Part shown: positions 1-64,000 of the stretch, piece by piece | How positions within the stretch are numbered: the first letter of the stretch is position 1 | Layout of the letters: each line of letters opens with the position of its first letter | NCBI GenBank assembly: GCA_963768175.1 | Contig: CAVYGQ010000001.1 | Location: 5,908 to 69,907 of the forward strand | DNA from: Candidatus Doudnabacteria bacterium | Lineage (GTDB): Bacteria; Patescibacteriota; Doudnabacteria; UBA920 | Reading direction: 5' to 3' | DNA: 64,000 bases | Program-made: the position numbers and the translations under genes | The notes under the pieces: model-generated | Databases searched by the model: none | Told to the model about the DNA's origin: nothing | What the model saw: only the letters and a program-made list of their open reading frames with translations

Positions 1-1
1 T

Positions 2-2560
2 TACAACTCCTTTGGCACGGTAGTAGGCATTAACTCTACCACCCCCACTGCCAACCTGACTGTCCAAGGGATGTCCGGCTCTACCACCCCCATCTTTGTG
101 GTGGCTTCTTCCTCTAATGCCCAATACTTAACTGTCTTGGCTAATGGGAGAGTGGGAATTGGTAGCGCCACCCCCTCAACTACTTTATCTTTACAGGGTA
201 ATTCCGGTACTAACCCTCTATATATCGCCAGCTCTACCGGTACTGCCTTGATGGTTATGCAGCAGAACGGTAACGTCGGCATCGGCACCACCTCCCCTTC
301 CCAAGTGTTAACTGTAGGCAATAACAACCAATTCACTGTTACCTCTGCGGGTAATGCCTCGGCCACCAACCTGACCATCACCAGCTTTAGTGCTGCCAAT
401 AGCTACTGTATCCACTCGGTTAACGGCCTGCTCCAGACCACGGCTTCGGACTGTGGAGCCGGAGGCGGTGGTGCCGGTGGCGGCTGGTCTACTTCTACCC
501 CCAATATCATCTACAACTCCTTTGGCACGGTAGTAGGTATTAACTCCACCACCCCCACTGCCAACCTGACGGTGCAGGGTATGTCCGGCTCTTCTACCCC
601 TATATTTGTGGTGGCTTCTTCCTCTAATGCCCAATATTTAACCGTTTTGGCTAACGGGAATGTGGGGATTGGGACGGGGAGTCCGATGGCTTTGTTACAG
701 GTCGGCGGCGGCTTGCCCACTGCGTCCAGTTCGGGCATCAACTTTGGTGGCGATGCCACGGCGGATTTGTATAGAAGTGGTGCCGGTGAGATTACCACGG
801 ACGGAGGTTTGGTTGTCGGTAGTTATGTGTCGGCTGAGAATTATATTACTACTCCTAGTGCCTATGTCGGGACATATAATGGAGCTAGCGGCGCAAATAC
901 TACTTTTGGCCTTCGCGATACAGCCTATAATTATGATTTTCAGGATTCAACCGGCAACAATCATCTTTTATGGATTCAAAACAACGGTAACGTCGGTATC
1001 GGTACGGAGAACCCGGTCGGGCAACTCCATGTTACCAATACAGATGTAAATAGTGTTTTGGTATCTCCATATATGGGAACCGCCTTCTTTTCCGGAAAGG
1101 TATATGGTAATTTTGGATTGAATATAATTGGCGCTTCCAACTTAGCTACGGGTGACCGCCCGATATTCGGCGCGGTTAGGGCGGAAGGAACACTATCATC
1201 GCCACTCGGCGTTCAGAACGGGGATGAAACGTTTAGTTTCCTTAGCGGCGCTTATGACGGATCGTCGTTGGTTTATCCGGCTATGATTGACTTTGCCGTG
1301 GATGGCGCGGTTTCCTCGGGCGTGGTGCCTACGAAGATAACTTTTATTACCGGATCAAATGCCGGGAACAGGACAGCAAGGTTGACTGTTTCCAGCGGCG
1401 GCAACGTTGGTATCGGCAGTTCCACTCCCGCCCAACTTCTGTCGGTTGCCGGCAATATGCAGTTAACCGGTGCCCTGTTTGACAGTACCAACGCTTCCGG
1501 TACCAGCGGCATGGTTTTACAGACTACCGGCACCGGCACCCAGTGGGTGGCCACATCAACCTTGGGAATTGTCAGCGGCGGTAGCGCGGCCGGCTTAACT
1601 AATGCCATCCAATACAATAACAGCGGAAACTTTGGCGGCAGCCAGATGTTCTGGCTAGATGCCACTTCCGCTTTGGGCATAAACTCCACTACCCCCAATG
1701 CCACCTTAGTTGTCCAAGGCACAACTACCCAATCGACATTACCGATTTTAGTCATAGCTTCGTCTTCCGGCGCCACTATTTTGTCTGTTTCCGGCTCGGG
1801 TCTTATTGGGGTTAATACTAGCACAGCTACTTCGATAGTTGATATTCAGGGTCTGCCGGGTTCCGCCGCGCAGTTATTTGATGTCGGTTCTTCCAGCGGC
1901 GCCTCTTATTTCCATGTTGCCGCTAATAGTTATGTCGGCATCGGTACTTCTTCTCCGGTTGCTCAATTGTCCGTTTTGGGAATTTCCGGGAATAATCCGT
2001 TGCTTAGCATTAATTCCTCTACTGGCGCCTCCTTAATGTGGATGGGCGCCAACGGCATGTTAGCGCTGGGATCATCTACTGCTACCGCAATATTGGATGT
2101 CCAAGGCTTGCCGGGTTCCGCCGCGCAGTTGTTTGATGTTGGCTCTTCCAGCGGCGCTTCTTATTTCCACGTTGCCGCTAATGGTTATGTCGGCATCGGT
2201 ACCTCCTCGCCAATCAGCCAGTTAAGTGTGAACACTACGGCAGCCTTAACTAACGATCAGGTAACCATAACTAATGTTAATAACCCGGTGACGACAGCCG
2301 GAGTCAGTAATTTACAGTTATCTTATTTTGGCGGTGCAATGGGCATAGAATCCAGCGCCGAGAGAATAGACCTAACTGCCGGTACAAGCACCGGCGGCAC
2401 CTGGAACGGTTTGCGCATTACCGGCGCGGCTACCGGCCCGCTAGCCGGGGTGGTGGAAAACAGCATCAAACTGCAAGGCCCCACTGCTTGGGCGCCGGCG
2501 GACAGTTTAACGCGATTTATATTCCTTTGGCTAACTCCGGTACCGCCACCGGCACCATAA
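2..2560 (+). CDS. Giant tandem-repeat surface/adhesin-like protein, N-terminal portion. The 5' end is truncated by the window edge and it probably continues into the 2488..8082 ORF after a 1-nt frameshift.
   Basis: Open in frame 2 from the first base, so the ATG at 71 is not a real start. About 44-aa repeats (ASSTGTxLMxxQNGNVGIGTxSPxxLxVQG) are iterated many times, and bases 1-130 repeat 510-640. Confidence 0.6.
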   Translation, partial: YNSFGTVVGINSTTPTANLTVQGMSGSTTPIFVVASSSNAQYLTVLANGRVGIGSATPSTTLSLQGNSGTNPLYIASSTGTALMVMQQNGNVGIGTTSPSQVLTVGNNNQFTVTSAGNASATNLTITSFSAANSYCIHSVNGLLQTTASDCGAGGGGAGGGWSTSTPNIIYNSFGTVVGINSTTPTANLTVQGMSGSSTPIFVVASSSNAQYLTVLANGNVGIGTGSPMALLQVGGGLPTASSSGINFGGDATADLYRSGAGEITTDGGLVVGSYVSAENYITTPSAYVGTYNGASGANTTFGLRDTAYNYDFQDSTGNNHLLWIQNNGNVGIGTENPVGQLHVTNTDVNSVLVSPYMGTAFFSGKVYGNFGLNIIGASNLATGDRPIFGAVRAEGTLSSPLGVQNGDETFSFLSGAYDGSSLVYPAMIDFAVDGAVSSGVVPTKITFITGSNAGNRTARLTVSSGGNVGIGSSTPAQLLSVAGNMQLTGALFDSTNASGTSGMVLQTTGTGTQWVATSTLGIVSGGSAAGLTNAIQYNNSGNFGGSQMFWLDATSALGINSTTPNATLVVQGTTTQSTLPILVIASSSGATILSVSGSGLIGVNTSTATSIVDIQGLPGSAAQLFDVGSSSGASYFHVAANSYVGIGTSSPVAQLSVLGISGNNPLLSINSSTGASLMWMGANGMLALGSSTATAILDVQGLPGSAAQLFDVGSSSGASYFHVAANGYVGIGTSSPISQLSVNTTAALTNDQVTITNVNNPVTTAGVSNLQLSYFGGAMGIESSAERIDLTAGTSTGGTWNGLRITGAATGPLAGVVENSIKLQGPTAWAPADSLTRFIFLWLTPVPPPAP

Positions 2561-5500
2561 TCGGCCTGAACATCAGCAGCATTACCGGCGGCTCGGCTAC
2601 CGAAACCGCCATCTCCATCGGCAGCGGCTGGGATTCCTACTTAAACATCGCCACTATCTCCACCACGACCTTAATCAACATCCAGGGCACGGCCGGCCGC
2701 GATACCTTGAACATCTCTTCCTCCACCGGCGCTTCCATGTTCTATATTACAAATGGCGCCAGGATCGGGATTAACAGCTCTACGCCCGCGGCCACCCTCT
2801 CCGTCCAGGGAGCTGCGGTCGCCAACCCCTTGCTTATTGCCAGCTCCACCGGTACCGTCTTAATGGCCATCCTGCAAAACGGCAACGTCGGCATTGGCAG
2901 TGCCAGCCCCATTACCACCTTAGCCCTAACCGGCACTGTCGGGACCAACCCCTTAGTGGTTGCCTCTTCCACCGGTACCCAGCTCCTCACAATATTACAA
3001 AACAGCAATGTCGGTATCAGCAGTGCTACACCTGTGGCGACTCTCTCGCTGCAAGGCACTTCGGGAACCAATGCCCTTTTTATTGCCAGCTCTACGGGAA
3101 CCGGCCTGATGATCATTCAGCAAAACGGCAACGTGGGGATTGGCAGTTCCAGTCCCTCTACTAGCCTGGCCATCCAGGGTGTGGCCGGTTCCAGCGACTT
3201 GTTCAACATCGCCTCTTCCAGCGGTATTTCCGTCCTGCGCATTACCGCTACTCAAAGAGTGGGCATCGGTTCCACCAGCCCCATTGCTACTTTAGCTATA
3301 CAAGGCACTTCCACCTCGCCGACTTTGGACGTTTTAGACATAGCTTCTTCCACCGGTGCTATATTATTTAACGTCCTAGCTAATGGTAAAGTTGGTATTG
3401 GGACTTCGTCTCCGGCACAAACTTTGACACTGCAGGGCACTTCGGGAACGGATTTGCTCAACATCGCTTCCTCAACTGGGGCGAGTATAATGTATATAAT
3501 GCAGAATGGCAACGTCGGCATTGGCACCACTACTCCGGCCGCCACCTTAAACGTGCTGGGTACGGGTATTTTCCAAAGCACTACTAACACTCCCACGGCT
3601 TTCCAGGTGCAAAACGCCAGCGGCACCCCCATCTTGCTGGTTGACACCACGCCGACCTTTGGCGCCACCACCACCAATTACATCGCCAATCCGGGCTTTG
3701 AAGTCAACACCTCCGGCTGGGCGGCTTCCGGCACCGGCGCCACCATTGCCCGGGTGACTACCAATAAGTATATGGGTCTGGCTTCATTAAAGATTGACAG
3801 CTACGGCTCGGGAGCCGGCCAAGGAGCCAGCACCACCGTATTTACCATGAGCCCCACTGCCGGCACCTATGTCTTGAGCTTCTACGCCCGCACCGACATC
3901 AGCTCCTCCAGCTTTAGCACTTTAATGGCCGGCTATAGCACCAGCACCCAGTTCTCCGCCTGTACCCTAAACTCCAACACGGTCTCCAACTTGGGCTGGA
4001 GACGCTATAACTGCAGCTTTACCGTAAGCGGCCCCATTACCCAAATCTTCATCGGCCAATCCGATGCCAACCCCAACCGCACCTTCTATATTGATTCCAT
4101 CCAGCTGCAGCTGGGCAGCGCGCCCACCCCTTACGCCATCGGCAACATCCAGCTCCGCGGCGTCATTACCAGCCCGGTGTCCCTGCAGTCCCTGTCTAAC
4201 TCCGTGACCGCTTTCCAAATCCAGGATCAGACCGGAGTATCCAACCTGTTCATCGCCGATACCTTAAACAACGCCATTGACATCGGCACCTCTACCGGCA
4301 CCTCCGTTTTGAACATCCAGGGGGTAGCCGGCAGCACCAACGGTTTAGTCAGTATTTCTTCCTCTACTGGCGCTTCGCTGATGTATTTGGGCGCCAATGG
4401 CAAAGTCGGCTTTGGGTCTTCCACGCCAAACGCTACAATGGTGGTTGAGGGGGCCACGAACTTGCCGACTTCGGATATCTTACGCGTCGCCTCGTCATCT
4501 AACGCGGTTTTCTTAAATGTTACCGCGGCTGGCAATGTCGGCATCGGCACCACCACGCCGGCTACGGCTTTGAGCGTAGTTGGGTCCATTACCTCTACAG
4601 TTTTAGCCGGTACCGCCAATGGCATAGTCTATGTTGACGCCACGGGAAAATTAATCAACACCGTTTCCCCGCAGAACTTGGGCGTCAACCAATGTTTAGT
4701 TTCCAATAATGGCGGTACCCCGGCTTGGACCACCTGTACTTCTATTAACAGCACGACTACTATCTGGTCTTCCTTGGCTAATCCGACTGCCGCTTTGACC
4801 GTTAACATGGGTTCTAACACTACTAACTTTACTTATGGCAACACTACCGGCTCCGGAGTCAACTTATTTACCTTTAATGACAGCGCTAACAATACCGGCA
4901 CCGGCAGCTTATTCACCTTAAGTTCCAATACTGGTTCGGCATTAAATCCTTTCCAGGTGTTAGTCTCTTCCACTACGCCGGCCTTGGTCGTAACCGCTGG
5001 CGGTTTTGCCGGTTTTGGCACAACCACCCCCACTAGTGCTTTGTATATTTTAAACAGCACGACTTCTTTGTTCTCCATTGCCAGTACCGTCGGCTCTAGC
5101 TTGTTTGATATCAGGAATATTGGCGTTACTTTTGGCGCCGCGGGTTACGCGGGCGCGTTTGTCAGCAAAAACTCCTACTTTGGCGAAGAATACAGCCAAT
5201 TTCACAGCTTGGTTTTGACCGTAACCACGGCCGGCAAGGGAGGCACCTCCCAGGTCCGCGGCCAAAGCTCAACCTTAACCGCCAATACCGCCGGCAACGG
5301 CACCATGACTTTTAACACCAACATTACCGCCACCCCCGGCGGCTGTACCGCCACTTCCACCAACGCGCTCAACGGCATAGAAACAGTCATAGCTTCTTCT
5401 ACCGTCAGCACCAGCGCGTCTTGCATGGAAACCGTGACCACCAACGCTTCGGCTACCTTGTTGTCCATGTTCAATCCCAACAACCTGCCGGTGGTGGAAA

Positions 5501-8082
5501 TTAAAGCCAGTTCCACCAGCGTTACGGCCGCGGGCGCGACCCAGCCAAATTTGGTAGGCGCGGTCTTTTTGGGAATTGGCGATACCGCGGTGGCCTCTTC
5601 CACGCCGCCGAACAACGGCATCGTTTTTACTAATTGTACAAACCTTGCCTGTACCGCGACTTCCAGCAACTGGACCGGTATGGTCATAACCGCCGGCACT
5701 GTCAATACGGTTTCCTGTCCCGCCATAACTTTGGGCAAAATGGCTTTGCTGCGCTTTGAAGTCGCGTCTACTTCCAAGGTTAACTTTTTTGCGCAAAACA
5801 ACGTGGCTAACGGTCCTTACGAAACTTTCTGCGGCAGTGTTAACGCGGCTCTGCCCAACGTCAACATGACCGTGATGATGGAAGACAGCAGCACAGGCAC
5901 AAATAAAACCATATTGGATTTGGATTACTTCCGCGCCTGGCAGGACGATACTCCGCTGAATCCCGCCAATAATCCTCCCTCTGCCTACCAGGCCGCCTCT
6001 GCCGTGCCTGACTTAGTTACTTATGCGGCTTTAAGCCAGCGCTATCCGTCGTCCGGTGATATTCCCGACGGCTCCTTAGTCAGCTGGAATACTTCCACCT
6101 CCACGCCCTCAGTTGGGCTTTCATCCGTCCCTTATGACCAGCATATTTTGGGCGTAACCGTGCCTGAAGGCTCCATGAGCATAAACGATATGTCCGGAGG
6201 CGGAGCAGAAGTGGCGATTTCCGGCCGCGCCAGTTTGCAGGTTAGTTCGGAAAACGGCGGCATAGAGCCGGGCGACTACCTAACCTCTTCCGATATCCCC
6301 GGAGTCGCCATGAAAGCCATTAAAGCCGGCTTGGTGATTGGCAGGGCGTTAACCGAGTTTGCCGCCAGCGGTACTGGCAGCGTGGCGGTCCAAATCAGCC
6401 CCACTTACTTCTTTGGCGACTTAAATTCCCTTGCGGGCATAACCCAAGGGACGGGCAACGCCTTCTCCCAAAACCTGCTGACTTCATTGCAGGGCCAGAG
6501 CCAGCAGCTTTTGGCTTCCGCTACCGGCAGTTTGTCGCAAATCTACACCGACCGCGTAGCCGCCCTGCAGGTGGTAACGCCGCAATTAGTCAGCAACAGC
6601 TTAATGGTCAACAGCATCCAATCGGCGAGTAGTTCCGACTTAAGCATTTTGCTCGGCCAGAATAACCGTTTGGCGATTTTAGCCACCGGCACGCCGCAGG
6701 CCGGCTCCGGGCAAATTGTGCTAAGCGTAAATGCTTCCGGTAATCTGGTTACCTCCGGCACATTGGTGGTCAAAAACGGCCGGAACGTTTCGCAAATGTA
6801 TCCGGTTATAGACCAAAGCCTGGAGCCGGGCGATATTGTGGCTTTGGCTACCAGCACGATGGCTTCCGGCTCGCCCATTAGCGGCTTGGTCAAGGCTTCC
6901 AGCTCCACGCCCGATGTCTTGGGTGTTATTGCCAGTGAGCCGGGCTTAGTCCTGTCGGGCAGGACCGCCAGTTCCTTGCCGGTGTCGCTAATCGGCCAGG
7001 ACATAGTTAAGGTTTCTTTGGAAAACGGTAAGATTGAACCGGGCGACTACTTAACACTGTCCGCCATTTTGCCGGGCTACGCCATGAAGGCCGTTTATTC
7101 CGGCAATGTCATTGGGCGGGCCATGGCCGCCGCGACCGGCACTCCGGCAACATCCACAACCACCCTGCTTAGTTCCATCCAGTACGGCTGGCAGAACATT
7201 AATAATACTTTTGTACTTGGTGCCAATGACGGCCAACTGGCAAACGCGACTTCCACCTTTATGGTTTTGAGCTCGGCTTCTTCCACCGCCGCCACCATGT
7301 TGGTCAATCAAATGGGCAGCGGCGGTTTGTTACAGCTCCAGCAAAACGGTGAGGACAGATTGTTAATTGCCAATGACGGCAGCGTGAATATTTTGGCCAG
7401 TACCACCCTTGCCACTTCTACCGTATTGAGCGTGAAAGATTCCACTAGCACGCTGTTTTCCATAAACGCCCGTGGCGACGCGGCAGTGGCGGGAATAATA
7501 GTAATTAAAAACGATACGTTTGCTGGAAGCATTGCTACTGATATCAACGGGGAAGCTCAAATTATGTTTAGCTACGATGTAGGCACGGGCAAGCCGGTGG
7601 TTCAGCTAACGCCGGAAGCGGAAGTTCCGGTATTTGCTCAAGTTTTATCCTGGAGCAAAGATTCCAACCAAAATTATACAGGTTTTACTATTAAAACCTT
7701 CGGTCTGTCCGGCGCGCCGGTTTCCGCCATTGTCCACTATTTGGTGGTAGGGAAAGAAGATGGCTATCAAACTCAAGGCCAGGTTTTGCAGGTTACGCAG
7801 GCTTCGTCCGTAAATCAAGCCACAAATTCCGGACAGGTTGACCTTCAACCGGATTCGGAATCTTCAACCTCTACTGCGCCAAGCGACGCCAGTGCTTCTT
7901 CTACTTTTTCAACTACCTTGGCAACTTCGTCCGATTCGTCAATTCAGACTGCTTCGCTGGCCGCGGCTCCGGCCGCACAATCCGCCGCGGCCGCTCCTTC
8001 GTCCACTGATGATACCGCCGCCTCTGCCCCGGATACCGTTGGACAATCCGCCGCGGCTGACAACGCATCGCCAACAAATTAA
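2488..8082 (+). CDS. Giant repeat protein, C-terminal portion. It has more NGNVGIG repeats, a CBM4/9-like carbohydrate-binding module (around 3640-4150), a duplicated 'ENGxIEPGDYLT...GxVIGRA' module (around 6240-6360 and 7020-7130) and a Ser/Thr/Ala-rich C-terminal tail.
   Basis: 1864-aa ORF. Frame 1 is already open from 2311, and the protein-like translation switches from frame 2 to frame 1 around 2470-2510. The NPGFE..GW..YxxS motif is typical of a CBM. Confidence 0.6.
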   Translation: MGAGGQFNAIYIPLANSGTATGTIIGLNISSITGGSATETAISIGSGWDSYLNIATISTTTLINIQGTAGRDTLNISSSTGASMFYITNGARIGINSSTPAATLSVQGAAVANPLLIASSTGTVLMAILQNGNVGIGSASPITTLALTGTVGTNPLVVASSTGTQLLTILQNSNVGISSATPVATLSLQGTSGTNALFIASSTGTGLMIIQQNGNVGIGSSSPSTSLAIQGVAGSSDLFNIASSSGISVLRITATQRVGIGSTSPIATLAIQGTSTSPTLDVLDIASSTGAILFNVLANGKVGIGTSSPAQTLTLQGTSGTDLLNIASSTGASIMYIMQNGNVGIGTTTPAATLNVLGTGIFQSTTNTPTAFQVQNASGTPILLVDTTPTFGATTTNYIANPGFEVNTSGWAASGTGATIARVTTNKYMGLASLKIDSYGSGAGQGASTTVFTMSPTAGTYVLSFYARTDISSSSFSTLMAGYSTSTQFSACTLNSNTVSNLGWRRYNCSFTVSGPITQIFIGQSDANPNRTFYIDSIQLQLGSAPTPYAIGNIQLRGVITSPVSLQSLSNSVTAFQIQDQTGVSNLFIADTLNNAIDIGTSTGTSVLNIQGVAGSTNGLVSISSSTGASLMYLGANGKVGFGSSTPNATMVVEGATNLPTSDILRVASSSNAVFLNVTAAGNVGIGTTTPATALSVVGSITSTVLAGTANGIVYVDATGKLINTVSPQNLGVNQCLVSNNGGTPAWTTCTSINSTTTIWSSLANPTAALTVNMGSNTTNFTYGNTTGSGVNLFTFNDSANNTGTGSLFTLSSNTGSALNPFQVLVSSTTPALVVTAGGFAGFGTTTPTSALYILNSTTSLFSIASTVGSSLFDIRNIGVTFGAAGYAGAFVSKNSYFGEEYSQFHSLVLTVTTAGKGGTSQVRGQSSTLTANTAGNGTMTFNTNITATPGGCTATSTNALNGIETVIASSTVSTSASCMETVTTNASATLLSMFNPNNLPVVEIKASSTSVTAAGATQPNLVGAVFLGIGDTAVASSTPPNNGIVFTNCTNLACTATSSNWTGMVITAGTVNTVSCPAITLGKMALLRFEVASTSKVNFFAQNNVANGPYETFCGSVNAALPNVNMTVMMEDSSTGTNKTILDLDYFRAWQDDTPLNPANNPPSAYQAASAVPDLVTYAALSQRYPSSGDIPDGSLVSWNTSTSTPSVGLSSVPYDQHILGVTVPEGSMSINDMSGGGAEVAISGRASLQVSSENGGIEPGDYLTSSDIPGVAMKAIKAGLVIGRALTEFAASGTGSVAVQISPTYFFGDLNSLAGITQGTGNAFSQNLLTSLQGQSQQLLASATGSLSQIYTDRVAALQVVTPQLVSNSLMVNSIQSASSSDLSILLGQNNRLAILATGTPQAGSGQIVLSVNASGNLVTSGTLVVKNGRNVSQMYPVIDQSLEPGDIVALATSTMASGSPISGLVKASSSTPDVLGVIASEPGLVLSGRTASSLPVSLIGQDIVKVSLENGKIEPGDYLTLSAILPGYAMKAVYSGNVIGRAMAAATGTPATSTTTLLSSIQYGWQNINNTFVLGANDGQLANATSTFMVLSSASSTAATMLVNQMGSGGLLQLQQNGEDRLLIANDGSVNILASTTLATSTVLSVKDSTSTLFSINARGDAAVAGIIVIKNDTFAGSIATDINGEAQIMFSYDVGTGKPVVQLTPEAEVPVFAQVLSWSKDSNQNYTGFTIKTFGLSGAPVSAIVHYLVVGKEDGYQTQGQVLQVTQASSVNQATNSGQVDLQPDSESSTSTAPSDASASSTFSTTLATSSDSSIQTASLAAAPAAQSAAAAPSSTDDTAASAPDTVGQSAAADNASPTN

Positions 8083-8449
8083 CCTGGTCAAAAAAATCGT
8101 CTTTTTTCCCTTGCTGGGGCGCATCAATATTTTTAAAAACAGCCCTCCAACCCGAGAGGGATCAAAACCGGCCCTCTGGTGGAAGTCTTCAAAAAGCCTT
8201 ATAATATTCCTAAACGGCCATTACGCCACCGAGGTGGTACTATAAAAGAGTTCCCAAAAATCCAACCAAGATTTTTATAAGGGATTTTTGGGATAGAGGG
8301 GCAACAACGAATTGAGCGAAAGTTTTATTCGCGACGTAGAGCGAGTGAAAGTATATGCCTCCGGCAGATACTTTCCGAGCCGAGGAGCTAATGCAGGCTT
8401 AGGCCGTTATTCTAATAAAATTTAAACGAAAACGAGTTTATTGCGGCGA

Positions 8450-8742
8450 GGTTCCGTAGCTCAATGGATACCCGCCCGACTCGCCTGACGAGGCCTCGTA
8501 GCTCAATGGATAGAGCCGCGCTCTTCTAAGGCGCTGATGTAGGTTCGATTCCTACCGAGGTCACCAGACGAGTCAGGCGGGCGGGGAGCAGTGTTCTTCT
8601 AAGGCATTGATGTTGGCTTGCCTCGCACCAATTTCCTTAGTTGTTCTTGATGTGTAATATTATTATTGCAGAAAAAAATATTCATTCAATAAGAGTTGGT
8701 TAGGGGAATTGGTGCGGGGTGAGATTCCAACCGGGACCGCCA
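8450..8742 (+). pseudogene. Degenerate tRNA-Arg(TCT)-like gene interrupted by two insertions. An IR-flanked cassette holding the intact tRNA-Arg sits in the D-region, and a ~100-nt hairpin element sits in the T-loop.
   Basis: 8450-8470 matches the tRNA 5' part at 19 of 21 positions (GGTTCCGTAGCTCAATGGATA). 8583-8615 matches the D-stem 3' strand plus a wobble-paired TCT anticodon arm. 8616-8742 gives a T-stem GTTGG/CCAAC, acceptor 3' strand CGGGACC, G and CCA. The first insert is bounded by the imperfect inverted repeat cccgcccg..gcctgacg / cgtcaggc..gggcgggg. Confidence 0.4.
8492..8566 (+). tRNA. tRNA-Arg (anticodon TCT)
   Basis: Cloverleaf readable by eye: acceptor GGCCTCG/CGAGGTC, D-arm GCTC-AATGGATA-GAGC, anticodon loop CTTCTAA, T-arm GTAGG-TTCGATT-CCTAC, discriminator A and an encoded CCA. 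Confidence 0.85.
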
Positions 8743-8935
8743 TGAATTTAAAAGTCTTTCAGGTGTATAACTTTACTTGACACTAAATAACAAAAGGGTT
8801 AAATAGAAGGGGGGAGGGGGGAAAGGAGACCTTAAGACCTAAGATTTTTTAATAACAAATTTTATTAAATAGTCTCATATTTTAGCCTGATCATGGAGTT
8901 TAAATTTTTGATTTAAAATCCTACATTGGGAGGAG

Positions 8936-9121
8936 GTGATAAATATGCAGAATTTTCACATGTATATGTGCGATGGCTGCGGCTATTCCCGCGAAAAACC
9001 CGGAATCTGTCCATATTGCCAGGCTCCATTGACGGTTTATAGCAAGGAAGACCAGGCGGAGTATCTGGTGGATATGGAAGAAGCTATGCGCACAATGAGC
9101 GAGTATAAGTGGTATGTGTGA
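8936..9121 (+). CDS. Small zinc-ribbon (rubredoxin-like CxxCG...CPxC) protein, 61 aa
   Basis: Strong RBS GGGAGGAGGTGA upstream, a TTGACA-17-TAAATA promoter near 8767-8800, and the motifs MCDGCGY...CPYCQ. Confidence 0.5.
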   Translation: MINMQNFHMYMCDGCGYSREKPGICPYCQAPLTVYSKEDQAEYLVDMEEAMRTMSEYKWYV

Positions 9122-9170
9122 ATAACAAATAATTAATAATTGATAACAGAAAACATGTTATACAGCAGTT

Positions 9171-9202
9171 AAAACCCCGCATTAAACGATGCGGGGTTTT
9201 GT
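9171..9202. terminator. Bidirectional rho-independent terminator hairpin (AAAACCCCGC-attaaacgat-GCGGGGTTTT)
   Basis: GC stem flanked by A- and T-runs, between convergent genes. Confidence 0.6.
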
Positions 9203-9215
9203 TATGGGTTATAAA

Positions 9216-10291
9216 TTATTTGTTATTAGTTTTTCCGTGGTATTTCCTATGGATTTCCCTTAACCCTTGGTCGGTAACGTGGGTATAAATTTGCGTAGTG
9301 GTTATGCTGGAGTGTCCTAGCAGGGTTTGGACTGAGCGGATGTCGGCGCCATTTTGCAAAAGATCAGTGGCAAAGCTATGGCGCAATGTATGGGGCGTGA
9401 CTTTTTTTACAATTCCGGCCAAGCGGCAATATTTTTTTATAATCCTTTGGATTTGGCGGGGAGTGAGCCCGGACTGATTTGAGATTTCGGGTTTCTGGCT
9501 TGAAGATTTAAAACCTTGGGAGGCTATTTCTTTTTCCATTCTTTTTTGTCTGGCATCGACGGATTTCTTGTCGGTCTTTTCGGGTTTATCGGAAACTTTG
9601 CCAATTGTGGAATGGCCAATAAATAAAGCTTTGCTGTTGTCCTTTCTTTTGGCCAAATACTTTTTTAAGTCCTGGGCGGCTTCGTCGCTCAAAAATACCA
9701 GGCGCAATTTGCTGCCTTTGCCACGGACGGTAAATTCCCTTCTTTCCAAATTAATGGAGTCGCGTTTGAGCCCGGCGACTTCGGAAACGCGCAAGCCGGT
9801 GGAAAAGAGCGTTTGCAAAATTGCGGCATCCCTTAAGCGGGGAAGCTCTTGTTTTTCCTGGGCGGTGGCGGCGAATAGCCGTTGCAACTCCTCTTTCCCC
9901 AAAAATTCCACTTGCCTTTGGGGATTTTTTGGCAGCTCAATTTTTTCCGGACTTAAAGTTTTTACGTCATTCTTCATCAAGTATTTTAAGAATGCCCGGA
10001 GCGCGATTAAATGGTAGTTTTGCGTAATCAGTTTAAGAGTGCCGCCCTTGTCGTTTTCCAGCCTGTTTAAATAAAGCCGGTATTTGTTTACCGTCTGTAA
10101 AGTGATATCTTTTGGATCTTTCACCCCCAAGCTTGCCGCAAAACGCAAAAATTTAATTAAGTACCTGTAGTAAGCCGCTACAGTGTTAGGGCTTTGATTT
10201 TTTGCAATCTCGGAATACTCCAAAAAGTCGTTAACATAGGTCTGTAGGGGAGTAAGCTGAACCGGGCTTTTTTTAGGTTGATTTTCCATGT
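9216..10291 (-). CDS. xerD: Tyrosine site-specific recombinase/integrase (XerC/XerD family) with an internal K/S-rich insertion
   Basis: N-terminal SAM-like core-binding region, and C-terminal R...HTLRHSFAT...LLGHSSITTTQIYTHV catalytic motifs. Start placed at MENQPKK, because the upstream ORF extension is non-coding repeat DNA. Confidence 0.85.
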
Positions 10292-10486
10292 TTTTAAGAC
10301 CGATATTGCGCGATGTTGAAAATGTTGCGCAATATTGGTGCAATATGCGACATTTGTAATGTAGCATATTGTTACATTGCGCGACATGATAGTTATCCAC
10401 AATACCCACAGCGGTTATTACGACAATGACAATTATCCCCAAAGATAAATGCGTTACGCGACGCGTGACTATCAGGTAACCCTTTT

Positions 10487-10571
10487 GGCGTCATTCCGAG
10501 CGTAAAAGTAAACAATTCGCGGGGAATCTGTCTTTTTGAGATCCTTCACCCTTCGGGTTCAGGATGACGCC
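10487..10571. repeat. MITE-like element, family GGCGTCATYCTGA...TCAGGATGACGCC (copy 1)
   Basis: Terminal inverted repeat ggcgtcattccgag...tcaggatgacgcc, with the internal GATCCTTC/AGAGATYC core shared with the other copies. Confidence 0.7.
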
Positions 10572-10610
10572 ATAATTTAAGTTATGGCGGGTTTTTGCTA
10601 AGATTAACAC

Positions 10611-11489
10611 ATGATCTTAGTTATCTCATCTAAAAAAGTTTACGCTGCGAAAAGGCTGGCATGGGAAGCAGGCATTAGGAATCAAGAATTGCGGATTATG
10701 GATATGCAGGATTTGATTACCTGTAATTTTCAGATTGATCCAAACAAGTTTGATGCCCTGTACATCCGCGATCCTTATTTAAAAGACAGTCCAAAATACA
10801 CTCCGCAAATCGTCAAACTTGCAAAAAAATTTAAAGCCGCGGGCAAAAAGGTTGTTGATTCCGCGATTGCCGACGGGGAACTCGGCCAAGGCAAATGGGC
10901 GGATTATCAGAGGCTTCAAAAAGCCGGCTTGCCAATTCCAAAGACCGGTTTATTGTCTGACTACCCACTACCCACTATTCACTACCCACTAATTCTCAAA
11001 TGGACCTACGGCTTTAAGGCAAAAAATGTTTTTCTGATAAAAAACCAGCAACAGCTAAAAAATATCCTGCCCCTGCATCTCAAAAAAGAATGGCTGGTTC
11101 AGGAATTTATTAAAGCGGATTATGAATATAAAGTTATTACCGTCGGATACAAAGCATTGCCGGTGGTGTTGAGGTTTTCCACCAGAGGCGGATCCGCCTC
11201 TGGTGGAAAGATTAAAGACAACGGTTTTAGGACGGATTTCAAATCCGCATGCAGCGTGCCCATTTATGGGCGATCCAGACAGCCGATGAATCGGCACGCT
11301 ACCATTGTTAAATTTGCCGAAAGGGCATCGAAAATCTTAAACCGCGAACTGGCCAAAGTTGACATTTTGGAAGCCAAAGGCAAATTCTATATTCTGGAAG
11401 TTAACCGCTTCCCCGGCCTTAAGAGTTTTGAACAATTGACAGGCTATAATGTCTTTAAGGATTTTTTTAAATATCTTGTTTTAAAATGA
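10611..11489 (+). CDS. ATP-grasp family protein (RimK-like ligase)
   Basis: EWLVQEFI...YEYKVITVG ATP-grasp core. Carries the in-frame palindrome insert at 11178-11208 encoding GGSASGG. Confidence 0.65.
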   Translation: MILVISSKKVYAAKRLAWEAGIRNQELRIMDMQDLITCNFQIDPNKFDALYIRDPYLKDSPKYTPQIVKLAKKFKAAGKKVVDSAIADGELGQGKWADYQRLQKAGLPIPKTGLLSDYPLPTIHYPLILKWTYGFKAKNVFLIKNQQQLKNILPLHLKKEWLVQEFIKADYEYKVITVGYKALPVVLRFSTRGGSASGGKIKDNGFRTDFKSACSVPIYGRSRQPMNRHATIVKFAERASKILNRELAKVDILEAKGKFYILEVNRFPGLKSFEQLTGYNVFKDFFKYLVLK

Positions 11490-11605
11490 CTTGCGTAATT
11501 CGTCCGTTTAAGTTATAATGAGTTTATTAAATTAATTCCACGCGCGGGAAATTTACTGCCCGTAGCGTGCAGAAAGGCGCATCGATTACATCGGGCGAAA
11601 AGTAA

Positions 11606-11881
11606 ATGCTTACTCCTAGAGAGAAGAATAATATCATAAAGAAATTCCAGACCCACAAGGACGACACTGGCAGCCCCGAGGTCCAGGTTGCCATACTGAC
11701 CAAGGAAATTGAGCAGGTTTCCGAGCATTTAAAAACCCACCGCAAAGACAACCACTCCCGCCGGGGGCTGCTTAAAATGGTCGGCAACCGCAGAAGGCTT
11801 TTGCGCTATTTAAAGAGTGAGGACGAAAAGCGTTTTGAAAAACTTGCCGAAAAACTAAAGCTTAAAGTGGATTTACAATAA
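11606..11881 (+). CDS. rpsO: 30S ribosomal protein S15
   Basis: [10 protein letters not shown]...[29 protein letters not shown] signature. Confidence 0.92.
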
Positions 11882-11955
11882 TTTTCTATTATAGTAAATC
11901 CATCCCGAACGCAGTGAGGGATCTCTTAAATTTATTTAAATTAAACACAAATACT

Positions 11956-12369
11956 ATGGTAGTTAAAAGTTCAAATTTTGAGGATTTTGACAAAGAGTGG
12001 ATGGAATTAGGCAAACAAATTTGTCAGGCAGTATATATCCATCCCATGATCCGAAAAATTAAGGATTCGTTGCAAAAAAAAGGATTTTTGACGCTGGAAG
12101 AAAAAAGCGAGTTTATTAATACTTGTGATAAGGTTAAATATGAAGTTATTTACGCCAAATTCGGTGATGAGCAATCAGAAGGGTATAAGAAGTTCAGCGA
12201 AAGTTGGAAACAGTGGTTTCAGGAAAAGGGTGTCGGCAGCAACCAAAACCGTGGCCAGCGCAACAGCGTGGAGCATATTTTATTCGGCAGTACGCCTGAT
12301 CCGGTGCGATTTTTAACCAAGTTTGAGGAAGAGGTAGTAAATAACCATAATCATAATCATAATCATTAA
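11956..12369 (+). CDS. Hypothetical protein with a C-terminal (NH)n tail, inserted between rpsO and pnp
   Basis: ORF with start moved to the ATG at 11956, because the upstream part overlaps a partial MITE copy. No recognisable domain. Confidence 0.4.
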   Translation: MVVKSSNFEDFDKEWMELGKQICQAVYIHPMIRKIKDSLQKKGFLTLEEKSEFINTCDKVKYEVIYAKFGDEQSEGYKKFSESWKQWFQEKGVGSNQNRGQRNSVEHILFGSTPDPVRFLTKFEEEVVNNHNHNHNH

Positions 12370-12531
12370 TTAGTAACTATTAAAGTTTCGGATGGTGAAT
12401 AGGTAGAGCGCGGATTTTTTAAGTCCACGTTTACATATTTGTCATCCTGAAATTCACCCCGGTCAAATAAAAATTTCTTTGAAATTTTTGATTCGCTTCG
12501 CGAATCATTTGACGGGGTAAAAAGGATTAAG

Positions 12532-14802
12532 ATGGGAGTCAAAAAAATTAGCGTAAAAATCGGCGGGGCCGATTTTAGTTTTGAGACCGGCAGGCTGGCC
12601 GGACAGGCCAGTGGAGCGGTTTTGGCGCGCGTAGGCGACACGGTGGTTTTGGCCACCACCGTAATGAGCGAGAAGGCCAGGGAAGGGATTGATTTTTTCC
12701 CGATGCTACTCGATTATGAAGAGCGGCTTTACGCGGCCGGTAAAATTAAGGGTAGCCGTTGGATAAAGCGCGAGGGCCGCGCCACCGACGACGCAATTTT
12801 AAAAGGACGGGTAATAGACCGCACGCTGCGTCCGCTTTTTCCGGAAGGCATGCGCAACGACGTGCAGGTTACGGCAACGGTTTTATCCATTGACGGCGAA
12901 AATGAACCGGATATGCTGGCGGTTAACGCCTGTTCCATGGCTTTGGCTGTTTCCAACGTGCCTTTTGACGGACCGGTGGCAGGCGCGAGAGTGGGTAAAG
13001 TTGACGGCAAATATATTATTAATCCAACCCATCAGCAGCAGGAAACGTCGGTAATGGATTTAATAGTCTGCGGCACCGGCGAACATATTATTATGGTGGA
13101 AATGGGCGCCAAATTGGTTAAGGAGGAAGAAATCGTGGAAGGCATTAAATTCGCCCAGCCGTTTTTAGGAGAGTTGGTTAAATGCCAAATTAAATTTGCC
13201 GAACAGGTTGGCAAACAAAAAAGCGAGCCAATTATGGTTTTGCCCAACGAAGCCGTAATGGCCAAGGTTAAAGAGCTGTTGACCGAGGATAAAATCGATG
13301 CCGCACTTTATGTTCCGGGCAAAGAGGTGCGCGAGGAAAATATTAAAAAATTGACCGAGGAAATTACGGCAGCCGTTAAATCCGTTTTGGGAGATCCGCC
13401 AGCTGGCGGAGAAGGCGTGAACGTGGAAAACGATACGGCTAAAGCCATGGATAAAATTTTAAAAAAATACCAGCAAAAGCAGATTTTGGAAAAAGAGCGC
13501 CGCGTGGACGGGCGCAAACTAAACGAAACCCGCCCTATAAGCTGCGAAGTCGGGGTCTTGCCGCGCACGCACGGCAGCGCCATATTTAACCGCGGCGAAA
13601 CGCAAGCTTTAACAACCGTTACGCTGGGCAGTAAAGGCGACGAGCAAACTTTGGACGGCATGGAAGACCCTACCGAAGGCCGCACCAAGCGCTATATCCA
13701 CCACTATAATATGCCGGGCTACAGCGTGGGCGAAGTTGCCCCGCTGCGGGGTCCCGGCCGCCGGGAAATCGGCCACGGCATGCTGGCCGAGCGCGCGGTG
13801 GAAGTTGTCTTGCCGCCGCAGGAAACTTTCCCTTATACCATGAGGCTGGTGTCCGAGATTATGTCCAGCAACGGTTCCACTTCCATGGCCGCCACTTGCG
13901 GTTCCACTTTGGCTTTAATGGACGCGGGCGTGCCGATTACCGCAATTATCGGCGGCTGCGCCATGGGTTTGGTAATGGACGAAGAAAATCCGTCGCGTTT
14001 TAAAGTTTTAACCGACATTGCCGGGATAGAAGATTTTAACGGCCATATGGACTTTAAAGTTACCGGATCGGAAACCGGCATTACCGCACTGCAGCTGGAT
14101 ATGAAGCTTAAAGGGCTGTCGGCGGATATCTTGGCCAAAGCTTTAGAGCAGGCCAAGCCTGCGCGCGTACACATCATCTCCAAAATGAAGGAAGCTTTGC
14201 CGGCTCCCCGGCCGGATTTGTCGCCTTATGCTCCCCGAATAACATCGTTTATGATTAAGCCCGACAAGATCCGCGAAGTCATCGGTAGCGGCGGCAAAAC
14301 CATTAACGAGATTATTGCCAACTGCCCGGGCGTGAAAATAGATATAGAAGACAGCGGTTTGGTTATGGTCACTTCCGTAGATGCGGAAGCCTCTGCCAAA
14401 GCGGTAAAATGGATTCAGGACATTGTGCGCGAAGTTGAGGCCGGAGAAATTTTTGAAGGCAAAGTCACCCGCTTGATGGATTTTGGCGCTTTTGTGGAAG
14501 TTCTGCCCGGCAAGGAAGGCTTGGTGCACATTTCCCAGCTGGCCAATTACCGGGTTAACCGTGTGGAAGATGTCTGCAAAGTTGGCGACACGATGAAAGT
14601 GCAAGTGTCGGAGATTGACGATCAAGGGCGGATTAACCTTACCCACAAACCGTTTGCGGGTCCGGCGCCCGAGGGTGCGGCCGGAGCGTTTGGCAGCGGC
14701 GACCGCGGCTACGACAATCCGCGTCCGCGCCGCCCGTCATACGGTCCTCGGCGGGGCTCGGACTCTTCGGGCAGCCGCAGGCCTCCGAGAAGGAATTATT
14801 AA
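12532..14802 (+). CDS. pnp: Polyribonucleotide nucleotidyltransferase (PNPase)
   Basis: Full-length 756 aa with two RNase PH domains, KH and S1 domains, and an R/G/P-rich C-terminal tail. Confidence 0.95.
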   Translation: MGVKKISVKIGGADFSFETGRLAGQASGAVLARVGDTVVLATTVMSEKAREGIDFFPMLLDYEERLYAAGKIKGSRWIKREGRATDDAILKGRVIDRTLRPLFPEGMRNDVQVTATVLSIDGENEPDMLAVNACSMALAVSNVPFDGPVAGARVGKVDGKYIINPTHQQQETSVMDLIVCGTGEHIIMVEMGAKLVKEEEIVEGIKFAQPFLGELVKCQIKFAEQVGKQKSEPIMVLPNEAVMAKVKELLTEDKIDAALYVPGKEVREENIKKLTEEITAAVKSVLGDPPAGGEGVNVENDTAKAMDKILKKYQQKQILEKERRVDGRKLNETRPISCEVGVLPRTHGSAIFNRGETQALTTVTLGSKGDEQTLDGMEDPTEGRTKRYIHHYNMPGYSVGEVAPLRGPGRREIGHGMLAERAVEVVLPPQETFPYTMRLVSEIMSSNGSTSMAATCGSTLALMDAGVPITAIIGGCAMGLVMDEENPSRFKVLTDIAGIEDFNGHMDFKVTGSETGITALQLDMKLKGLSADILAKALEQAKPARVHIISKMKEALPAPRPDLSPYAPRITSFMIKPDKIREVIGSGGKTINEIIANCPGVKIDIEDSGLVMVTSVDAEASAKAVKWIQDIVREVEAGEIFEGKVTRLMDFGAFVEVLPGKEGLVHISQLANYRVNRVEDVCKVGDTMKVQVSEIDDQGRINLTHKPFAGPAPEGAAGAFGSGDRGYDNPRPRRPSYGPRRGSDSSGSRRPPRRNY

Positions 14803-14817
14803 TTTAAAAATAATTAA

Positions 14818-15006
14818 ATGATAAAATTTATGGGGACACAACCAGGGGTAGGAAATCCGGAGGCTGGGGGCTTTCATCCGGAATATATGGATCAACCGGT
14901 AGAAATTACTATGAAAGGTCCTGATGGGGTCAGATCTTTTAGATCGGTCAAGGAAATGTTAGATACTTTGAAGGAAGAAAATGCAAACAGGGATAGATGG
15001 AATTGA
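14818..15006 (+). CDS. Small hypothetical protein (62 aa)
   Basis: ORF only, with a weak RBS. Confidence 0.25.
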   Translation: MIKFMGTQPGVGNPEAGGFHPEYMDQPVEITMKGPDGVRSFRSVKEMLDTLKEENANRDRWN

Positions 15007-15089
15007 TTAAAAACAGCTCCGGTGACTCCGCCAGCCCCGACGTAACGTCGGGGCCAATTGGCGGACCGGAGCTGTTTTGGTATAATATT

Positions 15090-15175
15090 GTCATCCGGGC
15101 GTCATCCTGAGGCCGAAGGCCGAAGGATCTCAATAAAGAGATTCTTCGCCGCCAAAGGCGGCTCAGAATGACGCC
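15090..15175. repeat. MITE-like element, GGCGTCATCCTGA family (copy 2), immediately 5' of tgt
   Basis: gtcatccgggcgtcatcctgagg...gctcagaatgacgcc. The ORF-track ATG at 15168 lies inside its terminal repeat. Confidence 0.7.
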
Positions 15176-15185
15176 GTTATGTTTT

Positions 15186-16514
15186 ATGGCGTATTTTGAT
15201 TTAATAAAAAAAGTTTCGTCTGATAACGCGCCAACAGGCAGAGGTGTCCCCTCTGGAAGAGGGGACACCTCTGCCGCCAGAATCGGGATAATCCACACCG
15301 CGCACGGGGACGTAAAAACGCCGGCGTTTTTGCCTATTGGCACCAAAGGCACGGTTAAATCGGTCACCTCGGAAGAACTTAAGTTTTGGGGCGCGGATAT
15401 GATACTGGCCAATACCTATCATTTGTGGCAGCGTCCGGGCGACGGGCTTATTTATAAAGCTGGCGGCCTGCATAAATTTATGAACTGGAAAGGGCCGATT
15501 TTTACCGACAGCGGTGGGTTTCAGGTTTTTTCTTTGGCCAAAATGCGCAAGGTCATGGAAGCTGGCGTGTTGTTCCAGTTTGATCTGGACGGCAGGCAGG
15601 AAATTTTGTCGCCGGAAAAATCCGTGCAAATACAGGCCAACTTAGGCAGCGACATTGCTTTAATTTTGGACGATTTTCCGGGGTATCCATTTGAGTACGA
15701 GCGATCAAAAGAATCTATTGCGCAAACCAAGCGCTGGGCCGAGCGTGCGCAAAAAGAATATCAAAAAATAATGACGACCATATCCGCCGGAGGCGGATCC
15801 GCCTTTGGCGGAAATCCCGGGCAGAAATTGTGGGGGATTGTGCAGGGAGCTTCGTTTCCCGATTTGCGCAAACAGTCGGCAAACGATATGGCTAAGTTAG
15901 GATTTGAAGGATTTGCCATTGGCGGAGTGGCCGTGGGGGAGCCGCACGAAGAAATGATGAAAGCCGTGGAAGCATCCGTGCCTTTTTTGCCGGAATCCGC
16001 GCCAAAACATCTGTTGGGCGTGGGTACCCCTTTTGACATTGTGCAGGCAGTAAGCCGCGGCTGTGACACTTTTGATTGCGTTATCCCAACGAGGGAAGCG
16101 CGCCATGGTAGGCTTTATGTGTCCGCAAAAATCCACCCCTCTCTAACCCTCCCCCTCAAGGGGAGGGAAATTAAAGGAAAGCCAGGCGGTGTTGTTCCTC
16201 CCCCTGGAGGGGGGAGGCTAGGTGGGGGTGATGAATCTGTTGAAGGTTACTCAACAATTGACATCCGGCTTGAAAAATACAAAGAAGATTTTACGACAAT
16301 AGACAATACTTGCGATTGTTATTTATGCTTAAATCATACCAGATCTTATCTTCGCCACCTGTTTGCCGGCGGCGAGCCGTTGGCTATCCGTTTAGCTACC
16401 ATGCATAATCTGCGTTTTTATTTAAACTTGATGGCCAAAATCCGTAAAGCCATAGAATATGATTATTTTAACGAGATGGCGGAAAATTACAAAGATTATA
16501 CTAATATGGTATAA
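15186..16514 (+). CDS. tgt: Queuine tRNA-ribosyltransferase (tRNA-guanine transglycosylase), carrying in-frame palindromic inserts
   Basis: GIIHTAHGDVKTPAFLPIGTKGTVK and the zinc subdomain CDCYLC...H. In-frame inserts at 15238-15273, 15784-15811 and ~16135-16230. Confidence 0.85.
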   Translation: MAYFDLIKKVSSDNAPTGRGVPSGRGDTSAARIGIIHTAHGDVKTPAFLPIGTKGTVKSVTSEELKFWGADMILANTYHLWQRPGDGLIYKAGGLHKFMNWKGPIFTDSGGFQVFSLAKMRKVMEAGVLFQFDLDGRQEILSPEKSVQIQANLGSDIALILDDFPGYPFEYERSKESIAQTKRWAERAQKEYQKIMTTISAGGGSAFGGNPGQKLWGIVQGASFPDLRKQSANDMAKLGFEGFAIGGVAVGEPHEEMMKAVEASVPFLPESAPKHLLGVGTPFDIVQAVSRGCDTFDCVIPTREARHGRLYVSAKIHPSLTLPLKGREIKGKPGGVVPPPGGGRLGGGDESVEGYSTIDIRLEKYKEDFTTIDNTCDCYLCLNHTRSYLRHLFAGGEPLAIRLATMHNLRFYLNLMAKIRKAIEYDYFNEMAENYKDYTNMV

Positions 16515-16677
16515 TAAGTAAAATTATGAGGCAGTAATGTTGCATCACAATGGGCACCATTGTGTTGCACAATGGTGCCCATTGTATGGATCAACGATGA
16601 CAGAAAAAAATGATTTATCCAACTCCGCCACCCGCCGTCGCCAAGGCTATGGTGGACAAGAGGCTACGTCGGACAAG

Positions 16678-18095
16678 ATGGAAAAAATAGTATCTTTGTG
16701 CAAAAGGCGCGGGTTCATTTTTCCGGGCTCGGAAATTTACGGCGGGTTTGCCAACTCCTGGGATTACGGACCCGTAGGGGTGGAATTAAAAAATAATATT
16801 AAGCAGCTTTGGTGGGAGCGGTTCGTGCACCAGCGGGACGATATGGTCGGCATAGACGCGGCTTTGATAATGAAGCCGGTGGTCTGGGAAGCCAGCGGGC
16901 ATTTAAAAAATTTTTCTGATCCTTTGATAGAATGTAAAAAATGCCATAACAGATTTAAACCTGATCAGCTAGAGGGTATAAAACAAATTGAGAATTTGCC
17001 TGGGGAGTATCCTGCAGGTAAAAATGTCCATTCTGGTTTGGGATCAGGCGTGAGCATCGTTGGAGAAGATAATAAAAGAATTTTTATAAGCGAAAATACT
17101 AAATGCCCCACTTGTGGACAAAAATTTGAATTGAGCGATAAGCCTAAACAATTTAACTTAATGTTTAGAACCCATATCGGCCCTGTAGAATCTGATGAAA
17201 ACATCGTCTATTTCCGTCCGGAAACCGCGCAAGGGATGTTCGTACAATTTAAAAATGTTTTGGACACCAGCCGCAAAACCGTTCCGTTTGGAATTGCGCA
17301 GGTCGGTAAGGCTTTCCGCAACGAAATTACGCCTGGCAATTTTATTTTCCGCACGCGCGAGTTTGAACAAATGGAAATAGAGTATTTTATCCCGGTGCCA
17401 AAGTTGACCAAGACTGGAATAAGTATTTTGAAGATTGGCGGAAGCAGATGCTTTCCTGGATTAAAGATGATCTTGGTATTAAACTGAACCATATCCACGA
17501 GCTGGAAGTGCCGGAAAATGAGCGCGCGCATTACAGCAAACGAACCATTGATTTTGAATATGATTTTCCTTTTGGAAAATCGGAGTTGTATGGGTTGGCT
17601 TATCGCGGCGATTTTGATTTGGCGAACCATCAAAGAATGTCAGGCCAATCTTTGGAATATACCGACCCGCAGACCAACGAAAAATATCTGCCGCACGTAA
17701 TAGAGCCGACTTGGGGCGTGGACAGGAGCGTTTTGGCGGTTTTGTGCGAGTTTTATCGCGAGGAAGAAGACCGCGTGGTTTTGGCTTTGCCGCCAAAATT
17801 GGCTCCTTATAAAGTCGCGGTTTTTCCGCTTTTAAAGAACAAGCCGGAGCTTGTCGCTAAAGCAAAATCAATTTACGATGAATTGCGGAAATCTTTTGCT
17901 ACGGCCTGGGACGAGCGCGGCAATGTGGGCAAGCGTTATTATAGCCAGGACGAAATCGGCACGCCGTTTTGCGTTACCGTGGATTTTGACAGCTTGGAAG
18001 ATGGTATGGTAACCGTCCGCAACCGCGACAGCAAAGAACAGCCGAGGGTGAAGATTGAGGAATTGAAAAATTATTTGTTGGATAAAACCTTTTAA
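16678..18095 (+). CDS. glyQS: Glycyl-tRNA synthetase (alpha2 type), split over two frames by an apparent 1-nt indel near 17395-17405
   Basis: The 16537..17487 and 17448..18095 ORFs together give a complete GlyRS. Frame 1 (…EIEYFIPVPK) joins frame 0 (VDQDWNKYFEDWRKQM...). Start placed at MEKIVSLCKRRGF. Confidence 0.85.
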
Positions 18096-18097
18096 AG

Positions 18098-18400
18098 ATG
18101 GCAGAACGTTTTTCTTACCAAGAAAGTATGAGTTTTGAGCAACAAGCTATTGTTGCTAGATTAGAAAATTTGTGGGGTAGCGTAGAAGATGCTACAGCAA
18201 AATCATTCCCTCATATGTCGGAAGATGATCTTCCATATAATTATCAGCAAGATTATAAGACAATTAAGCATGAAATGTTGGAGATAATTAAGAAGATGAA
18301 ATCGGATCGGAATTATATACCTAGCGAGGAAACTACGCTTAACGATATTAGAATGCAGGTATTGGAATTTTTGGAAAGAGATGAATCAAAGAAATATTAA
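18098..18400 (+). CDS. Hypothetical protein
   Basis: 100-aa ORF with no recognisable domain. Confidence 0.35.
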   Translation: MAERFSYQESMSFEQQAIVARLENLWGSVEDATAKSFPHMSEDDLPYNYQQDYKTIKHEMLEIIKKMKSDRNYIPSEETTLNDIRMQVLEFLERDESKKY

Positions 18401-19571
18401 AATTTTACAGGGTAAATTATTAAACCCTATTCTGATTAAGAAAAAAGAAAACCTGTTGTATTTAACAGGTCGTTCTTTTATGCAGGGGTATCTTTTGGTA
18501 AAACCCTCCCGGCGTCATTCTGAACGAAGTGAAGAATCTCAAAGGAAGAGATCCTTCGGCCGCCAAAGGCGGCCTCAGGATGACGCCGTTGTGTTTTTTG
18601 GGGACGGGCTGGAAAAAGCAGAAGGAATACATACTGACATACTTAAGAATGTAAGGATGTATTTAGGCAAACAGAAAGTGTTGGATTTGGAAGATGAGTT
18701 TACTTTTGCGGAATATAATTATATCAAGTGCAAGTTAAAAGATGCAAAGCGCAAGGTAAAACTACAGCATGTCAAAAGTCCCGTAGATTTTCAAAGAGCT
18801 TTAAAAGATGAGCAGGAAATCGCGTTTGTTAAGAAATCAATGCAAATAGTGGAAAGGGTCTTTGGTTTAGTGCGAAGGGAAATCAAGAAGCCAGGGATAA
18901 CGGAAATTAGGCTGGCAAATTTTATTAAATCGTCAGGATTAAAAATGGGCGCGCAGGACATTAGTTTTCCGCCGATTGTGGCAAGCGGTCAAAACGCCGC
19001 GGTGCCCCACCACGTTCCGTCTTCAAAGCGCTTAAAAGCAGGGGAATCTATAATTTTGGATTTTGGGTTTAAATATAAAAATTACTGCAGCGATTTTACC
19101 CGCACGGTTTTCTTAAAAAAAGTGCCGCCAAAACTGGAAATGGTTTATAATCAGGTGGAAAAGGCGTATAAAGAGTGCATGTCATTGCGAGGAGTGCAGC
19201 CGACGAAGCAATCTCATCAAAGAGACAAATTGCCGCGCCCCTCGGATGCACTCGGGGCTCGCAATGACAGACCTGTGACAGGTAACGAACTTTACCAAAA
19301 ATCAGTTTCTGTTTTAGCCGAAAAACATCTGGATAAATATTTTATCCATTCCTTGGGTCATGGCACCGGCCTGGAAATCCACGAATTGCCTAATTTATCG
19401 CCAAAATCCAAAGACATTCTGCAAGACGGCATGGTTTTTAGCATAGAACCTGGCGTTTATATCCCAAACCAAGGTGGCGTAAGAATAGAGGATTTGGTAT
19501 ATTTAAAAGGGAATAAAGTTAATAAGTTTATAGATATCTCAACGAAATTGGAGAGCAATATAATAAAATAA
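18381..19571 (+). CDS. M24 family metallopeptidase (Xaa-Pro aminopeptidase / PepP-like) with two in-frame mini-element insertions
   Basis: ISFPPIVASGQNAAVPHH...DFTRT...HSLGHGTGLEIHE...GGVRIEDLV metal-binding motifs. In-frame inserts at 18511-18587 and ~19196-19280. Confidence 0.8.
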   Translation: MNQRNIKILQGKLLNPILIKKKENLLYLTGRSFMQGYLLVKPSRRHSERSEESQRKRSFGRQRRPQDDAVVFFGDGLEKAEGIHTDILKNVRMYLGKQKVLDLEDEFTFAEYNYIKCKLKDAKRKVKLQHVKSPVDFQRALKDEQEIAFVKKSMQIVERVFGLVRREIKKPGITEIRLANFIKSSGLKMGAQDISFPPIVASGQNAAVPHHVPSSKRLKAGESIILDFGFKYKNYCSDFTRTVFLKKVPPKLEMVYNQVEKAYKECMSLRGVQPTKQSHQRDKLPRPSDALGARNDRPVTGNELYQKSVSVLAEKHLDKYFIHSLGHGTGLEIHELPNLSPKSKDILQDGMVFSIEPGVYIPNQGGVRIEDLVYLKGNKVNKFIDISTKLESNIIK

Positions 19572-19574
19572 TTT

Positions 19575-19871
19575 ATGGGCGAATTTGATGAAATAAAAAA
19601 GAGATTGTCTACCGGAGAAATGGAAACCTTACAGTTGCTATATAGTTTAGAAGAAGAACTAGACAAGCCGACTTTTAGGGTTCAATCGGATCCATGGAAG
19701 TCGGAGTGGTATAAATTAAAAGCTAATATTCAGAAAACCATTTTTTTGATAAACGGAAACCAAGAGCTGCCATTGGAATTGGGGAAAAGTGTGTTAGTAG
19801 AGAGAGCGGCAAAATTGCTTGCGCAAACACAAATAAATCCTAAAAATTTGCCTGACCCGGACAACCTATAA
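19575..19871 (+). CDS. Hypothetical protein
   Basis: ORF only. Confidence 0.35.
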   Translation: MGEFDEIKKRLSTGEMETLQLLYSLEEELDKPTFRVQSDPWKSEWYKLKANIQKTIFLINGNQELPLELGKSVLVERAAKLLAQTQINPKNLPDPDNL

Positions 19872-19882
19872 ATAAGGAAACT

Positions 19883-21178
19883 ATGAAATATAATAAAAAA
19901 GTTTTATCGAATGGCCTAACAATAATTGAAGTTCCTTCTAGCGACGCGGAAAGCGTGGTGGTGGATTTTTTTGTGAAGACCGGCTCGCGCAGCGAAACCG
20001 CCAAAGAAAACGGCATTTCCCATTTTTTGGAACATTTTTTATTCAAGGGCAGCAGAAAATATCCTTCGGCCATGGCTATTTCGGAGGTTGTAGATGCCAT
20101 TGGCGGGGAAATGAACGCCAATACTGGCAAGGAATATACCCAGTTTTATATTAAAGCGGCCAGCAAACATTTGCCGCTGATTTTTGGAATTCTTACGGAC
20201 ATGATCCAGAATCCTCTTTTGGACAAAGAGGAAATGAAACGCGAGAAGGGCGTGATTATGGAAGAAATCAATATGTACAAAGACATGCCTATGGTGGAAA
20301 TAGACAACGTGCTGGAACGAACTATGTGGCCGAAAGATGCCTTAGGTCGCGATATTGCCGGCACCAAGAAAATCGTGGCCAAATTTAGCCGCCAAATGTT
20401 CGCAGATTATATTAATAGGCATTATCAGACGCCAAATATACTTTTGGGAGTTTCGGGTAAATATAATGCCAAGCAATTAAGTCAGCTAATCCAAAAATAT
20501 TGGCAATCTAGGAAGAGGACTGTCCTTTTTAAAAAGGACAGTCCTCACTGGATTCGCGTTAAAGACAAACAATCCACCCCGCGGATAAAAATAGATTACA
20601 AAGATACCAAACAAGCGCATTTGGCTTTGGGTTTTAAGGGCTTTGCTTATGGTGACAGCCGCAATTCTGCGGTGTCGGTTTTGGCCGCCGTTTTGGGCGG
20701 CGGGATGTCCAGCCGCCTATTTACGGAAGTGCGGGAAAAGCGCGGCTTGGGCTATTATGTGCGCTCAAGCCAGGGAAACTATCAGGATACCGGCAGCTTT
20801 ACCGTAAGCGCGGGCGTGCAGGTGGATAAAATTACGGAGGCGCTAAAAGTTATTTTAGTTGAATTAAAAAAGATTAAAGGCACTCCCGTTGGGGAAAAAG
20901 AAATCCAAAAAGCCAAAGAATACATAAAAGGCAAAACCGTTTTGGCATTGGAAGACAACCAAGTCAGGCTGGACTGGTTTTTGGAGCGCACGGCGTTTTA
21001 TAAAAAAATAGAAATTCCGGAAGAAGTTTTTAAGCGCATAGACGCGGTATCGGCAAAAGACATTGCCAAAGTCGCAAAACAATTATTCGTTAATAAAGGA
21101 ATGACATTGGCAATAATTGGTCCATATAAAACTGATAGAAATTTTAGGAGAAATTTAAATGTTGAAAGTAAAAAATAG
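19883..21178 (+). CDS. M16 family zinc peptidase (insulinase/PqqL-like)
   Basis: HFLEHFLFKGS HxxEH zinc-binding motif, 431 aa. Confidence 0.85.
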   Translation: MKYNKKVLSNGLTIIEVPSSDAESVVVDFFVKTGSRSETAKENGISHFLEHFLFKGSRKYPSAMAISEVVDAIGGEMNANTGKEYTQFYIKAASKHLPLIFGILTDMIQNPLLDKEEMKREKGVIMEEINMYKDMPMVEIDNVLERTMWPKDALGRDIAGTKKIVAKFSRQMFADYINRHYQTPNILLGVSGKYNAKQLSQLIQKYWQSRKRTVLFKKDSPHWIRVKDKQSTPRIKIDYKDTKQAHLALGFKGFAYGDSRNSAVSVLAAVLGGGMSSRLFTEVREKRGLGYYVRSSQGNYQDTGSFTVSAGVQVDKITEALKVILVELKKIKGTPVGEKEIQKAKEYIKGKTVLALEDNQVRLDWFLERTAFYKKIEIPEEVFKRIDAVSAKDIAKVAKQLFVNKGMTLAIIGPYKTDRNFRRNLNVESKK

Positions 21179-22104
21179 CTTGCTGATTGGCTGCCATGTT
21201 TCCTCCGCCGAGGGGGTGTTTAATGCGCCAAAAAACGCGGCAGATTTAGGCTGCGAAACCTTCCAGATTTTTACGCGGCCGCCTATGGGAGGCAAGGCGC
21301 CGGAGCTGACGGATGAGATTGCCAGGCGGTTTAAAGAGGAAATGGAAAAGTATTTTGACAGAGGTGTCCCCTCTGCTGCAGAGGGGACACCTCTGTTCGT
21401 GGTCCACTGCCCGTATTTTGTTAATTTCGGATCCAAGAGCCCGCATTTACCACGGTTCAATTTCGGTCGTGGGCGAGGAGTTAAAAAGAGCCAATATGCT
21501 TGGCGCAAAATATGTAATGACGCATTTGGGCAGCGGCAAGGATCTTGGCCAAACAGCTGCCCTTCATCAGGCTAAAGAAGGTTTAACGGAAGTCTTAAAA
21601 AAGTATGAGGGCCAAACCCAATTCTTGCTGGAAATTGCCGCCGGGGTAGGCGAAACGCTTGGCGGGACTTTTGAGCAATTGGCCGAACTGATGGGGCCAC
21701 TGGTAAAATTTAAAACTTTCGGCGGAATTTGCTTTGATACCCAGCATGCTTTTGCCAGCGGTTACGATTTGCGCGACGGCGCGGCCGTAGCGGAAACTTT
21801 TAAAAAATTTGATAAAACAATCGGCCTTAGATGGCTAAAAATGAGCCATATTAACGATTCCAAAATAGAGTTGGGCGGCAAAAAAGACCGCCACGAACAC
21901 ATCGGAGACGGGAAAATCGGGGAGAAGGGATTTGGGGCGCTTTTGGCTTATTTAAGCACCCTCTCTGCCACCCTTCGGGTGGCATCTTCTCCAAAGGGGG
22001 AGAAAGATAATGTGCTCCGCGCTTTACCCTTGATTTTGGAAACCGAGCATGATAAAGTAGAGGCAGATATTAAAATTTTGAAAAGTATAAGAGACAAAAT
22101 TTAA
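21159..22104 (+). CDS. nfo: Endonuclease IV (AP endonuclease), split by an apparent 1-nt indel near 21455-21470. Carries two in-frame palindrome inserts.
   Basis: The 21159..21575 ORF (…HCPYFVNFGSKSPHL) and the 21313..22104 ORF (SISVVGEELKRANMLGAKYVMTHLGS...) together match Endo IV. Inserts at 21359-21395 and ~21958-22010. Confidence 0.8.
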
Positions 22105-22120
22105 GAAAGGAAATAAATAT

Positions 22121-22333
22121 ATGTTAGAAGGTCGAAGAAGCGTGCCTGAAGCGAGGCCAACTATGCCAGATGTACCCCGTGATATTGAGACTCAAGGCAG
22201 AATAAAAATACCATCCATCTCACCTGAGTTAGCAACTCTCAAAATGAGAGATCCTTATGAGTGGGGTCAGAGAATTGTTGGCGATGACGGTCTTTTTCGA
22301 ATGATAACCGAGAGATTAGAAAGAAATCAATAA
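22121..22333 (+). CDS. Small hypothetical protein
   Basis: ORF only. Confidence 0.3.
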   Translation: MLEGRRSVPEARPTMPDVPRDIETQGRIKIPSISPELATLKMRDPYEWGQRIVGDDGLFRMITERLERNQ

Positions 22334-22336
22334 GAC

Positions 22337-22561
22337 ATGGACAATAAAACCCAAAGCATTATAGATTTAATCCGCCAAACGGATTTAGACCAAACTATTA
22401 AAGATATCCTCATTCGTGATTTACAAAACGAGGGGTTGACCGATTTTCTTAGAGAGCAAATAAAAGCTTACTGTCTGCAAGGGTTGAAAGAAATTGAGCC
22501 TCATTTGGAAGAAGCAAAAAAAATTCTTGAAGAACGCCAAAAACAAAATCCGGGGCAGTAA
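22337..22561 (+). CDS. Small hypothetical protein, followed by a terminator-like hairpin
   Basis: ORF, with tccggggcagtaactccgga + T-run downstream. Confidence 0.3.
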   Translation: MDNKTQSIIDLIRQTDLDQTIKDILIRDLQNEGLTDFLREQIKAYCLQGLKEIEPHLEEAKKILEERQKQNPGQ

Positions 22562-22606
22562 CTCCGGATTTTTGCTTTTTTACGGCAAATATTCTAATAT
22601 TACGGT

Positions 22607-23593
22607 ATGAAGTATAACGAACTGGACATTTCCACCAAAGTCATACTGCAGGTTGTGTTTGTGTTTTTGGCTTTGGTTTTTTTGTGGCTGATCCGCGATA
22701 TCATCCTTTTATTGTTGATTTCCCTTATTTTGGCGTCGGCCATGGAGCCTTTGGTGGACGCTTTGCACGAGAAAAAGGTGCCGCGGGTTTTAAGCGTATT
22801 TGTAGTCTACATAATTTTTATCGGCGTAGCCGCGCTGGTTATTTATTTGATGATTCCTCCCGTAATCCAGCAGGTGAAAATTTTGCAGGCCAACCTGCCT
22901 CAATACGGCCAGGCGCTGCAGTCGCAGTTCGGGGGTTTGGACGTCCAGAGCTTTTTGCAAAGCTTGGTTTCCGGCTTTAACGGAGGCAACGTGGTGCAGA
23001 GCACTTTTGGCGTATTCAACGGCGCGCTTAACGCCATCGCGGTGGTAATTATCTCGGTCTATCTGGTGGCCGAAGAAAAGGGCATGAAGACTTTTGTGGC
23101 GTCGCTTTTGCCCGCCCGCCACCACGAATTTGCCTTAAATTTAATCATCAAGATCCAAAAGAAAATGGGCGGGTGGGTTTTGGGGCAGATAATTATCAGT
23201 TTCGGCATCTTTTTATTTACCTACATCGGCCTTTTGCTGCTGCATGTCCAATATGCCCTGGTTTTAGCCTTGCTTTCGGGATTGTTTGAAGTTGTGCCTT
23301 ACATCGGCCCGTTTATTTCGGCCATTCCGGCAATGTTCATTGGTTTTATCCAGCACCCAAGCCTGGCTATTTGGGTAGCCGTGCTTTACTTGCTGGTGCA
23401 CGAAGTGGAAGGTTACGTTCTGGTCCCCAAAATTATGGAGAAGACTACCAGCACTTCACCGCTGTTGACCTTGGTGGCCTTAATGATAGGTTACGAGCTG
23501 GCCGGGGTTATTGGCTTGGTTATTTCCATACCCATTGCCACGGCTTTAACCGTGGCGGTCCAGGAGTTTTTTGCCAGCCGCAGCGCATCTTAA
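22607..23593 (+). CDS. AI-2E family transporter (PerM/UPF0118)
   Basis: Multi-TM protein with the typical AI-2E family layout. Confidence 0.75.
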   Translation: MKYNELDISTKVILQVVFVFLALVFLWLIRDIILLLLISLILASAMEPLVDALHEKKVPRVLSVFVVYIIFIGVAALVIYLMIPPVIQQVKILQANLPQYGQALQSQFGGLDVQSFLQSLVSGFNGGNVVQSTFGVFNGALNAIAVVIISVYLVAEEKGMKTFVASLLPARHHEFALNLIIKIQKKMGGWVLGQIIISFGIFLFTYIGLLLLHVQYALVLALLSGLFEVVPYIGPFISAIPAMFIGFIQHPSLAIWVAVLYLLVHEVEGYVLVPKIMEKTTSTSPLLTLVALMIGYELAGVIGLVISIPIATALTVAVQEFFASRSAS

Positions 23594-23754
23594 TGATTTG
23601 AAAAAAACGCTTTAAAAAGGTATAATAAAAGGGCTAGAAATAGCCTTTTTGTTTTATAGCGACACAAATATACGAATGCCACACTAATGATATGAATTCA
23701 TGGATTAGTATCATTCGTGTGTAAATTTATGTCATTAGTATCGCTTTTGCTTTT

Positions 23755-25275
23755 ATGGAAAAATTTTACATCACCACAACCTTGCCTTATGTAAACTCCG
23801 ATCCTCATTTGGGGTTTGCTTTAGAAATGGTCCAAGCCGACGTTATTGCCCGTTATCATAAGGATATTTTAAAGCAGGAAGTATTTTTTAACACGGGCAC
23901 CGATGAGCACGGGCTGAAAATTTTCCGCAAAGCCAAAGAAGAAGGCAAGGAAATCCAAAGCTACGTTAATGAATACGCGGAAAAGTTCAAAAAATTAATG
24001 CCGGCTCTGGGTATAATGCCGGATGTCCATTTTATCCGTACCACCGACCCGCACCATCTTGCCGCTTGCCGGGAGTTCTGGATAAGGTGTTTTAATAATG
24101 GCGATATTTATAAAAAAATCTATAAAGTTAAATATTGCGTAGGCTGCGAGCTGGAAAAAACCGAGAGCGATTTGGACGAAAACGGACGATGCTTGATCCA
24201 TCCGCATTTAAAAATTGAGCTTATAGACGAAGAAAATTATTTTTTCAGGTTTTCCAAATACCAACAGCCGCTTTTGGAATTGTACGGAAAAAATCCGCAA
24301 TTCGTGGTGCCGGATTTTCGCTTTAACGAAATTAAGCAATTCGTAAAATCCGGTTTGCAGGATTTTTCCGTCTCCCGTTTAAAATCCAAAATGCCCTGGG
24401 GCGTGCCGGTGCCGGATGACGAAAACCATGTAATGTATGTGTGGTTTGACGCGCTGATAAATTATGTGTCAACTTTGGGTTGGCCCTCCTCCGCTAAAGC
24501 TCCGGAGGGCAAGCCGTCAGAATTCGATCAATTATGGGGAACGCGCGAACACCCCAATTGCATACAAATCGCCGGCAAAGATAATATCCGCCAGCAGTCG
24601 GCCATGTGGCAAGCCATGCTAATGTCCGCCGGCCTTCCCAATTCCAAACAAATAATTATCCACGGCTTTATTAACAGCGGCGGGCAAAAAATGTCCAAAT
24701 CTTTGGGCAACGTGGCGGATCCGTATGTGATTATCGATCAGCTTAAATCTAAGGGCTTAACCGACGAACAAGCCATAGACGCCCTGCGCTATTATCTTGT
24801 GCGCGAAGTTTCCACCTTTGAAGACGGCGATTACACTTGGGAAAAGTTTGCGGAGAGCTATAACGCGGGCTTGGCGAATGGTATTGGCAATTTAACTAGC
24901 AGGATTATGAAGATGGCAATTAGTAACGATGTAAGTCCTATCAGTCCTATCAGTCCTATCAGTCCTATCAGTCCTATTTCGTCCTATCAGTCCAACCAGT
25001 TCTTGGATAACTACGAGCTCCAAAAAGCTTTCGACGCCGTTTGGCAAAAAATAAAAGCTTGCGATGAGTTTATCCAAAAAAACGAGCCATTCAAAGTTAT
25101 AAAGACAGACAAAGAAAAGGCCACGAAAGATATACAACATTTGTTATCGGAACAGCATCAGATCGCAACCGATTTAATTCCTTTCCTTCCCGCAACCAGC
25201 GAAAAGATATTAGCCGTTTTAAAAAATCCTAAATTGGAAAACATTCCAAAATTATTTCCGAGAATTGATTTTTAA
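23755..25275 (+). CDS. metG: Methionyl-tRNA synthetase, containing an in-frame (SPI)n microsatellite
   Basis: PHLGFA (HIGH-like) and KMSKSLGNV motifs. A 9-bp tandem repeat (agtcctatc) at 24934-24990 encodes SPISPISPISPIS. Confidence 0.85.
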   Translation: MEKFYITTTLPYVNSDPHLGFALEMVQADVIARYHKDILKQEVFFNTGTDEHGLKIFRKAKEEGKEIQSYVNEYAEKFKKLMPALGIMPDVHFIRTTDPHHLAACREFWIRCFNNGDIYKKIYKVKYCVGCELEKTESDLDENGRCLIHPHLKIELIDEENYFFRFSKYQQPLLELYGKNPQFVVPDFRFNEIKQFVKSGLQDFSVSRLKSKMPWGVPVPDDENHVMYVWFDALINYVSTLGWPSSAKAPEGKPSEFDQLWGTREHPNCIQIAGKDNIRQQSAMWQAMLMSAGLPNSKQIIIHGFINSGGQKMSKSLGNVADPYVIIDQLKSKGLTDEQAIDALRYYLVREVSTFEDGDYTWEKFAESYNAGLANGIGNLTSRIMKMAISNDVSPISPISPISPISPISSYQSNQFLDNYELQKAFDAVWQKIKACDEFIQKNEPFKVIKTDKEKATKDIQHLLSEQHQIATDLIPFLPATSEKILAVLKNPKLENIPKLFPRIDF

Positions 25276-25303
25276 ACCTTCAATCATAAATCTTAAATCT
25301 GTA

Positions 25304-26299
25304 ATGCTGATAGACACCCACGCCCATGTTAATTTTCGCAGTTTTAAAGACGATGCCAAGGAGACTTTGCAGCGGGCGCTTGACAGTGGCACTTGGGTAA
25401 TTAATGTCGGTTCGCAAATAGATACGTCGCGCCAGGCTGTGGAGCTGGCTAATCAGTTTGAAAAAGGAATTTACGCGGTGGTCGGGCTTCACCCGGAGCA
25501 TACGCATTCAAAATTTGTGGATGAGGAAGAAACGCACTTTTTAACTCGCGAAGAAAATTTTGACTACGAAAATTACAGGAAGCTGGCGCAAGATCCCAAA
25601 GTTGTAGGCATAGGGGAATGTGGACTTGACTATTATCGTTTGCCCGGAGGTGTTGAACCGCAAATCATTAAGCAAAAGCAAAAAGACGCATTTAGGTTAC
25701 AGGTAAAATTGGCGAAAGAATTAAATAAAGTTTTGGTCGTTCACAGCAGGCCGGAAAAAGACAGCGAAGAATTATTTAACGATTTAATTACGATCCTTGA
25801 TGAAGAACTCCTCCCTCGGCGTCATTCTGAGGGAGTGCAGCCGACTGAAGAATCTCAATCCAAGAATAAAGAGATCCTTCCCCCGGCTCAAGGCCGGGGT
25901 CAGGATGACGCCCTTCTTCGTTTTGAAGTTCATAGTTTTACCGGTAGCCCGGAATCTTTGCAAAAATTTCTTGACCGCGGCGCGTACGTCTCTTTTAACG
26001 GCATTATCACTTTTGGCCGACCAAAAAATAAAAATAGCCGGCCATCCGCCGAAGCTTTAGCGAAGGTGGATGATAAAACCGGCAATATGGAAAAATTGGT
26101 AAAACTGGCCCCGCTTGATAAAATAATATTGGAAACTGATTGCCCGTATTTGGCACCGGTGCCAAATCGCGGAAAAAGAAATGAACCCAGTTTTGTAAAG
26201 TTTGTGGCTAATAAGGTCGCGGAGATTAAGGGTTTATCAGTTGATGAAGTTGCCGAAGAGACAACTAAAAACGCTAAGCAATTATTCCTTCTCCCTTGA
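25304..26299 (+). CDS. tatD: TatD family hydrolase/DNase, with a ~95-nt MITE copy inserted in-frame
   Basis: MLIDTHAHVNF...GLHPEH...ETDCPYLAPVP motifs. In-frame insert at 25818-25912. Confidence 0.85.
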   Translation: MLIDTHAHVNFRSFKDDAKETLQRALDSGTWVINVGSQIDTSRQAVELANQFEKGIYAVVGLHPEHTHSKFVDEEETHFLTREENFDYENYRKLAQDPKVVGIGECGLDYYRLPGGVEPQIIKQKQKDAFRLQVKLAKELNKVLVVHSRPEKDSEELFNDLITILDEELLPRRHSEGVQPTEESQSKNKEILPPAQGRGQDDALLRFEVHSFTGSPESLQKFLDRGAYVSFNGIITFGRPKNKNSRPSAEALAKVDDKTGNMEKLVKLAPLDKIILETDCPYLAPVPNRGKRNEPSFVKFVANKVAEIKGLSVDEVAEETTKNAKQLFLLP

Positions 26300-26322
26300 G
26301 GGAGAAGGTGGCCGGAGGCCGG

Positions 26323-26676
26323 ATGAGGGGGATAGAAAGCCAAAAACTAATAACAATTGCCAAAAAGTTAAGGCAAAATCAAACACCTTGGGAAGCTAAA
26401 CTTTGGCAGTTGTTAAGAGGCAGGAGGTTTAGAAACTTCAAATTTAGAAGGCAATACCCAATCGGAAAATACGTAGCTGACCTTTGTTGTTTAAGTAAAA
26501 AATTGATTATTGAATTGGACGGAAGCGGTCATAATATGCCGGAAAATAAAGCTTACGATTTCAAGAGAAATAGGTTCTTTACACAGAAAGGTTATAAGGT
26601 TTTAAGAGTTTGGAATTCTGAACTAGATAATAATTTAGAGGGTGTGCTGCAGGAAATTTATAAATTTTTATCTTAA
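26323..26676 (+). CDS. DUF559 (Vsr-like endonuclease fold) protein
   Basis: KLWQLLRGRRFRNFKFRRQYPIGKYVADLCCLSKKLIIELDGSGH signature. Confidence 0.7.
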   Translation: MRGIESQKLITIAKKLRQNQTPWEAKLWQLLRGRRFRNFKFRRQYPIGKYVADLCCLSKKLIIELDGSGHNMPENKAYDFKRNRFFTQKGYKVLRVWNSELDNNLEGVLQEIYKFLS

Positions 26677-26680
26677 TAAC

Positions 26681-26760
26681 CCCCTCACCCGTCACCCTTC
26701 CGCCTCCGCCAAGGCTACGGCGGACAGGTCGGGTGACACCCTCTCCCTAAGGGAGAGGGG
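26681..26760. repeat. 80-nt element CCCTCACCCGTCACCC..CGCCAAGGCTACGGCGGACAGGTCGGGTG..CTCTCCCnnnGGGAGAGG (intergenic copy)
   Basis: Near-identical to 39081-39160, which lies inside purH. Confidence 0.7.
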
Positions 26761-26861
26761 TAATTGATTGCTATTATGCAAAAGTATAATCACAAAAAAA
26801 TAGAGGCCAAGTGGCCCTCCTTCGTCCGCCTTTGGCGGACTTCGGAGGGTAAACAAAAGAT

Positions 26862-29822
26862 ATGAATAAATATAATTTTAGTAAGATCGAAAAAAAATGG
26901 CAGTCTTATTGGTCAAAGAAAAAAATTTTTTTGGCCAAGGATTTTAGCAAAAAGCCCAAGAAATATATCTTGGTGGAATTTCCGTATCCCAGCGGCGCGG
27001 GGCTTCATATGGGGCATTTAAGGCCTTATGTGGCGGCCGATGTTTATACCAGATACAGCAGAATGAAGGGTTACGAGACTTTGTTTCCCATCGGCTGGGA
27101 CGCATTTGGCTTGCCCGCGGAAAATTACGCCATTAAAATGGGCGTGCATCCCTCCAAGACTACGGCGCAAAACGTTAAGAATGCCAAGAAGCAAATGCAG
27201 TCTTGGGCGCTTTCTTTTGACTGGAGCCGCGAAATTAATACCACGGACCCGAATTATTATAAATGGACTCAGTGGCTGTTTTTGCAATTTTACAAAAAGG
27301 GTTTGGCTTACGAAGCCACGGGTTTGATTAACTGGTGCCCTAAAGATAAAACCGGTTTGGCCAATGAAGAAGTGATCGATGGAAAATGTGAGCGTTGCAG
27401 CACGACCGTGGAAAAAAAAGAATTGCGCCAGTGGTATTTAAAAATTACCGCCTACGCGGAAAAATTATTGGAAGGACTTAAAAATTTGCCCGACTGGCCG
27501 GAACCGGTCAAGCTCCAGCAGGAGAATTGGATTGGCAAAAGCGTGGGCGCGGAAATAGATTTTATGCTTGTCCAGCCGCTGGTCAAGAGGTTTGTAATTC
27601 TACACGGGAGGGACGGCTCATCACGTAAAAATTTTACCCCTTGGCTCAAAAAAGAACTTGAGTTGCGCGGATTTGAAGTTCAGGCCCCAGATATGCCAAG
27701 TCCGGATATGCCGAATGATGTTCAGCAGGCCGAATTTGTTAAAAATAATTGTAAGTTAGACGAGCAAACCGTTATCATTGGCCATTCTTTTGGCGGGGTG
27801 GTAGCGTTGCGTCTTTTGGAGCAGGGAATTAAAGTTAACCGGACGGTTTTAGTATCAACCCCTTATAGCGGGAAGTTTTTGGACGGCAAGGAGAGGCCGA
27901 CTGTTGCCGCGGCGGTAAAAAAAGGTTTTGATTTTGGGTTCATTAAAAAACAAAAAGCATGTTTTAGCCTTTTGTATGATTTGGGCGATTATGTGGTGCC
28001 GATGTCCGATGGCGAGGAATTTGAGAAGCATACCGGCTTTGGGGTATTAAAAGCCAAAGCTCAGCAGCCGCATTTTAGTGCCAACGAGGAACCGGAAGTG
28101 CTGTCGGTAGCTTTAGGAGCCGTAAGAGTTTTTACCACCAGGCCGGATACGATTTTTGGAGCCACTTATTTGGTATTGGCGCCGGAGCATCCGGTGGCTC
28201 GCGCCACTGCCATGCAGGTCTCCAATTCCGCGGAGGTTTTAAAATATATTGAAGAGGCAAAAAATAAGACAGACATCCAGCGTTCGGCGACTGAAAAAGA
28301 CAAAACAGGCGTGGAGTTAAAGGGTGCGTTCGCGATTAATCCGGCCACCAAAGAAAAAATTTCTATTTGGGTGGCGGATTATGTGCTTTGGGTCTATGGC
28401 ACGGGTGCGATTATGGCCGTGCCCGCGCATGATGAAAGGGATTATGCATTTGCTAAGAAATATCAGCTGCCAATCAAGAGGGTCGTGGTTCCTAAAGGGT
28501 ATTTCGCAAAAGACGACTTTTATACAGGACCTGGCATACTTAAAGATTCGGATGATTTTAGTAATTTAGACTCTGAAGTTGCTATTCCTAAAATGGCAAA
28601 GGAGTTTGGCAAACCGGCCACACAATATAAACTGCGCGATTGGGTATTTTCCAGGCAAAGATATTGGGGCGAGCCGATCCCAATTATCCATTGTCCGAAG
28701 TGCGGGATTGTGCCCGTGCCGGACAAGGACTTGCCGGTAAAGCTTCCGCCGGTTAAAAATTATCAGCCGACCGGGACCGGGGAGTCGCCTTTGGCGGCAG
28801 TCAGCAAATGGGTAAATGTTAAATGTCCGGCCTGCAAATCTTCAGCTAAAAGGGAAACTAATACCATGCCAAATTGGGCAGGGTCATCGTGGTATTGGCT
28901 AAGGTATACCGACCCCAGAGATAAAAAATCTTTTGCCGATTTGCAAAAGCAAAAATACTGGACGCCGGTGGACGTGTATTTTGGCGGAATGGAGCACACC
29001 ACCTTGCATTTACTTTACTCAAGATTTTGGAATTTGTTTTTGTATGATCAAAAGTTGGTAACGTCGCGCGAGCCATACGCCTTGCGCAAGCCGCACGGCA
29101 TTATTTTAGGGCCGGACGGCGAGAAAATGTCCAAGAGCCGCGGCAATGTGGTCAATCCGGACGATATAGTCAAATCTTACGGTGCAGATACTTTAAGGAT
29201 GTATGAAATGTTTTTGGGCCCGCACGAAGATGCCATAGCCTGGAACGGCGAGAGCGTGATTGGCGTGAAGCGGTTTTTGGATAGGGTGTGGAATTGGGTA
29301 AGCGAAGTTGCGGGTGGCAAGTTGTTGGTCGAAAGTGATTCGGAAAAGGTTGCCCGTGCTTTAAATAAGCTGATAAAAAAAATTACCGAAGACATTGAAA
29401 ATTTCCATTTTAATACGGCCATTTCGGCGTTTATGGAATTCCATAATGAGGTTAAAGATGAGCCAATATCTGTGGAATCCATCAAAACATTTTTAAAATT
29501 ACTCTATCCGTTCGCGCCGTATATTTCGGAAGAACTAAATCAGCTTGTTGGCAAAACGCGCGGCCGCGCAAAAAGTCAACAATCCTTGCAGCTGGAAAAC
29601 TGGCCGGCTTTTGACCCGTCAAAAATTGTTGATGCCACTGTGGAAATTGTCGTGCAGATTAACGGCCGTGTTAAAGCCAAGCTGGCCGTGGATGCCGGCA
29701 GCAGTCAGCAACAAGTAAGCGCTAAAGCACAGGAGCTGAATGTAGTTAAGCAGGCTTTAATGAACAAAAGTATCAAGCGAATAATTTTTGTGCCAGGCAG
29801 GCTGATAAATTTTGTTATATAA
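26862..29822 (+). CDS. leuS: Leucyl-tRNA synthetase, carrying an internal ~185-aa YdeN/RBBP9-like alpha/beta serine-hydrolase domain insertion (about 27568-28126)
   Basis: HMGH and KMSKS class I motifs and a full-length LeuRS. Between ...IGKSVGAEIDF and RVFTTRPDTIFGATY lies FVILHGRDGSSRKNFTPWLKKEL...IIGHSFGG..., which resembles YdeN (VYIIHGY..FPWLKKRL.., GHSLG). Confidence 0.9.
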   Translation: MNKYNFSKIEKKWQSYWSKKKIFLAKDFSKKPKKYILVEFPYPSGAGLHMGHLRPYVAADVYTRYSRMKGYETLFPIGWDAFGLPAENYAIKMGVHPSKTTAQNVKNAKKQMQSWALSFDWSREINTTDPNYYKWTQWLFLQFYKKGLAYEATGLINWCPKDKTGLANEEVIDGKCERCSTTVEKKELRQWYLKITAYAEKLLEGLKNLPDWPEPVKLQQENWIGKSVGAEIDFMLVQPLVKRFVILHGRDGSSRKNFTPWLKKELELRGFEVQAPDMPSPDMPNDVQQAEFVKNNCKLDEQTVIIGHSFGGVVALRLLEQGIKVNRTVLVSTPYSGKFLDGKERPTVAAAVKKGFDFGFIKKQKACFSLLYDLGDYVVPMSDGEEFEKHTGFGVLKAKAQQPHFSANEEPEVLSVALGAVRVFTTRPDTIFGATYLVLAPEHPVARATAMQVSNSAEVLKYIEEAKNKTDIQRSATEKDKTGVELKGAFAINPATKEKISIWVADYVLWVYGTGAIMAVPAHDERDYAFAKKYQLPIKRVVVPKGYFAKDDFYTGPGILKDSDDFSNLDSEVAIPKMAKEFGKPATQYKLRDWVFSRQRYWGEPIPIIHCPKCGIVPVPDKDLPVKLPPVKNYQPTGTGESPLAAVSKWVNVKCPACKSSAKRETNTMPNWAGSSWYWLRYTDPRDKKSFADLQKQKYWTPVDVYFGGMEHTTLHLLYSRFWNLFLYDQKLVTSREPYALRKPHGIILGPDGEKMSKSRGNVVNPDDIVKSYGADTLRMYEMFLGPHEDAIAWNGESVIGVKRFLDRVWNWVSEVAGGKLLVESDSEKVARALNKLIKKITEDIENFHFNTAISAFMEFHNEVKDEPISVESIKTFLKLLYPFAPYISEELNQLVGKTRGRAKSQQSLQLENWPAFDPSKIVDATVEIVVQINGRVKAKLAVDAGSSQQQVSAKAQELNVVKQALMNKSIKRIIFVPGRLINFVI

Positions 29823-29833
29823 ATAATTAACAC

Positions 29834-29922
29834 GGATCTACTGATGGCACGCGGATCAACGGGTAACTGCTGATGTCCGAATCCGTAGACATCCGTAGAT
29901 CCGAATTCAATCCGTAGATCCG
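29834..29922. repeat. MITE-like element with the 11-bp TIR CACGGATCTAC / GTAGATCCGTG and internal ATCCGTAGA direct repeats
   Basis: Seen directly in the sequence between leuS and tsaC. Confidence 0.6.
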
Positions 29923-29926
29923 TGTT

Positions 29927-30604
29927 ATGGTAATTATTGATTACAAAAAACAATATCACAAACAAATTATCGCCGCGGCGGTAAAAGCTTTAAAAAGCGG
30001 CAAAGCAGTCGTTTATCCAACGGACACCAGCTATGGTTTGGCCGTGGATGCGGGTAACATTAAGGCTATAAAAAAACTATATAAAATTAAAGAACGCCAA
30101 AGCACCCAGCCCGTTCATATAGTGGTGCCGTCTGTGGCTTACGCGAAAAGCATCGTGCAGTGGAATAATTCAGCGTTAAAACTTGTAAAAAAGTTTTGGC
30201 CCGGACCGCTGACTTTAATTTTGTGCCTGAAAGTTAAAGGTATGGGATTAAAAATGCTATCGGCCAAAACTGGAAGCCTTGGTTTAAGAATGCCGGACAA
30301 CCTGATCGCGATGGACTTAGCAAGATATCTTGGCCGGCCGATTACGGCGACCAGCGCCAATGTATCGGGCCGGGCAGATTGTTACTCGGTCAAAGAAATA
30401 ATCGGACAGTTTTCCGCCAAAGGCGGATCCGCCTCCGGCGGAAAAAACCAAAAATACAAGCCCGACATTATCATAAATGCCGGCAAATTGCCCAAGCGTA
30501 AGCCCTCCACTTTAGTCCGTGTTTTTGACGATGTGGTAAAAGTCTTGCGCCAAGGTCCTGTTACTGAAAAAGAAATATACAAGGCTTTAGATATTAGATA
30601 TTAA
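29927..30604 (+). CDS. tsaC: L-threonylcarbamoyladenylate synthase (YrdC/TsaC/Sua5 family), with an in-frame GGCGGATCCGCC palindrome insert
   Basis: AVVYPTDTSYGLAVDA...KERQSTQP...GPLTLIL motifs. Insert at 30413-30440 encodes GGSASGG. Confidence 0.8.
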   Translation: MVIIDYKKQYHKQIIAAAVKALKSGKAVVYPTDTSYGLAVDAGNIKAIKKLYKIKERQSTQPVHIVVPSVAYAKSIVQWNNSALKLVKKFWPGPLTLILCLKVKGMGLKMLSAKTGSLGLRMPDNLIAMDLARYLGRPITATSANVSGRADCYSVKEIIGQFSAKGGSASGGKNQKYKPDIIINAGKLPKRKPSTLVRVFDDVVKVLRQGPVTEKEIYKALDIRY

Positions 30605-30650
30605 GTTTTAGTAAAATGGAAACACAAATAAAATCTAACATCCAGCCAGA

Positions 30651-31805
30651 ATGTCCAATTTATTAAATTTCCGTCTCCCGCACTACTTTTCCAAAGATGT
30701 GCGCAAGGAAATGGGCGAGCTTTACGCTTCCTCGGCCATTTCCAATTTCGCGCTGTCCATAATTACCCTATTTGAGCCGATTTTTTTGTATTCTGTTTTG
30801 CATTTAAAAATTCCCGTCATATTGCTGTTTACGGCGGCGGTTTATTTTGTTTATATTTTGTTAATTCCCTTTGGCGGTAAATTCGCAAGCGCTTACGGCT
30901 ACCGCCACGCCATCGTTTTAAGCGCGCCGTTCCAGATTTTTTACTGGCTGGCGCTGCTTGCCAGCATCGGGCATCCTATGGCCGTGTTCTTGGCCGCGCC
31001 GGTTTTGGCTTTGCAAAAATCCTTTTATTGGCCCGGTTTCCATTCGGTCATGGCCTATTATGGGCAAACCGAACAGGTGGGGCGCGAATTCGGCATGGTC
31101 TATGCCATAGAAAATATTTCGCAAATTGGCGGCCCGGTTTTGGGCGGAATTTTGGCCCAATACTTTGGCATGCCTGCGGCATTTTTAGTGGCCGCGCTTG
31201 TTTATTGCGTGAGTATTATTCCGCTGTTGCTCGCTGCGGAGATTTTTACGCCAAGGGATTACTCGTTTAGGCAGACTTGGGAATTATACAAAAGTTTTCC
31301 TAAAAAATTTGTCGGCTATTTGGGTTTTGGGGATGAGCTTTTTGTATTAACAATCTGGCCGGTATTTATTTACATTATCGTGACTGATTATAAAGACACC
31401 GGCCTGCTTACGGCCGGCGCCGCCTTAATTGCCACGATTACAGCTTTATTTTTGGGGAAAATTACCGACAGTTATACCAAGCGGGTTTTGGTAAAAATCG
31501 GCGCATTTTTTGGCTCAATATTTTGGGTCGGGCGTTATTTTTGCACCAACTTTGTCACGACTTTTACCGCCGACACCCTCTCGCGCACCAGCCGGGAGAC
31601 TATGTTTATCCCGCTGTCCACCTTAACTTACCTCCGCGCCGAGCAAACCCATGTGGTGCCTTATGCCGTATTTTTTGAGCAGTCCTTAGCTATAGGCAAG
31701 CTTAGCGCCTGTCTGCTCGGCGCGTTGCTATTTTATTTAACCAACAGTTTTATGGTATTATTCATAGTAGCAGCGGTGTACAGTTTGCTTTACATGTATA
31801 TTTGA
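30651..31805 (+). CDS. MFS-type membrane transporter
   Basis: About 12 predicted TM helices. Confidence 0.55.
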   Translation: MSNLLNFRLPHYFSKDVRKEMGELYASSAISNFALSIITLFEPIFLYSVLHLKIPVILLFTAAVYFVYILLIPFGGKFASAYGYRHAIVLSAPFQIFYWLALLASIGHPMAVFLAAPVLALQKSFYWPGFHSVMAYYGQTEQVGREFGMVYAIENISQIGGPVLGGILAQYFGMPAAFLVAALVYCVSIIPLLLAAEIFTPRDYSFRQTWELYKSFPKKFVGYLGFGDELFVLTIWPVFIYIIVTDYKDTGLLTAGAALIATITALFLGKITDSYTKRVLVKIGAFFGSIFWVGRYFCTNFVTTFTADTLSRTSRETMFIPLSTLTYLRAEQTHVVPYAVFFEQSLAIGKLSACLLGALLFYLTNSFMVLFIVAAVYSLLYMYI

Positions 31806-32353
31806 TTTTGATGTTCCTGGGTTTTATAATTTTGGGCTTAGTGTTTATTTCCATTCTTGCTTATTTTTTGTTTGTACTTGATGGGTTTTTTGGAGGCTAC
31901 GATTTTACAAGCAGCTCGGCCGTATCAGACAAGGTTATTAAAATTATTTCAGACCGGCGTTTACAGAGCGGTAAATTTTACGATTTTGGCTGCTGCCGGG
32001 GAGGCTTTGCCGTCAGGCTCGCCCGACATTTTCCAAAGTTGCGCATTTCGGGCATTGATGACAGCTGGTTTAGGATTTTTTGCTCAAAAGTCAGGGCGGT
32101 ATTTTTTAAAAATCTTAAGTTTAAAAAACAAGACATTTTTACCGCCGATATTTCCGATGCCGATGTCATCTATCTATATTTACCGCAGGAATTAATGCCT
32201 GCTTTGCAAGCTAAGCTGCAAAAAGAATTAAAACACGGCAGTTTGGTTATTAGCAATTCGGTAAGTTTCGCCAATTGGCAACCGGACGAGATTTTAATTA
32301 CGCATCAAGGCAAGCCGGATTTTAAAAGACTTTTCATCTACGAATTTATATAA
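31802..32353 (+). CDS. Membrane-anchored class I SAM-dependent methyltransferase (putative)
   Basis: N-terminal TM helix and a YDFGCCRGGF motif I-like glycine-rich loop. Confidence 0.45.
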   Translation: MILMFLGFIILGLVFISILAYFLFVLDGFFGGYDFTSSSAVSDKVIKIISDRRLQSGKFYDFGCCRGGFAVRLARHFPKLRISGIDDSWFRIFCSKVRAVFFKNLKFKKQDIFTADISDADVIYLYLPQELMPALQAKLQKELKHGSLVISNSVSFANWQPDEILITHQGKPDFKRLFIYEFI

Positions 32354-32439
32354 TCTTATGCAAAAGACAAAATTGCAAATCAAATATCAAAGTTTAAATT
32401 GGTAAGTTGTGGCGTGCCCGTTTATGGGTGGTTTTTTTC

Positions 32440-32540
32440 GGCGTCATTCTGAGGCAGTAGCAGCCGACGAATAATCTCGTCATCGTCAGTTGATTGAGAT
32501 CCTTCATTCCTCGGATGCACTCGGGATTCAGGATGACGCC
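32440..32540. repeat. MITE-like element, GGCGTCATYCTGA family (copy)
   Basis: ggcgtcattctgagg...ttcaggatgacgcc. Confidence 0.7.
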
Positions 32541-32584
32541 ATCAGAAGTAAATACGTACTCTATAATTTATTAACTATAAAAAT

Positions 32585-33925
32585 ATGAATTACTCAACAA
32601 TAAAGGAAGAAGATCCGGAAATTTATAATTTAATTCAAAAAGAAAAGCAAAGGCAAAAGGAGGGTTTGGAATTAATTCCTTCCGAAAATTACACTTCAGC
32701 CGCGGTTATGGAGTGTATGGGTTCCATTTTAACCAACAAATATTCCGAAGGCTACGCCAAAAAACGCTATTACGGCGGCAATGAGTTTATAGACGGCATT
32801 GAAATTTTGGCCATAGAGCGCGCTAAAAAATTATTCGGCGTGCCTCACGCCAATGTCCAGCCTTACAGCGGCAGTCCGGCCAACCTGGCCGTTTATATGG
32901 CCACCTGCCAGCCCGGCGACAACATTATGGGTTTGGCTTTGCCCGAAGGGGGGCATTTAACCCACGGCTGGAAAGTTTCGGCCACGGCGATATTTTATAA
33001 AAGTACGCAATACCACGTGCGCGAAGACGGCCGGATAGATATGGATGAGCTTTGGAAGCTGGCCAAAGAGCACAAGCCAAAATTAATCTGGGCCGGCGCC
33101 ACGGCTTACCCGTATATATACGAATACGATAAATTTGCGGAAGTGGCCGACAGCGTCGGGGCTTTTTTGGCCGCGGATATCGCCCACGTGGCCGGGCTTA
33201 TCGCCGCCGGCGCGCATCCCAGTCCGGTGCCTTACGCGCACATTATAACCACCACAACCCATAAAACTTTGCGCGGGCCACGCGGGGCCATGATTATGGT
33301 TACGCAAAAAGGGTTGGATAAAGATCCGGAACTTGGCGATAAAGTAGATAAAGCGGTGTTCCCGGGGCTCCAGGGCGGCCCGCACGACCACCAAACCGGG
33401 GCAATTGCCATCGCGCTTAAAGAAGCCGCAACCCCTGAATTTAAAATCTACGGACATCAAATTGTCAAAAACGCGAAAGCTTTGGCCAAATCGTTAAAAG
33501 CCAATGGCATAAAATTAGTGGCTAACGGCACGGAAAACCATTTGCTGCTTCTTGATTTGGTGCCGGTATTCGGTCCGGGCGGCGGGATTTTTGTCTCCGA
33601 AGCTTTGGATGTGGCGGCCATGACGGCCAATAAGAACACAATCCCCAAAGACCCTTCGTCTCCTTTTTATCCCAGCGGAGTCCGTATGGGTAGTCCGGCT
33701 TTGACCACGCGCGGTTTTAAGGAGAAAGAAATGGAAAAAGTGGGGGAGTGGGTTGCCCGGGTAATAAAAAATATAAGCCACTATAAATTGCCGGCGGCCA
33801 AAGAAGAACGCGCCGCTTACATAAATAAGTTCAAAAAGGAAATTAAAGATAACCCCGAGTTGAAAAAGATCAGGGCCGAAATAAAAGAATTAACCGTAAA
33901 TTTTCCGGTCCCGGGAATAGAATAG
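32585..33925 (+). CDS. glyA: Serine hydroxymethyltransferase
   Basis: LELIPSENYTS...TTTTHKTLRGPRG PLP-lysine region. Confidence 0.95.
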   Translation: MNYSTIKEEDPEIYNLIQKEKQRQKEGLELIPSENYTSAAVMECMGSILTNKYSEGYAKKRYYGGNEFIDGIEILAIERAKKLFGVPHANVQPYSGSPANLAVYMATCQPGDNIMGLALPEGGHLTHGWKVSATAIFYKSTQYHVREDGRIDMDELWKLAKEHKPKLIWAGATAYPYIYEYDKFAEVADSVGAFLAADIAHVAGLIAAGAHPSPVPYAHIITTTTHKTLRGPRGAMIMVTQKGLDKDPELGDKVDKAVFPGLQGGPHDHQTGAIAIALKEAATPEFKIYGHQIVKNAKALAKSLKANGIKLVANGTENHLLLLDLVPVFGPGGGIFVSEALDVAAMTANKNTIPKDPSSPFYPSGVRMGSPALTTRGFKEKEMEKVGEWVARVIKNISHYKLPAAKEERAAYINKFKKEIKDNPELKKIRAEIKELTVNFPVPGIE

Positions 33926-33933
33926 AACAAAAC

Positions 33934-33965
33934 TTCTTAAAACCGCGGCCGCGGTTTTAAGAAGT
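33934..33965. terminator. Palindromic terminator CTTCTTAAAACCGCGGCCGCGGTTTTAAGAAG (the same core recurs at 51216-51247)
   Basis: Perfect GC-rich palindrome flanked by A- and T-runs. Confidence 0.6.
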
Positions 33966-33973
33966 AAGGTAAT

Positions 33974-34582
33974 ATGCTTATTGACATTGTCATTTTGCCG
34001 CCCAAAAATATAAGATCAAAAGTCGGCAAAAAAATCCAAGCTGTGGCAAAAGATTATCCGCATCGTTATATTGTGGACAATGTTAAACTTATCCCGCATT
34101 TAAGTTTGTTCCATTTAAGGGTGTCAAAACCGAAGTTGAAGAAGTTAGGACAAGCAGTTGGGAAAATTGTCGGAAAATATCAACCATTCCGATTAAAGTC
34201 CGTTCGTATTGTTAAGTATGAAAAAGATACGGTTTTACATTTTAGAATTTCAAAACCCGCGATTCTTTCCAAATTGAACAGGGAAATTACGGAAAAGTGC
34301 CGTAAATTTAGGGATGGAGAGCTATTTGCTTGGTATAAAAATCACCCTTTCCCGAAGCAGGACAGGCCTTATATAAAAAAGTATGGGTCCTATTGGAGCA
34401 CAGGCAAAAATTTTGATCCCCATTTAACAATGGTTAAATACAAATCTCCTTCAGACGGGCCGAAGATGATTAAGAAAATGGGTAAATTTGGTTTTAATTT
34501 TTTGGCTGACACCGTTGCTTTGTGTGAGATAAATAAACACGGGCAAGTTTATAAAGTTTTAAAACAGTTTAAATTAAAATAA
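33974..34582 (+). CDS. 2H phosphoesterase superfamily protein (LigT-like)
   Basis: Two H-x-T/S-x motifs (PHLSLFH and DPHLTMVK). Confidence 0.55.
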   Translation: MLIDIVILPPKNIRSKVGKKIQAVAKDYPHRYIVDNVKLIPHLSLFHLRVSKPKLKKLGQAVGKIVGKYQPFRLKSVRIVKYEKDTVLHFRISKPAILSKLNREITEKCRKFRDGELFAWYKNHPFPKQDRPYIKKYGSYWSTGKNFDPHLTMVKYKSPSDGPKMIKKMGKFGFNFLADTVALCEINKHGQVYKVLKQFKLK

Positions 34583-35115
34583 TGCCTATTTCCGATCAGA
34601 GTTATTTGAATTGGCAAAGACAATTGTCTGCAAAAAAAATATTCCGCTGGTTTTGGGAATTTTGGGGGCTTTACATTCTCGGATTTTTTTATGCCGGAAC
34701 GGTGTTGTTCTTTTTTCCCCGCTTTAGGATTTTAGCAGTTTTAGCTTTAATTACTTTTTTGTTTGCCAAGTTCGCAGTTAATGACTTAGTTTATTTTTTT
34801 TATAAAAGGCAGCGGCCTTACCAAAAGCTGAATTTTTCCCCGCCGGCTTCGCCGTTTTTCCTTTCCCGGTTGCATAAAAAATTCAACTCCATGCCTTCTG
34901 ACCATGCCGCAAGCCTTATGGCTATCGCTTGCGTCTGTTTGGTATTTTTGCCTTGGCTGGGCGTATTGGGGTTAATGGCGACCATATTAGACGGTGTGGC
35001 CAGGGTGATTTTAGGCTATCACTATCCGTCCGATATTTTAGTCGGCTGGCTGGTGGGGGTATTATCGGCTTTAGCGGTGGTTCATTGGCTTGGACCGCTA
35101 CTCTTTACCCATTAG
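34582..35115 (+). CDS. PAP2 family phosphatase (membrane)
   Basis: PSDHAAS...GYHYPSDILVG PAP2 motifs. Confidence 0.7.
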   Translation: MPISDQSYLNWQRQLSAKKIFRWFWEFWGLYILGFFYAGTVLFFFPRFRILAVLALITFLFAKFAVNDLVYFFYKRQRPYQKLNFSPPASPFFLSRLHKKFNSMPSDHAASLMAIACVCLVFLPWLGVLGLMATILDGVARVILGYHYPSDILVGWLVGVLSALAVVHWLGPLLFTH

Positions 35116-35150
35116 GGGAATTTTGTTAGAATGGTTAAGAACTTAAGTAG

Positions 35151-35235
35151 GCCGGAGTGATGAAACTGGCAAACATACACAACTCAAAATCGTGCGCCGA
35201 AAGGCTTGTGGGTTCAAGTCCCACCTCCGGCACCA
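35151..35235 (+). tRNA. tRNA-Leu (anticodon CAA), class II with a long variable arm
   Basis: Acceptor GCCGGAG/CTCCGGC, anticodon loop CTCAAAA, variable arm GCC-GAAA-GGC, T-arm GTGGG-TTCAAGT-CCCAC, discriminator A and CCA. The ORF-track N-terminus of 'parB' overlaps it and is spurious. Confidence 0.7.
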
Positions 35236-35343
35236 GACTTCGTTAAAGCTTCGTCTGGCCTTCGGCCACTACACTTGCAGCTTTTGCGAAGTCTGTCCGA
35301 CGAAGCCTTGGCGAAGTCGGACCGGTTGAAATATTTAATTTTT

Positions 35344-36375
35344 ATGGACGACATTACCGCACAACCAAACGTTACAATCCAGTCTTTAGACTCTTTAGCT
35401 GTGCCGCAAATCGGTACGCCCGCCTTCGCCAAGGCTTCCGACTTCGCTAAAGCTACGTCGGACAAGTCGGCGGGTGAAGCGGCCTTGCCGGCTGAGCCCG
35501 TCTTGCACGATTTGCCTTCTGCCCCGACATCGGCAACAACATTGCCGGATCCGGAAAAAGTTTCCTACGCCGACGCCAAGATCCAGGAAATTGAAGTAAC
35601 TAAAATTTCCCCCAACCCCTTTCAGCCAAGAAAGGTTTTTGAACCGGCAGCGCTAAGGGAATTGGCTAATTCCATAAAAGAGCACGGCGTAATCCAGCCT
35701 TTGGTGGTTACCCAAACCCCGGTCGGTTACGAGATGGTGGTGGGGGAACGGCGTTTCCGCGCCGCGCAGCTGGCAGGTTTGGAAAAAGTGCCGGCCATCA
35801 TCAAGGAAGCCATGGTGGACCAGACTAAGCTGGAGGTCGCGCTGATAGAAAATATCCAGCGGCAGGAACTAAACCCCATAGAAGAAGCGCAGGCCTATGA
35901 GCGCTTGATGAAGACCTTTAATTTGACGCAGGACCAGGTGGCAAAAAAAGTCGGCAAGAGCAGGCCGGCCGTGGCTAATACCGTCAGGTTATTGAACCTG
36001 CCGGCGGAAATCCAGCGCGCGGTTATAGAAGGCAAGCTTATGGAAGGCCATGCCAGGGCTTTGCTTGGCTTAAACGATCCGGAAAAAATGTTGCTAATGT
36101 ACAAAGTGGTAATTGACCAGAACTTAAACGTGCGGCAGGTGGAAAGCAAAGTCCGCGATTTAATGGCCAAGCGCCAAATGGACTCCGCCGCGCCCGATCC
36201 CAAACTTTTGGCCATGGAAAGCGAACTGCGCGGCAAGCTGGGCACGCAGGTGAAAATCTCGCGCCAGGGGCAGGGCGGGAAAATTACCATTGAATTTTTT
36301 AGCGACGAAGAGCTGAATGAGATTATCCGCAAAATGGCCAAAGAGAATGCGGGGGAAGATTATCTTACTGTATAA
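35344..36375 (+). CDS. parB: ParB/Spo0J family partition protein (no parA adjacent)
   Basis: ParB N-terminal domain (GERRFRAAQLAGL..VPAII) and the HTH region. Start moved downstream of the tRNA-Leu. Confidence 0.8.
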   Translation: MDDITAQPNVTIQSLDSLAVPQIGTPAFAKASDFAKATSDKSAGEAALPAEPVLHDLPSAPTSATTLPDPEKVSYADAKIQEIEVTKISPNPFQPRKVFEPAALRELANSIKEHGVIQPLVVTQTPVGYEMVVGERRFRAAQLAGLEKVPAIIKEAMVDQTKLEVALIENIQRQELNPIEEAQAYERLMKTFNLTQDQVAKKVGKSRPAVANTVRLLNLPAEIQRAVIEGKLMEGHARALLGLNDPEKMLLMYKVVIDQNLNVRQVESKVRDLMAKRQMDSAAPDPKLLAMESELRGKLGTQVKISRQGQGGKITIEFFSDEELNEIIRKMAKENAGEDYLTV

Positions 36376-36566
36376 TATGCCGTTTGTGGAAAATTTTACT
36401 TGACAAAAAATCATTTTGTGATTATACTTCACTTACTTAAATTATTTTGTTTATGAAGAGCTCTCGCCAAAGCTGGATTATCTCCGTTCCGACCCTCTCC
36501 GAAGTCGTCCTTTTTGTTGCGCGTGGGGCAGTAAGGTGAAAGTGTAAAAAGTTTTAACTCACCAAA

Positions 36567-36593
36567 CCTGCCCCGCAAAGGGCAGGTTTTTTT
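36567..36593 (+). terminator. Rho-independent terminator (CCTGCCCCGCAAAGGGCAGG + T7) closing a short promoter-driven unit (promoter TTGACA-17-TATACT around 36402-36430)
   Basis: Seen directly in the sequence. Confidence 0.55.
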
Positions 36594-36760
36594 GAGAACA
36601 TTAATAAAAATAATAGCCGAAATTCGCTAGAGCCTTGGCGAAGGCGGACAAAGCCTAAGTTTACAGTTAGTTGCAATTTTATCCTAAAAGTTTGAGGATA
36701 AGTTTGCAGCTCGTTGTCATCCAGGGCAGAGCTGTCGCAGGACGAAAGTCTGCGGCCCAA

Positions 36761-37241
36761 TCATAGACTGATGGAGGAAACAAGGTGGTGGAAAAGGTCC
36801 CAGTTTGGATTGACGGCCAGAGGGTGTACCTCCGGGTCACGCGGCTTTACTGCCGGCACTGTCGCGCTTTCGAGCGCAAAGTGGTGGTAAACACCAAAGT
36901 CATACCAGACGGCAAGATGGACCTCTTGCCGGATGGCAAAGAAGTGGGGATATGCTTGGGGTGTTACGAATTCGGCCAGTATTTTGGCCGGTCGGAACCG
37001 CTTTTCCAGGCATTCACGCTGATGCCCGTAGCCGCGCGCGTGTGCGAGATGGAACTCGCAACCGTCGCCACCTGATCCGATATAGTGGGCATTAAGATTT
37101 GCGCCGGCGATAGCTAGGCCGACGACGGAGTCTTAACTGGCCCAAATTTGCTGGTCCCAACCAGGAGCCAGCGCTCACAACTCGCTCCGGCGAGTTAACC
37201 CCGAGGGACGTTGTTTGTTGATGGACTATCCAGTCTGTCAT
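36761..37241 (-). pseudogene. GC-rich (~60%) gene of unknown function, frameshifted near 37125-37140. It is a paralog of the 51390..52043 gene.
   Basis: Manual translation of the minus strand gives MTDWIVHQQ...GPANLGQ / DSVVGLAIAGANLNAHYIGSGGDGCEFHLAHARGYGHQRECLEKRFRPAKILAEF...SSISL*, with a GAGGAG RBS. The span length is 3n+1. It shares the motifs YIG..GG..EF...(R)E(R)C..P(A)KI..AE with the 51390..52043 ORF. Confidence 0.45.
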
Positions 37242-37278
37242 TCAGATAGCGTCTCCTCGGGTCGCTGTTTTTCACAAT

Positions 37279-37305
37279 AAAAAAACCGCCTAACGGCGGT
37301 TATTT
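37279..37305. terminator. Bidirectional terminator hairpin CCGCC-taa-CGGCGG flanked by A6 and T-runs
   Basis: Seen directly in the sequence. Confidence 0.5.
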
Positions 37306-37312
37306 TCATTTG

Positions 37313-37386
37313 TGGTCGGGCTGCCGGGAATTGAACCCGGTCTACATGCACCCCATGCATGCGTACTACCGGTATACTACAGCCCG
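37313..37386 (-). tRNA. tRNA-Pro (anticodon GGG)
   Basis: Minus-strand cloverleaf: acceptor CGGGCTG/CAGCCCG, D-arm GTAT/GTAC, anticodon stem CATGC/GCATG with loop ATGGGGT, T-arm CCGGG-TTCAATT-CCCGG, discriminator A and CCA. Confidence 0.8.
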
Positions 37387-37479
37387 AGATTTCGGAATAC
37401 TCCAAACATTATAACTAAAAGCCATATAAATATCAATTATTTTCTTATATAATATCGGTTTTTATGCTAAAATCACTTT

Positions 37480-38055
37480 ATGAACAGGCAAATTATTTTA
37501 GCATCAGCATCGCCAAGAAGGTTGGAGATGTTTAAGCTTTTAAAGATAAAGTTTAAAGTTGTGGATTCGGGATATAAAGAGGTGGTTAACCCTAAACTTA
37601 GCCATAAAGAGCTGGTCCAGTTTTTGGCTTTGGGCAAGGCGCAGGCCACGGCAAAAAAATATCCAAAAGCGGTAATTGTCGCGGCAGACACAATGGTATC
37701 ATTTAAGGGTAAAATTATCGGCAAACCAAAAAATAAGAAAGACGCGGAAAAAATGCTTAAAAGTTTTAGTGGTAAGGCGCAGGAACTTATTACTGGCGTG
37801 GCGGTTTTGGACGCGTCTACCAAACAGGTTAAAGTAGCGGTAGACAAAATTAAAATTTATTTTAAAAAATTATCAGACGCGGAAATATCGGCTTACGTAA
37901 AAAGCGGCGAGCCTTTTGGCAAAGCCGGAGGCTACAACTTACAGGGGCTTGGCTTTAACTTAATTCAGAAAATTGAGGGTGATTTTACCTGCGCCTTGGG
38001 CCTGCCCATGACCATAGTATTTAATGCTTTGGAAAAGTTGGAGGTGGAAGTTTAA
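37480..38055 (+). CDS. maf: Maf-like nucleoside triphosphate pyrophosphatase
   Basis: ILASASPRR...AADTMV...NLQGLG motifs. Confidence 0.85.
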   Translation: MNRQIILASASPRRLEMFKLLKIKFKVVDSGYKEVVNPKLSHKELVQFLALGKAQATAKKYPKAVIVAADTMVSFKGKIIGKPKNKKDAEKMLKSFSGKAQELITGVAVLDASTKQVKVAVDKIKIYFKKLSDAEISAYVKSGEPFGKAGGYNLQGLGFNLIQKIEGDFTCALGLPMTIVFNALEKLEVEV

Positions 38056-38175
38056 TTTTGCTATAATCAAAAGGTCAATATTGTTCGAGTTTGTCGAGAA
38101 TATATTGACCTTAGAGAAAATTTTGGCTTCTCGACAAGCTCGAAGACTAAAATTTTTATCAGTTTTCAGCCAATT

Positions 38176-38700
38176 ATGATCATAAAAGGAGAAAAAGTTA
38201 TACTTCGTCCTATAAGGCTTTCCGACGCCCCGCGGTTTGTGAAGTGGTTTAATGATCCAAAATTCAACAAGTTTATGTTAGTCAGGAAAGCGACTCTGCG
38301 AGAGGAAATTAAATGGATAAAAGATTTGGCGAAAAAGAAAAAAACCGACCTGGTTTTTGCGATTGAAACCGAAAGCGGAAACCATATTGGTAGCGTAGGG
38401 TTACACCAGATTAATAAAGAATATGGCCATGCTACTTTGGGCATAATGATAGGTGGCAGGAGATATTGGAATAAGGGTTACGGAACTGACGCGTCCCGCG
38501 CTATTATCAATTACGGTTTTAAAAAAATGAAGCTTCATCGCATAGGTTTGGATGTATACGAATACAATCCTAGGGCGATAAAAGTTTATAAAAGATTGGG
38601 ATTTAAAATTGAAGGCAGGAAAAGAGAACTGACAAAATTAAATGGAAAATATTATGACGCTTTTTATATGGGGTTGCTCGGGAGCGAGTGGAAAAAATAA
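38176..38700 (+). CDS. GNAT family N-acetyltransferase (RimL-like)
   Basis: GNAT motif A region (IGLDVYEYNPRAIKVYKRLGF). Confidence 0.8.
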   Translation: MIIKGEKVILRPIRLSDAPRFVKWFNDPKFNKFMLVRKATLREEIKWIKDLAKKKKTDLVFAIETESGNHIGSVGLHQINKEYGHATLGIMIGGRRYWNKGYGTDASRAIINYGFKKMKLHRIGLDVYEYNPRAIKVYKRLGFKIEGRKRELTKLNGKYYDAFYMGLLGSEWKK

Positions 38701-38732
38701 TTAATTTAATACATTCATACACGACTGTATGA

Positions 38733-40427
38733 ATGTACGAAAAAATGAAAACAGCGTTAATTTCAGTTTACAATAAACAAGGGATCGCGGAGTTTGTCAA
38801 AGACTTGGCGGATTTGGGATTTAAGATTTTGGCGAGCAGTGGGACGGCCAAGGTCTTGTCGGAGGCCGGAATTGAGGTGACGGATGTAGCTTCGCTTGTC
38901 GGCGGGGCGATTTTGGGGCATCGCGTGGTTACGTTGTCGCGTGAAATCCATGCAGGACTTTTGGCGCGGGATGTTAAGGGAGACCGTGATGAACTGGAAC
39001 GGTTAAACATTCCTTGGATAGATTTGGTTTGCGTGGACTTGTATCCGTTATCGGAGGAGATCGCTAAGTGGGATCAAAGAACCCTCACCCGTCACCCTTT
39101 CGCCTCCGCCAAGGCTACGGCGGACAGGTCGGGTGGCACCCTCTCCCAAAGGGAGAGGGAGAAAATGACTTCGGCTATAATCGAAAAAACCGATATAGGC
39201 GGGCCGGCAATGTTAAGGAGCGCGGCTAAAGGCAGGAGAATTGTAGTTTGCGACCCGGCCGATCGCCAATCCGTTATCAGCTGGCTAAAAAACGAGCAAC
39301 CCGACAAAGAACAGTTTATTGCATCGCTGGCCGCGAAAGCCGAAGCCGTGGTGGCGGATTATTGTTTGGTTTCGGCGCAGTATCACAGTGGCGGTGATTA
39401 TGAAGGCATGGTTGGGCATCAGGTTGTGGTCTGCAAATATGGGGAAAACGGATATCAAACGCCTGCCGGGCTTTATCGAGTTTCCGGCGGCGACGAGTTG
39501 GCTTTATTGAAATTTAAAGTTTTAGCCGGCATGGCCCCGAGTTACAATAATTGGGCGGATGTTGACCGGCTGCTTCAAACCATGACGCATATTGCCTCGG
39601 GGTTTGACGTGAATTTTCATCAGACGCCAAAAATCGCGGTCGGGGTTAAGCACGGCAATCCCTGCGGCGCGGCGGTCGGCCAAGATAAATCGGAAGTTAT
39701 CAAAAAAATGCTGGAAGGGGATTTGCGCGCGATTTTTGGCGGCCTTGTTATGGTAAATTTTCCGGTTGATGAAAGCTTGGCCGAAGTTTTATTAACTCAT
39801 AAAATGGAAAACGGCAGAAGGCTGCTGGACGGCATAATCGCGCTTTCGTTTACAACGGAAGCGATAAAAATGCTTAAACGAAAAGGCGACAAATGCCGGT
39901 TCATGGTTAATAAGGCATTATTGTCGTTAAATAAAAATTCTTTAGACATCCATAAACGCTTGCGTTACGTGCGCGGCGGATTTTTGGCTCAGCCGAATTA
40001 TACTTTTGTTTTGGATTTTAAGAGTAAATCGTTGGAGAAGGCCGGACAGGCAACCGGCGAGCAGGAAAAAGATATGCTGCTGGCCTGGGCCATTGGTTCA
40101 ACTTCCAACAGTAATACGGTCAGTTTGGTAAAAAACGGCATGTTGCTCGGCAATGGCGTGGGACAGCAGGACAGGGTCGGTTGCTGCCAGTTGGCGATTA
40201 AACGCGCTATTGATGCCGGCCATAAAATCCAAGGTGCCGTGGCTTACAGCGACAGTTTTTTTCCTTTTGTGGACGGGCCGCAGACTTTGGCCGATGCCGG
40301 AATTTCCGCAATTTTCGCTACCAGCGGCAGCGTCAGGGATGCGGACGTAAAAAAGTTTTGCCAGGAAAAGAATATCGGGTTATACTTAATACCCGACAGC
40401 GAGGCCAGGGGATTTTTTGGTCACTAG
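38733..40427 (+). CDS. purH: Bifunctional AICAR transformylase/IMP cyclohydrolase, with an 80-nt repeat element inserted in-frame
   Basis: MGS-like N-terminal domain (ISVYNKQGIAEFVKDLADLGFKILASSGT) and the AICARFT domain. Insert at ~39081-39160 encodes ...RTLTRHPFASAKATADRSGGTLSQRERE. Confidence 0.85.
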   Translation: MYEKMKTALISVYNKQGIAEFVKDLADLGFKILASSGTAKVLSEAGIEVTDVASLVGGAILGHRVVTLSREIHAGLLARDVKGDRDELERLNIPWIDLVCVDLYPLSEEIAKWDQRTLTRHPFASAKATADRSGGTLSQREREKMTSAIIEKTDIGGPAMLRSAAKGRRIVVCDPADRQSVISWLKNEQPDKEQFIASLAAKAEAVVADYCLVSAQYHSGGDYEGMVGHQVVVCKYGENGYQTPAGLYRVSGGDELALLKFKVLAGMAPSYNNWADVDRLLQTMTHIASGFDVNFHQTPKIAVGVKHGNPCGAAVGQDKSEVIKKMLEGDLRAIFGGLVMVNFPVDESLAEVLLTHKMENGRRLLDGIIALSFTTEAIKMLKRKGDKCRFMVNKALLSLNKNSLDIHKRLRYVRGGFLAQPNYTFVLDFKSKSLEKAGQATGEQEKDMLLAWAIGSTSNSNTVSLVKNGMLLGNGVGQQDRVGCCQLAIKRAIDAGHKIQGAVAYSDSFFPFVDGPQTLADAGISAIFATSGSVRDADVKKFCQEKNIGLYLIPDSEARGFFGH

Positions 40428-40534
40428 TTTGATTGACAAGATCGGCATGAATTAAAAGAATGACAAGAATACTCTGCAAATTTAAGAATTTGTTGTAGTT
40501 AAATTTTGAACCTTAAATCTTTAATCTAATATCT

Positions 40535-40708
40535 ATGTCTCACTACGTATGCACTGGCGGTTGCGGCGGGGTGTCGGATACCCCGGGCATCTGCCAAGCC
40601 GAAAGTTGCTCGCTTTTTGGCCAGTCCCTAAAAGAATGTAATTGCACGGACGGTAAACACGAGGAAGTTTTTGCTAAGGCCGAAAATGCCGACAAGCAAG
40701 GTCGGTAA
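40535..40708 (+). CDS. Small Cys-rich protein (57 aa) sharing a YxCxGCG..S..PGIC motif with the 8936..9121 protein
   Basis: Manual ORF (below the ORF-track size cut-off): MSHYVCTGGCGGVSDTPGICQAESC... It is followed by the bidirectional terminator at 40726-40760. Confidence 0.35.
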   Translation: MSHYVCTGGCGGVSDTPGICQAESCSLFGQSLKECNCTDGKHEEVFAKAENADKQGR

Positions 40709-40725
40709 TCATCAGATATTCCAAT

Positions 40726-40760
40726 AAGGGGCATCCTTTTGTTGCAAAAGGATGCCCCTT
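40726..40760. terminator. Bidirectional terminator AAGGGGCATCCTTTT-gttgc-AAAAGGATGCCCCTT (the same palindrome core recurs at 56093-56140)
   Basis: Perfect 15-bp inverted repeat between convergent genes. Confidence 0.6.
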
Positions 40761-40765
40761 ATTCT

Positions 40766-42070
40766 TTACTGGTCAATCAGAGTTTTTACGGTCGAAGTCA
40801 GCGCTGCATTACCGGTAGCCGCGGTCAGTTTGGTCGGCCAGGCTTTGTCGCCAACATCAATGTCCGGCAAAACGCCGTTGTCCTGGATAGGTGGCTGACC
40901 TTGCACAACCGTCAGGGCGGTGACCAAGTGCACCGAATAAATCTGGTTAAAATCAAACTGGTTGCTAATGGAAAAGGGCTGTTCGTTTTCTACCGTGCCC
41001 CAGCCGAAAGTTTTGTTGCCCACCAAAATGCCGACATTGAATTTTTTAAGCGCCCCGGCCAAAAGTTCGGTGGAAGATTGGTCTTGGCCGTCAATCAAAA
41101 TTACAATATGCTTAAAGCGCGCCAGAGCCGGCAATACGTTAGCCGTGGTCTGGAATGATTGGTAGTTGCCCTGATGCAAAAATTGATAGGCGACCTGGTT
41201 TTGGCCGACAAAGAAGCCGAGCATCTGTGGAATTATGTCCAGGTAACCGCCAATATTGCCGCGTAAATCAAAAATCAGAGTGTCCAGCTTAGGTGGCTGG
41301 CTGCTTACGGAATTGACTGCATCGGTAAATTCTTTAATTGAGGTGCTCGGCGAAAAACGGACAAAGTGCATATAAAAAATTTCCGACGACAGCTGTTTGT
41401 TGACAATGGTGGCTTGGATGCCTTGCGTGTCGTACAATTGTTTGCTTGAGGGTTGGGACAGGGTGGCGTAGGCATTGTTGATTTTTGCCAATTTTTGCTT
41501 GGCCGCGGGCGTATTTTGTTTATTTAAAGCCGCGGACTGCTGTTGGTAGGACTGCTGGATCTGTTGGGGGCTGGCGTTTTGGCCTAAGCCCAAATCCGCG
41601 TAAAGGTTTTGGTTGGGGTTAATATTATTGAGTTCGTACATCAGCGCTTGCTGGGAGGCCTGGGTGTAAAGGGCACTGCGGCCGGTCGGCGGCAGGTTGT
41701 TTAAGACATTGGCGGACAGCAGAGAGGCATAGAGGTTTTGCTGTTGGATGGTAAAACCGGCCATGGCTTGGGTCATCATTGTTTCCAGCCCCGCTTTATT
41801 GGGGCTCGGCAAAGGCACATGTTTGCCCAGCAGTTTATCGGAAGCGTCCTGATAGAGCTTGGTCAGCTGCTGGTCGGAAATGTTATCCCAATAATTTTTT
41901 TGGATGGTGTCGTAGACTTCGTCGGTAAAGGCCAGGTAAGTGTTTTTGGTCTGCGCGGCGGCCGGCGTGGATTTACTCTGTTTGATTTTTACCGCAGCAA
42001 AAACCGCGGCGCCTATTAATATTGCCGCAATCAGTATCCAGGCTATTAGATTGGGGTTAAGCTTTTTCAT
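40766..42070 (-). CDS. S41 family C-terminal processing peptidase with an N-terminal TM anchor and a degenerate J-domain-like segment
   Basis: LIFDLRGNIGGYL...ILIDGQDQSSTELLAGALK...VGNKTFGWGTVE. The segment YADLGLGQNASPQQIQQSY...AKQKLAKINNAYATLSQPSSKQLYD resembles a J-domain lacking HPD. Confidence 0.75.
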   Translation of the reverse strand: MKKLNPNLIAWILIAAILIGAAVFAAVKIKQSKSTPAAAQTKNTYLAFTDEVYDTIQKNYWDNISDQQLTKLYQDASDKLLGKHVPLPSPNKAGLETMMTQAMAGFTIQQQNLYASLLSANVLNNLPPTGRSALYTQASQQALMYELNNINPNQNLYADLGLGQNASPQQIQQSYQQQSAALNKQNTPAAKQKLAKINNAYATLSQPSSKQLYDTQGIQATIVNKQLSSEIFYMHFVRFSPSTSIKEFTDAVNSVSSQPPKLDTLIFDLRGNIGGYLDIIPQMLGFFVGQNQVAYQFLHQGNYQSFQTTANVLPALARFKHIVILIDGQDQSSTELLAGALKKFNVGILVGNKTFGWGTVENEQPFSISNQFDFNQIYSVHLVTALTVVQGQPPIQDNGVLPDIDVGDKAWPTKLTAATGNAALTSTVKTLIDQ

Positions 42071-42090
42071 ACTTTATTATTATACCAAAC

Positions 42091-42126
42091 AAAACCCCGC
42101 CCCTCGACTTCGCTCGGGGCGGGGTT
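42091..42126. terminator. Terminator hairpin AAAACCCCGCCCC-tcgacttcgct-CGGGGCGGGGTT
   Basis: Seen directly, downstream of rpmB on the minus strand. Confidence 0.55.
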
Positions 42127-42137
42127 AATTAATCTGG

Positions 42138-42314
42138 TTATTTTGCGGCTTTAGCCTGGGTTTTTATGCATTTGGTGCAGGCTTTTACCCTTTTACCGTC
42201 AAAAACCGCGTATTGCAAATTCGGCAACAGCCTGCGGATGGAGGCTCTCATGGAGTGGGAACGTTTTATGGTGCGGGAATAAATTTTGCCGCATTGGGTG
42301 CACATTCTTGGCAT
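42138..42314 (-). CDS. rpmB: 50S ribosomal protein L28
   Basis: Manual translation MPRMCTQCGKIYSRTIKRSHSMRASIRRLLPNLQYAVFDGKRVKACTKCIKTQAKAAK. The ORF track lists a different-frame ORF here. Confidence 0.8.
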   Translation of the reverse strand: MPRMCTQCGKIYSRTIKRSHSMRASIRRLLPNLQYAVFDGKRVKACTKCIKTQAKAAK

Positions 42315-42435
42315 AAAAATATTTAGTCTTCGACCCTGTGGAGAAACTAAATATTTTTAGTTCTCGACAAACTCGAACAATATTGATTAAATCAAGTCTT
42401 TGATAGATTATCATAATATGATAAAATAAGCAAGT

Positions 42436-43062
42436 ATGGAAATAATAATTGTATTAATTATCCTATTATTTTCCGCCATTGTGCATGAAGTCAGCCACGG
42501 ACTGATGGCGGAAAAACTGGGCGACGACACGGCGCGGGAGCAGGGGAGAATTACCCTAAATCCTATATCCCACATAGACCCTTACGGTACTATACTCTTG
42601 CCGATTTTAATGTATTTTGCCCAGGCGCCGTTTACCGCGCATCCCATAATTTTTGGCGCGGCCAAGCCGGTGCCGGTAAACTTCAGCCAGCTTAAACCAA
42701 GAAAACTCGGCATGATTTTGGTTTCCCTGGCCGGGCCGTTTTCTAATTACGCTTTGGCGGTTTTGTTCGGCGTAATTATAAAGCTTGGTTTGTCTAACAG
42801 CATATCTTACCCGATTTTAGTGGATGCGATTTTTGTAAACCTTTTGCTCGGCACGTTTAATTTAATTCCCATTCCGCCGCTGGACGGCAGCAAGGTTTTT
42901 GCCGCGCTTTTGCCGGACGAAGTTATGTACAGAATTTTGTCGTGGGAGCGCTGGGGGTTTATTTTGGTCTTGGTATTTTTGTATTTGGGTTGGCTGGGGA
43001 ATATTTTATTGCCGGTACTAAGCCTTTTTAGCAGGATATTCGGAATTGATTTTGGGCTTTGA
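42436..43062 (+). CDS. M50 family (site-2 protease-like) membrane metalloprotease
   Basis: HEVSHGLMA HExxH motif in a TM helix, plus an LDGS motif. Confidence 0.75.
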   Translation: MEIIIVLIILLFSAIVHEVSHGLMAEKLGDDTAREQGRITLNPISHIDPYGTILLPILMYFAQAPFTAHPIIFGAAKPVPVNFSQLKPRKLGMILVSLAGPFSNYALAVLFGVIIKLGLSNSISYPILVDAIFVNLLLGTFNLIPIPPLDGSKVFAALLPDEVMYRILSWERWGFILVLVFLYLGWLGNILLPVLSLFSRIFGIDFGL

Positions 43063-43456
43063 CAAAATTTTAATAAGCAAGTATAATACTAACAATTAAA
43101 TAAGGAACCTCCCGCTCTGGCGGGAAATTACTCAATTTAAGTCGATTTGGCCGGGAAGAACCCTCATCCGCCACCCTTTGGGTGGCACCTTCTCTCAAAG
43201 GGAGAAGGAAAGAAGGAAAGGGCTATGCATCAAAAGGTTTCAGATGAGTACCGGCCGAACGAAGTAGCAAAAAATCCTTTTTTGCTTGGGATTTTTTTGT
43301 TGCAATAGATTTTTAATCATTATTTTTCTCCCCAAAGCTTGGGGAGATGTCCCGAGCGGGAGCGAGGGATAGAGAGGTTTGAACCTTACTTTTAACCTCT
43401 CCCCCGACCCCTCTCCATGAATTGGAGAGGGGAGCCCAATAAGGAAAAAGATTCTT

Positions 43457-43870
43457 ATGCCAACTATAAATCAACTCGTTCGTAGTGGCCGGCACGCTTT
43501 TAAATACAAAAGCAAGAGCCCGGCGCTGATGCGCAGACAAAACTTGATTAAGAATAAAACTTTGTTTATAAAAACCGGGGCGCCGTTTATGCGCGGCGTG
43601 TGCTTAAAGGTTTATACCACCACGCCTAAAAAGCCGAATTCGGCTTTGCGCAAAGTCGCCAAGGTCAAGCTGACCAACGGCATGGAAGTTATTGCTTACA
43701 TTCCCGGCATCGGCCACAACTTGCAAGAGCACAGTGTGGTAATGATCCGCGGCGGCAGGGTAAAAGATTTGCCCGGCGTGCGCTACCACATTATTCGCGG
43801 GAAATTGGATACGTTAGGCGTTGACGGTCGTGAACGCTCAAGAAGCAAGTATGGAGCAAAAAAGAAATAA
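43457..43870 (+). CDS. rpsL: 30S ribosomal protein S12
   Basis: MPTINQLVR...[18 protein letters not shown]. Confidence 0.95.
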
Positions 43871-43948
43871 GCAACCAGTAGGACGTAGGGAAGTAGGAAG
43901 GTAGACTAAGCTACTGGCCTACATCCTACCAACCTACGAGCTAAACAT
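43871..43948. repeat. Structured repeat family R3 (GTAGGAAGGTAG...CCTAC...GCTAAAC + ATG), immediately 5' of the rpsG start codon. Other copies at 53088-53166, 59088-59160 and 63196-63268, plus a variant at 58553-58670.
   Basis: Shared tagg/ctac-rich hairpin-forming sequence ending in gctaaa(c/g)(t) + ATG. Confidence 0.6.
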
Positions 43949-44584
43949 ATGCCAAGAAAATCCAGAAGTTACGATAAACATATCCCGGCGCCCGACCCGA
44001 AATACGGCAGCGTAAAATACGCTAAATTTATTAATTATATAATGGAGCGCGGGAAAAAGAACGTGGCGCGCAAGATTTTTTACGATGCCTTGGATATTGT
44101 CGGCGAAAAAGTCGTTGCCGCGCCTGTGGCAGCTCCTGCTCCGGTAAAGCCGGCTATGGAGGTTAAAGGTAAATCAGCCGATAAAAAATCCGTCATTGAA
44201 GCTAAAACGGTTGAAGAAAAGCCGCAAGTCCATGCCGAGGGAAAACAGAAAGCGCAGGACAAAAAGTTGGACGGACGTACGGTTTTTGATATCGCATTAA
44301 AAAACGTGGCGCCGATTATGGAATTAAAATCACGCAGAATCGGCGGCGCCAACTACCAGGTGCCTATGGAAGTGCAGGAACCGCGCAAAACAACCTTGGG
44401 CATGCGCTGGCTTTTGACCGCGGCCAGGAGCAAAAAAGGCATGCGCATGGCCGAGCGTTTGGCCGGCGAGATAATGGATGCTTACAACAAGACCGGCATA
44501 GCCATGAAGAAGCGCGAAGACGTCCACCGCATGGCCGAAGCCAACAAGGCTTTCGCGCATTTTGCGAGGTTTGGCAGGAGATAA
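43949..44584 (+). CDS. rpsG: 30S ribosomal protein S7 with a ~55-aa A/P/K/E-rich low-complexity insertion
   Basis: S7 ends conserved (…[16 protein letters not shown]...[18 protein letters not shown]). The insert [24 protein letters not shown]...QDKKLDG is absent from canonical S7. Confidence 0.9.
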
Positions 44585-44606
44585 AAAATTAAAAATTATT
44601 GAAACT

Positions 44607-46799
44607 ATGTCAAGAGAATATCCTATTGAAGTTACAAGAAATATCGGCATTATCGCCCACATAGATGCCGGCAAAACAACCGTCACCGAAGGCGTTTTGT
44701 ATAACACCGGCATGGTCCACAAAATCGGCGCGGTGCACGAAGGTGATACCGTTACCGACTGGATGGAGCAGGAGCGCGAGCGCGGCATTACCATTACCGC
44801 CGCGGCCGTAACCTGCTATTGGGTGCCAAAATTTATTAAATTGGCTAACGACATTAATCCCGTTAGAAGTCAGACGCCAGGGGCGTCTGCTGGTGCGCGA
44901 GCGCACCAGACTTCTAACGGGATAAAGCATAAAATAAATATTATAGACACTCCCGGCCACGTGGACTTTACCGTGGAAGTGGAGCGGTCTTTGCGCGTGC
45001 TGGACGGCGCGGTGGTCGTGTTTGACGGCAAAATGGGCGTGGAGCCGCAAAGCGAAACCGTGTGGCGCCAGGCTGACAAATACCACGTGCCGCGCATGTG
45101 CTTTATCAACAAAATCAACCAGACCGGCGGAGACTTTTACAAGTCGCTGGACTCAATCCATAAAAGATTATCGCCGAACGCTTTTCCCATCCAGTTGCCC
45201 ATAGGCTTTGAAAAAGACATTTGCGGGGTGGTGGATTTGATAAACATGAAAGCTTACACTTACAAGGATTTTACGGACAAGGAATTTACCGTGGGCGAAG
45301 TTCCGGCCGACATGCTGGAAAAGGCCAAAGAATGGCGCCACAAGCTTTTGGAAAAAGTCGTGGAGAGCGATGACGTAATAATGGAAAAATATTTGTCCGG
45401 ACAGGAGCTAACGGAAACCGAAGTTTTAACGGCTATCCGCAAGGCCGTGCAGGGCGGACAGTTCTTCCCGGTTTTGGGCGGAGACGGCCGGGGCATTATT
45501 GTGCAGACTATTTTGGATGCCGTAACCAACTTTTTGCCGAGCCCGGTAGACCGCGGCAATATCAAAGGCCATGACCTTAAAACTGGTATGGAGATAGAAA
45601 GAAAGCCCAGCGATGACGAGCCTTTTACCGCTTTGGCTTTTAAAATCGCCACCGATGCTTTTGTCGGAAGGTTGTGTTTTTTCCGCGTTTACGCCGGGCA
45701 TTTGGAAGCTGGCTCCTACGTGCTTAACGCGCGAACGGAAAATAAAGAGCGCGTGGGGCGCATTGTGCGCATGAAGGCGGATGAACGCGAAGAAGTCAAG
45801 GAAGTTTTTGCCGGCGATATTTGCGCGCTGGTCGGGCCCAAAGATACTTTTACCGGAGACACTTTGTGCGACGTGGAAAAACCCATTGTCCTGGAAAGAA
45901 TCAAGTTTGCCGAGCCGGTAATCCACATGTCCATTGAGCCCAAGACCAAAGCCGACCAGGAAAAAATGGGCATCGCGCTTTCCAAACTCGCCGAAGAAGA
46001 CCCGACTTTTAAACTTTCCACCAACGAGGAAACCCAGCAGACCATTATTGGCGGGATGGGCGAACTCCATTTGGAAATCATTGTGGACAGGATGAAGCGC
46101 GAATTTAAAGTGGAAGCCAATGTGGGCAAGCCGGAAGTCGCGTATAAAGAAACCATCAAAAAAACGGCCGAAGCCGAAAGCAAATACATCCGCCAAACCG
46201 GCGGCCGCGGGCAATACGGGCATGTTTATTTGCGCGTAGAGCCGCTGCAGCGCGGTAAAGGCTATGAGTTTGTGGATGAAGTTGTCGGCGGCGTTATTCC
46301 CAAAGAATACATTAAGCCGATAGACAAAGGCATCCAGGAAAGCGCGGCTAACGGCGTCATTGCCGGATATCCTTTGGTGGACTTTAGGGCCGCGGTATTC
46401 GATGGTTCCTACCACGAAGTTGACTCTTCGGAAATGGCGTTTAAAATTGCCGCTTCCAAGGGCTTGCAGGACGCGGTCAAAAAAGCCGACCCGGTTATTT
46501 TGGAGCCGATTATGAAGGTAGAAGTTACCACGCCGGAAGTCAATATGGGCGACGTGATTGGGGATTTGAATTCCAAGCGCGCGCAGATAAATGAAATGAC
46601 GGGCAAGTTGCATTTAAAAGTTATTGATGCGATGGTGCCGCTTTCTGAAATGTTTGGTTATGCCACGGCTCTTCGTTCCATGACACAAGGACAAGCTAGC
46701 TACACTATGGAGTTTGACCATTACGCCGAAGTGCCTAGGAACGTCGCGGCCGGGATTATTGAGAGCAGGGCCGGGATTAATGTACGTAAGGGGATGTAA
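44607..46799 (+). CDS. fusA: Elongation factor G, with a 22-codon in-frame palindromic insertion in the G domain
   Basis: [14 protein letters not shown]...DTPGHVDF. Insert 44857-44923 encodes ...[22 protein letters not shown]. Confidence 0.95.
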
Positions 46800-46843
46800 A
46801 CCGCTGAATGAACGCGGATTGCTACGCTGATTAGACGCTGAAT

Positions 46844-46868
46844 AAGGGCGGCCTACGGCCGCCCTTTT
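46844..46868 (+). terminator. Terminator AAGGGCGGCC-tac-GGCCGCCCTTTT after fusA
   Basis: Seen directly in the sequence. Confidence 0.6.
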
Positions 46869-47139
46869 ATATAGTTGTCATTGCGAGGAGCCTCGAGTGC
46901 ATCCGAGAGGCGACGAAGCAATCTTATTTTGTGTCATTCCGGAATTTTGCGGAGCAAAATATCCGGAATCTAGATTCCCGCTTTCGCGGGAATGACATGA
47001 ATATTCTGGAAAAAGAAAAAGCCCGCTGCGCCGTGGAGGTTCGCAGTAGGCAGTTGAGCCGCAGTTCCGTCGGAACCGCCGGGAGGCGGGTGGGGGAAAA
47101 GGGCGCGGATATGTGGCGACCACTCGGGCAGTGTCGGGG

Positions 47140-47274
47140 TTATTGGTATTTCTTTTCCAGGCACCGAACTGCATAACCGATTGCCATCCCCATTGCGAGT
47201 AAGCCCGTGACGGGCCAAGTCAGATTAAGCAGGTAATGGCCGGCCAACAGACCGAGACCCATTATGGCCCACAT
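47140..47274 (-). CDS. Small hydrophobic membrane protein (44 aa)
   Basis: Strong RBS (AAAGGAGGCTGT-ATG) and two predicted TM segments. Confidence 0.35.
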   Translation of the reverse strand: MWAIMGLGLLAGHYLLNLTWPVTGLLAMGMAIGYAVRCLEKKYQ

Positions 47275-47395
47275 ACAGCCTCCTTTCGTGGAACACCAAG
47301 AATAGCAAAGAGACAAGCAGTTGTAAAGGCTTAAGAACAGGGGTATAATCAATAGCAGATATTAGGATATTGATTGATATTAAGATATTAAACAC

Positions 47396-47746
47396 ATGAC
47401 AAATCTAAATGATTTAATTAATCTAGCTAAAGCCGATGGAGGCAAGTTTTTTGTCATTGACGAGAGCGGGGATGCTAAGTTGGTGATAATGAGCGTGGAA
47501 GATTACCAGCGCCTGCTACTCGGCAAGCTCCAGCGCCAGGTAATGGATGTGGAAAGCATCAACAAGGAAATTTTAAAAGCCCAGCTGGAAGAGCAGCCTT
47601 CGTCGCCCGCACCGCAAACCAAAGGCCCGACTGTCGTCAACAGGCCGCAAGTCCATCAACAGCGCAATTCCGTTGATTTGCGCGCGGAAGTTATAGACCC
47701 GAGTTTTGATTTTGAAGGCCCGAAGGTGGAAATAGATGATTTGTAA
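47396..47746 (+). CDS. Phd/YefM-like antitoxin-fold protein with an unusual C-terminal tail (orphan, no toxin adjacent)
   Basis: N-terminal KFFVIDESGDAKLVIMSVEDYQRLL resembles the Phd/YefM fold. Confidence 0.4.
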   Translation: MTNLNDLINLAKADGGKFFVIDESGDAKLVIMSVEDYQRLLLGKLQRQVMDVESINKEILKAQLEEQPSSPAPQTKGPTVVNRPQVHQQRNSVDLRAEVIDPSFDFEGPKVEIDDL

Positions 47747-47898
47747 AACGCTGATTTCACGCTGATAAGGACGCTGAAATTACGCTGATGACAGGCGTGC
47801 CCATTCCGGAATTTTTGATTGAAATAAGATTATCATCGGCAATCAAAAATATCCGGAATCCAGAAACATATACATTATCATCTTAAAATCAAAATAGT

Positions 47899-48195
47899 GT
47901 GCAAGAAAAATTATATTACGTTTACATATTAGCCAACCACAAAAACGGGACTTTGTATACCGGATTTGCAAGCAACCTTGTGCAAAGGACATTTACCCAT
48001 AAAAACGATATTGTTAAAGGTTTTACGCAGAAATATCAAGTTCATCGGCTGATGCATTATGAAGTTTTTGAAGACCGGGACGAAGCCCTAAAACGCGAAA
48101 AACAGCTTAAAAAATGGCATAGAAAATGGAAACTGGAGCTTATTGAAGAAACGAATCCCGATTGGAAAGATCTTTACGATAAAATTGCAGGTTAA
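47899..48195 (+). CDS. GIY-YIG nuclease family protein (UPF0213/YhbQ-like)
   Basis: YYVYILANHKNGTLYTGFASNLVQRTFTH GIY-YIG motif. Confidence 0.7.
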   Translation: MQEKLYYVYILANHKNGTLYTGFASNLVQRTFTHKNDIVKGFTQKYQVHRLMHYEVFEDRDEALKREKQLKKWHRKWKLELIEETNPDWKDLYDKIAG

Positions 48196-48276
48196 ATTAT
48201 TTATTCTGGACCCCGGATATTTTCCAGACGATGAATTGCTTAAACTGAAAAATTCCGGGGTGGAGACACCTGTTTT

Positions 48277-49002
48277 ATGAAAAGGATACTGTTAGCATCA
48301 ATAACAATTTTAACAATTTTTCTTTTAGCCGCCGGATGCTCTAAAACGCAGCCGGCGGTTCAGACTGCGCCGGTAAGCCAAAATCAACCGTCACAAAACC
48401 AGCAGGCAAATCTATCACCGGTTTCCGCGACCACTACCCCACAAAAATCGGCAGCTTCCACTACGCCGCTGACCCTGAATGTTTACAACAATGCCGCGGA
48501 GCATTTTAAGGTTTTATATTTAAGTTATTTTAAACTTTTTACTCCGGCAAGTATAAAAGCAAATAATCCCAAGAGCGTAAATTTTTCCGCCTGCGTGCCG
48601 TATGGAATAATGCCGGGCTGGTGTTTTGTGTTAAATAATCAGCCTTATGCGGATACAAATTTGGAATCGGCGGGAGTAGCGATATCAATCTTAAAAAATA
48701 AAACCGGTATTGCCGATTGCGGGAATTTTAGCGCGCAGGATTTGGAGGGCGGCCATACCACAAGCCCGGTGCAGGCCAACGGCGTGGTTTTTGTTACGGC
48801 CACCGCCTCCGACGCCGGAGCCGGCAATTTTAGCGAAACTCATTTTAACAGGGCATTTTACGGAACAACCTGTTATGAAGTAGATGAAACTGCCAGGTGG
48901 GCTAACGCGGAGGTTTTTGACCCGCCAAGAACGGAGTTTGACCGGACAGATGTTTGGGGCAAGCTGGATGTTTTGAGGAACGGCTTTCAATTTGTTAAAT
49001 AA
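48277..49002 (+). CDS. Lipoprotein (lipobox LAAGCS) with a Q/N-rich linker
   Basis: Signal peptide plus Cys, then TAPVSQNQPSQNQ... Confidence 0.55.
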   Translation: MKRILLASITILTIFLLAAGCSKTQPAVQTAPVSQNQPSQNQQANLSPVSATTTPQKSAASTTPLTLNVYNNAAEHFKVLYLSYFKLFTPASIKANNPKSVNFSACVPYGIMPGWCFVLNNQPYADTNLESAGVAISILKNKTGIADCGNFSAQDLEGGHTTSPVQANGVVFVTATASDAGAGNFSETHFNRAFYGTTCYEVDETARWANAEVFDPPRTEFDRTDVWGKLDVLRNGFQFVK

Positions 49003-49600
49003 TGAAATGAGGAAATATTTTGTTATCGCATCAATTTTCCTTTTAGCCACCGGCTGTGCAAAACAGCCCGTCTTGCCCAGCGCGGGCCGAGGCGGACAAC
49101 CCCTAATTCAGACTGCGCCGATAAGCCAAAACCAACCGGCGCAAAATCAGGCGACATCCACGCCGGATCAAACCGCGACTTCCACTACAATATCGCTTCC
49201 GGTTAAGTATGATAATGCCCAATACGGATTTATTTTTTTTCTGCCCGCCGACTGGCAGGGGTATTCCATTTTGAACAAAACATGGCAAGGCACTCCCGCG
49301 GCTTCCGAAGGCGATGTAAATGCCGTTAAAGTCAGCGGACCTTTAATTTATATCCGCAATCCAAACTGGACAACCAAAAATCCTTATGAAGATATCCCGG
49401 TTGCGGTTTTTACACCGGATCAATGGGATCAAGTCCAAGCAGGACAGCTTGATGTTTACGCCGCCCCGTTCCCGCCATCCGAGCTCGGGCGTAATAAGAA
49501 TTATGTTTTTGGCCTGCCTCCCCGTTATAATTACGATTTTCGTGCAGGATTTGAGGAAGTCGAAAAGATAATGCAGAATAATCCTTTGGTTGGTTATTAA
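48992..49600 (+). CDS. Lipoprotein (lipobox LATGCA), a paralog of the preceding lipoprotein in its N-terminal region
   Basis: Signal peptide plus Cys, then TAPISQNQPAQNQ... Confidence 0.55.
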   Translation: MLNNEMRKYFVIASIFLLATGCAKQPVLPSAGRGGQPLIQTAPISQNQPAQNQATSTPDQTATSTTISLPVKYDNAQYGFIFFLPADWQGYSILNKTWQGTPAASEGDVNAVKVSGPLIYIRNPNWTTKNPYEDIPVAVFTPDQWDQVQAGQLDVYAAPFPPSELGRNKNYVFGLPPRYNYDFRAGFEEVEKIMQNNPLVGY

Positions 49601-49675
49601 TAATCATGGATTTAACCCCATTAGAAGTCAATGCCTAAAGGCATCAGTTGGCGCGATGCGCGCCAGATTTTTAAC

Positions 49676-49705
49676 AGGGTTGACAAATTTGATAAATAAC
49701 TTTAA
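49676..49705 (+). promoter_or_regulatory. Sigma70-like promoter for tuf (TTGACA-17-TAAAAT). The leader carries a copy of the CTTCGCTAAAGCTTCG repeat.
   Basis: Seen directly in the sequence. Confidence 0.5.
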
Positions 49706-49924
49706 AATAAGTTGTAGTTAAAAAATTAATTTTTGCTCTGGATTCCAATACGCCCCTGCTTCGCTTCCCCCTTCGCTAAAGCTTCGGGGGACAAGAAAGC
49801 TTCGCAGGGCAGGGAAAAAAAGAGATAAACCCTTGGTCTTGTGCCAAAGATCGATCAGGCACAGTGCCTAGGGTTTCTCGGGCAAATATCGCCCCCAGAA
49901 TGGGGGAAAAGAAAGGTTAAAACA

Positions 49925-51112
49925 ATGGCAGAAAAATTTGACCGCAGCAAGACGCACGTCAATGTGGGAACCATCGGCCACGTAGACCACGGAAAAACCA
50001 CTTTGACCGCCGCGATTACCATGGTGCTCGCCAAAACCGGCGGAGCCAAGGTCCGCCCTTACGACAGCATTGACAATGCCCCGGAAGAAAAAGCCCGCGG
50101 CATTACCATTAACACCGCGCACGTGGAATATTCCACGGCCAAGCGCCACTACGCGCACGTGGACTGTCCGGGGCACGCCGACTACATCAAAAACATGATT
50201 ACCGGCGCCGCCCAAATGGACGGAGCGATTTTGGTGGTTTCGGCCGCCGACGGCCCAATGCCCCAGACCCGCGAACATATTTTATTGGCCAGCCAAGTCG
50301 GCGTTAAGTACATTGTGGTTTACATGAACAAGTGCGACATGGTCCAGGATGCCGAACTTTTGGATTTGGTGGAAGAGGAAATCCGCGATCTTTTGACTAA
50401 ATATGGTTATCCCGGAAAAGATACTCCGATTATCCGCGGCAGCGCCTTAAAAGCCCTGGAAGGGGATGCCAGCGAGATGGGTGAAGGTTCCGTTAAAAAA
50501 TTGCTTGATGCTTTGGACACTTATATTCCGGATCCGAAGCGCGAAACCGACAAGCCGTTTTTGATGCCCATAGAAGATATTTTTTCCATTGAAGGCAGAG
50601 GAACCGTGGTTACCGGCAGGATTGAACGCGGAGAAATTAAGTTAAACGAAGAAGTGGAAATTGTCGGCTTAAGGCCCACCCAAAAAACCGTGGTTACCGG
50701 TATTGAAATGTTCAACAAACAGCTGGACAGCGGTATGGCCGGCGATAACGCCGGAGTTTTGCTCCGCGGCACCAAGAAAGAGGAAGTGGAACGCGGACAG
50801 GTTTTGTGCAAACCAGGTACTATTACCCCGCACACGGAATTTGAAGGCGAAATTTATATTTTGACCAAAGAAGAAGGCGGACGCCATACCCCGTTCTTTA
50901 AGGGTTATAAGCCGCAATTCTATATCCGCACCACGGACGTAACCGGCGATGTAACTCTTCCTGAAGGCCAGGAAATGGTTATGCCCGGCGACACCGTGAA
51001 ATTAGTCATTAAGCTGATTACCCCGGTCGCTTTGGAAGAAAAAAGCAAATTCGCTATTAGAGAGGGTGGTCATACCGTGGGTGCGGGCGTAGTTACTAAG
51101 ATCATCAAGTAA
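49925..51112 (+). CDS. tuf: Elongation factor Tu
   Basis: [30 protein letters not shown]... The ORF-track start at 49841 is an upstream in-frame extension. Confidence 0.97.
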
Positions 51113-51148
51113 AAAGATAAACACGGACTGATAATGGATTAACACGAA

Positions 51149-51184
51149 AAAGGACTGTCCTTGTTTAGGACAGTCCTTTTGGTT
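51149..51184 (+). terminator. Terminator AAAGGACTGTCC-ttgtttagg-ACAGTCCTTTT after tuf
   Basis: Seen directly in the sequence. Confidence 0.6.
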
Positions 51185-51389
51185 ATGTACGTTTGTTTAT
51201 CTGGTTGACTACAACTGCTTAAAACCGCGGCCGCGGTTTTAAGCAGTAACTTCTTCTTTCCACTCGCAAATGTTTGTGGGCGGGAAGAAGGGGACGAACA
51301 AACAGCGTTCGTCCCAAAGTGCATACCCTGAACCGCTAAAGAGCGGTTCAGCCGCTCGGATTGCCCGAGCAGCTCTGCCAGGATTTTGG

Positions 51390-52043
51390 CTATTTGTATA
51401 TGAGGCGTGTCGCCTCTCCCAGAGAGCGGAGGCGGCGCCAGTCAATTGCTACGGGGATTGGTGCGGAGACGGGGTACCATCTCCTCCAGCTCCCTTCTGA
51501 CCGGCAGGCCCAGATGGGACGGGCGAATTTGTCCACGAAAACTACCGTGGAAGATTCCGAGCCGCCGATGCGGGCGACCGCCTCTGCTGGCGGCCGAACG
51601 GCGGTCGTCCCCTTTGCGAAGCAGACTTCCTTCGGTCTGGGGTCGTTCCTGTGGGAGAAACACATCCGCCTTGCCTGTTGCAAGGTGACGTGCTCTTCTC
51701 GCCGTTCGGCCCGGATTTTGGGCAGGGTGCAGCGCTCCCACAGCCGGGTAGCTATCAGGCTCGCCGGGCACGGCCGGATGAGGAACTCCACCCCTCCGAA
51801 CTTCAATGTATGACCGATGTACGATCGGTCCAAACGCATACGGAATAGCGCGTCGACCACATACAGTGGGCCGACGGCCGCGTTGGTGTGATAGCCCTTC
51901 TGTCTTACTTCTTCAAAATCCCCCGGCTTTGGGGGCTCACTGAAGAAGCGGGTATGAATCCCATACCCGATCCCCGAAAGGATCGTGTCCTCCAGGCCGG
52001 CTACTCCAGCCTCGAAGTCCACTAGCAACAACATCTTCGCCAT
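51390..52043 (-). CDS. GC-rich (~60%) hypothetical protein (217 aa), inserted between tuf and rpsJ. Paralog of the frameshifted gene at 36761..37241.
   Basis: Strong RBS (AAGGAGTAAGAAA-ATG) at the MAKM start. Local GC is far above the window average. Hairpin clusters lie 3' of the gene (51270-51360), and an imperfect 24-bp inverted repeat (CTTATAGGGAGCAAACCAATTATC / GATAATCAATTTGTTCCCTATAAG) lies 5' of it (52100-52170). Confidence 0.5.
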   Translation of the reverse strand: MAKMLLLVDFEAGVAGLEDTILSGIGYGIHTRFFSEPPKPGDFEEVRQKGYHTNAAVGPLYVVDALFRMRLDRSYIGHTLKFGGVEFLIRPCPASLIATRLWERCTLPKIRAERREEHVTLQQARRMCFSHRNDPRPKEVCFAKGTTAVRPPAEAVARIGGSESSTVVFVDKFARPIWACRSEGSWRRWYPVSAPIPVAIDWRRLRSLGEATRLIYK

Positions 52044-52526
52044 TTTCTTACTCCTTCCCTTGCCAGTCACCTTGCGCCAGCTGGCGCAAAGCGAAATTCT
52101 GGGCTTATAGGGAGCAAACCAATTATCTTTAAAAGTTAGGATTTAGATAATCAATTTGTTCCCTATAAGAGTTGTTAGGAAAGAAATAAGGCAATCTATT
52201 TTATTTTGTCAAAGAACTAACCGATTGTCTGATGCCTAAATTTAGCTTCTCCACAAGGTCGAAGACTAAATATTTAGCATTCGGCAATACTGGCTCCAAA
52301 ATCTTATTTCAGATTTTGAAGTAATATTATAGCATATATTCAATTTTTTGTCAATACTGCCCATTTCTATTGACAAAAGCTACATCTTACTATAAACTAT
52401 TGCAAGTATGTTATTGTAACGCGGAAGGACGCGGAATTTAACGCGGAACAACGCGGAAGCTATATTTTTATCAATTAATAAGGCAAAAGTCGCCAGTTTT
52501 AGATTTGCGGACAAGGTCTTTAAAAA

Positions 52527-52850
52527 ATGGATAAGGAAGCCCAAGCTCCAAAGATTCGCATAAAGATAAAAGCTTATGACCATAAGCTTATTGATCAAAG
52601 TGCGAAACAGATTGTAGAGACCGCCAAACGCACCGGCGCGTCTATTTCGGGCCCGATTCCGCTTCCTACGGAAAAGACCAAGTATACCGTGCTTCGCTCC
52701 ACCTTTGTGCACAAAGACAGCCGCGAACAGTTTGAAATGCGCGTCCATAAACGGCTGATTGATATTTTAAACGCCACGCCAAAAACCATAGATTCTTTAA
52801 CGAACTTGAATTTACCGGCGGGAGTTGACGTAGAAATCAAAATGAGCTAA
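52527..52850 (+). CDS. rpsJ: 30S ribosomal protein S10
   Basis: [30 protein letters not shown]. Confidence 0.95.
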
Positions 52851-53087
52851 AGCTCATTTCTAGTTATAAAGTTGAAAGTTATAAAGTTAATAAAGTAAGT
52901 GAATTAGTTCTATTTTTCTTAGAGCTATAAGAAGGCCTAAGAAAATAACCCTCTCTGCCCGCCTTCGGCGGACATCTCCCCCAAAGGGGGAGAGAAATAA
53001 GGAAAGGCTATGTAGAAAACGATTTGCTCCAAACATTATCAAGTTTTTGATATTATTGCGGGCAAATCGGCCCCGCATTTTTATTTA

Positions 53088-53166
53088 GCAAGTAGGAAGG
53101 TAGCAAGTAGCTTGTAGCAACCGCAAGGCTACCGCCCTACTATCCTACAAGCTACAAGCTAAAGTT
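53088..53166. repeat. R3 family structured repeat, immediately 5' of the rplC start
   Basis: GCAAGTAGGAAGGTAGCAAGTAGCTTGTAGC...CTACAAGCTAAAGTT-ATG. Confidence 0.6.
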
Positions 53167-53856
53167 ATGAATTTTTTATTAGGCAGAAAATTAAATATGA
53201 CCCAGTATTTTGACGAAGCCACGGGCGAAGTAATCCCGGTGACCGTTATTTCGGCCGTCCCGATGACTGTAACGCAAGTCAAGGAAGCCGCCGGCAAAGA
53301 CAAATACAGCGCGGTTCAGGTTGGCATAGATAAAAAGAACCCTTCGACTTCGCTCAGGGCAAGAAAGCAGTCTAAATCTTTACAGGGACACTTAAAGGGT
53401 TTGGGTGCTTTTGCCGTTTTATCGGAGTTCAGGGTGAACGACGCAAACAGCTATAAAAAAGGCCAAAAGGTAGATATTTCCGGCTTTAAGCCTGGTGAAA
53501 TGGTCAATGTGGAAGGAACAAGCAAAGGCCGCGGTTTTGCCGGCGCGATGAAGCGCCACGGTTTTGCCGGTTTTCCCATGTCCCACGGCCACAACAGGCC
53601 GCGCTCTGTGGGATCTATCGGCCAACGTTTTCCCCAGCATACCAGAAAAGGTATGCGCATGGCCGGCCATATGGGCAACATCGGCGTTACCGTAAAGAAC
53701 TTGCAGGTTGTGGAAGTTGACCCCAAGAAGAATCTGATTAGCTTAAAAGGTGCCGTACCGGGACATCCTCACGCTTTGGTTAAAATAATTTCCACCGGAA
53801 GAGTTAAAGCTTTGGTAAAAGTGGAAGTTGTGAAGGAAGAGAAAAAGAAGAAGTGA
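53167..53856 (+). CDS. rplC: 50S ribosomal protein L3
   Basis: MTQYFDE...GKGFAG.MKRHGFAG. Confidence 0.95.
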   Translation: MNFLLGRKLNMTQYFDEATGEVIPVTVISAVPMTVTQVKEAAGKDKYSAVQVGIDKKNPSTSLRARKQSKSLQGHLKGLGAFAVLSEFRVNDANSYKKGQKVDISGFKPGEMVNVEGTSKGRGFAGAMKRHGFAGFPMSHGHNRPRSVGSIGQRFPQHTRKGMRMAGHMGNIGVTVKNLQVVEVDPKKNLISLKGAVPGHPHALVKIISTGRVKALVKVEVVKEEKKKK

Positions 53857-53866
53857 CGCCAGGCTT

Positions 53867-53967
53867 GGCGTCATCCTGAGTCCGCTCTAAGCAAATCTAG
53901 GCGGACGAAGGATCTCATCAAAGTTTAAGAGATTCCTCGGTCGGCTGCACTCCCTCGGAATGACGCC
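53867..53967. repeat. MITE-like element, GGCGTCATCCTGA family, between rplC and rplD
   Basis: ggcgtcatcctgagt...ctcggaatgacgcc. The ORF-track start of rplD at 53960 lies inside it. Confidence 0.7.
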
Positions 53968-53989
53968 GGATGACGGAAGTTATGAATCT

Positions 53990-54669
53990 ATGAAGACGAA
54001 TCTTTACAATCAAAAAGGTGAAACTATCGGCGATGTGGAATTAAACCCAAAGATTTTTGAGGTTAAACCCAACGAACATCTTTTAGCCGAAGCGGTAAGG
54101 ATACAATTATCCAATTCCCGCCAGGGCACCAGCAATACTAAAACCCGCGGCGAAGTATCCGGCGGCGGCAAAAAGCCCTGGAAGCAAAAAGGCACCGGCC
54201 GCGCCCGCGCAGGCTCAAGCAGAAGCCCGATTTGGCGCCACGGCGGCATTACTTTTGGCCCCGCTCAAACCGCAATTGGGAATTAAAAATCAACAAAAAG
54301 GCCAAGACCGCGGCGCTGTTTATGTCCCTTTCCGACAAGGCCAAAGAAAAGCAGTTTTTTGTCATTGACCAAATTGTTTTAGAAAACCCCAAGACCAAGG
54401 AATTCGTCGCAGTGTTAAAAGGTTTGGAAGCGAAGCTTTCCGTCGAAGGCGGATCCGCCTTTGGCGGAAAGAATTTGGGCAAGAAGCAAATGCTTATTCT
54501 TCCAAGAAAAGACGCAAAGCTAGTCCGTGCTACCAGCAATTTACAATCGGTCAATACCGTTTTGGCAAACAGCCTGAACCTGGTGGATGTAATAACGGCT
54601 AACAGCATTATCGCGCTTAAAGACAGTTTGCCGGTCATAGAGAAAGTATATCTTAAAAAAAGCAAGTAA
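53990..54669 (+). CDS. rplD: 50S ribosomal protein L4, with an apparent 1-nt frameshift near 54265-54290 and an in-frame GGCGGATCCGCC insert (54445-54467)
   Basis: Frame 2 [10 protein letters not shown]...[13 protein letters not shown] then frame 1 ...[20 protein letters not shown]... The shift lies at gggaattaaaaatc. Confidence 0.85.
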
Positions 54670-54670
54670 A

Positions 54671-54768
54671 ATGACAAAAACGACGGAAATGACAAAAATG
54701 AGCAAAAATAAACTACAGTTCTAATTTTTGTCATTTATTTAATTTTTTTAATTTTTGTTCATTAATTT
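54671..54768. repeat. Repeat family R1 (~97 bp: ATGACAAAAA..GAAATGACAAAAATGAGCAAAAATAAACTACAGTTCTAATTTTTGTCATTTATTTAATTTTTTTAATTTTTGTTCATTAA), immediately 5' of the rplW start. A near-identical copy lies at 61279-61378, 5' of rpsN.
   Basis: Two copies are >90% identical. Each contains the internal inverted repeat ATGACAAAAAT / ATTTTTGTCAT. Confidence 0.75.
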
Positions 54769-55150
54769 TATGGCCATTTTTTCCAAAAAACCAGAAACTG
54801 ACGAGAAGGTTGAATATAAAACGGATGACAAACCTTCCGCTACTGTCGGCAATGGCCCGACAATAAAAATCCCTACCATTTTAATCCAGCCCAGAATTTC
54901 CGAAAAAGCGGGTAGCTTAGCGCAAATGAACAAGTATGTTTTTTTGGTCGCAAAAGCCGCCAATAAAGTAGAGGTCAAAAAAGCGGTGGAAGCGGTTTAT
55001 AAAGTCAAAGTCACGCAAGTTAACGTTATAAATAATTATGGGAAGAAAAGAAATTATGGACAGACAAAAGGCGTAACCTCGGATTTTAAAAAAGCAATAG
55101 TAACACTAAAAGCTGGAGATAAAATAGAAGGGATAACGGAGACTATTTAA
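54769..55150 (+). CDS. rplW: 50S ribosomal protein L23
   Basis: ...VFLVAKAANKVEVKKAVEAVYKVKVTQVNVIN. Start placed at ATGGCC by analogy with the identical repeat/start junction at rpsN. Confidence 0.85.
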
Positions 55151-55246
55151 ATGACAAGAATGACATGATTGAGCAAGAATGACAAGGATCGCTGCAGTCA
55201 AATCATGTCAATCATTTAAATCTTTTAATTCATGTTCAATTAATCT
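55151..55246. repeat. Repeat family R2 (ATGACAAGAATGACA...CTGCAGTTAAATCATGTCAATCATTTAAATCTTTTAATTCATGT), immediately 5' of the rplB start. Other copies at 57775-57868 (5' of rpsC) and 62739-62837 (5' of rplR).
   Basis: Three copies share a >80% identical core ending within ~20 nt of the start codon. Confidence 0.75.
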
Positions 55247-56083
55247 ATGGCGGTAAAACTTTACAAACCAACAAGTGCCGGACGGCGCATCCAAAGTGTG
55301 ACCGATTATTCGGTATTGCGGAAAAAGTACAAAACACCTAAAGGATTAATAGTGAGCAAAGCCAAGCCGGCCGGCCGCAATAATAGCGGCAAGATCACCG
55401 TGCGCCATCAGGGCGGCGGAGCCATCCGCAAAACCAGGATTGTGGATTTTTCCCGGGCCGATAAAAAAGACATTCCGGCAAAAGTTTTGACCATAGAGTA
55501 CGATCCGACCCGCACCGCATTTATATCTTTGGTGTCCTACAAAGACGGCAGTAAGCGTTTTATTTTAACCCCACAGGGCTTGAAAGTCGGCGACAAGGTG
55601 ATGTTTGGGGAAAATGCCGAAATCCTTCCCGGCAACAGGCTAATGTTAAAAAATATTCCGGTCGGCTCTTTTGTTCATGATATTGAATTAATTCCCGGCC
55701 AGGGCGGGAAAATTGCCCGCAGTGCCGGCAATTATGCCATACTCCAGACTGTGGAAGCCGGTTATTCTTTGCTGAAAATGCCGAGCGGCGAGATACGCAA
55801 AGTCCGCGAAACTTGTTTGGCCTCCATTGGCCAGCTCGCCAACGCGGATTGGATGAATGTCAGAATAGGCAAGGCCGGCCGGATGCGGCATATGGGCTGG
55901 CGGCCCACAGTCCGCGGTAAAGTGATGAACCCGGTGGACCACCCGCACGGCGGAGGCGAGGGCCACAACCCGATTGGTATGAAATACCCAAAAACCCCGT
56001 GGGGCAAGCATGCTTTGGGGGTGAAGACGAGGTTAAAGAAAAAGTATAGCAACAGTTTTATAGTTAAACGAAGATCTAAGTAA
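55247..56083 (+). CDS. rplB: 50S ribosomal protein L2
   Basis: [10 protein letters not shown]...[11 protein letters not shown]. Confidence 0.97.
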
Positions 56084-56152
56084 GCAAACAACCAAGGGGC
56101 ATCCTTGGTCTGAGGACTAACTAAGTCAAAGGATGCCCCTTGGGTCAAAGTT

Positions 56153-56773
56153 ATGAAGAAATATTTTCTCCTTACAATCCCATTCCTGTTCCTCGCCGCG
56201 GCCTGCAATAATCAGCAAGCCCAGGTTCAGCCTGTGCAAAATCAGCTGGTGCAGACAGCACAGCAGCAGGTTCAGCCGGTACAACCAGCGCAAGTTCAGT
56301 CACAAGCACAGCAACCACAAGCTGCGCCAACCGATGAAACCGCAAATTGGCAAACCTACACGGATAGCTTTTATAATTTTACTTTTAAGTATCCCAATGG
56401 AATGGTTGCTAACCTATTAAAGTTAAATGGTTCAGTTGCCAATTCGGTGCCAAGTCAATATACAATTAAAATCAACAGACCCAATGACGTTACTACAAAC
56501 GGAGTAACAATTGGCGATGTTTCTGAGGCATTTTTGAATATCAGTGCCGCCCCTGTTAAAGTTACCGGTTCTACGATCAATATTGATAGTCCTTCAGGCC
56601 AAATAGCCGCTACCTACTCCACAGCAACTACCCCGATGGGATATACATATTATGAGTATGACTTTCAAAAAAATGGGAACTATTACTCATTTAGAATGAA
56701 TAACTACGATCCGGTTTTCCTGAGTGCGGCTGATTTCAAAAAAATGGTTGATACCATTAAGTTTGCTAAGTAA
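56153..56773 (+). CDS. Q-rich lipoprotein (lipobox LAAACNN) inserted inside the S10 operon between rplB and rpsS
   Basis: Signal peptide plus Cys followed by [28 protein letters not shown]... It is preceded by the palindrome at 56093-56140 (CCAAGGGGCATCCTT...AAGGATGCCCCTTGG). Confidence 0.6.
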
Positions 56774-56780
56774 TAAATAT

Positions 56781-57113
56781 ATGTCTAGAAGCTCAAAAAA
56801 AGGACCATACGTAGACCCAAGAGTACTCAAGAAAGTAATGGCGGGCAAAGCGGGCAAGACCCAGATTAAGACCTGGTCTCGCGCTTGCAGTATTGCGCCG
56901 GAGTTTGTGGGTTTTACCTTTTTGGTGCATAATGGCAGGACGCACGTGCCGGTTTTTGTGACGGAAAATATGGTTGGCCACAAATTGGGCGAATTTTCCT
57001 TAACCCGTAAGTTCCAGAGGCATGGCGGCAAGATGGCCAAAGAGCAGGAAATGGCCAAAGCCGAAGCCGAGAAGGCAAAGCTGGCCGCGGCAAAAGAACC
57101 GGAAAAAAAATAA
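56781..57113 (+). CDS. rpsS: 30S ribosomal protein S19 with a K/A/E-rich C-terminal extension
   Basis: [18 protein letters not shown]...[23 protein letters not shown]. Confidence 0.92.
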
Positions 57114-57138
57114 GACAAATAGGACCTATTAGACCTAT

Positions 57139-57765
57139 ATGACCAATAAGGCATCAACAACCGAATCAGGAAAGTTAGTCACGGCGCACGCCCGCGATCT
57201 TCATATTGCTCCCAGAAAAATGCGCTTGGTAACTAACTTAGTCAAAAATATGAACGCCTTGGATGCCTTGGTCCAGCTTCAGCATACCGACAAAAAGGCT
57301 TCGCCGATGTTAATTAAGTTAATCCAGTCTGCCGTGGCGAACGCCAAGAATAATTTTTCGCTTGACCCCCAGCATTTGTTTATTAAGGAATTGACCTGTG
57401 ATATGGGCAAAGTAATGAAGCGCTACTTTCCCCGCGCCCGCGGCAGCGCTTTTGAGATTAGGCGCAAAATGAGCCATGTGAACATTGTTTTGGAAGAGCG
57501 CAAGAAAGCCAAAGCCAGCAAGGTCAAGGCTGGATTTCTTACAAAGCCGAAAGCCGAAGAGAAAAAAGTCCAGAATGTAGATCAGCAGGCTGCCGTTAAT
57601 AAAGAACCCTCCTTCGCTCCCGACTTCGCTAAGGCTTCGTCGGGCAAGAAAGCTACGGAGGGCAAAGAAGTCAAAAAGAGCCAGGTGTTTAGGACGGACG
57701 AGCAGAAAAAAATGAGTACCGCGGCAAATAAGAGAAGGCTGTTTAACAGGAAGTCCGGAGAGTAA
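57139..57765 (+). CDS. rplV: 50S ribosomal protein L22 with a ~90-aa K-rich C-terminal extension containing the DFAKASSGKK repeat
   Basis: ARDLHIAPRKMRLV...QSAVANA L22 core. The extension includes EPSFAPDFAKASSGKKATEG (57600-57665). Confidence 0.9.
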   Translation: MTNKASTTESGKLVTAHARDLHIAPRKMRLVTNLVKNMNALDALVQLQHTDKKASPMLIKLIQSAVANAKNNFSLDPQHLFIKELTCDMGKVMKRYFPRARGSAFEIRRKMSHVNIVLEERKKAKASKVKAGFLTKPKAEEKKVQNVDQQAAVNKEPSFAPDFAKASSGKKATEGKEVKKSQVFRTDEQKKMSTAANKRRLFNRKSGE

Positions 57766-57868
57766 AATAATTGACAAAATTGACATGAATGAACAAGAAT
57801 GACAAAAATTTACTGCAGTTAAATCATGTCAATCATTTAAATCTTTTAATTCATGTCCAATCAAACCT

Positions 57869-58552
57869 ATGGGTCATAAGATAAATCCGACATCGTTTAG
57901 AATGAATATTACCGAAGGCTGGAAATCCAGATGGTTTTCCAAGGGGCATTTTTCCAAGCAGCTCATGGAAGACGTAAAAATACGTGAATATTTGGAACTG
58001 CACTTAAAGAAAGCCGGCTTGGTAAGAATTGATATTGAGAGATTAAACGATGGAACAATCACGGTAATCATCAGAACCACCAAACCCGGGTTGATTATTG
58101 GCAAAGGCGGCGCAGGAATTGAGGAATTAAAAAAGAAAGTTAAAACCAAATTGGGAATTAAGCAGGAGCTCAAGATTAATATAGAGGAAGTCCGCGACGT
58201 GAATTTGCAGGCCCAGGTTATTGCCAACGGCATTGCCGAACAGCTGGAAAAGCGCGTGGCTTTCCGCAGGCTGATGAAACAGAGCCTGGAGCAGATTATG
58301 AACGCCGGAGCCAAGGGTGCCAAAGTCGCTATTGGCGGACGGCTAAACGGGGCGGACATTGCCCGCACGGAGCATTTGTCGAACGGCAAAATTCCTCTTC
58401 ACACCCTTCGCGCCGATATCGACTTTGCGAGAGCGACTGCATTTACAACCTACGGCACGGTCGGGATAAAGGTTTGGATTTATAAAGGAGATGTGTTTGA
58501 GGACAAGAAATCCGGCGGTAAGACTAAAGTTATTGAATCGGAGAAAGTTTAG
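57869..58552 (+). CDS. rpsC: 30S ribosomal protein S3
   Basis: MGHKINPTSFR...KH domain... Confidence 0.95.
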   Translation: MGHKINPTSFRMNITEGWKSRWFSKGHFSKQLMEDVKIREYLELHLKKAGLVRIDIERLNDGTITVIIRTTKPGLIIGKGGAGIEELKKKVKTKLGIKQELKINIEEVRDVNLQAQVIANGIAEQLEKRVAFRRLMKQSLEQIMNAGAKGAKVAIGGRLNGADIARTEHLSNGKIPLHTLRADIDFARATAFTTYGTVGIKVWIYKGDVFEDKKSGGKTKVIESEKV

Positions 58553-58670
58553 TAGATATCTGTCTTTACTAACTACTAATCTTTACGAATATACTAAACC
58601 GTGAAGTCAGCATCAGTATATTGGTACCAATTAGTAGTTAGTAAATTAAGTAAGATAATCAAGTATATCT

Positions 58671-59087
58671 ATGTTTATACCGAAAAAATTAAAGCACAGA
58701 AAGCATCATCGCGGGACCACTAAAGGGCAGGCGACGGCCGGCCAGGAAATTGCGTTCGGCCAGTATGCCTTAAAGGCTTTGGAAAGTTCCTGGGTAACGG
58801 CCCGGCAAATTGAAGCCGCCAGGCGCGCCATGACCAGATACGTCCAGCGCGGCGGTAAAATTTGGATTCGCGTGTTTGCCGATAAGCCCGTAACTTTGCA
58901 CGGCAACGAAAGCCCGATGGGCGGCGGAAAAGGCGCGGTGGACCATTTTGTCAGCGTGGTTAAAAAAGGCAAAATATTATTCGAAATGGACGGGGTTACC
59001 AAGGAGCAGGCCCAGGAAGCCATGAGGTTAGCCAGCTACAAGTTACCGGTTAAATCCAGATTTTTAACAAAGGAACATCAAGGGTAG
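58671..59087 (+). CDS. rplP: 50S ribosomal protein L16
   Basis: [15 protein letters not shown]... Confidence 0.95.
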
Positions 59088-59160
59088 GTTAGTAGTATGT
59101 TGTAAGTTGGTAAGCAGCAAGTTACTTACAACTCTACAACTTAGAACTTACAACTTTTTT

Positions 59161-59355
59161 ATGAAGTACAAAGAACTTACAATCAAGACCGAAGCTGAAG
59201 TCAGGCAGCTGCTAATGGAGCTTCGCGAGAAGAGCCACGATTTATCGGTAAAGCTCAAGTTGAACCAGCTTAAAAATACCAAAGAGTTGGGCGCGGTAAA
59301 AAAAGACATCGCGAAGATAATGTTTTACTTGCACTCACGAAAAAGTAAACAATAG
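59161..59355 (+). CDS. rpmC: 50S ribosomal protein L29
   Basis: MKYKELTIKTEAEVRQLLMELREK...; start moved to the ATG at 59161. Confidence 0.8.
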   Translation: MKYKELTIKTEAEVRQLLMELREKSHDLSVKLKLNQLKNTKELGAVKKDIAKIMFYLHSRKSKQ

Positions 59356-59367
59356 CAATCCAGTTTT

Positions 59368-59444
59368 GGCGTCATCCTGAACGCAGTGAAGGATCTTAAA
59401 TATAGAGAAAAGAGATTCTTCGCGTACCGCTTAGGAATGACGCC
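59368..59444. repeat. MITE-like element, GGCGTCATCCTGA family, between rpmC and rpsQ
   Basis: ggcgtcatcctgaacgcagtgaaggatct...ttaggaatgacgcc. Confidence 0.7.
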
Positions 59445-59461
59445 GAAGGGAAAATCAATTT

Positions 59462-59707
59462 ATGGATAAAATTTCAAAAAAACAACAGCTCATCGGCATC
59501 GTCGTGTCTGATAAAATGGATAAGACCGTCGTGGTTAAAGTTGACATGAGAAAGCGCCACCCCAAATATAAGAAAGCTTATACCATTTCCAAAAAATTCA
59601 AGGCGCATGATGAAAACGAAGAGTACAAAATCGGCGACAGGGTGGTTATAGAATCCATTCGGCCGATGAGCAAAGAAAAGAAGTTTAAGGTTATAAGTAA
59701 AGCATAG
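59462..59707 (+). CDS. rpsQ: 30S ribosomal protein S17
   Basis: [16 protein letters not shown]... Confidence 0.95.
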
Positions 59708-59819
59708 ACCGCTGAATGGACGCTGATAGGGACGCTGAAAAAACGCTGAGAGCATAATCTCAGCTCAGCGACATGTCAGCGTAGTAATCAGCGACCAATC
59801 AGCGGAATAAGCAATATAT

Positions 59820-60212
59820 ATGCTACAAGTACGATCCTACATTAAAATAGCGGATAACACCGGCGCGAAAGTCGTCAATGTTTTCAGCGTCAACGGGAAA
59901 AACAGCAACCGGTTTGCCAGGATTGGCGATGTTGTAGCCGGCTCGGTAAGGCAGGTATCGCCGAATGCCAATATAAAAAAAGGCGATAAAGTTTATGCGG
60001 TAATTGTCCGTTTGCGCAAGGAAATAAGGCGCAAGGACGGTTCATACATCCGTTTTGACGAGAATGCCGGCGTGCTTGTAGACAAAGAATCGGGCGAGCC
60101 CAAAGGTACCCGCATTTTCGGCCCCGTCCCCCGGGAAATCCGCGAGAAGGCCAAAGGTAATTACGAAGATGGGTTTAAAAAAATAGTATCATTAGCTCCC
60201 GAGGTCATTTAA
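59820..60212 (+). CDS. rplN: 50S ribosomal protein L14
   Basis: [17 protein letters not shown]... Confidence 0.93.
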
Positions 60213-60225
60213 GAACTACCAGATT

Positions 60226-60298
60226 GGCGTCATCCTGAACGCAGTGAAGGATCTCCTCAAAGGAAAAGAGATTCCTCGCCCCGCTCGGGATGACGTCG
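60226..60298. repeat. MITE-like element, GGCGTCATCCTGA family, between rplN and rplX (near-identical to the copy at 59368-59444)
   Basis: ggcgtcatcctgaacgcagtgaaggatctc...ctcgggatgacgtcg. Confidence 0.7.
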
Positions 60299-60320
60299 AT
60301 GGGGGCAATAAATTTATTAT

Positions 60321-60641
60321 ATGAGCAACAAACTAAAGATTAGAACCGGCGATACCGTCAAGCTGTTGTCCGGCAAGGACAAAGGCAAGACCGGTAAGGT
60401 TATAAAGGTTTTTCCCAAAACGGGCAAGCTCGTGGTTGAAGGTGTAAACTCAAAAACCAGGTTTGAGCGTTCCAAGAAGGCGGGGGACTCCGGAAAGAAA
60501 ATAACCTTTTTTGCTTCACTCTTTGCCTCCAAGGTTATGCTGGTAGATCCGAATTCGGGAAACCCCACCAGGGTTTCATTTACAATTTTAGAAAACGGCA
60601 ACAAACAAAGAATCGGAAAGGACAGCGGAAAAGCTATATAG
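60321..60641 (+). CDS. rplX: 50S ribosomal protein L24
   Basis: KIRTGDTVKLLSGKDKGKTGKV KOW motif. Confidence 0.95.
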   Translation: MSNKLKIRTGDTVKLLSGKDKGKTGKVIKVFPKTGKLVVEGVNSKTRFERSKKAGDSGKKITFFASLFASKVMLVDPNSGNPTRVSFTILENGNKQRIGKDSGKAI

Positions 60642-60742
60642 CTCTACTAAATACTAAAAGGAGCGAAATACGAAATATAGAAAATCCCAAGTTTAGTATT
60701 TAGTTCCCTTTCGTATTTAGTAGAAAAATTTATTTAAATTTT

Positions 60743-61282
60743 ATGGAAAGACTTCAGGAACAATATAATAAGAAAATCGTCCCGGCTTTGAAAGAGAAGT
60801 TTGGTTTTAAGAATATTATGCAGGTGCCAAAAATCCTGAAAGTCGTGGTTAACGCCGGCGTGGGCAAATTTAAGGACGATAAAAAGAAAGTTGACCAGAT
60901 AGTGGAAGACATTAAAAAGATTACCGGGCAGGCGCCCATAAAGGCCAAAGCCAGAAAATCTATTGCCGGTTTTAAAGTCAGGGAAAACCAGGTTGTCGGG
61001 ATTGTCTGCACTTTAAGGGGTTTTAGGATGTATAGCTTCTTGGATAAACTGGTAAACGTGGCTTTACCAAGGGTCCGCGATTTTCAGGGCATTTCACTGG
61101 GCGGTTTTGACGGACGCGGTAATTATCATTTAGGCATTAAGGAGCATCTGGTTTTTCCGGAAATTTCCTCGGAAAGCCTGGAAAACATTTTTGGCCTGGA
61201 AGTATCGGTTGTCACCAACGCGAAGAAAGATGCGACTGCCGGGGAATTATTAACATTAATGGGATTCCCATTCAAGAAATGA
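60743..61282 (+). CDS. rplE: 50S ribosomal protein L5
   Basis: MERLQEQYNKKIVPALKEKFGF... Confidence 0.95.
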   Translation: MERLQEQYNKKIVPALKEKFGFKNIMQVPKILKVVVNAGVGKFKDDKKKVDQIVEDIKKITGQAPIKAKARKSIAGFKVRENQVVGIVCTLRGFRMYSFLDKLVNVALPRVRDFQGISLGGFDGRGNYHLGIKEHLVFPEISSESLENIFGLEVSVVTNAKKDATAGELLTLMGFPFKK

Positions 61283-61378
61283 CAAAAACGATGGAAATGA
61301 CAAAAATGAGCAAAAATAAACTACAGTTCTAATTTTTGTCATTTATTTAATTTTTTTAATTTTTGTTCATTAAACTTT

Positions 61379-61573
61379 ATGGCCACAGAAGCACAAATTG
61401 CAAAAGCAAAACGCAGCAGGATTAATCCGAAGTTTTCCACAAGACTCATCCGGCGCTGTTGGAAATGTGGGCGCAAAGCCGCATATATGAGGGATTTTGA
61501 TATGTGCAGGATTTGTTTTAGGGAGCTGGCTTCCAAGGGAGAAATCCCCGGAATAGTTAAAGCGTCCTGGTAG
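61379..61573 (+). CDS. rpsN: 30S ribosomal protein S14 (type Z, zinc-binding)
   Basis: [25 protein letters not shown]. Confidence 0.93.
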
Positions 61574-61679
61574 AAATAATTTTCAATTCTTAATTTTCAA
61601 TTTTTAAACAATTTTCAATGAATAAATTTTCAATAACTAATATTAAAAATTAGAAATTGAAAATTGAAAATTTTACTCT

Positions 61680-62078
61680 ATGTACACCGATCCTATAGCC
61701 GACATGTTAACCCGCATCCGCAACGCAAGCTTAGCCCAAAAAGCCGAGCTGGTTTTACCGTATTCCAAATTCAAGGCTCGCCTTGCGGAGCTGTTGGTTA
61801 AATCGGGTTTCGTTGCCGGCTGCACTGAGATGCTTTCGGGCGATAACCATAAGTTATTGCAGATTAAATTAAAGTATTCGGGCGCGGGCGAGCCGGTTAT
61901 AGCCGGAATTAAAAGAGTCAGCAAGCCGGGCCAGCGGATATATTTGGCGGCCGACAAGTTGCCCAGGACTAACAGCGGATACGGCGTAACGGTAGTTTCC
62001 ACTTCCAAGGGCTTGATGACGGACAAAGAAGCCCGCAAGTTAAAAGTCGGCGGCGAGGTTGTGTGCCAGGTTTGGTAG
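61680..62078 (+). CDS. rpsH: 30S ribosomal protein S8
   Basis: DPIADMLTRIRNA. Confidence 0.95.
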   Translation: MYTDPIADMLTRIRNASLAQKAELVLPYSKFKARLAELLVKSGFVAGCTEMLSGDNHKLLQIKLKYSGAGEPVIAGIKRVSKPGQRIYLAADKLPRTNSGYGVTVVSTSKGLMTDKEARKLKVGGEVVCQVW

Positions 62079-62179
62079 TATAAATGAAAAGTCCAAAAAC
62101 CAAAATGTTAAATAAATGATTCCGCCAAAGGCGGAAACCTAAATTTTAAACTTTGATATTTACATTTTAATTTTCTTTT

Positions 62180-62734
62180 ATGAGCAGAATAGGGAAAAAA
62201 CCAGTAGCCCTTCCTTCCGGCGTCAAGGCCGAAAAAAAAGATTTAACTTTGACCGTTACCGGTCCCAAAGGGATTTTGGTTTTGTCTTTGCATCCTAAAG
62301 TGGGAGTTACCGTAAGCGAAAAAGAAATTTTGGTTGACGTAAAGAGCAAAGATAACAAGCGCGAAAAAGCCCTGTGGGGACTATTCCGTTCCTTAATCCA
62401 AAATATGGTTGAGGGCGTAACCAAAGGTTTTGAAAAGAAATTGGAAGTTGTGGGTGTGGGCTTTAAGGTTGCCACAACTCCGGGCAAACTGACTTTAAAT
62501 TTGGGTTTTTCCCATCCGATAGTTGTTGAGGTACCGAAAGAGTTGACCATTGCCGTGGATAAAAACACCATCAGCATTTTTGGCGCCGATAAGCAGAAAG
62601 TCGGGCAGTTTGCCGCCGAAGTCCGCGAATTAAAAAAACCCGAGCCATATAAAGGCAAGGGCATTAAATATATAGACGAAGTGATTTTGAGAAAAGCGGG
62701 TAAGGTTGTTAAAGTGGTCGGGGGAGGAAAGTAG
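62180..62734 (+). CDS. rplF: 50S ribosomal protein L6
   Basis: MSRIGKKPVALPSGV. Confidence 0.95.
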   Translation: MSRIGKKPVALPSGVKAEKKDLTLTVTGPKGILVLSLHPKVGVTVSEKEILVDVKSKDNKREKALWGLFRSLIQNMVEGVTKGFEKKLEVVGVGFKVATTPGKLTLNLGFSHPIVVEVPKELTIAVDKNTISIFGADKQKVGQFAAEVRELKKPEPYKGKGIKYIDEVILRKAGKVVKVVGGGK

Positions 62735-62837
62735 AAAAAATTGACAAGATTGACATAATTGAGCAAGAATGACAAGAATGGACTGCAGTTAAATCATGTC
62801 AATTATTTAATTCATTTAAATCTTGATCAATCAAACT

Positions 62838-63191
62838 ATGAACAAGCAAAGGCAAAAAAGAATAAAGCGAGCCATCCGCCATCAAAGGGTAAGGAGCAGG
62901 GTAACGGGGACAGAAGGTAAGCCCAGGCTTTCGGTTTTTAAGGCTAACCGGCATATTTACGCCCAGTTAATAGATGACGGCGCCGGCAAAACATTAGTTT
63001 CCGCTTCCAGTTTGGAAGTTAAATCCAAGGGCAAAAAAAGCGATATTGCCAAAGAAGTGGGCAAGCTGGTCGCATCCAAAGCTTTGGCAAAGAAAATTAA
63101 GGCAGTGAAATTTGACCGCGGCGGTTTTGCGTATCACGGCAGGATTAAAGCCTTGGCGGAAGGCGCCAGGGAAGGCGGATTAGAATTTTAA
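62838..63191 (+). CDS. rplR: 50S ribosomal protein L18
   Basis: [37 protein letters not shown]. Start moved to the ATG at 62838. Confidence 0.92.
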
Positions 63192-63268
63192 ATATTAGGG
63201 GAGTAGGTTAGTAGGAAAGTAGCCAGTAGGCTACTGACCTACCATCCTACCAGCTACAGGGCTAAACT

Positions 63269-63772
63269 ATGGAAAAAAGACGAAGACAATCAAATAGGGA
63301 AGGCTCAGAGCGGGAACGCAGCGAGTTTGACCAAAAAGTCGTGGAAGTTAAAAGGGTCACCCGCGTGGTTGCCGGCGGAAAAAGAATGCGCTTCCGCGCT
63401 CTGGTGGTTATTGGAAACCACAAAGGCAAGGTTGGCATGGGCTTAAAAAAAGGCGCGGATGTTGCCGAGAGCGTGAATAAAGCGGTGAACGCCGCCAAAA
63501 AGAATTTAATCATTTTGCCTCTGGTAAACGAAACAATCCCCCACGCCCTAAATGTTAAATACAAATCCAGCAGCCTGATGCTCAAACCGGCTAAGCCCGG
63601 TACCGGCGTTATTGCCGGCGGCGCAGTCCGCAGCGTTATGGATCTTTCCGGCGTTAAGAATGTGGTCTGTAAAATGCTTGGCAGCAACAACAAAGTAAAC
63701 AACGTTAAAGCGGTTTTTTCGGCTTTCGGCAAAATGAAGAGCAAGGAAACACTTTGGCAGATGAGAAAATAA
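63269..63772 (+). CDS. rpsE: 30S ribosomal protein S5
   Basis: VKRVTRVVAGGKRMRFRALVVIGN. Confidence 0.95.
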   Translation: MEKRRRQSNREGSERERSEFDQKVVEVKRVTRVVAGGKRMRFRALVVIGNHKGKVGMGLKKGADVAESVNKAVNAAKKNLIILPLVNETIPHALNVKYKSSSLMLKPAKPGTGVIAGGAVRSVMDLSGVKNVVCKMLGSNNKVNNVKAVFSAFGKMKSKETLWQMRK

Positions 63773-63859
63773 TTATCCACCAATTCGCGAATCACCACTA
63801 ATCACACTAGACAATTTCGTGGTATTCGTGCAATTAGTGAATTGGTGGGCAAACAATTT

Positions 63860-64000
63860 ATGCTAAGACTCCACGAACTTCATAAACATCCTAAATCCAC
63901 CCACCGCCGCAAAGTTGTCGGGCGCGGTCTTGGAAGCGGCCACGGCACTTATTCCACGCGCGGCGGCAAAGGGCAGACAGCCAGAACCGGACACAGCAAG
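63860..64000 (+). CDS. rplO: 50S ribosomal protein L15 (3' truncated by the window), directly after rpsE with no L30 gene
   Basis: MLRLHELHKHPKSTHRRKVVGRGLGSGHGTYSTRGGKGQTARTGHSK. Confidence 0.85.
   Translation, partial: MLRLHELHKHPKSTHRRKVVGRGLGSGHGTYSTRGGKGQTARTGHSK

Follow-up and report, generated by a model that had tools for sequence, protein, structure and literature searches.

A short in-frame palindromic repeat in tgt and nfo of Candidatus Doudnabacteria, probably dispersed and nucleotide-constrained

Related repeat systems

Rickettsia palindromic elements (RPEs) are dispersed palindromic repeats that are found in frame within unrelated housekeeping genes (Ogata et al. 2000; PMC10969869, PMC1779305). 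They are approximately 100-150 bp in length and imperfect, with 44 copies in one genome, and their host is alpha-proteobacterial (PMC10969869, PMC1779305). The 64-kb stretch of Candidatus Doudnabacteria DNA that was analysed here (the window) contains a single such palindrome family in two copies, one within tgt and the other within nfo, each translated in frame (Table 1). As with RPEs, insertion is in frame and is translated as an extra peptide, with the ORFs of tgt, nfo and, in related genomes, polA running through the element. Also as with RPEs, the insert is located where the protein fold appears to tolerate it, which here corresponds to predicted loop 10-31 of Tgt, predicted loop 65-77 of Nfo and a polA linker. 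Unlike RPEs, the Doudnabacteria element is only 35-41 bp long, is a perfect palindrome, is present in few copies and has nucleotide-invariant arms; moreover, it has no sequence relationship to RPEs and resides in another host group, Ca. Doudnabacteria as judged by the closest homologs that carry a name. By analogy, it is best read as functionally similar to the Rickettsia elements.

REPINs consist of a pair of short imperfect palindromes, one inverted relative to the other; they form a long hairpin or a 'clover', generate no target-site duplications (TSDs) and have the doublet as their unit (PMC3116915). The component REPs are tagged GTAG/CGTC (PMC3733652), and REPINs are extragenic, occur in tens to hundreds of copies and are accompanied by a RAYT gene flanked by REPs (PMC3116915). 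The element is likewise an inverted pair of imperfect palindromes with computed hairpin and clover folds, no TSD and no singlets. However, three of its four known sites are intragenic, it lacks a GTAG or CGTC tag, its spacer is only 3-5 nt and its copies are few, with two in the window, which covers 64 kb of a 949-kb contig, and no RAYT among the 56 window ORFs scanned with Pfam.

A third comparison is with MITEs and terminator-like mobile repeats such as SPRITE (PMC10969869). The element resembles MITEs, which are non-coding, in being short, non-autonomous and hairpin-forming, but here the whole element is the inverted repeat, with no sequence between 'TIRs', no TSD and no known parent IS. 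It differs from terminator-like repeats in that the window copies lack a T-tail. Coding palindromes are also present in organelles, where the G+C-rich clusters of yeast mitochondrial var1 are an example. In Nematomorpha mitochondria, perfect inverted repeats of up to 284 bp are translated within genes and are gene-specific (PMC6649704). The similarity is that GC-rich hairpins are translated in a more AT-rich genome; however, these systems are organellar, and the Nematomorpha repeats are not one sequence carried by several genes, unlike the element described here. DNA uptake sequences, as a class, number hundreds to thousands of short single-orientation copies per genome, in contrast to only two copies in 64 kb here, both complete palindromes. 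We found no account in the searchable literature of in-frame palindromic repeats of this kind in CPR or Patescibacteria.

Sequence, fold and distribution of the element

A preliminary description reported palindromes at 15238-15273 and 21359-21395, read in frame within tgt and nfo and differing only in the loop. Both are present in these genes with the translations given there, which are GRGVPSGRGDTSA in the ORF at 15168-16514 and RGVPSAAEGTPL in the ORF at 21159-21575. The locations are correct, but each interval was 1-2 nt too narrow. The tgt copy, GGCAGAGGTGTCCCCTCT-GGA-AGAGGGGACACCTCTGCC, and the nfo copy, ACAGAGGTGTCCCCTCTGC-T-GCAGAGGGGACACCTCTGT, indeed share the invariant 16-nt arms CAGAGGTGTCCCCTCT / AGAGGGGACACCTCTG. 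Their differences lie in the centres (GGA versus GCTGC) and in the outermost pairs. The family consensus is GGCAGAGGTGTCCCCTCTGCWGCAGAGGGGACACCTCTGCC (35-41 bp), the ends of the element are GGCAGAGG...CCTCTGCC, and there are no stop codons in any frame on either strand.

Table 1. Coordinates of the palindrome copies, their arms and their host genes in the window
Feature	Coordinates	Strand	Remarks
tgt (tRNA-guanine transglycosylase)	15186..16514	+	PDB match 3.6e-97; alignment begins just past the element
Palindrome copy 1	15237..15275 (39 nt)	.	Inside tgt; 18-bp perfect arms, 3-nt loop GGA
Arm 1 of copy 1	15239..15255	.	Itself a mini-hairpin, CAGAGG-TGTCC-CCTCTG
Arm 2 of copy 1	15257..15273	.	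AAGAGG-GGACA-CCTCTG, inverted copy of arm 1
nfo (endonuclease IV)	21159..22104	+	Two ORFs (21159-21575 and 21313-22104) split by a frame break
Palindrome copy 2	21358..21396 (39 nt)	.	Inside nfo; 19-bp perfect arms, centre T
Frame break in nfo	21432..21440	+	Apparent when aligned to L002 and L007; lies outside the element

The RNA hairpins have computed energies of -38.2 kcal/mol (tgt copy) and -35.8 kcal/mol (nfo copy), and the alternative double-hairpin or 'clover' fold of the nfo copy has an energy of -18.3 kcal/mol. Because each arm is a small hairpin by itself, the unit can be regarded as a REPIN-like doublet. Chance does not account for these palindromes in the window: a 15-mer motif allowing <=3 mismatches has 9 matches versus 0.67 expected, the inner-hairpin pattern CAGAGG-N5-CCTCTG has 5 versus 0.05 expected, and perfect hairpins with a stem of >=10 bp number 19 versus 0-1 in Markov simulations. 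A three-mismatch motif match at 36818 does not belong to the family, since a second arm is missing there and the context differs.

No direct repeats indicative of target-site duplication flank any site. The flanks likewise revealed no common target sequence beyond a weak ATGGTTTG(G) likeness between two sites and a GG that often adjoins the arms; this GG is more plausibly a piece of the element itself than shared target sequence.

A search for copies beyond the two in the window, as had been proposed, recovered others from related genomes in public scans. Relatives have the element at the tgt and nfo positions used in the window, two related genomes carry it in polA (about +1 kb into the gene), and one copy lies in an intergenic spacer between convergent genes (L006), with a T5 run ~10 nt downstream. 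Thus, the same arms occupy four independent sites, three of them inside coding sequences, in at least three or four genomes, and the element recurs across independent assemblies from NCBI, JGI, ENA and Logan. The whole FK3.bin112 MAG contains exactly 2 exact copies in an exact-match scan. In ~124 kb of related DNA there are no singlets or decayed copies, only complete palindromes, and there are no matches among viral contigs, plasmids and phages. No polymorphism between filled and empty sites was seen for the tgt/nfo/polA family.

Other palindromes share some of these habits. Different GC-rich palindromes are found in other lineages at exactly the same two loops of tgt and nfo. Other palindrome families of the same genome are present or absent between 85%-identical genomes; in tgt, for example, 30 nt are cleanly inserted without a TSD. 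The AGGACTGTCCT family, with members at 20515 and 51148, is a hairpin family located both between and inside genes. There are also related, terminator-like hairpin families at gene ends in this genome.

Insertions in the host proteins

The tgt copy begins +51 nt into the gene and falls within the turn of the N-terminal beta-hairpin. In an alignment of 120 homologs, the ancestral turn is 'ILKK-DxxSK-ARxGVIHT', and a 21-residue turn is present only in the window protein and P0002. An AF2 model places beta-1 at residues 4-9, the loop at 10-31 and beta-2 at 32-38, with pLDDT <50 at 18-26.

The nfo copy is located about +200 nt into the gene. Among ~120 homologs the ancestral sequence is 'EMEKY-QLD-VFVVH', and FDRGVPSAAEGTPL is found only in the window protein, P0121 and P0122. 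The AF2 model of P0121 shows the element as a loop (65-77; pLDDT <50) between a helix (50-64) and a strand (78-81). In the window, nfo is not a single intact ORF. An apparent frame break ~40 nt downstream of the palindrome leaves an Arg codon short by 2 nt relative to L002 and L007, and the L002 ortholog is intact at 305 aa. Another apparent frameshift lies at about 17400, in glyS.

These alignments agree with the earlier proposal that the peptides are insertions, since they are carried by the closest relatives only. Most Doudnabacteria orthologs of Tgt and Nfo lack the element. The copy in polA is in the interdomain linker: the 5'-nuclease domain stops before it, at query residue 148, and the Klenow-like region starts after it, at residue 179.

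Within genes, the element is a stop-free, frame-preserving added stretch. All three independent in-gene insertions (tgt, nfo and polA) keep the frame with arm 1 read as R-G-V-P-S, and the peptide is rich in Gly, Pro, Ser and Ala. As all intragenic copies preserve the frame, excision at the RNA level seems unlikely. The peptides are predicted to occupy low-confidence loops (Tgt and Nfo) or an interdomain linker (polA), and this location would explain why the host ORFs remain open across the element. A protein search for further hosts with a concatenated palindrome-peptide query gave no candidate, and the sole phmmer match of an antisense-frame 30-mer among 1.84 billion representatives (P0243) was rejected as a spurious repeat protein. 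For one protein, P0003, the gene start is called downstream of an insert.

Dispersal, nucleotide-level constraint and alternatives

The tgt and nfo sites are probably copies of a tiny dispersed, non-autonomous palindromic repeat that belongs to a narrow Candidatus Doudnabacteria (Patescibacteria/CPR) clade and is now constrained at the nucleotide level. The unit has been copied into unrelated places, namely tgt, nfo, polA and an intergenic spacer, and it is from this spread to unrelated loci that we infer mobility, in support of the mobile mini-element suggested previously. The element would spread through a folded single-stranded form, either the long hairpin or a 'clover' of two 6-bp hairpins. 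This form would be the substrate of a nuclease or transposase supplied in trans from another locus, and no target-site duplications would be produced. Selection would then retain only in-frame insertions in permissive loops. Pfam scans of 56 window ORFs revealed no transposase, HUH/RAYT or Y1_Tnp, and detected only a tyrosine recombinase, a DUF559 protein and a GIY-YIG protein. The copy number appears, however, very low for a proliferating element.

Across nine sequences, which come from four sites, the arms are identical at 32/32 positions, all synonymous ones among them, and variation is confined to the central 3-5 nt, which are unpaired. The tgt copy matches its L003 ortholog at 35/35 positions, and the nfo copy matches L002 and L007 at 36-37/37. 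In the latter comparison, third codon positions are identical at 12-13/13 within the element versus 23-31/51 (45-61%) in the flanks. The conserved stretch starts and stops exactly at the element borders, which are sharp and identical at four loci, and the genomes sharing the element diverge by about 15-30% in host genes and flanks. These data are best read as reflecting a putative sequence-specific constraint on the arms that acts at the nucleotide level after fixation, which suggests that they are still recognised by something, for instance the mobilising protein or some factor of the host. Letter-perfect orthologous copies over ~25-30% flank divergence are unlike neutral relics of a decaying selfish element.

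The same pattern can be explained if the palindrome is mainly a functional cis-element, such as a sequence-specific binding or processing site in the form of a DNA cruciform or RNA hairpin. A conserved factor would recognise it, which might be a regulator, a nucleoid protein or a nuclease, of RNase III type or otherwise. The site would have been put into tgt, nfo, polA and the spacer between convergent genes, or kept there, and translation would be a tolerated side effect. We regard this as rather unlikely overall. The complete arm invariance, its limits at the borders, the restriction of variation to the unpaired centre, the low copy number and the very stable hairpin (-36 to -38 kcal/mol) all fit such a role, as does the fact that nfo and polA are both DNA-repair genes. 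However, the positions are mixed, from +51 nt to about +1 kb and intergenic, and most Doudnabacteria orthologs lack the element, which indicates that the genes do not need it. In addition, another palindrome occupies the tgt site in L008, which is a close relative. The palindromes have no Rfam match (at gathering thresholds Rfam detects three tRNAs only), and because the arm pairs never vary, there are no compensatory changes to demonstrate a structural requirement. An intrinsic terminator was rejected for the window copies, which lack a T-tail and are not flagged by a terminator scan.

A still less probable route needs no dedicated mobility system: ectopic gene conversion, or a template switch while DNA is replicated or repaired, would have copied a hairpin already present, for instance a terminator-type palindrome between genes, into breaks at other loci. 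The lack of TSDs and of a transposase in the window, together with the few copies, is compatible with this route. So is the occurrence of the same hairpin families in both intergenic and intragenic positions (the AGGACTGTCCT family, and this family in the L006 spacer). Furthermore, host sites have changed in net length by less or more than the length of the element, which suggests replacement rather than clean insertion. Yet the different loci have no flanking homology by which conversion could be guided, the borders are sharp and identical at all four, and long-term sequence invariance is left unexplained. Coincidence, convergent evolution or an assembly artefact can be dismissed, given a chance expectation far under one copy and the recurrence in assemblies from four sources.

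The mobile-repeat reading can be extended, tentatively and with some doubt, to a class of ultra-short palindromic elements, stop-free and so far undescribed, that repeatedly colonise the same permissive enzyme loops in Doudnabacteria and perhaps CPR widely. This family might then be letter-perfect because a conserved protein recognises the folded arms, in a long-term partnership like that of REPINs and RAYTs, but established inside coding sequence and continuously remodelling protein loops.

If dispersal of the repeat is correct, streamlined CPR genomes with little intergenic space hold repeat elements inside essential genes, and lineage-specific disordered loops arise in otherwise highly conserved enzymes. 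Ortholog alignment, gene calling (as for P0003) and structure prediction in CPR phyla would be affected. The element would also be a natural system in which the same 37 nucleotides have to satisfy the reading frame and the hairpin at once, and may in addition be recognised by a mobilising factor. With arms that are invariant at nucleotide level, whether the repeat is junk or functional can be put to a direct test.

The palindrome family and its host genes

There are two representatives of the palindrome family in the window, and they are found within tgt and nfo as the preliminary description had reported, with true limits that are slightly wider. The 16-nt arms are common to both copies, and the centres are unlike (GGA in tgt versus GCTGC in nfo). 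The ORFs of both genes translate through the copies, in accordance with the earlier reading of an in-frame family, and the resulting peptides are GRGVPSGRGDTSA in tgt and RGVPSAAEGTPL in nfo. The family is far above chance expectation: a 15-mer motif has nine matches in the window at three or fewer mismatches (0.67 expected), and the inner pattern CAGAGG-N5-CCTCTG has five (0.05 expected). A weak motif match at 36818 is unrelated to the family.

The palindrome assigned to nfo is indeed inside that gene, but in the sequence as assembled nfo is split into two ORFs. The reading frame breaks some 40 nt past the palindrome (approximately 21432-21440), where 2 nt of an Arg codon are missing relative to the intact orthologs in L002 (the FK3.bin112 nfo locus) and L007 (an nfo locus from a Logan assembly). 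Another frameshift lies in glyS at about 17400 (ORFs 16537-17487 and 17448-18095), where an A-run has a 1-nt deletion relative to L003 (a tgt locus from the Ga0182027/Ga0182028 contigs). Because glyS is essential, this is likely a sequencing or assembly error.

The nearest named homologs of the window Tgt are from Candidatus Doudnabacteria or Patescibacteria, and the window has housekeeping genes of an ordinary kind, namely pnp, tgt, glyS, those for M24 and M16 peptidases, nfo, metG, leuS, glyA and the str/S10/spc ribosomal-protein region. The leucyl-tRNA synthetase ORF (26862-29822) weakly matches alpha/beta-hydrolase families over residues 243-342, which fall within the region of its catalytic domain. 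Region 1-10442 is richer in GC (51-55% versus about 45%); its two very large ORFs, of 829 and 1864 aa, match no Pfam family and are followed by a tRNA-Arg (8492-8566) and a tyrosine recombinase. This region may be an integrated element.

Coordinates of palindromes and associated features in the window
Feature	Positions	Location	Remarks
Palindrome copy 1	15237-15275	tgt ORF	GGCAGAGGTGTCCCCTCT-GGA-AGAGGGGACACCTCTGCC; perfect, 39 nt
Palindrome copy 2	21358-21396	N-terminal ORF of nfo	ACAGAGGTGTCCCCTCTGC-T-GCAGAGGGGACACCTCTGT; perfect, 39 nt
Tandem TCCGCCnnnGGCGGA family, 30-nt doublets	11176-11209, 15780-15815, 30410-30445, 54436-54471	ATP-grasp, tgt, Sua5/TsaC, rplD	in frame
TCCGCCnnnGGCGGA family singlets	26825-26839, 52958-52972, 62121-62135		
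AGGACTGTCCT hairpin family	20515-20546, 51148-51180	M16 peptidase gene; after tuf	the latter terminator-like
Perfect palindrome families	33932-33965 + 51214-51247; 40723-40763 + 56092-56143; 16547-16585	intergenic	CTTAAAACCGCGGCCGCGGTTTTAAG, AAGGGGCATCCTT..., ACAATGGGCACCATTGTG...
GIY-YIG ORF and GTCATT...GGAATC-type modules	46860-47000, 47899-48195, 18462-18632, 19194-19250, 14948-15160		
AT-rich inverted repeats	54655-54768, 57760-57852, 61277-61362, 61578-61672	between ribosomal-protein genes	AAATGACAAAAA... motifs
Tyrosine recombinase	9216-10442	after tRNA-Arg	minus strand

Distribution, reading frame and protein loops

In an exact scan that took one genome for each GTDB species, FK3.bin112 was the only MAG to have the full palindrome, at the orthologous nfo site and in polA. 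A metagenome scan yielded four further contigs, all from Ga0182027/Ga0182028, with copies at the orthologous tgt site, again in polA, and in an intergenic spacer between convergent genes. The intergenic copy is on two contigs (L005 and L006) that represent one locus in both samples. A third element-bearing nfo ortholog comes from the Logan assembly. These additional copies bear out the proposed dispersal to different genes. Scans of viral contigs, plasmids and phages were negative for the family, and about 124 kb of related sequence contains no single arms or decayed copies. Given these few sites and the lack of single or decayed arms, the family has a narrow distribution and apparently a low copy number, and is always a complete doublet.

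Alignments of 120 homologs each of Tgt and Nfo establish that the encoded peptides are insertions relative to orthologs, as had been suspected. The ancestral Tgt N-terminal turn is 'ILKK-DxxSK-ARxGVIHT', and the 21-residue turn with the element is found only in the window and in the protein of L003 (P0002). The ancestral Nfo state is 'EMEKY-QLD-VFVVHCPYFVNF', and FDRGVPSAAEGTPL is found only in the window and the orthologs P0121 and P0122. In the AlphaFold model of Tgt, the peptide is a loop (residues 10-31; pLDDT <50 at 18-26) that joins the two strands (4-9 and 32-38) of a beta-hairpin at its tip. In the model of the Nfo protein P0121 (pLDDT 92.7), the Nfo peptide is a loop (65-77) that connects helix 50-64 to strand 78-81, and TIM-barrel topology would put this insert on the barrel's alpha-to-beta side, remote from the catalytic face. 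In PolA, the element falls in the stretch that follows the 5'-nuclease domain and precedes the Klenow-like region. A separate 48-nt insertion relative to L003 (16182-16229; CCAGGCGGTGTTGTTCCTCCCCCTGGAGGGGGGAGG...) is found in the C-terminal portion of tgt and translates as PGGVVPPPGGGRLGGG in a low-pLDDT segment (residues 322-348).

The element is stop-free in all six frames, and ORFs cross it on both strands. All three independent intragenic insertions (tgt, nfo and polA) keep the host frame, and arm 1 is read as R-G-V-P-S each time. The centre of the tgt copy is 2 nt shorter, which shifts the frame of its second arm to give RGDTS in place of EGTPL. The retained host frame and the common arm-1 frame argue that the element is translated through and not excised from the mRNA, although the statistics from only three events are modest (about 0.04 for all in frame and about 0.11 for all in the same frame).

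Other palindromes and recurrent insertion at the same loops

The tgt/nfo family is one among several palindrome families that recur in the window, wherein there are 19 perfect hairpins whose stems are 10 bp or longer and whose loops do not exceed 6 nt; simulations give 0-1, and five of the 19 lie inside coding sequence. Other families exhibit presence/absence differences when the window is compared with L003, which is 85% identical. The halves of TCCGCCnnnGGCGGA doublets often have non-complementary inner loops, and thus what is conserved is a fold into two short hairpins. Compared with L003, the tgt doublet is cleanly inserted (30 nt) without target-site duplication, the copy at 30410 is identical (35/35) to one in polA of L004, and pnp of L008, from another Doudnabacteria lineage, carries one copy. 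The AGGACTGTCCT copy in the M16 peptidase gene is read as RTVLFKKDSP and has no counterpart in the L002 ortholog. Most of the intergenic families share a 'hairpin within a hairpin' build.

In L003, the M24 peptidase ortholog contains a GTAG-tagged perfect palindrome, GTAGCGGCACGCCGCGGCGTGCCGCTAC (8131-8158), that is absent from the window; its GTAG tag is the sole one of REP type observed in this clade. The window also has repeat modules of the form GTCATT...GGAATC / ...CGACGAAGCAATC, with a small GIY-YIG nuclease ORF (Pfam 8.6e-17) about 0.9 kb downstream. Similar modules are translated within the M24 peptidase gene as HSERSEESQ, RPQDDA and PTKQSH, and are partly absent from the L003 ortholog. 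AT-rich inverted repeats recur as well.

Other, unrelated Pro/Gly-rich inserts are found at the same Tgt turn in 18 of 116 homologs (~16% of the top Tgt homologs) and at the same Nfo loop in roughly 30 of 120 (~27% of the top Nfo homologs; counted from the alignment). Two inserts from other lineages were checked at the DNA level, and both are GC-rich palindromes. L008, whose Tgt is 86% identical, has a nested CCCTCCCCC[TCCGCC...GGCGGA]GGGGGAGGG at the very same turn (9903-10030), and the Nfo insert of L010 is CCCCTCACCCC...GGGGGTTAAGGGGG, with codons around KYFPSPQPSPARGEGVKGV. Thus, small palindromes colonise the Tgt and Nfo loops as a general feature of this clade, and the process is ongoing.

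Architecture, conservation and possible origin

Each arm is itself a 6-bp/5-nt mini-hairpin, and therefore the element can form either one long hairpin (-36 to -38 kcal/mol) or two short ones (-18.3 kcal/mol). This architecture matches the hairpin/clover alternatives in the formal description of REPINs (PMC3116915). However, the element is mostly intragenic, lacks the GTAG or CGTC tag of REPs (PMC3733652), has a spacer of only 3-5 nt and is apparently low in copy number. Among the 56 window ORFs scanned with Pfam, none matches a Y1/HUH transposase. The closest functional precedent is the Rickettsia palindromic element (RPE), an in-frame palindromic repeat of housekeeping genes that is compatible with protein folds (PMC10969869), although RPEs, at 3-4 times the length, are imperfect and numerous and have an unrelated sequence. 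The element does not fit the definition of a MITE, because there is no target-site duplication, it does not qualify as a terminator, and it matches no Rfam family. The literature search turned up no account of such elements for CPR bacteria. The flank (G/C)ATGGTTTG(G) adjoins the palindrome in both the FK3.bin112 polA copy (L001 6058-6077) and the intergenic copy (L006 1776-1795); it may reflect a preferred target or be part of the element, extended on one side only.

When nine sequences from four sites are aligned, 32/32 arm positions are identical, and all differences are confined to the central 3-5 nt. Among the three nfo genomes, the element is identical at 36-37 of 37 positions versus ~71-79% for the upstream 119-nt flank, and at third codon positions the values are 12-13/13 versus 23/51, 31/51 and 30/51. 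For polA (L001 versus L004) the element is 36/37 identical and the flank is unalignable (~33%). For tgt (window versus L003) it is 35/35 identical, with 48-50/60 in the adjacent 60 nt and ~85% in the syntenic region. Peptide selection cannot account for the identical synonymous sites, and hairpin self-correction alone would permit paired drift, of which none is seen.

We favour, with some reservation, a non-autonomous palindromic repeat that has been copied, filtered by selection and since held under sequence-specific constraint. Copying might proceed through a folded single-strand intermediate and depend on a factor encoded outside the window, and selection would leave those in-frame insertions that fall in permissive loops. 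The invariant arms also suit the main alternative, itself rather unlikely, wherein the element serves in the first place as a conserved site that acts in cis, as DNA or as RNA. Template switching or gene conversion without a dedicated enzyme is quite improbable as the means of copying; conservation begins and ends exactly at the element borders, and there is thus no conversion tract in the flanks. The mobile repeat and the cis-acting site are not exclusive, and the family could owe its origin to mobility and its upkeep to recognition.

Follow-up and report, generated by a model that had tools for sequence, protein, structure and literature searches.

In-frame copies of a composite GC-rich palindromic repeat in purH and other genes of a Patescibacteria genome

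How did one short palindromic repeat come to lie both in a gene spacer and, in frame, inside purH? The question is raised by a 64,000-nt stretch of DNA (the window) from a Patescibacteria (CPR) genome of roughly 0.95 Mb, in which repeats are found between genes as well as in frame within them. An earlier note had called two 80-mers identical in its title. A repeat search (family D16) and MAFFT alignment reveal at this place a 78-nt direct repeat with 75/78 identical positions; near-identity stands, identity does not, and the true ends lie 1 nt further in on each side. The copies are 12.4 kb apart in unrelated contexts. Their 5' flanks are unrelated and their 3' flanks display marginal similarity only (p about 0.03). 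RNA folding z-scores are -6.1 for the intergenic and -4.5 for the purH copy. The two copies, and the parts of the latter, are as follows.

26682-26759, + strand: intergenic composite copy between the DUF559 gene (stop 26676) and leuS (start 26862), with the same layout as the purH copy
39082-39159, + strand: purH composite copy, in frame inside purH (38733-40427)
39082-39090, + strand: C-block of the purH copy
39091-39097, + strand: left arm of stem B
about 39099-39128, + strand: F2 hairpin
39131-39137, + strand: right arm of stem B
39139-39147, + strand: second C-block
39151-39159, + strand: G-block, preceded by the loop AAA

What is this element made of? Its three 9-nt blocks, C1 (CCCTCACCC), C2 (CCCTCTCCC) and G2 (GGGAGAGGG), match the published pattern (CCCTCNCCC / GGGNGAGGG twice on the opposite strand) of TMECO/PIT, an intrastrand-triplex motif of E. 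coli described alongside BoxC structures (Holder et al. 2015, NAR 43:10126, PMC4666352), whose counts cover 262 proteobacterial genomes. As with TMECO, the repeats are multi-copy and dispersed, and their loci are unstable among relatives. However, loop 2, between C1 and C2, measures 48 nt instead of 3 and holds two nested hairpins: stem B (GTCACCC/GGGTGAC, perfect in the intergenic copy) itself carries a second hairpin, F2, with a covarying stem of 6 bp, a 14-nt loop (TYCGCCAAGGCTAC) that is conserved, and a CARG tail. TMECO copies in E. coli MG1655 are always intergenic (PMC4666352), whereas in the window purH and other genes harbour in-frame copies, and the present host is a CPR bacterium. 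The B stem is private to, and common to, both window 78-mers, and its junction has no match in IMG/VR or JGI. Shorter forms of the repeat align with the 78-mers as one architecture, to which the 78-mer adds a 30-nt hairpin in the middle-stem loop. We regard the 78-mer as probably belonging to a repeat family whose members are small, modular, rich in GC and of non-B-DNA (hairpin/triplex) type.

Related hairpin modules had been noted in tgt and nfo and upstream of rpsL, rplC and glyS. All of these were recovered, those in nfo and before rpsL and rplC with the same architecture by alignment, and the 64-kb window contains more cases than were listed then. Modules range from 30 to 81 nt.

11173-11212, + strand: D11 double palindrome within a RimK-like ATP-grasp gene, in frame
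15237-15275, + strand: 39-nt palindrome with a perfect 18-bp stem, in frame close to the tgt N-terminus (GRGVPSGRGDTSA), of the same family as 21358-21396
15778-15817, + strand: double palindrome of family D11, CCGCC-GGCGG, that lengthens tgt in frame by 13 aa over solved Tgt
16135-16230, + strand: two block-type hairpins (CCCTCCCC/GGGGAGGG-type; 16147-16167 and 16197-16217), in frame in tgt, belonging to an insert of about 41 aa not in solved Tgt
16621-16675, + strand: F2-like half units (..GCCAAGGCTATGGTGGACAAG AGGCTACGTCGGACAAG) between tgt and glyS, ahead of the true glyS start at 16679
21358-21396, + strand: 39-nt palindrome with a perfect 18-bp stem, in frame within the N-terminal portion of nfo
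21958-22010, + strand: short form (block - GCCACCC TTC GGGTGGC - block/loop/block), in frame in nfo, encoding about TLSATLRVASSPKGEKDN; the insert of about 18 aa is missing from solved homologues
24481-24513, + strand: F2 hairpin, in frame in metG (SSAKAPEGK)
30408-30447, + strand: D11 double palindrome, in frame in a Sua5/YrdC-family gene (tsaC), a 10-aa insert not in the syntenic L232 orthologue
35230-35262 (+ strand) and 35295-35322 (- strand): looser F2 copies near the next feature
35434-35466, + strand: F2 hairpin in the tRNA-Leu/parB spacer
43161-43213, + strand: short form in the spacer upstream of rpsL
44853-44921, + strand: 69-nt three-way palindrome, in frame in fusA (EF-G; 23-letter peptide), which neither the L232 orthologue nor solved EF-G contains
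49763-49795, + strand: F2 hairpin upstream of tuf
52948-53000, + strand: short form between rpsJ (52527-52850) and rplC (53167-)
54434-54473, + strand: D11 double palindrome, in frame in rplD (L4), judged from excess length over the Pfam profile
57616-57648, + strand: F2 hairpin within the rplV (L22) C-terminal extension, in frame (FAKASSGK)

The repeats do create a protein-coding mosaic, as had been suggested: they form inserts relative to solved homologues of PurH, Tgt and nfo. In-frame hairpin inserts number three in tgt and two in nfo, besides those in EF-G, tsaC and L4. Insert status was assigned from solved homologues or a syntenic orthologue for tgt, nfo, fusA and tsaC, while the metG and rplV repeats are in frame with no insert-free baseline. 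All inserts are a multiple of 3 in length and have an open reading frame. The window contains three homopolymer frameshifts, 1-nt under-calls situated away from the elements, so the consensus sequence is imperfect.

What does the repeat contribute to PurH? The gene is bona fide, with Pfam MGS and AICARFT_IMPCHas domains. The copy is read as TLTRHPFASAKATADRSGGTLSQRERE (26 full codons and two split) and constitutes a clean 27-codon insert, in which residues 117-143 correspond to nt 39082-39159; ATADRSGGTLSQR would be an example of a peptide spanning it. Solved PurH structures skip the insert (query 108 to 148 vs 129 to 139 in 4ehi). It falls in a loop of the MGS-like domain, as the earlier note had anticipated: in the AlphaFold2 model residues 119-138 are a low-confidence coil between helices 106-118 and 139-151, with pLDDT below 50 at 123-134. 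The insert is most likely a translated, hydrophilic disordered loop; translation as such we infer. The segment is shared only inside this Patescibacteria clade and is absent from unrelated PurH, and among 24 aligned orthologues 8 lack any insert there. These orthologues are 519 to 613 aa long, with five variable hot-spots that hold different repeat families in different proteins. In the syntenic loci L232, L233 and L234 the outer blocks (ACCCTCACC...CCCTCTCCCARAGGGAGAGGG) flank differing centres at the same purH codon, and the four genomes with purH blocks are about 25-30% apart in protein sequence. To judge from the blocks at this codon in three syntenic relatives, the purH insertion is not recent. 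The L232 copy is a strict TMECO match with a type-B CCG loop, and the loop AGA is common to both L233 copies, a private variant as stem B is in the window. Third-codon positions are invariant in 9 of 11 block codons vs 126 of 526 elsewhere (Fisher p=1e-4). The almost frozen third positions, together with the blocks in three relatives, indicate an old site constrained at the nucleotide level. In a single protein these blocks appear in two reading frames (LSQRERE, PSPRGRGE), which we count in favour of translation.

Taking these observations together, we propose that, probably, an ancestor of the clade acquired a cosmopolitan composite within its purH, later remodelled and translated as a loop. 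The copy would owe its survival to a permissive surface-loop location, a length that is a multiple of three and an open frame. In-frame deletion or nested insertion may later have altered the centre in related lineages, and copy-and-paste, through gene conversion or re-insertion, may have preserved or produced the likeness between the purH and intergenic copies of the window. Their 96% identity could be due in part to constraint and not to recent copying, since F2 is almost invariant across phyla.

How widespread is F2? The window matches its core pattern 6 times, where shuffled sequence gives an expectation of 0, so the recurrence is no accident of composition. Four collection scans, for F2, the base motif and an F2-beside-block composite, returned at least 111 loci each and at least 120 in three of them. 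In the one scan that names organisms, at least 120 GTDB species genomes, spread over about ten phyla, carry the exact F2 24-mer. JGI has at least 120 loci where C1 adjoins F2, and many of them show the complete C1-[stem-F2-stem]-C2-loop-G2-G1 layout. Among the matches listed, locus GC ranges from 35 to 73%. On these sequence matches F2, the base motif and the F2-block composite are cosmopolitan and not specific to this genome. Among the matches listed, 12 of 18 intragenic F2 copies in low-GC loci use the FAKATxDK frame, as do 3/3 in the window. The search pattern leaves three stem positions unconstrained, and among the matches listed these pair perfectly in 67 of 111 distinct copies, with 10 different triplets; we estimate a chance expectation of about 2, at 1/64 per copy for unrelated arms.

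Such covarying stems around an invariant 14-nt loop, across phyla, raise the tentative possibility that the hairpins are maintained as nucleic-acid signals (blocks to 3'-5' mRNA decay, RNase or protein sites, translation pauses or DNA signals), the coding copies being exaptations instead of tolerated selfish DNA. The frozen third-codon positions and strong folding z-scores are in keeping with this, as is the metG site, where genome L194 also carries F2 and the stem changes in a compensatory manner (CTCC/GGAG vs CGCC/GGCG) despite an altered peptide. Intergenic copies also occupy operon spacers (rpsJ-rplC; upstream of rpsL, tuf and leuS), and 5/6 intergenic F2 copies are in sense orientation. 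However, Rfam has no family match at E up to 10, F2 stem mismatches are not enriched in G-U, and presence or absence is free to vary at orthologous sites. E. coli TMECO showed no promoter, terminator or positional pattern (PMC4666352), and covariation could be mimicked by gene conversion or by template-switch perfection of palindromes. Some function at the DNA or RNA level may exist.

Could the elements simply transpose? Near-identical copies in unrelated contexts, a dispersed family with the conserved-hairpin logic of HUH transposase substrates, hot-spots held by different families and a spread across phyla suggestive of horizontal transfer would fit REP/REPIN- or MITE-like units moved in trans by a hairpin-recognising transposase (RAYT, IS200/IS605-type HUH or similar), with the purH and intergenic copies as two recent insertions. 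We consider this unlikely, as one purH codon shared by such divergent genomes implies one old event. No target-site duplication, terminal inverted repeats or transposase was identified for the repeats, so mobility is something that we only infer; among the window ORFs scanned no transposase was seen and the sole recombinase is a tyrosine integrase beside tRNA-Arg, and cultured phages have no F2 and plasmids essentially none. REP/BIME elements, GTAG/CGTC-tagged palindromes associated with RAYT transposases (PMC3733652), are likewise short, GC-rich, imperfect, highly repeated and often mosaic. Yet REPs are extragenic and conserve the stem and the GTAG/CGTC head around a variable loop, whereas F2 conserves the loop, varies the stem and has no conserved GTAG/CGTC head; no RAYT is seen in the window.

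It is improbable that the palindromes arose locally, by fork stalling at triplex- or hairpin-prone DNA with slippage and intra-strand template switching creating, perfecting, nesting and deleting them in place. TMECO loci are indeed small-indel hot-spots in E. coli with hairpin-preserving deletions (PMC4666352), the purH centre differs in four of four relatives around fixed blocks, many F2 copies have outer stems that are palindromes peculiar to their locus, and some loci hold 'onion' arrays, (TCCNCC TTCGCCAAGGCT)n then (ACGGNGGACAAG)n. This process leaves unexplained, however, the recurrence of an identical 24-mer loop and stem and of the composite layout in unrelated phyla and sites, and the private variants common to the two 78-mers. 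It is best seen as remodelling of copies that came by another route. Ribosome skipping, reported for the GC-rich 'byp' elements of yeast mitochondria, or removal from mRNA would suit very stable hairpins in AT-richer coding sequence and nucleotide conservation beyond the needs of the peptide, but is highly improbable, given that every intragenic copy examined is stop-free and a multiple of three, that one hydrophilic frame is strongly favoured (12/18) and that the three true frame breaks lie away from the elements.

The proposed ancestral entry of a composite into purH, followed by remodelling, joins features of known kinds: the outer blocks belong to TMECO/PIT, and in-frame repeat insertion is familiar from the Rickettsia palindromic elements (RPE; Ogata et al. 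2000, 2002, summarised in PMC10969869 and PMC3184786). Small repeats that are now and then fused to or embedded in coding sequences are also found among betaproteobacterial BRE and pneumococcal BOX/RUP/SPRITE repeats (reviewed in PMC3184786), but those are larger, lineage-restricted and often disruptive, whereas here in-frame insertion is frequent and affects core translation and nucleotide-metabolism genes. RPE are likewise palindromic, fold-compatible surface-loop inserts, in frame within unrelated housekeeping genes, with intergenic copies too. They are about 105-150 bp long, whereas the present modules are shorter, nested and modular, with cores common to many phyla, and the likeness drawn here is one of description. 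Much like Rickettsia palindromic elements, the inserts add apparently floppy loops to essential enzymes.

The pair of near-identical 80-mers described in the earlier note is real: a 78-nt direct repeat, with 75/78 identity between its copies, lies at 26682-26759, between the DUF559 gene and leuS, and at 39082-39159, inside purH. The 5' flanks of the two copies are unrelated and the 3' flanks share marginal local similarity only (p ~0.03 against shuffles). Both copies fold much more strongly than shuffled sequence (z = -6.1 for the intergenic copy and -4.5 for the purH copy). The repeat is a composite, in which an inner hairpin, F2, sits on an outer stem, B, and 9-nt blocks (C1, C2 and G2) stand on either side.

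Parts of the 78-nt repeat in the intergenic copy (for the purH copy, add 12,400 to each coordinate)
26682-26690: block C1, CCCTCACCC
26691-26697: left arm of stem B, GTCACCC, then TT
26700-26728: F2 hairpin, CCGCC + TCCGCCAAGGCTAC + GGCGG + ACAGG, then TC
26731-26737: right arm of stem B, GGGTGAC, then A
26739-26747: block C2, CCCTCTCCC, then loop TAA
26751-26759: block G2, GGGAGAGGG

Copies of family D14, built like the 78-mer except that stem B ends in a plain TTC/TTT loop
21958: in nfo
43161: upstream of rpsL
52948: between rpsJ and rplC

The 78-mers are therefore D14 elements plus a 30-nt F2 unit, and their earlier grouping with the copies in nfo, upstream of rpsL and between rpsJ and rplC holds by virtue of this shared plan. 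Neither IMG/VR nor the JGI metagenomes yielded a match to the junction, GGCGGACARGNNGGGTGRCNCCCTCTCCC, that is peculiar to the window composite.

Within the purH ORF (38733-40427; Pfam MGS and AICARFT_IMPCHas domains) the segment 39082-39159 reads as TLTRHPFASAKATADRSGGTLSQRERE. As had been proposed, it is an insert: solved PurH structures align with its flanks and leave it out (query 108 to 148 against 129 to 139 of 4ehi), and 8 of 24 aligned orthologues, the whole set being ~63-78% identical over aligned positions and 60-74% by BLASTP over the whole query, have nothing at the site (EINK-PGPTKESVIE). Five variable hot-spots account for the spread of orthologue lengths (519-613 aa), and all five are filled, in the same alignment, with peptides resembling translated hairpins. 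At one hot-spot the block DNA reads LSQRERE and at another the same DNA reads PSPRGRGE, which marks the repeat as DNA rather than a protein motif. When a 34-aa phmmer query was run for proteins with the insert, two marginal matches emerged among 1.8 billion proteins.

How old is the purH insertion? The syntenic loci of three relatives (L232, L233 and L234) carry the blocks at exactly the same purH codon, as ACCCTCACC ... CCCTCTCCC-ARA-GGGAGAGGG, around centres that differ.

Centre of the purH element
The window: stem B and F2
L233: F2 hairpin without stem B
L234: its own hairpin, GTCCCGACCAGGGTCGGGACG
L232: CGG only

Third-codon positions are invariant in 9/11 block codons against 126/526 elsewhere in purH (Fisher p = 1e-4), and where the amino acid is invariant the codon is identical in 8/10 block columns against 91/327 others (p = 0.001). 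These comparisons of sequence indicate that the purH site is old and under DNA-level constraint. Selection for a DNA- or RNA-level function is a rival explanation that such constraint would suit. Private variants common to the copies of one genome, namely the loop AGA in both purH copies of L233 and the stem-B junction in both window 78-mers, point to copy-and-paste or gene conversion within genomes atop the old insertion. The centres seen in the relatives could equally have arisen by deletion or be intermediate steps of nesting.

Among known systems, the blocks match those of TMECO/PIT, an E. coli intrastrand-triplex motif with the pattern 5'-CCCTCNCCC N3-6 GGGNGAGGG N3 GGGNGAGGG (Holder et al. 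2015, PMC4666352). TMECO numbers 3610 copies in 262 proteobacterial genomes, is intergenic in 23/23 cases in E. coli MG1655, folds into a triplex in vitro and has been linked to local instability (PMC4666352). On the minus strand, 26682-26759 and 39082-39159 both read CCCTCTCCC ... GGGAGAGGG ... GGGTGAGGG, and both contain the three TMECO blocks (CCCTCNCCC, GGGNGAGGG, GGGNGAGGG) with at most one mismatch. Their loops of 3 and 48 nt depart from the motif, in which loop 1 has 3-6 nt and loop 2 exactly 3 nt, and the 48-nt loop may prevent the triplex fold. The L232 purH copy is, on its minus strand, a strict match of type B with CCG as loop 2. Location is a further difference from the intergenic motif, as one of the two strict-block window copies lies in purH and degenerate relatives lie in tgt and nfo. 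Variability of the locus beyond that of its surroundings is shared with TMECO, given four different centres between invariant blocks at one purH codon. The TMECO base pattern alone has at least 120 matches in IMG/VR.

In behaviour the modules match the Rickettsia palindromic elements (RPE), which are palindromic repeats found in frame in unrelated ORFs and also between genes (PMC10969869, PMC3184786). The in-frame placement here is based on solved homologues or a syntenic orthologue for purH, tgt, nfo, fusA and tsaC, and on excess length over the Pfam profile for rplD. The insertion is also compatible with the fold, for AlphaFold2 places the PurH insert in a low-confidence coil (residues 119-138, pLDDT <50 at 123-134) between two helices (106-118 and 139-151). 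The likeness is one of behaviour: RPE measure ~105-150 bp and have a conserved peptide, whereas the window modules measure 30-81 nt and present the same DNA in different frames, and the CPR host is a different one. The GTAG/CGTC head of REP sequences is absent, since the F2 position is A, T or C and gives CTAC, CTTC or CTCC. Classical trans-mobilisation by an unseen transposase is a second rival explanation, and repeated copies at unrelated flanks are what it would produce; a Pfam scan of ~40 window ORFs yielded no RAYT (Y1 HUH transposase), and the 78-mers differ from MITEs in that their flanks share no duplication and the 5' block has no inverted partner at the 3' end.

The distribution of F2 reaches far beyond this genome. 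Its pattern, TYCGCYAARGCTNCGNNNGRCARG, matches the window six times, each time on the plus strand, and shuffled sequence not once; in IMG/VR it has 111 loci, on contigs of 35-72% GC. The three stem positions left free by the pattern are fully complementary in 67/111 distinct copies, with ten different triplets, where we estimate that unrelated arms would give ~2/111 (1/64 per copy). The exact 24-mer TYCGCCAAGGCTACGGCGGACARG occurs at no fewer than 120 loci in GTDB species genomes; the matches listed include Acidobacteriota, Verrucomicrobiota (with the cultured Cerasicoccus arenae), Kiritimatiellia, Lentisphaerae, Planctomycetota, delta- and gamma-Proteobacteria, a Rickettsiales MAG, Acidimicrobiia, a Bifidobacterium MAG, Saccharibacteria and Patescibacteria. 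C1 lies within 30 nt of F2 at 120 or more loci in JGI metagenomes and, among the matches listed, many have the full layout C1-[GKCC TTCCGCC F2 TCGGMC]-A-C2-loop-G2-N2-G1. The window 78-mer is therefore a member, without G1, of a widespread composite, and this membership speaks against a third rival, purely local genesis through replication errors. F2 has no match in cultured phage genomes and only three marginal ones in plasmids, all in Rhizobium megaplasmids. Rfam recovers three tRNAs only from the window at gathering score; around the elements, F2 included, it has no credible match with E as high as 10. As a literal string F2 has no match in the searchable literature, and a literature search on palindromic or in-frame repeats in CPR/Patescibacteria returned nothing relevant; we met neither a description of F2 nor one of elements of this kind in CPR bacteria. 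At four loci in GTDB genomes (L125, L154, L190 and L153) halves of F2 form 'onion' arrays, with n 18-nt units TCCNCC-TTCGCCAAGGCT followed by n 12-nt units ACG-GNGGA-CAAG, both unit lengths being multiples of three.

Further inserts are spread over the window. Compared with solved homologues, Tgt has inserts of ~41 aa (16135-16230) and 13 aa (15778-15817), Nfo one of ~18 aa, and EF-G ~26 additional residues, which include a 69-nt three-way palindrome (z = -7.1) missing from the L232 orthologue; in PDB alignments the Tgt and EF-G inserts are gaps between well-aligned flanking segments. A 39-nt perfect palindrome is present near the N-terminus of Tgt and another of the same family in Nfo. Two more perfect palindromes, intergenic and with a TTG loop, are found at 16547-16585 (39 nt, tgt-glyS) and 40723-40763 (41 nt, purH-S41), similar to the intragenic 39-nt ones in design and different in sequence. 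TsaC/Sua5 contains a 10-aa double palindrome that L232 lacks, and metG and rplV carry hairpin repeats in frame. L4, a RimK-like protein, an M24 peptidase, TatD, S7 and an integrase are longer than their own Pfam profiles. The uS7 protein (rpsG, 43949-44584) has ~50 more residues between ~60 and 106 than most solved uS7 chains, a length common to its relatives (211-227 aa); the 191-aa chain 9t0z_G of the PDB aligns with it end to end and might show the seat of the extension on the ribosome. The C-terminal part of the metG ORF includes a tandem array (24934-24993) in which the 9-nt unit AGTCCTATC is repeated ~6.6 times.

Each intragenic copy that was examined has an open frame and a length divisible by three. 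At loci below 50% GC, 18/39 F2 copies fall within ORFs of at least 120 aa and 12/18 use the FAKATxDK frame, as do all three intragenic F2 copies of the window (SAKATADR, SAKAPEGK and FAKASSGK). In a comparison of ORF coverage among IMG/VR contigs with F2, the high-GC contigs are open in many frames. Elsewhere F2 is hosted by ATP synthase alpha, a PEP-utilising enzyme, MetRS, a lambda-type portal protein, a prepilin peptidase and a glycosyltransferase; the MetRS copy of one further genome (L194) occupies the same site as the window metG copy, and a compensatory change in its stem alters the peptide. A fourth rival explanation holds that the inserts are non-translated. Translational-bypass ('byp'-like) inserts break the frame or bear stops, whereas the window copies are open, in multiples of three and biased in frame, and on this reading of the ORFs we consider translation into tolerated loops likelier than bypass or excision. 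An assembly artefact as the source of the purH blocks is ruled out because they occupy the same site in three independent assemblies (NCBI GCA_003151625.1, an ENA assembly and a JGI metagenome).

The setting is a gene-dense stretch of ~44% GC from a small Patescibacteria (CPR) genome; by PurH its nearest named relatives are Patescibacteria and Ca. Doudnabacteria, and its gene order agrees with Patescibacteria contigs. Three genes are split into two overlapping ORFs, namely nfo (21420-21440), glyS (17390-17405) and rplD (54245-54256), and each is repaired by one homopolymer base (TTT to TTTT, CCC to CCCC and CCCC to CCCCC, respectively). An element-induced frameshift or ribosomal bypass was rejected for these splits, which are 1-nt homopolymer under-calls distant from the elements and look like consensus error of the sort that long-read or flow-based sequencing tends to produce and not like biology. 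Several other features were recorded. Between tuf and rpsJ, ~1.4 kb (51140-52520) of ~53% GC holds numerous strong hairpins, unusual in a streamlined genome; Pfam matches none of its ORFs, and Rfam nothing in the region with an E limit of 0.1. The spacers of the ribosomal-protein operon hold an AT-rich 97-nt pair with 99% identity (54669-54765, after rplD, and 61277-61373, after rplE) and an AT-rich 102-nt family of three (55144-55245, 57765-57866 and 62735-62836), all with short tandem units of the AATGACA type. Arrays of the heptamer ACGCTGA at ~11-nt spacing (family D17; 46797-46841, 47744-47788 and 59705-59749) lie directly 3' of three genes. LeuRS (leuS 26862-29822, 986 aa) shows weak Abhydrolase_1, Abhydrolase_6 and Ser_hydrolase matches (E ~1e-5, residues ~243-342) between the first catalytic-core match and the editing domain, and this hydrolase-like segment may be a domain insertion. 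At 71-8082, two ORFs of 829 and 1864 aa without a Pfam match consist of 123-nt periodic repeats with 52-55% GC against ~44% elsewhere; as they adjoin tRNA-Arg (8492-8566) and a tyrosine integrase (9216-10442, minus strand), they may be an integrated island. An S41 (C-terminal processing) peptidase (40766-42070, minus strand) bears an N-terminal DnaJ domain, a fusion kept in L232 and L233.

Based on these observations, we propose that purH of an ancestor of the clade received a cosmopolitan composite made up of TMECO blocks and F2, which would have been retained because it was in frame and in a permissive loop. Its centre would then have been reshaped, whether through deletions in frame or through nesting, as expected of instability-prone non-B DNA, and the copy homogenised with at least one other copy of this genome; the insert would be translated. 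A bolder reading, which we hold to be rather unlikely, is that F2 (invariant loop TYCGCCAAGGCTAC, covarying 6-bp stem, CARG tail) and its composite with the TMECO blocks constitute a previously undescribed pan-bacterial, ultra-small element that crosses phyla, colonises coding sequence in one preferred frame, and owes its upkeep at the nucleotide level to a universal host factor reading the loop or else to a new copy mechanism directed at hairpins. The phyla that such an element appears to cross are Acidobacteriota, Verrucomicrobiota and others of the PVC superphylum (Planctomycetes-Verrucomicrobia-Chlamydiae), Proteobacteria, Actinobacteria and CPR. If this were true, the purH copy would show how the element persists over the long term inside an essential gene.

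What are the implications of in-frame palindromes in purH and other genes? In practice they inflate protein lengths, generate spurious 'conserved' peptides (FAKATADK, LSQRERE, PSPRGRGE) and risk misleading homology searches and gene calls in metagenome-assembled genomes. The locus connects the biophysically studied TMECO motif both with coding sequence and with another hairpin, apparently undescribed so far, whose sequence hardly varies between phyla. It thereby offers a system in which to test if the role of such DNA is selfish, structural or regulatory, and if triplex- or hairpin-prone sequences drive indel hot-spots inside genes. In-frame 'coding palindromes', called 'unique' to Rickettsia in the title of one paper, would not be a peculiarity of that genus; they would be a routine source of protein loops in streamlined CPR genomes, including loops in EF-G, tRNA-modification enzymes, aminoacyl-tRNA synthetases and ribosomal proteins.

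Follow-up and report, generated by a model that had tools for sequence, protein, structure and literature searches.

REP and ERIC elements alter the stability of mRNA between cistrons, and "repeat deserts" have been reported around essential genes (PMC3184786); differential decay within operons is shaped by structured elements (PMC5927463). The window analysed here, a stretch of 64,000 nucleotides from an uncultured Candidatus Doudnabacteria bacterium of the CPR (assembly GCA_963768175.1, contig CAVYGQ010000001.1), contains a str/S10/spc operon in which 19 of the 22 junctions have spacers of 69-316 nt (Table 1). A sequence-only reading had proposed that nearly every S10-spc junction bears a repeat, and this proved correct: nearly all of the spacers fold into one long hairpin, the folds at rpsJ/rplC and rplC/rplD being branched. 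We term the junction repeats tandem-unit hairpins and regard them, with a probability of roughly 0.55, as small mobile repeats similar to MITEs or REPINs, palindromic and non-coding, which form many families. They act like small mobile elements, yet are oddly concentrated in the most essential operon of the cell.

Table 1. Junction spacers of the str/S10/spc operon and repeat elements in the window (orf206, inserted 206-aa ORF)
Location	Stop-to-ATG (nt)	Element	Coordinates	Strand	Remarks
986-aa ORF/Sua5/YrdC-family gene		tandem-unit hairpin (ACGGATC units)	29823..29926	+	exactly fills this non-ribosomal junction; -49.5 kcal/mol
3' of 564-aa ORF		degenerate R2-like copy	40428..40535	+	adjoins convergent gene
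rpsL/rpsG	78	tandem-unit hairpin R3 (GTAGG/CCTAC)	43871..43948	+	rpsL stop to rpsG ATG; -29.9 kcal/mol, z -5.3
rpsG/fusA	22
directly 3' of fusA stop		orphan 5'-type array, CGCTGA-like units	46800..46841	+
directly 3' of 116-aa ORF stop		orphan array 4 x ACGCTGA	47747..47790	+	without complementary arm
presumed S10 leader		orphan array 4 x ACGCGGAA	52419..52460	+	just 3' of predicted promoter 52370-52398
rpsJ/rplC	316	tandem-unit hairpin R3 (GTAGC/GCTAC)	53088..53166	+	ends 4-5 nt before rplC ATG
rplC/rplD	133	MITE GGCGTCATCCTGA...GGAATGACGCC	53857..53989	+
rplD/rplW	100	R1 copy, TGACAAAAA units	54670..54769	+	weak fold, z -1.8
rplW/rplB	96	R2 copy, ATGACAAGA units	55151..55246	+
rplB/orf206	69	simple G+C-rich hairpin (CCAAGGGGCATCCTTGG...)	56084..56152	+	-34.3 kcal/mol, z -6.3
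orf206/rpsS	7
rpsS/rplV	25
rplV/rpsC	103	R2 copy	57766..57868	+
rpsC/rplP	118	tandem-unit hairpin, TACTAA/TACGAA family	58553..58670	+	-34.4 kcal/mol, z -7.1
rplP/rpmC	73	tandem-unit hairpin (TTGTAAG/CTTACAA units)	59088..59160	+
rpmC/rpsQ	106	MITE GGCGTCATCCTGA	59356..59461	+
rpsQ/rplN	112	tandem-unit hairpin (4 x ACGCTGA/4 x TCAGCG)	59708..59819	+	-51.3 kcal/mol, z -8.1
rplN/rplX	108	MITE GGCGTCATCCTGA	60213..60320	+
rplX/rplE	101	tandem-unit hairpin (CTAAATAC/TACGAAA units)	60642..60742	+	z -4.4
rplE/rpsN	96	R1 copy	61277..61378	+	supplies TGA stop codon of rplE
rpsN/rpsH	106	tandem-unit hairpin (ATTTTCAAT/ATTGAAAAT units)	61574..61679	+	z -5.8
rpsH/rplF	101	AT-rich spacer, small TTCCGCCAAAGGCGGAA palindrome	62079..62179	+	z -1.6; not clearly a tandem-unit hairpin
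rplF/rplR	103	R2 copy	62735..62837	+
rplR/rpsE	77	tandem-unit hairpin R3 (GTAGG/CCTAC)	63192..63268	+	z -5.6
rpsE/rplO	88	hairpin (CACCAAT/CACTAAT units)	63773..63860	+	z -3.8

The lengths of 950 junction spacers from 66 Doudnabacteria loci, the window included, are bimodal with classes of 0-40 nt and 70-110 nt. A single unbranched hairpin is formed by 91% of 372 long spacers (median z -4.1 versus shuffles), and an arm periodicity of at least 0.6 is reached by 38% of the spacers as opposed to 3.6% of shuffles. Downstream of the stop codon come about 3 nt, three to five tandem units of 7-11 nt, a loop of 3-6 nt, the complementary units and about 10 AU-rich nt before the ATG, the module itself comprising about 77 nt; in the rpsL/rpsG hairpin, for example, the unit arrays reside at 43878-43893 and 43910-43933. 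No motif common to different families was found, and no Rfam family was detected at its gathering score.

Within the window, the two R1 copies preceding rplW and rpsN are 99% identical over 97 nt (54669-54765 and 61277-61373), and the inverted pair ATGACAAAAAT/ATTTTTGTCAT quoted by the sequence-only reading was located at 54689-54699 and 54724-54734. The three R2 copies upstream of rplB, rpsC and rplR, likewise recognized before, start at 55144, 57765 and 62735 and share 62-85% identity; the R2-like copy next to the 564-aa ORF is the fourth in the window and resides outside the operon and away from any stop-to-start junction. The R3 set as originally drawn holds for 43871-43948, 53088-53166 and 63196-63268, which have GTAGG/CCTAC units in common, and loses 59088-59160, which is built from a different unit (TTGTAAG); the four copies, when aligned, show a column identity of about 71%. 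The supposed R3 variant at 58553-58670 is a member of the separate TACTAA/TACGAA family. A few elements are ordinary G+C-rich MITEs that occur alongside the tandem-unit hairpins. MITEs of the GGCGTCATCCTGA type were rightly noted before rplD, rpsQ and rplX, and the GGCGTCATCCTGA...GGAATGACGCC type is also present at 18509-18600, 25881-25925 and 32509-32540 and, in more diverged or incomplete form, near 11894 and 15152. A palindrome at 40723-40763 is related to the rplB/orf206 hairpin. The orphan array behind fusA is followed by a terminator-like combination of a G+C-rich hairpin and a T-run, and the array family of the presumed S10 leader forms full hairpins in locus L004.

Placement of the elements is systematic and non-random, as had been claimed, and they are not equally abundant at random intergenic sites. 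In 23 related Doudnabacteria genomes (the expanded clade) 90% of the ribosomal-operon junctions are filled. This figure drops to 11% in more distant Doudnabacteria, sister Doudnabacteria have junctions of 1-20 nt, and almost no filled junctions were seen in five loci from other CPR and nine from non-CPR organisms, mostly Clostridia. Long hairpins anchored at the stop codon occur behind 137 of 271 S10-spc ORFs versus 14 of 92 other ORFs, and those with a periodic arm behind 62 of 271 versus 1 of 92, amounting to odds ratios of 5.7-27 in favor of ribosomal operons. Inside the operon, orientation is 92% uniform. Such concentration calls for positive selection or else a very strong bias of insertion; highly transcribed or single-stranded DNA could be the preferred target, or the host could select for the elements.

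The elements also move and turn over. BLAST clustering groups 389 long spacers into 167 clusters, of which 123 contain a single member, and gives at least 40 multi-copy families. Each of the two largest is represented by 41 copies, which are distributed over 15 genomes and 14-15 different junctions. Near-identical copies occupy different junctions of one and the same genome, as is evident for R1 and for pairs in L001 and L004, and the rpsE/rplO hairpin of the window is homologous to the rpsL/rpsG element of L004. Filled and empty sites exist side by side among relatives: the rplW/rplB junction, 96 nt in the window, reads TAA TAAT ATG in L005, the rpmC/rpsQ MITE has an orthologous copy in L001 (85% identity) and an empty site in L002 and L004, and the rplN/rplX junction carries another element in L001 and is empty in L005. 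R2 is also found between rplV and rpsC in L003, L006, L008, L023 and L024 and between rplF and rplR in L003 and L018 (84% identity), the family of the rpsN/rpsH hairpin occurs in L014, L022 and L026, and truncated as well as half-copies exist. Both orientations are found among the R2 copies that metagenomes contain at dnaK, alaS, GH1 and ruvA junctions. When the same junction is compared between genomes, 97% of the spacer pairs are unrelated in sequence, and an identity of at least 70% is reached by 2.8% of these pairs versus 1.1% of different-junction controls. Some orthologous copies are nevertheless 83-93% identical (83% between the window and L002 at rpsQ/rplN), with flanking coding DNA at 77-80% and saturated four-fold sites (0.50), an identity that is not predicted by neutral decay in place. 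Target-site duplications were not found, nor was a transposase among the ten window ORFs scanned against Pfam; one sequence-specific transposase per family is implausible given the number of multi-copy families.

The sequence-only reading further held that the repeats are conserved structured RNA signals providing the translation-initiation region. This does not agree with our data, because A·C mismatches in the stems outnumber G·U pairs (679 versus 427), the antisense strand is the more stable one in 244 cases and the sense strand in 125 (p = 5e-15), orthologous pairs are mostly unrelated and families spread over many junctions and non-ribosomal genes. A signal specific to sense-strand RNA structure is absent. 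The covariance analysis gave a divided answer: R1 and R2, which account for five window junctions with weak z-scores of -1.3 to -2.8, yielded neither an RNAalifold consensus structure nor covariation, whereas the arms of the strongly folding TACTAA/TACGAA family are kept complementary through double changes. The lack of an obvious Shine-Dalgarno sequence at the junctions is real and applies equally to the whole genome. Unpaired nucleotides around a folded element number 3 + 10 (median of the sum, 15), the median length of empty junctions is 13 nt, and both are 80% AT. A module of about 77 nt dropped into an ordinary short junction is enough to explain why the elements end a few nucleotides short of the ATG.

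We therefore envisage that tandem-unit hairpins proliferated in Candidatus Doudnabacteria and in one clade came to fill almost every gap of str-S10-spc. Each module sits in an ordinary junction, short and AU-rich, about 3 nt behind the stop codon, and would be co-transcribed within the polycistronic mRNA; consistent with read-through, no intergenic terminators are predicted on the + strand. Folding on itself, the module would be tolerated as it would keep an AU-rich stretch of about 10 nt unpaired in front of the ATG and, being looped out, restore the original stop-start spacing of about 15 nt, such that initiation without Shine-Dalgarno sequence, or re-initiation, could still work. The host may have co-opted some of the elements.

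It is conceivable, albeit clearly less probable than mobility alone, that the host selects the hairpins as cis-acting RNA modules, which may be mobile repeats that have been domesticated, at each cistron end of a long and highly expressed ribosomal mRNA, where they could block 3'-to-5' exonucleases, act as double-strand-specific processing sites or insulate initiation regions. Selection would then act on the presence of a hairpin and not on its sequence, in line with the high occupancy over 23 genomes despite family turnover, the enrichment over other operons, the uniform orientation with a purine-rich 5' arm and a start codon that is hardly ever sequestered (14 of 271 hairpins leave fewer than 3 nt unpaired ahead of the ATG). 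The few orthologous elements conserved above adjacent coding DNA, the double changes in one family and the precedents of REP/ERIC-dependent intercistronic mRNA stability (PMC3184786) and of decay shaping (PMC5927463) point in the same direction. It is, however, difficult to reconcile with an antisense strand that outfolds the sense strand, the excess of A·C over G·U, R1 and R2 lacking a consensus fold, sister Doudnabacteria for which short junctions suffice, and copies that are decayed, halved or located at unrelated genes in both orientations.

Origin and remodelling on the spot appear improbable. In this scheme, short units would slip during replication, with fold-back or template switching in addition, at an operon under heavy transcription, and occasional copying between junctions by microhomology-mediated template switching would stand in for transposition. 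Units within an arm do change in concert (all 3'-arm units may read TTAGTA with the 5' arm remaining TACGAA), unit number varies (eight in L010), self-complementary palindrome centres (15/113) occur at about twice the expected frequency, singleton clusters are still well folded, and neither target-site duplications nor a transposase came to light; but the same families recur at different junctions of genomes with saturated synonymous sites and at distant non-ribosomal metagenome loci, and the R2 termini (ATTGACAAG.../...CTTGTTCAAT) are discrete and conserved in the family alignment. CPR genomes typically comprise about 1 Mb. Such a genome cannot encode one reader protein per family, and we consider it highly unlikely that the arrays are iteron- or heptad-like double-stranded DNA binding sites for a nucleoid or regulatory protein, with the hairpin being incidental. 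Direct-then-inverted units of 7-11 bp, orphan direct arrays without complementary arm, one of them just 3' of the S10 promoter, and a DNA-symmetric palindromy without sense-strand RNA bias would suit such a role, but dozens of unrelated unit sequences in a single operon, families without a common motif and a period ranging from 7 to 14 nt, hence without fixed helical phasing, would not.

As mobile hairpins, the tandem-unit hairpins are thus best likened to MITEs and REPINs. Their distribution stands in direct contrast to the "repeat deserts" described around essential genes (PMC3184786), as they occupy 90% of the ribosomal-operon junctions and are nearly absent elsewhere.

No part of a bacterial genome is normally as compact and free of repeats as its ribosomal-protein operons, and the CPR are a group with small, streamlined genomes. 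On the plus strand of the window, the stretch from 43457 to the end comprises rpsL-rpsG-fusA, some 3 kb of unrelated genes, tuf and, after a minus-strand ORF, rpsJ through rplO. Measured on the sequence, the stop-to-ATG spacers are 78, 22, 316, 133, 100, 96, 69, 7, 25 and 103 nt from rpsL/rpsG to rplV/rpsC and 118, 73, 106, 112, 108, 101, 96, 106, 101, 103, 77 and 88 nt from rpsC/rplP to rpsE/rplO, with at least 69 nt at 19 of the 22 junctions. Most of these spacers fold into one dominant imperfect hairpin, those at rpsJ/rplC and rplC/rplD being branched. Hairpin repeats inside the ribosomal operon total about 2 kb, and the non-ribosomal 42 kb of the window contain one clear tandem-unit hairpin and one decayed R2 copy. 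The reading best supported by the data below is that a large set of MITE/REPIN-like mobile hairpins resides in the ribosomal intercistronic gaps and saturates them in one clade.

A sequence-only reading of the window had sorted the junction repeats into the families R1, R2 and R3. Self-comparison of the window recovered R1 as two copies with 99% identity over 97 nt (family D11) and R2 as three copies with 62-85% identity (family D5). R3 proved to be less coherent, with GTAGG/CCTAC units common to three copies and a different unit in the rplP/rpmC element, and the element listed as an R3 variant belongs instead to a separate TACTAA/TACGAA family. MITEs of the GGCGTCATCCTGA type are indeed located at the three junctions named for them and are also present elsewhere; unlike the tandem-unit hairpins, the GGCGTCATCCTGA...GGATGACGCC MITEs are scattered across the whole window. 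The lack of an obvious Shine-Dalgarno sequence is real at the junctions but not specific to them, as the motifs are missing genome-wide. Throughout the window, Shine-Dalgarno-like motifs are not present 5' of most genes, ribosomal or not, and AU-rich sequence precedes the start codons.

The elements follow a common tandem-unit plan that the sequence-only reading had seen only in part. Each arm consists of three to five tandem copies of a short unit, with complementary units on the other arm; units are 7-11 nt long, lie in inverted arrays and include TGACAAnAA, GTAGG, ACGCTGA, ATTTTCAAT, CTAAATAC and TACGAA. A single unbranched hairpin is formed by 91% of 372 long spacers (median z of -4.1 against shuffles), arm periodicity reaches at least 0.6 in 38% of long spacers versus 3.6% of shuffles, with preferred periods of 7-10 nt, and the more purine-rich arm is the 5' arm in 76%. 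The stem of the 271 best hairpins begins a median of 3 nt past the stop codon and finishes 10 nt ahead of the ATG, leaving an unpaired remainder of 15 nt (interquartile range 10-23) that is 80% AT. The median length of empty junctions is 13 nt (interquartile range 5-22), with the same AT share of 80%. The repeats thus do end just before the ATG, as originally described, but this pattern is expected from a self-pairing module of about 77 nt placed just after the stop within an ordinary short junction.

Within the TACGAA/TACTAA family, several copies carry TTAGTA in all 3'-arm units and still TACGAA in the 5' arm, which puts a G opposite an A in every unit and points at concerted change of the units within one arm. 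In another element of the window, the order of two unit variants would make a crossed, non-nested pairing perfect. Perfect palindrome centres were considered as a sign of fold-back synthesis and dismissed, the excess of self-complementary loops being merely modest (15 of 113 short even loops).

The same stretch of DNA shows further peculiarities (see the table). Compared with L002, one of the related loci (about 20-kb slices around rplB) used for comparison, rplD lacks 1 nt and therefore occupies two frames; the site reads TTTTGG-CCCC in the window and TTTTGGTCCCC in L002, and the split may reflect an error of assembly, a pseudogene or a frameshift site. Between rplB and rpsS resides an ORF whose N-terminus is lipoprotein-like and which has no match in Pfam, and insertions at this junction are also found in the loci L001 (1.1 kb) and L014 (4 kb). 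The str operon is interrupted, with a 116-aa ORF, a GIY-YIG nuclease gene and two lipoprotein-like ORFs between fusA and tuf; a minus-strand ORF of higher G+C content without Pfam match is located between tuf and rpsJ. Back-to-back consensus promoters 5' of rpsJ are followed by a 4 x ACGCGGAA array. Short G+C-rich palindromes (e.g. GGCGGATCCGCC, CGACTTCGCTAAAGCTTCGTCG) lie in frame within conserved protein-coding genes and recall Rickettsia palindromic elements, which insert into ORFs. At the start of the window, a long ORF and its upstream region consist of diverged repeats with periods of 123 nt and 255 nt and a G+C content of 0.52-0.55, above that of the rest.

Repeats and other features of the window, with comparable copies elsewhere
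Feature	Position or context	Strand or orientation	Remarks
GGCGTCATCCTGA...GGATGACGCC MITEs	18509-18600, 25881-25925, 32509-32540, 53857-53989, 59356-59461, 60213-60320		
GGCGTCATCCTGA...GGATGACGCC MITE copies	near 11894 and 15152		diverged or partial
GTCATTGCGAG...CGAAGCAATC and GTCATTCCGGAAT palindromes	46878-46995		related to GGCGTCATCCTGA...GGATGACGCC MITEs
Tandem-unit hairpin, non-ribosomal	29823-29926		
Decayed R2	40428-40535		
TACTAA/TACGAA elements with TTAGTA 3' arm, e.g.	window 58553-58670; loci L004 (rplP/rpmC), L020, L022		window copy formerly an R3 variant
Element with two unit variants	60642-60742		
In-frame G+C-rich palindromes	44860-44925, 54434-54473, 57616-57648		fusA, rplD, rplV
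Palindrome family D2, further sites	16628, 24481, 26696, 35230, 35434, 39096, 49763		
rplD frames	53990-54286, 54232-54669		deletion site 54255-54262
ORF between rplB and rpsS	56153-56773		206 aa
Interruption fusA to tuf	46800-49840		about 3 kb
GIY-YIG nuclease gene	47899-48195		
Region tuf to rpsJ	51113-52526		
ORF between tuf and rpsJ	51390-52070	minus	226 aa
Repeat region	1-8082		1864-aa ORF at 2488-8082
Promoter	within 52326-52398	minus	TTGACA-17-TATAAT with TG extension
Promoter	within 52326-52398	plus	TTGACA-17-TAAACT
R2 copy, metagenome	after dnaK	sense	
R2 copy, metagenome	between ctpA-like and alaS genes	antisense	
R2 copy, metagenome	after GH1 gene	antisense	
R2 copy, metagenome	adjoins ruvA start	antisense	
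R2 copy, metagenome	rpsN/rpsH	sense	

A scan with RplB yielded 80 loci, the best of which stem from Candidatus Doudnabacteria MAGs with RplB identities of 96-63%. The ribosomal proteins of the window were mapped onto these loci and every junction was measured. The distribution of spacer lengths has two modes (0-40 nt and 70-110 nt), and a junction was counted as filled at 55 nt or more. In an expanded clade of 23 genomes including that of the window, 282 of 313 junctions (90%) are filled, as compared to 37% in an intermediate group and 11% in the remaining Doudnabacteria; five loci from other CPR and nine from non-CPR bacteria (mostly Clostridia) have short junctions. These comparisons cover 20-kb slices around rplB, and the genome-wide distribution is judged from the window and the flanks.

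High occupancy goes along with family turnover. The 389 long spacers fall into 167 clusters, 123 of them singletons, a census limited by what BLAST detects; the two largest families, with 41 copies apiece, are found in 15 genomes and at 14-15 different junctions. Elements at orthologous junctions change family between genomes. Four-fold sites are saturated even between the closest loci (identity 0.50-0.56), and in four-fold-saturated genome pairs at least 70% identity is reached by 2.8% of same-junction spacer pairs versus 1.1% of different-junction controls, so that orthologous junctions usually carry unrelated elements and conservation in place is not the rule. The elements share several properties with MITEs: they are small (60-130 nt), non-coding and present in several copies per genome at different junctions, filled and empty alleles of one junction occur among relatives, and inverted repeats are terminal, R2 ending in ATTGACAAG... 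and ...CTTGTTCAAT and the hairpin families having whole arms as inverted repeats. Sequence conservation and short inverted ends characterize the R1/R2 family. Truncated elements and one-arm orphan arrays exist as well. A comparison of filled and empty sites revealed no direct repeat as target-site duplication, although one of TA or TAA could hide in the AT-rich palindromic ends, and no transposase, RAYT/Y1 transposase included, was present among the 10 window ORFs scanned against Pfam. When metagenomes were scanned with a 17-mer from R2, most of the 80 matches listed were due to chance and five to six were true copies, a small sample of the genome-wide context.

That the elements are not random litter, as the sequence-only reading held, is borne out by their concentration in ribosomal operons. 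In the clade loci and the window, with gene calls that are crude outside ribosomal genes, a stop-anchored long hairpin follows 137 of 271 S10-spc ORFs versus 14 of 92 other ORFs (odds ratio 5.7, p = 9e-10), and one with a periodic arm 62 of 271 versus 1 of 92 (odds ratio 27). Homologues beyond the S10-spc span are mostly situated at rpsE/rplO, at rplO/secY and in the str operon, and homologous copies inside operons share their orientation in 645 pairs versus 54 with opposite orientation. For REP-like repeats the opposite pattern has been reported, essential genes being surrounded by 'deserts' (PMC3184786). Some orthologous elements, a minority, are 83-93% identical, compared to 77-80% in flanking coding DNA and 0.50 at four-fold sites. 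Between the related loci L004 and L018, the rplC/rplD and rplV/rpsC spacers reach 92-93% identity, 150 nt of flanking coding DNA 77-80% and four-fold sites 0.50; at rplC/rplD, identity is also complete over the final 17 nt and the initial 28 nt of the adjoining genes. Recent recombination patches may be the source of these conserved elements but are not supported: synonymous divergence of the flanking genes is uniform and saturated, the identical tracts beside one conserved case are only short, and no clear sign of a patch is visible.

The sequence-only reading had suggested a structured RNA signal as a possibility, and selection for structure in the sense strand should be visible in the arms. 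For each element, the 5' arm was aligned with the reverse-complemented 3' arm under scoring blind to wobble; the Watson-Crick pairs number 9093, the G·U pairs 427 and the A·C mismatches 679. The surplus of A·C argues against a selected sense-strand RNA helix, which would give the opposite ratio. Likewise, in 369 untied cases the antisense fold is the more stable one in 244 and the sense fold in 125 (p = 5e-15), with mean energies of -26.2 and -24.0 kcal/mol, respectively. Both observations point the wrong way. For R1/R2, RNAalifold returned zero consensus pairs on 22 copies, and a structure named by hand lacked covariation above shuffles. In the covariance analysis that had been recommended as a check, the TACTAA/TACGAA family forms a 21-pair consensus hairpin with 95.5% of cells paired and a covariation score above all 500 shuffles, yet with just three covarying pairs and a signal between subfamilies. 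This shows that the arms stay complementary during family diversification; inverted repeats at the DNA level would look alike. Taken together, these tests do not support the notion of a conserved structured RNA signal. Rfam matched nothing but three tRNAs at gathering score in the 64 kb, and no family of the ribosomal-protein-leader type was among the matches. A promoter or terminator role was rejected: promoter-like matches are in excess (33 versus 18.4 ± 5.1 in shuffles) because R2 TTGACA units mimic -35 boxes while good -10 boxes are lacking, and no terminator-like intergenic structure was found on the plus strand between 52000 and 64000. A 6-mer survey by cluster detected nothing universal to all families, ACTGCA near the apex being only about 2-fold enriched (11 clusters versus 5 in shuffles). 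Analogy to integron attC sites fails since gene order is conserved and the elements are therefore not cassettes.

For the mobile hairpins of the best-supported reading, a strong insertion bias is one possible cause of the concentration in ribosomal operons, for example toward single-stranded DNA in a heavily transcribed, replication-codirectional operon; GC skew is positive across the window. As deduced from sequence, as are all effects on transcription, processing and translation considered here, the hairpins would be carried along in the polycistronic mRNA and tolerated, as they may fold aside and so preserve both the AU-rich initiation region and the distance from stop to start. The main rival is host selection for a hairpin at every junction, which overlaps with insertion bias because mobile elements can be domesticated. 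In its strongest form, a hairpin is perhaps now required for ribosomal-operon expression in the clade, with mobile hairpins serving as interchangeable raw material. Without Shine-Dalgarno sequences, it might keep the stop and the next start about 15 nt apart in space, so that a terminating ribosome would be passed across it as in shunting or bypassing; alternatively, it might be cut or stall decay and convert a transcript of about 15 kb into stable single-gene units. Such a requirement would account for 90% occupancy despite constant family turnover, for uniform orientation and for occasional strong conservation in place. We regard the requirement as improbable.

Either way, about 90% of the junctions stay filled across the whole clade even as the sequences turn over. 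Should the elements be purely selfish, their insertion mechanism targets DNA with high transcription or high conservation, and cistron-to-cistron translation without Shine-Dalgarno sequences can cope with 77-nt hairpins at all junctions. Should the host make use of them, they constitute a natural system for internal-cistron initiation or for processing of polycistronic mRNA in bacteria without Shine-Dalgarno pairing. In practice, the repeats will upset gene calling because of spurious TTG/GTG starts inside hairpins, may break assemblies and could act as strain markers in the marker-gene regions for CPR phylogeny.

A literature search found no description of such junction repeats in Doudnabacteria or other CPR bacteria. 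MIRUs of Mycobacterium are intercistronic operon repeats with one orientation to transcription that abut the upstream stop and the downstream start; they comprise direct tandem units of 40-100 bp with small coupled ORFs. A MIRU-like small-ORF reading was rejected for the elements described here, which have 7-11-nt units in an inverted pair of arrays and no consistent small ORF. REPINs and REP-BIMEs, associated with RAYT tyrosine transposases, are likewise non-coding extragenic palindromic repeats of about 100 nt that fold into a long hairpin when present as single-stranded DNA or in mRNA, lack target-site duplications, occur as several families per genome and are often co-transcribed at gene ends, REPs having first been described as intercistronic (PMC3116915, PMC2817692). 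The elements reported here differ in that an arm consists of three to five tandem units instead of a single REP, so that they are not two REPs plus a spacer, in being AT-rich rather than G+C-rich, in occurring as dozens of families in one operon, in being concentrated in ribosomal-protein operons instead of scattered through extragenic space and in that the 10 scanned ORFs include no RAYT. ERIC/IRU of enterobacteria and Correia/NEMIS of Neisseria are likewise imperfect palindromes (100-150 bp) between operon genes, co-transcribed, variably present among relatives and able to change the stability of flanking cistrons (PMC3184786). Their terminal inverted repeats are defined and come with a TA duplication, and a genome contains one or a few families (PMC3184786), whereas here no duplication is visible, families are many, tandem units make up the arms and the elements saturate one operon system. 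BrickBuilt of Porphyromonas gingivalis, likewise a small non-autonomous MITE with a short-unit tandem array between inverted ends, contains 23-nt units that are all in direct orientation, is located at a distance of 49-591 nt from genes, carries promoters and is neither a hairpin nor intercistronic (PMC4596501). TAACTGA repeats of Beggiatoaceae and cyanobacteria, a proposed binding site of a post-transcriptional regulator, differ in being one fixed heptamer in contiguous direct copies with no inverted arm (PMC4679880). None of these closest known kinds combines tandem-unit arms, dozens of families and saturated ribosomal-protein junctions as the hairpins of the Doudnabacteria do.

Follow-up and report, generated by a model that had tools for sequence, protein, structure and literature searches.

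An in-frame insertion in a Doudnabacteria EF-G is very probably one copy of a Y-shaped, MITE-like mobile repeat

The insertion carried by the EF-G of a Candidatus Doudnabacteria bacterium is real and more than chance, and the present study indicates that it is very probably one copy of a small, non-autonomous, MITE-like mobile repeat that landed in frame in a tolerant loop of the protein. Members of the repeat family have arms of the form CCCCGTTAGAAGT or CCCCGTCAAAT and inner hairpins that covary; terminal inverted repeats, (T/C)CCCGTTAGAAGT, enclose two short hairpins, and a single strand folds into a Y. The repeat is multicopy and dispersed, crosses phyla, and lies in frame in many proteins. 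The DNA analyzed, here called the window, is a 64,000-nt stretch of assembly GCA_963768175.1 (contig CAVYGQ010000001.1, positions 5,908–69,907, forward strand). An original prediction made on this stretch had described a hairpin-shaped insertion in EF-G and a related hairpin in the tuf leader, and had called the insertion remarkable in one of the most constrained proteins. The true in-frame insertion and the related tuf-leader copy have stood; a peculiarity specific to EF-G and a high constraint on the site are not supported.

Results

The palindromic element in fusA

The host gene of the insertion, the translation gene fusA, encodes an EF-G of 730 aa and occupies 44607..46799 on the plus strand, as do all features of the element described below. 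Within the sequence that encodes the G domain, after the TCYW motif and with the sequence first reported, lies a 65-nt Y-shaped palindromic element with type A arms (44858..44922). It is flanked on the left by the tetranucleotide TTAA (44854..44857) and on the right by TAAA (44923..44926), which the comparison of empty and filled sites marks as the putative left and right copies of a target-site duplication. The 5′ arm, TCCCGTTAGAAGTC (44858..44871), is read as (N)PVRS(Q), and the 3′ arm, GACTTCTAACGGGA (44909..44922), as (Q)TSNG. The outer arms had been called perfectly complementary, which is true of TCCCGTTAGAAGTC and GACTTCTAACGGGA; the full 18-nt arms delimited by a repeat finder (44854–44871 and 44909–44926), within which these lie, are 94% complementary. 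Two inner hairpins are enclosed, both perfect and both made of pairs that covary across the family: CAGACGCC-agg-GGCGTCTG (44871..44889), which contains the gacgcc/ggcgtc palindrome of the original prediction, and CTGGTGCGC-ga-GCGCACCAG (44890..44909), which is absent from that description.

Folded as a single strand, the element is a three-way junction, composed of the outer stem and the two hairpins with zero unpaired bases at the junction, and every one of its 24 modelled pairs is Watson–Crick. Its fold, at −48.1 kcal/mol, compares with −20.6 ± 2.9 kcal/mol for dinucleotide shuffles (z = −9.4), and 0 of 200 shuffles equalled it. Covariance model R1 scores the copy at 81.5 bits on the plus strand (E = 3e-20) and at 55.9 bits on the minus strand. 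On the mRNA, this structure lies ~250 nt into fusA.

Measured against insert-free orthologs, the 65-nt element and a 4-nt duplication together account for 69 nt, which is 23 codons (I83–G105) and one more than the 22 first counted. Because the two sum to 69 nt and the arms are stop-free in this frame (CCC GTT AGA AGT, PVRS; ACT TCT AAC GGG, TSNG), fusA stays open, and the open frame suggests that the insert is translated as part of EF-G.

Empty and filled sites among EF-G relatives

The EF-Gs compared are the best 120 BLASTP matches, which are 79–88% identical and, where named, come from Doudnabacteria or Patescibacteria; nearly all have 706–708 aa, most of them 707. The insert is missing in 116 of these 120 closest EF-Gs, and only P0001 (724 aa), P0020 (733 aa), and P0074 (730 aa) have extra residues at the same site, reading INPVKSGEAGSLSAKFDG in P0001, IHPVRSQTPEASVGAQSRQTSNG in P0020, and a nested, degenerate version in P0074. 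A metagenome locus, L138, provides a second recovery of the P0001-type fusA insert. A homologous insert in many distant EF-Gs, the observation that the original prediction had named as contrary to it, did not emerge, the site being filled in 3 of the 120 nearest. When the insert columns are removed, each of the four insert-bearing EF-Gs has many closer insert-free relatives, those closest to P0001 being 95.5% identical to it. In a neighbor-joining tree of 121 leaves the smallest group that holds all four contains 79 leaves, and no two of them share a group of fewer than 51. The insert-bearing EF-Gs are polyphyletic.

At the nucleotide level, the empty sites read GAC-AATAAA-TAT (L127), GAT-GTTAAG-CAC (L126), and GAC-GTAAAG-CAC (L005), and the filled sites read GAC-A[TTAA]-65 nt-[TAAA]G-CAT in the window and GAT-A[TTAA]-50 nt-[TAAA]A-CAT in L001, a clean gain at GAY-R-TWAA-R of 69 nt in the former and 54 nt in the latter. 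The fusA insert of L001 has type B arms, CCCAGTCAAAT / ATTTGACGGGG, and entirely different hairpins that adopt the same Y fold. Since the arms are of type A here and of type B in L001, and since both types are present in the genome of the window, at least two insertions at this one fusA site would have been independent, and the sequences argue for reading the two inserts as separate integrations. The window and L001 share TTAA/TAAA flanks despite their different arm types, which could reflect common descent with later conversion of the interior. Spread of the insert by recombination, assessed through the preceding residue (PKF vs. PRF), was rejected: insert-free relatives of P0001 have identical flanks.

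The loop in the EF-G protein

The insert sits in the turn between the strand after switch I and the strand leading into DTPGH (switch II). Solved EF-Gs align to residues 1–72 and resume at K107/H108, and the gap between the aligned blocks is ~3–9 residues in the solved proteins and 11 in insert-free Doudnabacteria. Because the solved EF-Gs align only up to W72 and then from K107/H108, the insert falls in a loop of variable length; the site, which is not highly constrained, is the tip of a β-hairpin between the switch regions. In an AlphaFold2 model computed from 54 sequences (mean pLDDT 70.5), residues 81–104 have pLDDT values below 50 and no secondary structure, with strands at 67–72 and 108–115 on either side. 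As modelled, the 23-residue insert is probably a tolerated, disordered surface loop of EF-G.

Other copies and conservation of the Y fold

The covariance model, built from 22 copies, finds three matches in the 64-kb window, one genic and two intergenic. The second copy, in the tuf leader, is a 64-nt type A element (49616..49679, plus strand; 55.2 bits, E = 5e-13) flanked by TTAA and TTGA. This is the related hairpin that had been noticed beforehand, and over 49612–49683 it has the same Y architecture and orientation as the fusA element, with compensatory changes in both inner hairpins. The third, a 61-nt type B element with arms CCCCGGTCAAAT / ATTTGACGGGG (12457..12517, plus strand) and flanks TTCA and TAAA, lies in the pnp leader and ends 14 nt before the pnp start codon; the model match spans 12454–12521 (38.8 bits, E = 2e-8), and the fold has −29.6 kcal/mol (z = −5.2). 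Thus both arm types are present in this genome. Further copies lie in spacers of related Doudnabacteria loci (L007, 2378–2450; L004, 1590–1663), and the tuf leaders of the closest insert-free relatives have no copy.

The Y fold is kept by compensatory change. Among type A copies, 89.5% of cells are paired, vs. 33–43% when the partners are slid, and 15 of 24 pairs have changed on both sides; neither the paired fraction nor the covariation score was equalled by any of 500 shuffles. Among the type B matches listed, which form a gap-free 58-column alignment, all 11 inner-hairpin pairs have changed on both sides, and the inner hairpins are hypervariable, yet self-complementary. Mismatches on the canonical strand are G-U in 22 cases vs. 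A-C in 13, a difference that is not decisive between selection at the RNA level and at the DNA level. Stop codons show no clear depletion in the interior of the element.

A repeat family across phyla

A pattern scan of one genome per species recovered a coherent set of the form (A/G)CCCCG(A)TTAGAAGT ... CAGACTTCTAACGGGG(T/C) in Saccharibacteria, Staskawicz-, Nealson- and Yanofskybacteria, Pirellulales, Phycisphaerae, Sedimentisphaerales, and Nitrospinota, with several copies in each Saccharibacteria MAG and at least seven loci in one of them. The same scan also returned chance matches and an unrelated simple repeat of Bacteroidota. More than 100 unrelated contigs contain family members, and a metagenome scan for type B arms matched at least 120 contigs. 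Copies are 47–83 nt long across the family, and composites reach 184 nt.

The insertion is thus no peculiarity of EF-G but one copy of a dispersed, transposon-like repeat, of which the window has three copies and different genomes and proteins many more. Long open frames contain seventeen of the copies, 12 of them reading in the sense of the host gene and 5 against it. Hosts verified with Pfam are SMC_N, RibD_C, GDE_C (glycogen-debranching enzyme), PGA_cap, WD40, the C-terminal tail of GyrA, sulfatase, M48 peptidase, and PAP2, and their Pfam domains span or flank the insert; in two Planctomycetota the RibD insert occupies one and the same position. Owing to the palindromic arms, xPVRS...TSNGx is read from both orientations; the other open frame reads PLEV...LLTG, and the third is closed by stops in each arm. 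Type B elements, among the matches listed, include in-frame inserts that read xPVKS...FDGV. In one contig classified as viral, a copy supplies an ORF with its C-terminal tail.

Flanks, insertion, and mobility

Exact 4-nt direct repeats flank 14 of 25 type A copies, vs. 2.0 expected by permutation (a first count gave 16 of 50 vs. 1.2), and the signal is found solely at offset 0 and length 4. These repeats are diverse (TGAA, TAGA, TTGA, TAAA, CTGA, CAAG, CTGG, CTCA, CTTA), which is what target-site duplications would give. At the fusA copy itself the flanks, TTAA/TAAA, match at three of four positions, and those of the L004 fusA copy at none of four. Most type B flanks are conserved and mutually complementary (TTYA...TRAA), with exact direct repeats in 10 of 90 copies vs. 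3.1 expected; because the flanks are complementary rather than direct, integration may not be the work of a simple 4-bp-duplicating transposase.

In Saccharibacteria the unit is a composite of 124–184 nt with outer ends CCCCGATTAGA / TCTAATCGGG, and 13 of 14 such composites are flanked by ATGA/ATGA or ATGG/ATGG. To judge from these flanks, insertion took place where adjacent genes overlap by the 4 bp ATGA, and the duplication would preserve both the TGA stop of the upstream gene and the ATG start of the downstream one. Type A elements fall into length classes of 62, 65, 71, 77, 80, and 83 nt, and in 39 of 50 copies, among which those of one subfamily are not independent, the length plus four is divisible by three; this bias fits survival in coding DNA. 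Across ~1 Mb of fetched loci there were no lone arms bounding a longer element and no parent transposase, and annotated plasmids and phages, queried with the element by BLAST, yielded chance partial matches alone. The element ends may resemble those of the IS1380 type, with CC ends and a 4–5-bp duplication.

Discussion

Likeness to known repeats

Rickettsia palindromic elements (RPEs), which are ~150 bp long and described from Rickettsia, occur in intergenic DNA and in frame in unrelated, often essential genes, where they add a peptide at positions thought to be compatible with the fold and function of the host protein (PMC10969869). The Y family is likewise made of small palindromic dispersed repeats, intergenic and in frame in unrelated protein genes. 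It differs in its size of 47–83 nt, its three-way junction with two freely covarying hairpins, the 4-bp flanking duplications of many type A copies, and its hosts, which are not Rickettsia and span Patescibacteria, Planctomycetota, and Nitrospinota. NCBIfam includes RPE domain models, and five insert peptides compared with NCBIfam and Pfam at E up to 10 gave zero matches. Hosts, size, sequence, and the lack of an NCBIfam or Pfam match rule out membership in the RPE families.

Bacterial MITEs such as Correia/NEMIS, ERIC, RUP, and Nezha have terminal inverted repeats, target-site duplication, no coding capacity, many copies, strong RNA hairpins once transcribed, and occasional in-frame ORF fusion (PMC10969869). 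The Y family resembles them in its small size (MITEs being under ~300 bp) without coding capacity, its terminal inverted repeats, its multiple copies, and its empty and filled sites, but its arms are conserved across phyla and its interior is hypervariable yet structure-preserving. To our knowledge, each of the four named MITEs is confined to a genus or family and is usually tied to a known IS.

REPs are 20–40 bp long and have a GTAG or CGTC head (PMC3733652). REP/BIME repeats, which RAYT (IS200/IS605-like) transposases mobilize, and PATEs share with the Y family short hairpin repeats and two hairpins per unit, and the conserved tetranucleotide beside the hairpin in type B copies resembles the fixed target of single-strand transposases. 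We know of no target duplication made by REPs. The arms of the Y family, in contrast, are long, pair with each other, and start CCCC(G)TTAGAAGT with no GTAG or CGTC head; membership in REP/BIME was rejected on this arm start and on the exact 4-bp direct repeats in type A.

Integron attC sites are imperfect palindromes with a core like GTTRRRY / RYYYAAC and a possible branched center, which the GTTAGAA / TTCTAAC core of the Y family recalls. They too were rejected: the order of the boxes is reversed (GTTAGAA 5′, TTCTAAC 3′), there are no extrahelical bases or cassette arrays, and copies lie inside genes. Several RNA structures were also set aside, namely a hammerhead-like three-way junction (no unpaired core), a bulge–helix–bulge intron (no bulges), and a mimic of the 23S GTPase-associated center, which shares UUAGAAG, a stretch that is fully base-paired here. 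Rfam 15 at the gathering threshold found tRNAs alone in the whole window, and a sensitive Rfam search of 44780–45000 gave a best score of 19 bits, to a plant miRNA model with a gathering threshold of 89. Two insert peptides, concatenated for a protein-word search, drew no candidates, and the Y family is described in none of the literature reached by topic, DNA-word, and peptide-word searches. This Y-shaped, cross-phylum family is apparently undescribed, and in function it matches the RPEs and the in-frame MITEs, as a separate family.

How the insert may have arisen

The element would have integrated into a T(T/A)AA tetranucleotide where fusA encodes the β-hairpin turn that joins the switch I strand to the switch II strand, with an apparent 4-bp duplication. 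With the frame open, the insert would then be translated as a 23-residue, probably disordered, tolerated surface loop. The mode of transposition, and an enzyme acting on these ends, are inferred. The combination of a T(T/A)AA target with structural tolerance would make the fusA loop a recurrent landing site. The Y fold may be needed for mobilization or may be a product of hairpin-templated correction, and would in neither case be kept for the host.

Service to the host is nonetheless the rival that the RNA itself suggests, since a structure as stable as −48 kcal/mol could act as a cis-regulatory device for str and other operons, whether a pause, an RNase III or processing site, a stabilizer, or an attenuator, and would be retained for tuning the output of EF-G and EF-Tu. 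The fusA and tuf-leader copies belong to one operon, a third ends 14 nt before the pnp start, the Saccharibacteria copies fall precisely where one operon gene stops and the next starts, the structure is kept by compensatory change, and there is a slight excess of G-U over A-C (22 vs. 13). Of the 120 closest fusA genes, however, 116 lack such a device, as do their tuf leaders; its copies occur in both orientations (12 in the sense of the host gene, 5 opposite) in unrelated genes without a common pathway, and it matches no Rfam family. We regard a regulatory purpose as unlikely; secondary co-option is possible, but host regulation cannot be the origin of the element. Selection on the protein is a still weaker candidate. 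An adaptive extension of EF-G that contacts the ribosome or a partner, its palindromic DNA being incidental, would be in frame and stop-free, four lineages do carry an insert in the same loop, and CPR ribosomes and translation factors are known to be unusual. The peptide, however, is conserved no further than the arms encode (the window's sequence vs. SGEAGSLSAKF vs. EDISNGARAH), 24 of 24 Watson–Crick pairs are not what peptide selection would lead one to expect, the same element is also intergenic and recurs within many other proteins, disorder is predicted for the loop, and the insert-bearing EF-Gs are polyphyletic, all of which makes this reading very improbable.

The two remaining readings deny that the insert reaches the mature protein or exists at all. 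An intervening sequence that is processed out of the RNA with religation at the base of the Y, bypassed during translation, or excised as a peptide would leave EF-G with a normal loop; the base of the stem joins both junctions, as it does in bulge–helix–bulge or HAC1-type introns, and CPR genomes carry many rRNA-gene insertions. All genic copies recovered are in frame and stop-free, and the element plus duplication is a multiple of three in most copies, which counts against removal because a removed sequence would be under no such constraint. With no bulge motifs in a helix that is fully paired at the junctions, no match to a ribozyme or intron family, and no intein motifs in the 23 residues, removal appears even less probable than an adaptive loop. 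An assembly or chimera artefact has almost nothing to recommend it: library artefacts can create palindromes, but related inserts at the same site come from independent ENA, NCBI, Logan, and JGI assemblies, family members are found in more than 100 unrelated contigs, and the reading frame is intact.

Meaning of the family

Integration of a mobile repeat is, then, the reading that we retain, and it explains an odd insertion in a highly conserved protein as the footprint of such a repeat. Practical consequences follow for annotation: proteins that carry the repeats are lengthened, spurious small ORFs appear (one in Saccharibacteria reads MTPIRS...QTSNGVYP), and alignments of phylogenomic marker genes such as fusA can be led astray. 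The family also raises a tractable question, namely which enzyme recognizes a conserved 13-nt arm together with a sequence-free Y fold. More speculatively, and with less than even confidence, we propose a cross-phylum superfamily of frame-neutral, Y-shaped mini-transposons in which a 3n+2 length, a 4-bp duplication, and stop-free arms would allow the colonization of protein loops and 4-bp ATGA stop/start overlaps of streamlined genomes without killing genes, in which hypervariable, self-complementary hairpins would point to mobilization that is strand-specific and reads structure, and which would be a recurrent source of new surface loops, core translation factors included. The family amounts to a set of natural insertion scans of essential proteins, and it extends protein-coding palindromes, best documented in Rickettsia, to the Candidate Phyla Radiation, Planctomycetota, and Nitrospinota, new hosts whose genomes are small and usually described as poor in mobile DNA.

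The fusA insertion site

Among the 120 closest EF-G sequences, three bear an insert, and in one of these, the 730-aa protein P0074, the insert in the gene (L003 10227-10317) is nested: outer type-A arms, TCCATTAGAAGT and ACTTCTAACGGA, enclose a short second palindrome, CCCCATTAGAGA/TCTCGAACGGGG, and the whole replaces about six codons of the normal EF-G loop. Because the insert is both nested and a replacement of loop codons, the history of this site, judging by L003, is more complex than one insertion.

The str region and other repeats of the window

In the Doudnabacteria loci compared (the window, L001, L005, L006, and L126), the str operon is broken up by a variable region between fusA and the EF-Tu gene tuf (46800-49840 in the window). 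This interval holds two to four hypothetical ORFs, the set of which differs in every locus, and, across all five, none of these ORFs had a Pfam match except for Gmad2 in L126. Length variation is also seen in ribosomal protein S7, encoded by rpsG (43949-44584), which has 211 aa in the window versus 170-193 aa in related Doudnabacteria. The extra length is a low-complexity expansion rich in A, P, K, and E, located after about residue 55, whose length depends on lineage; the expansion is not palindromic.

Directly past tuf lies a 20-nt perfect palindrome, ACTGCTTAAAACCGCGGCCG/CGGCCGCGGTTTTAAGCAGT (51214-51247), with a relative at 33.9 kb (33919-33978); the two may represent terminators or a further repeat. 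A second hairpin family, TTGGCGTCATCCTGAACGCAGTGAAGGATCTC ... GAGATTCCTCG..., is present in three copies (53859-53946, 59360-59440, and 60218-60300) in spacers within the ribosomal-protein operon; two of the copies share a 31-nt stretch with 100% identity, and this family looks like another dispersed palindromic repeat. Two AT-rich intergenic families, both containing inverted repeats, are also present: a 97-nt pair with 99% identity (54669-54765 and 61277-61373) and a 102-nt repeat that occurs three times (55144-55245, 57765-57866, and 62735-62836).

Copies of the element in other contigs

Copies of the Y-shaped element also occur within coding sequence elsewhere. In IMG/VR contig IMGVR_UViG_3300009431_000021, which is classed as viral, a type-A copy (L128 2299-2352) forms the C-terminal end (..SPVRSLAAPRLGVKD*) of an ORF on the minus strand, encoding 15 of its 352 residues. 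In a Pirellulales locus (L016 3854-3982) a single ORF contains a complete copy with a partial one next to it in tandem, and its product reads ...SWIQTSNGA...GGSWIQTSNGA....

In Saccharibacteria, composite elements of 124-184 nt are placed exactly at the ATGA stop/start overlaps of operon genes, as in L022 (2332-2512, numbered on the reverse-complement strand), L047 (3453-3629), and L107, and the genes downstream of such composites include rplM, uvrB, and rpmJ. The ATGA is duplicated around the composite, which leaves the upstream and downstream genes both intact. From the left ATG, gene callers would predict a spurious ORF, MTPIRS...QTSNGVYPV....
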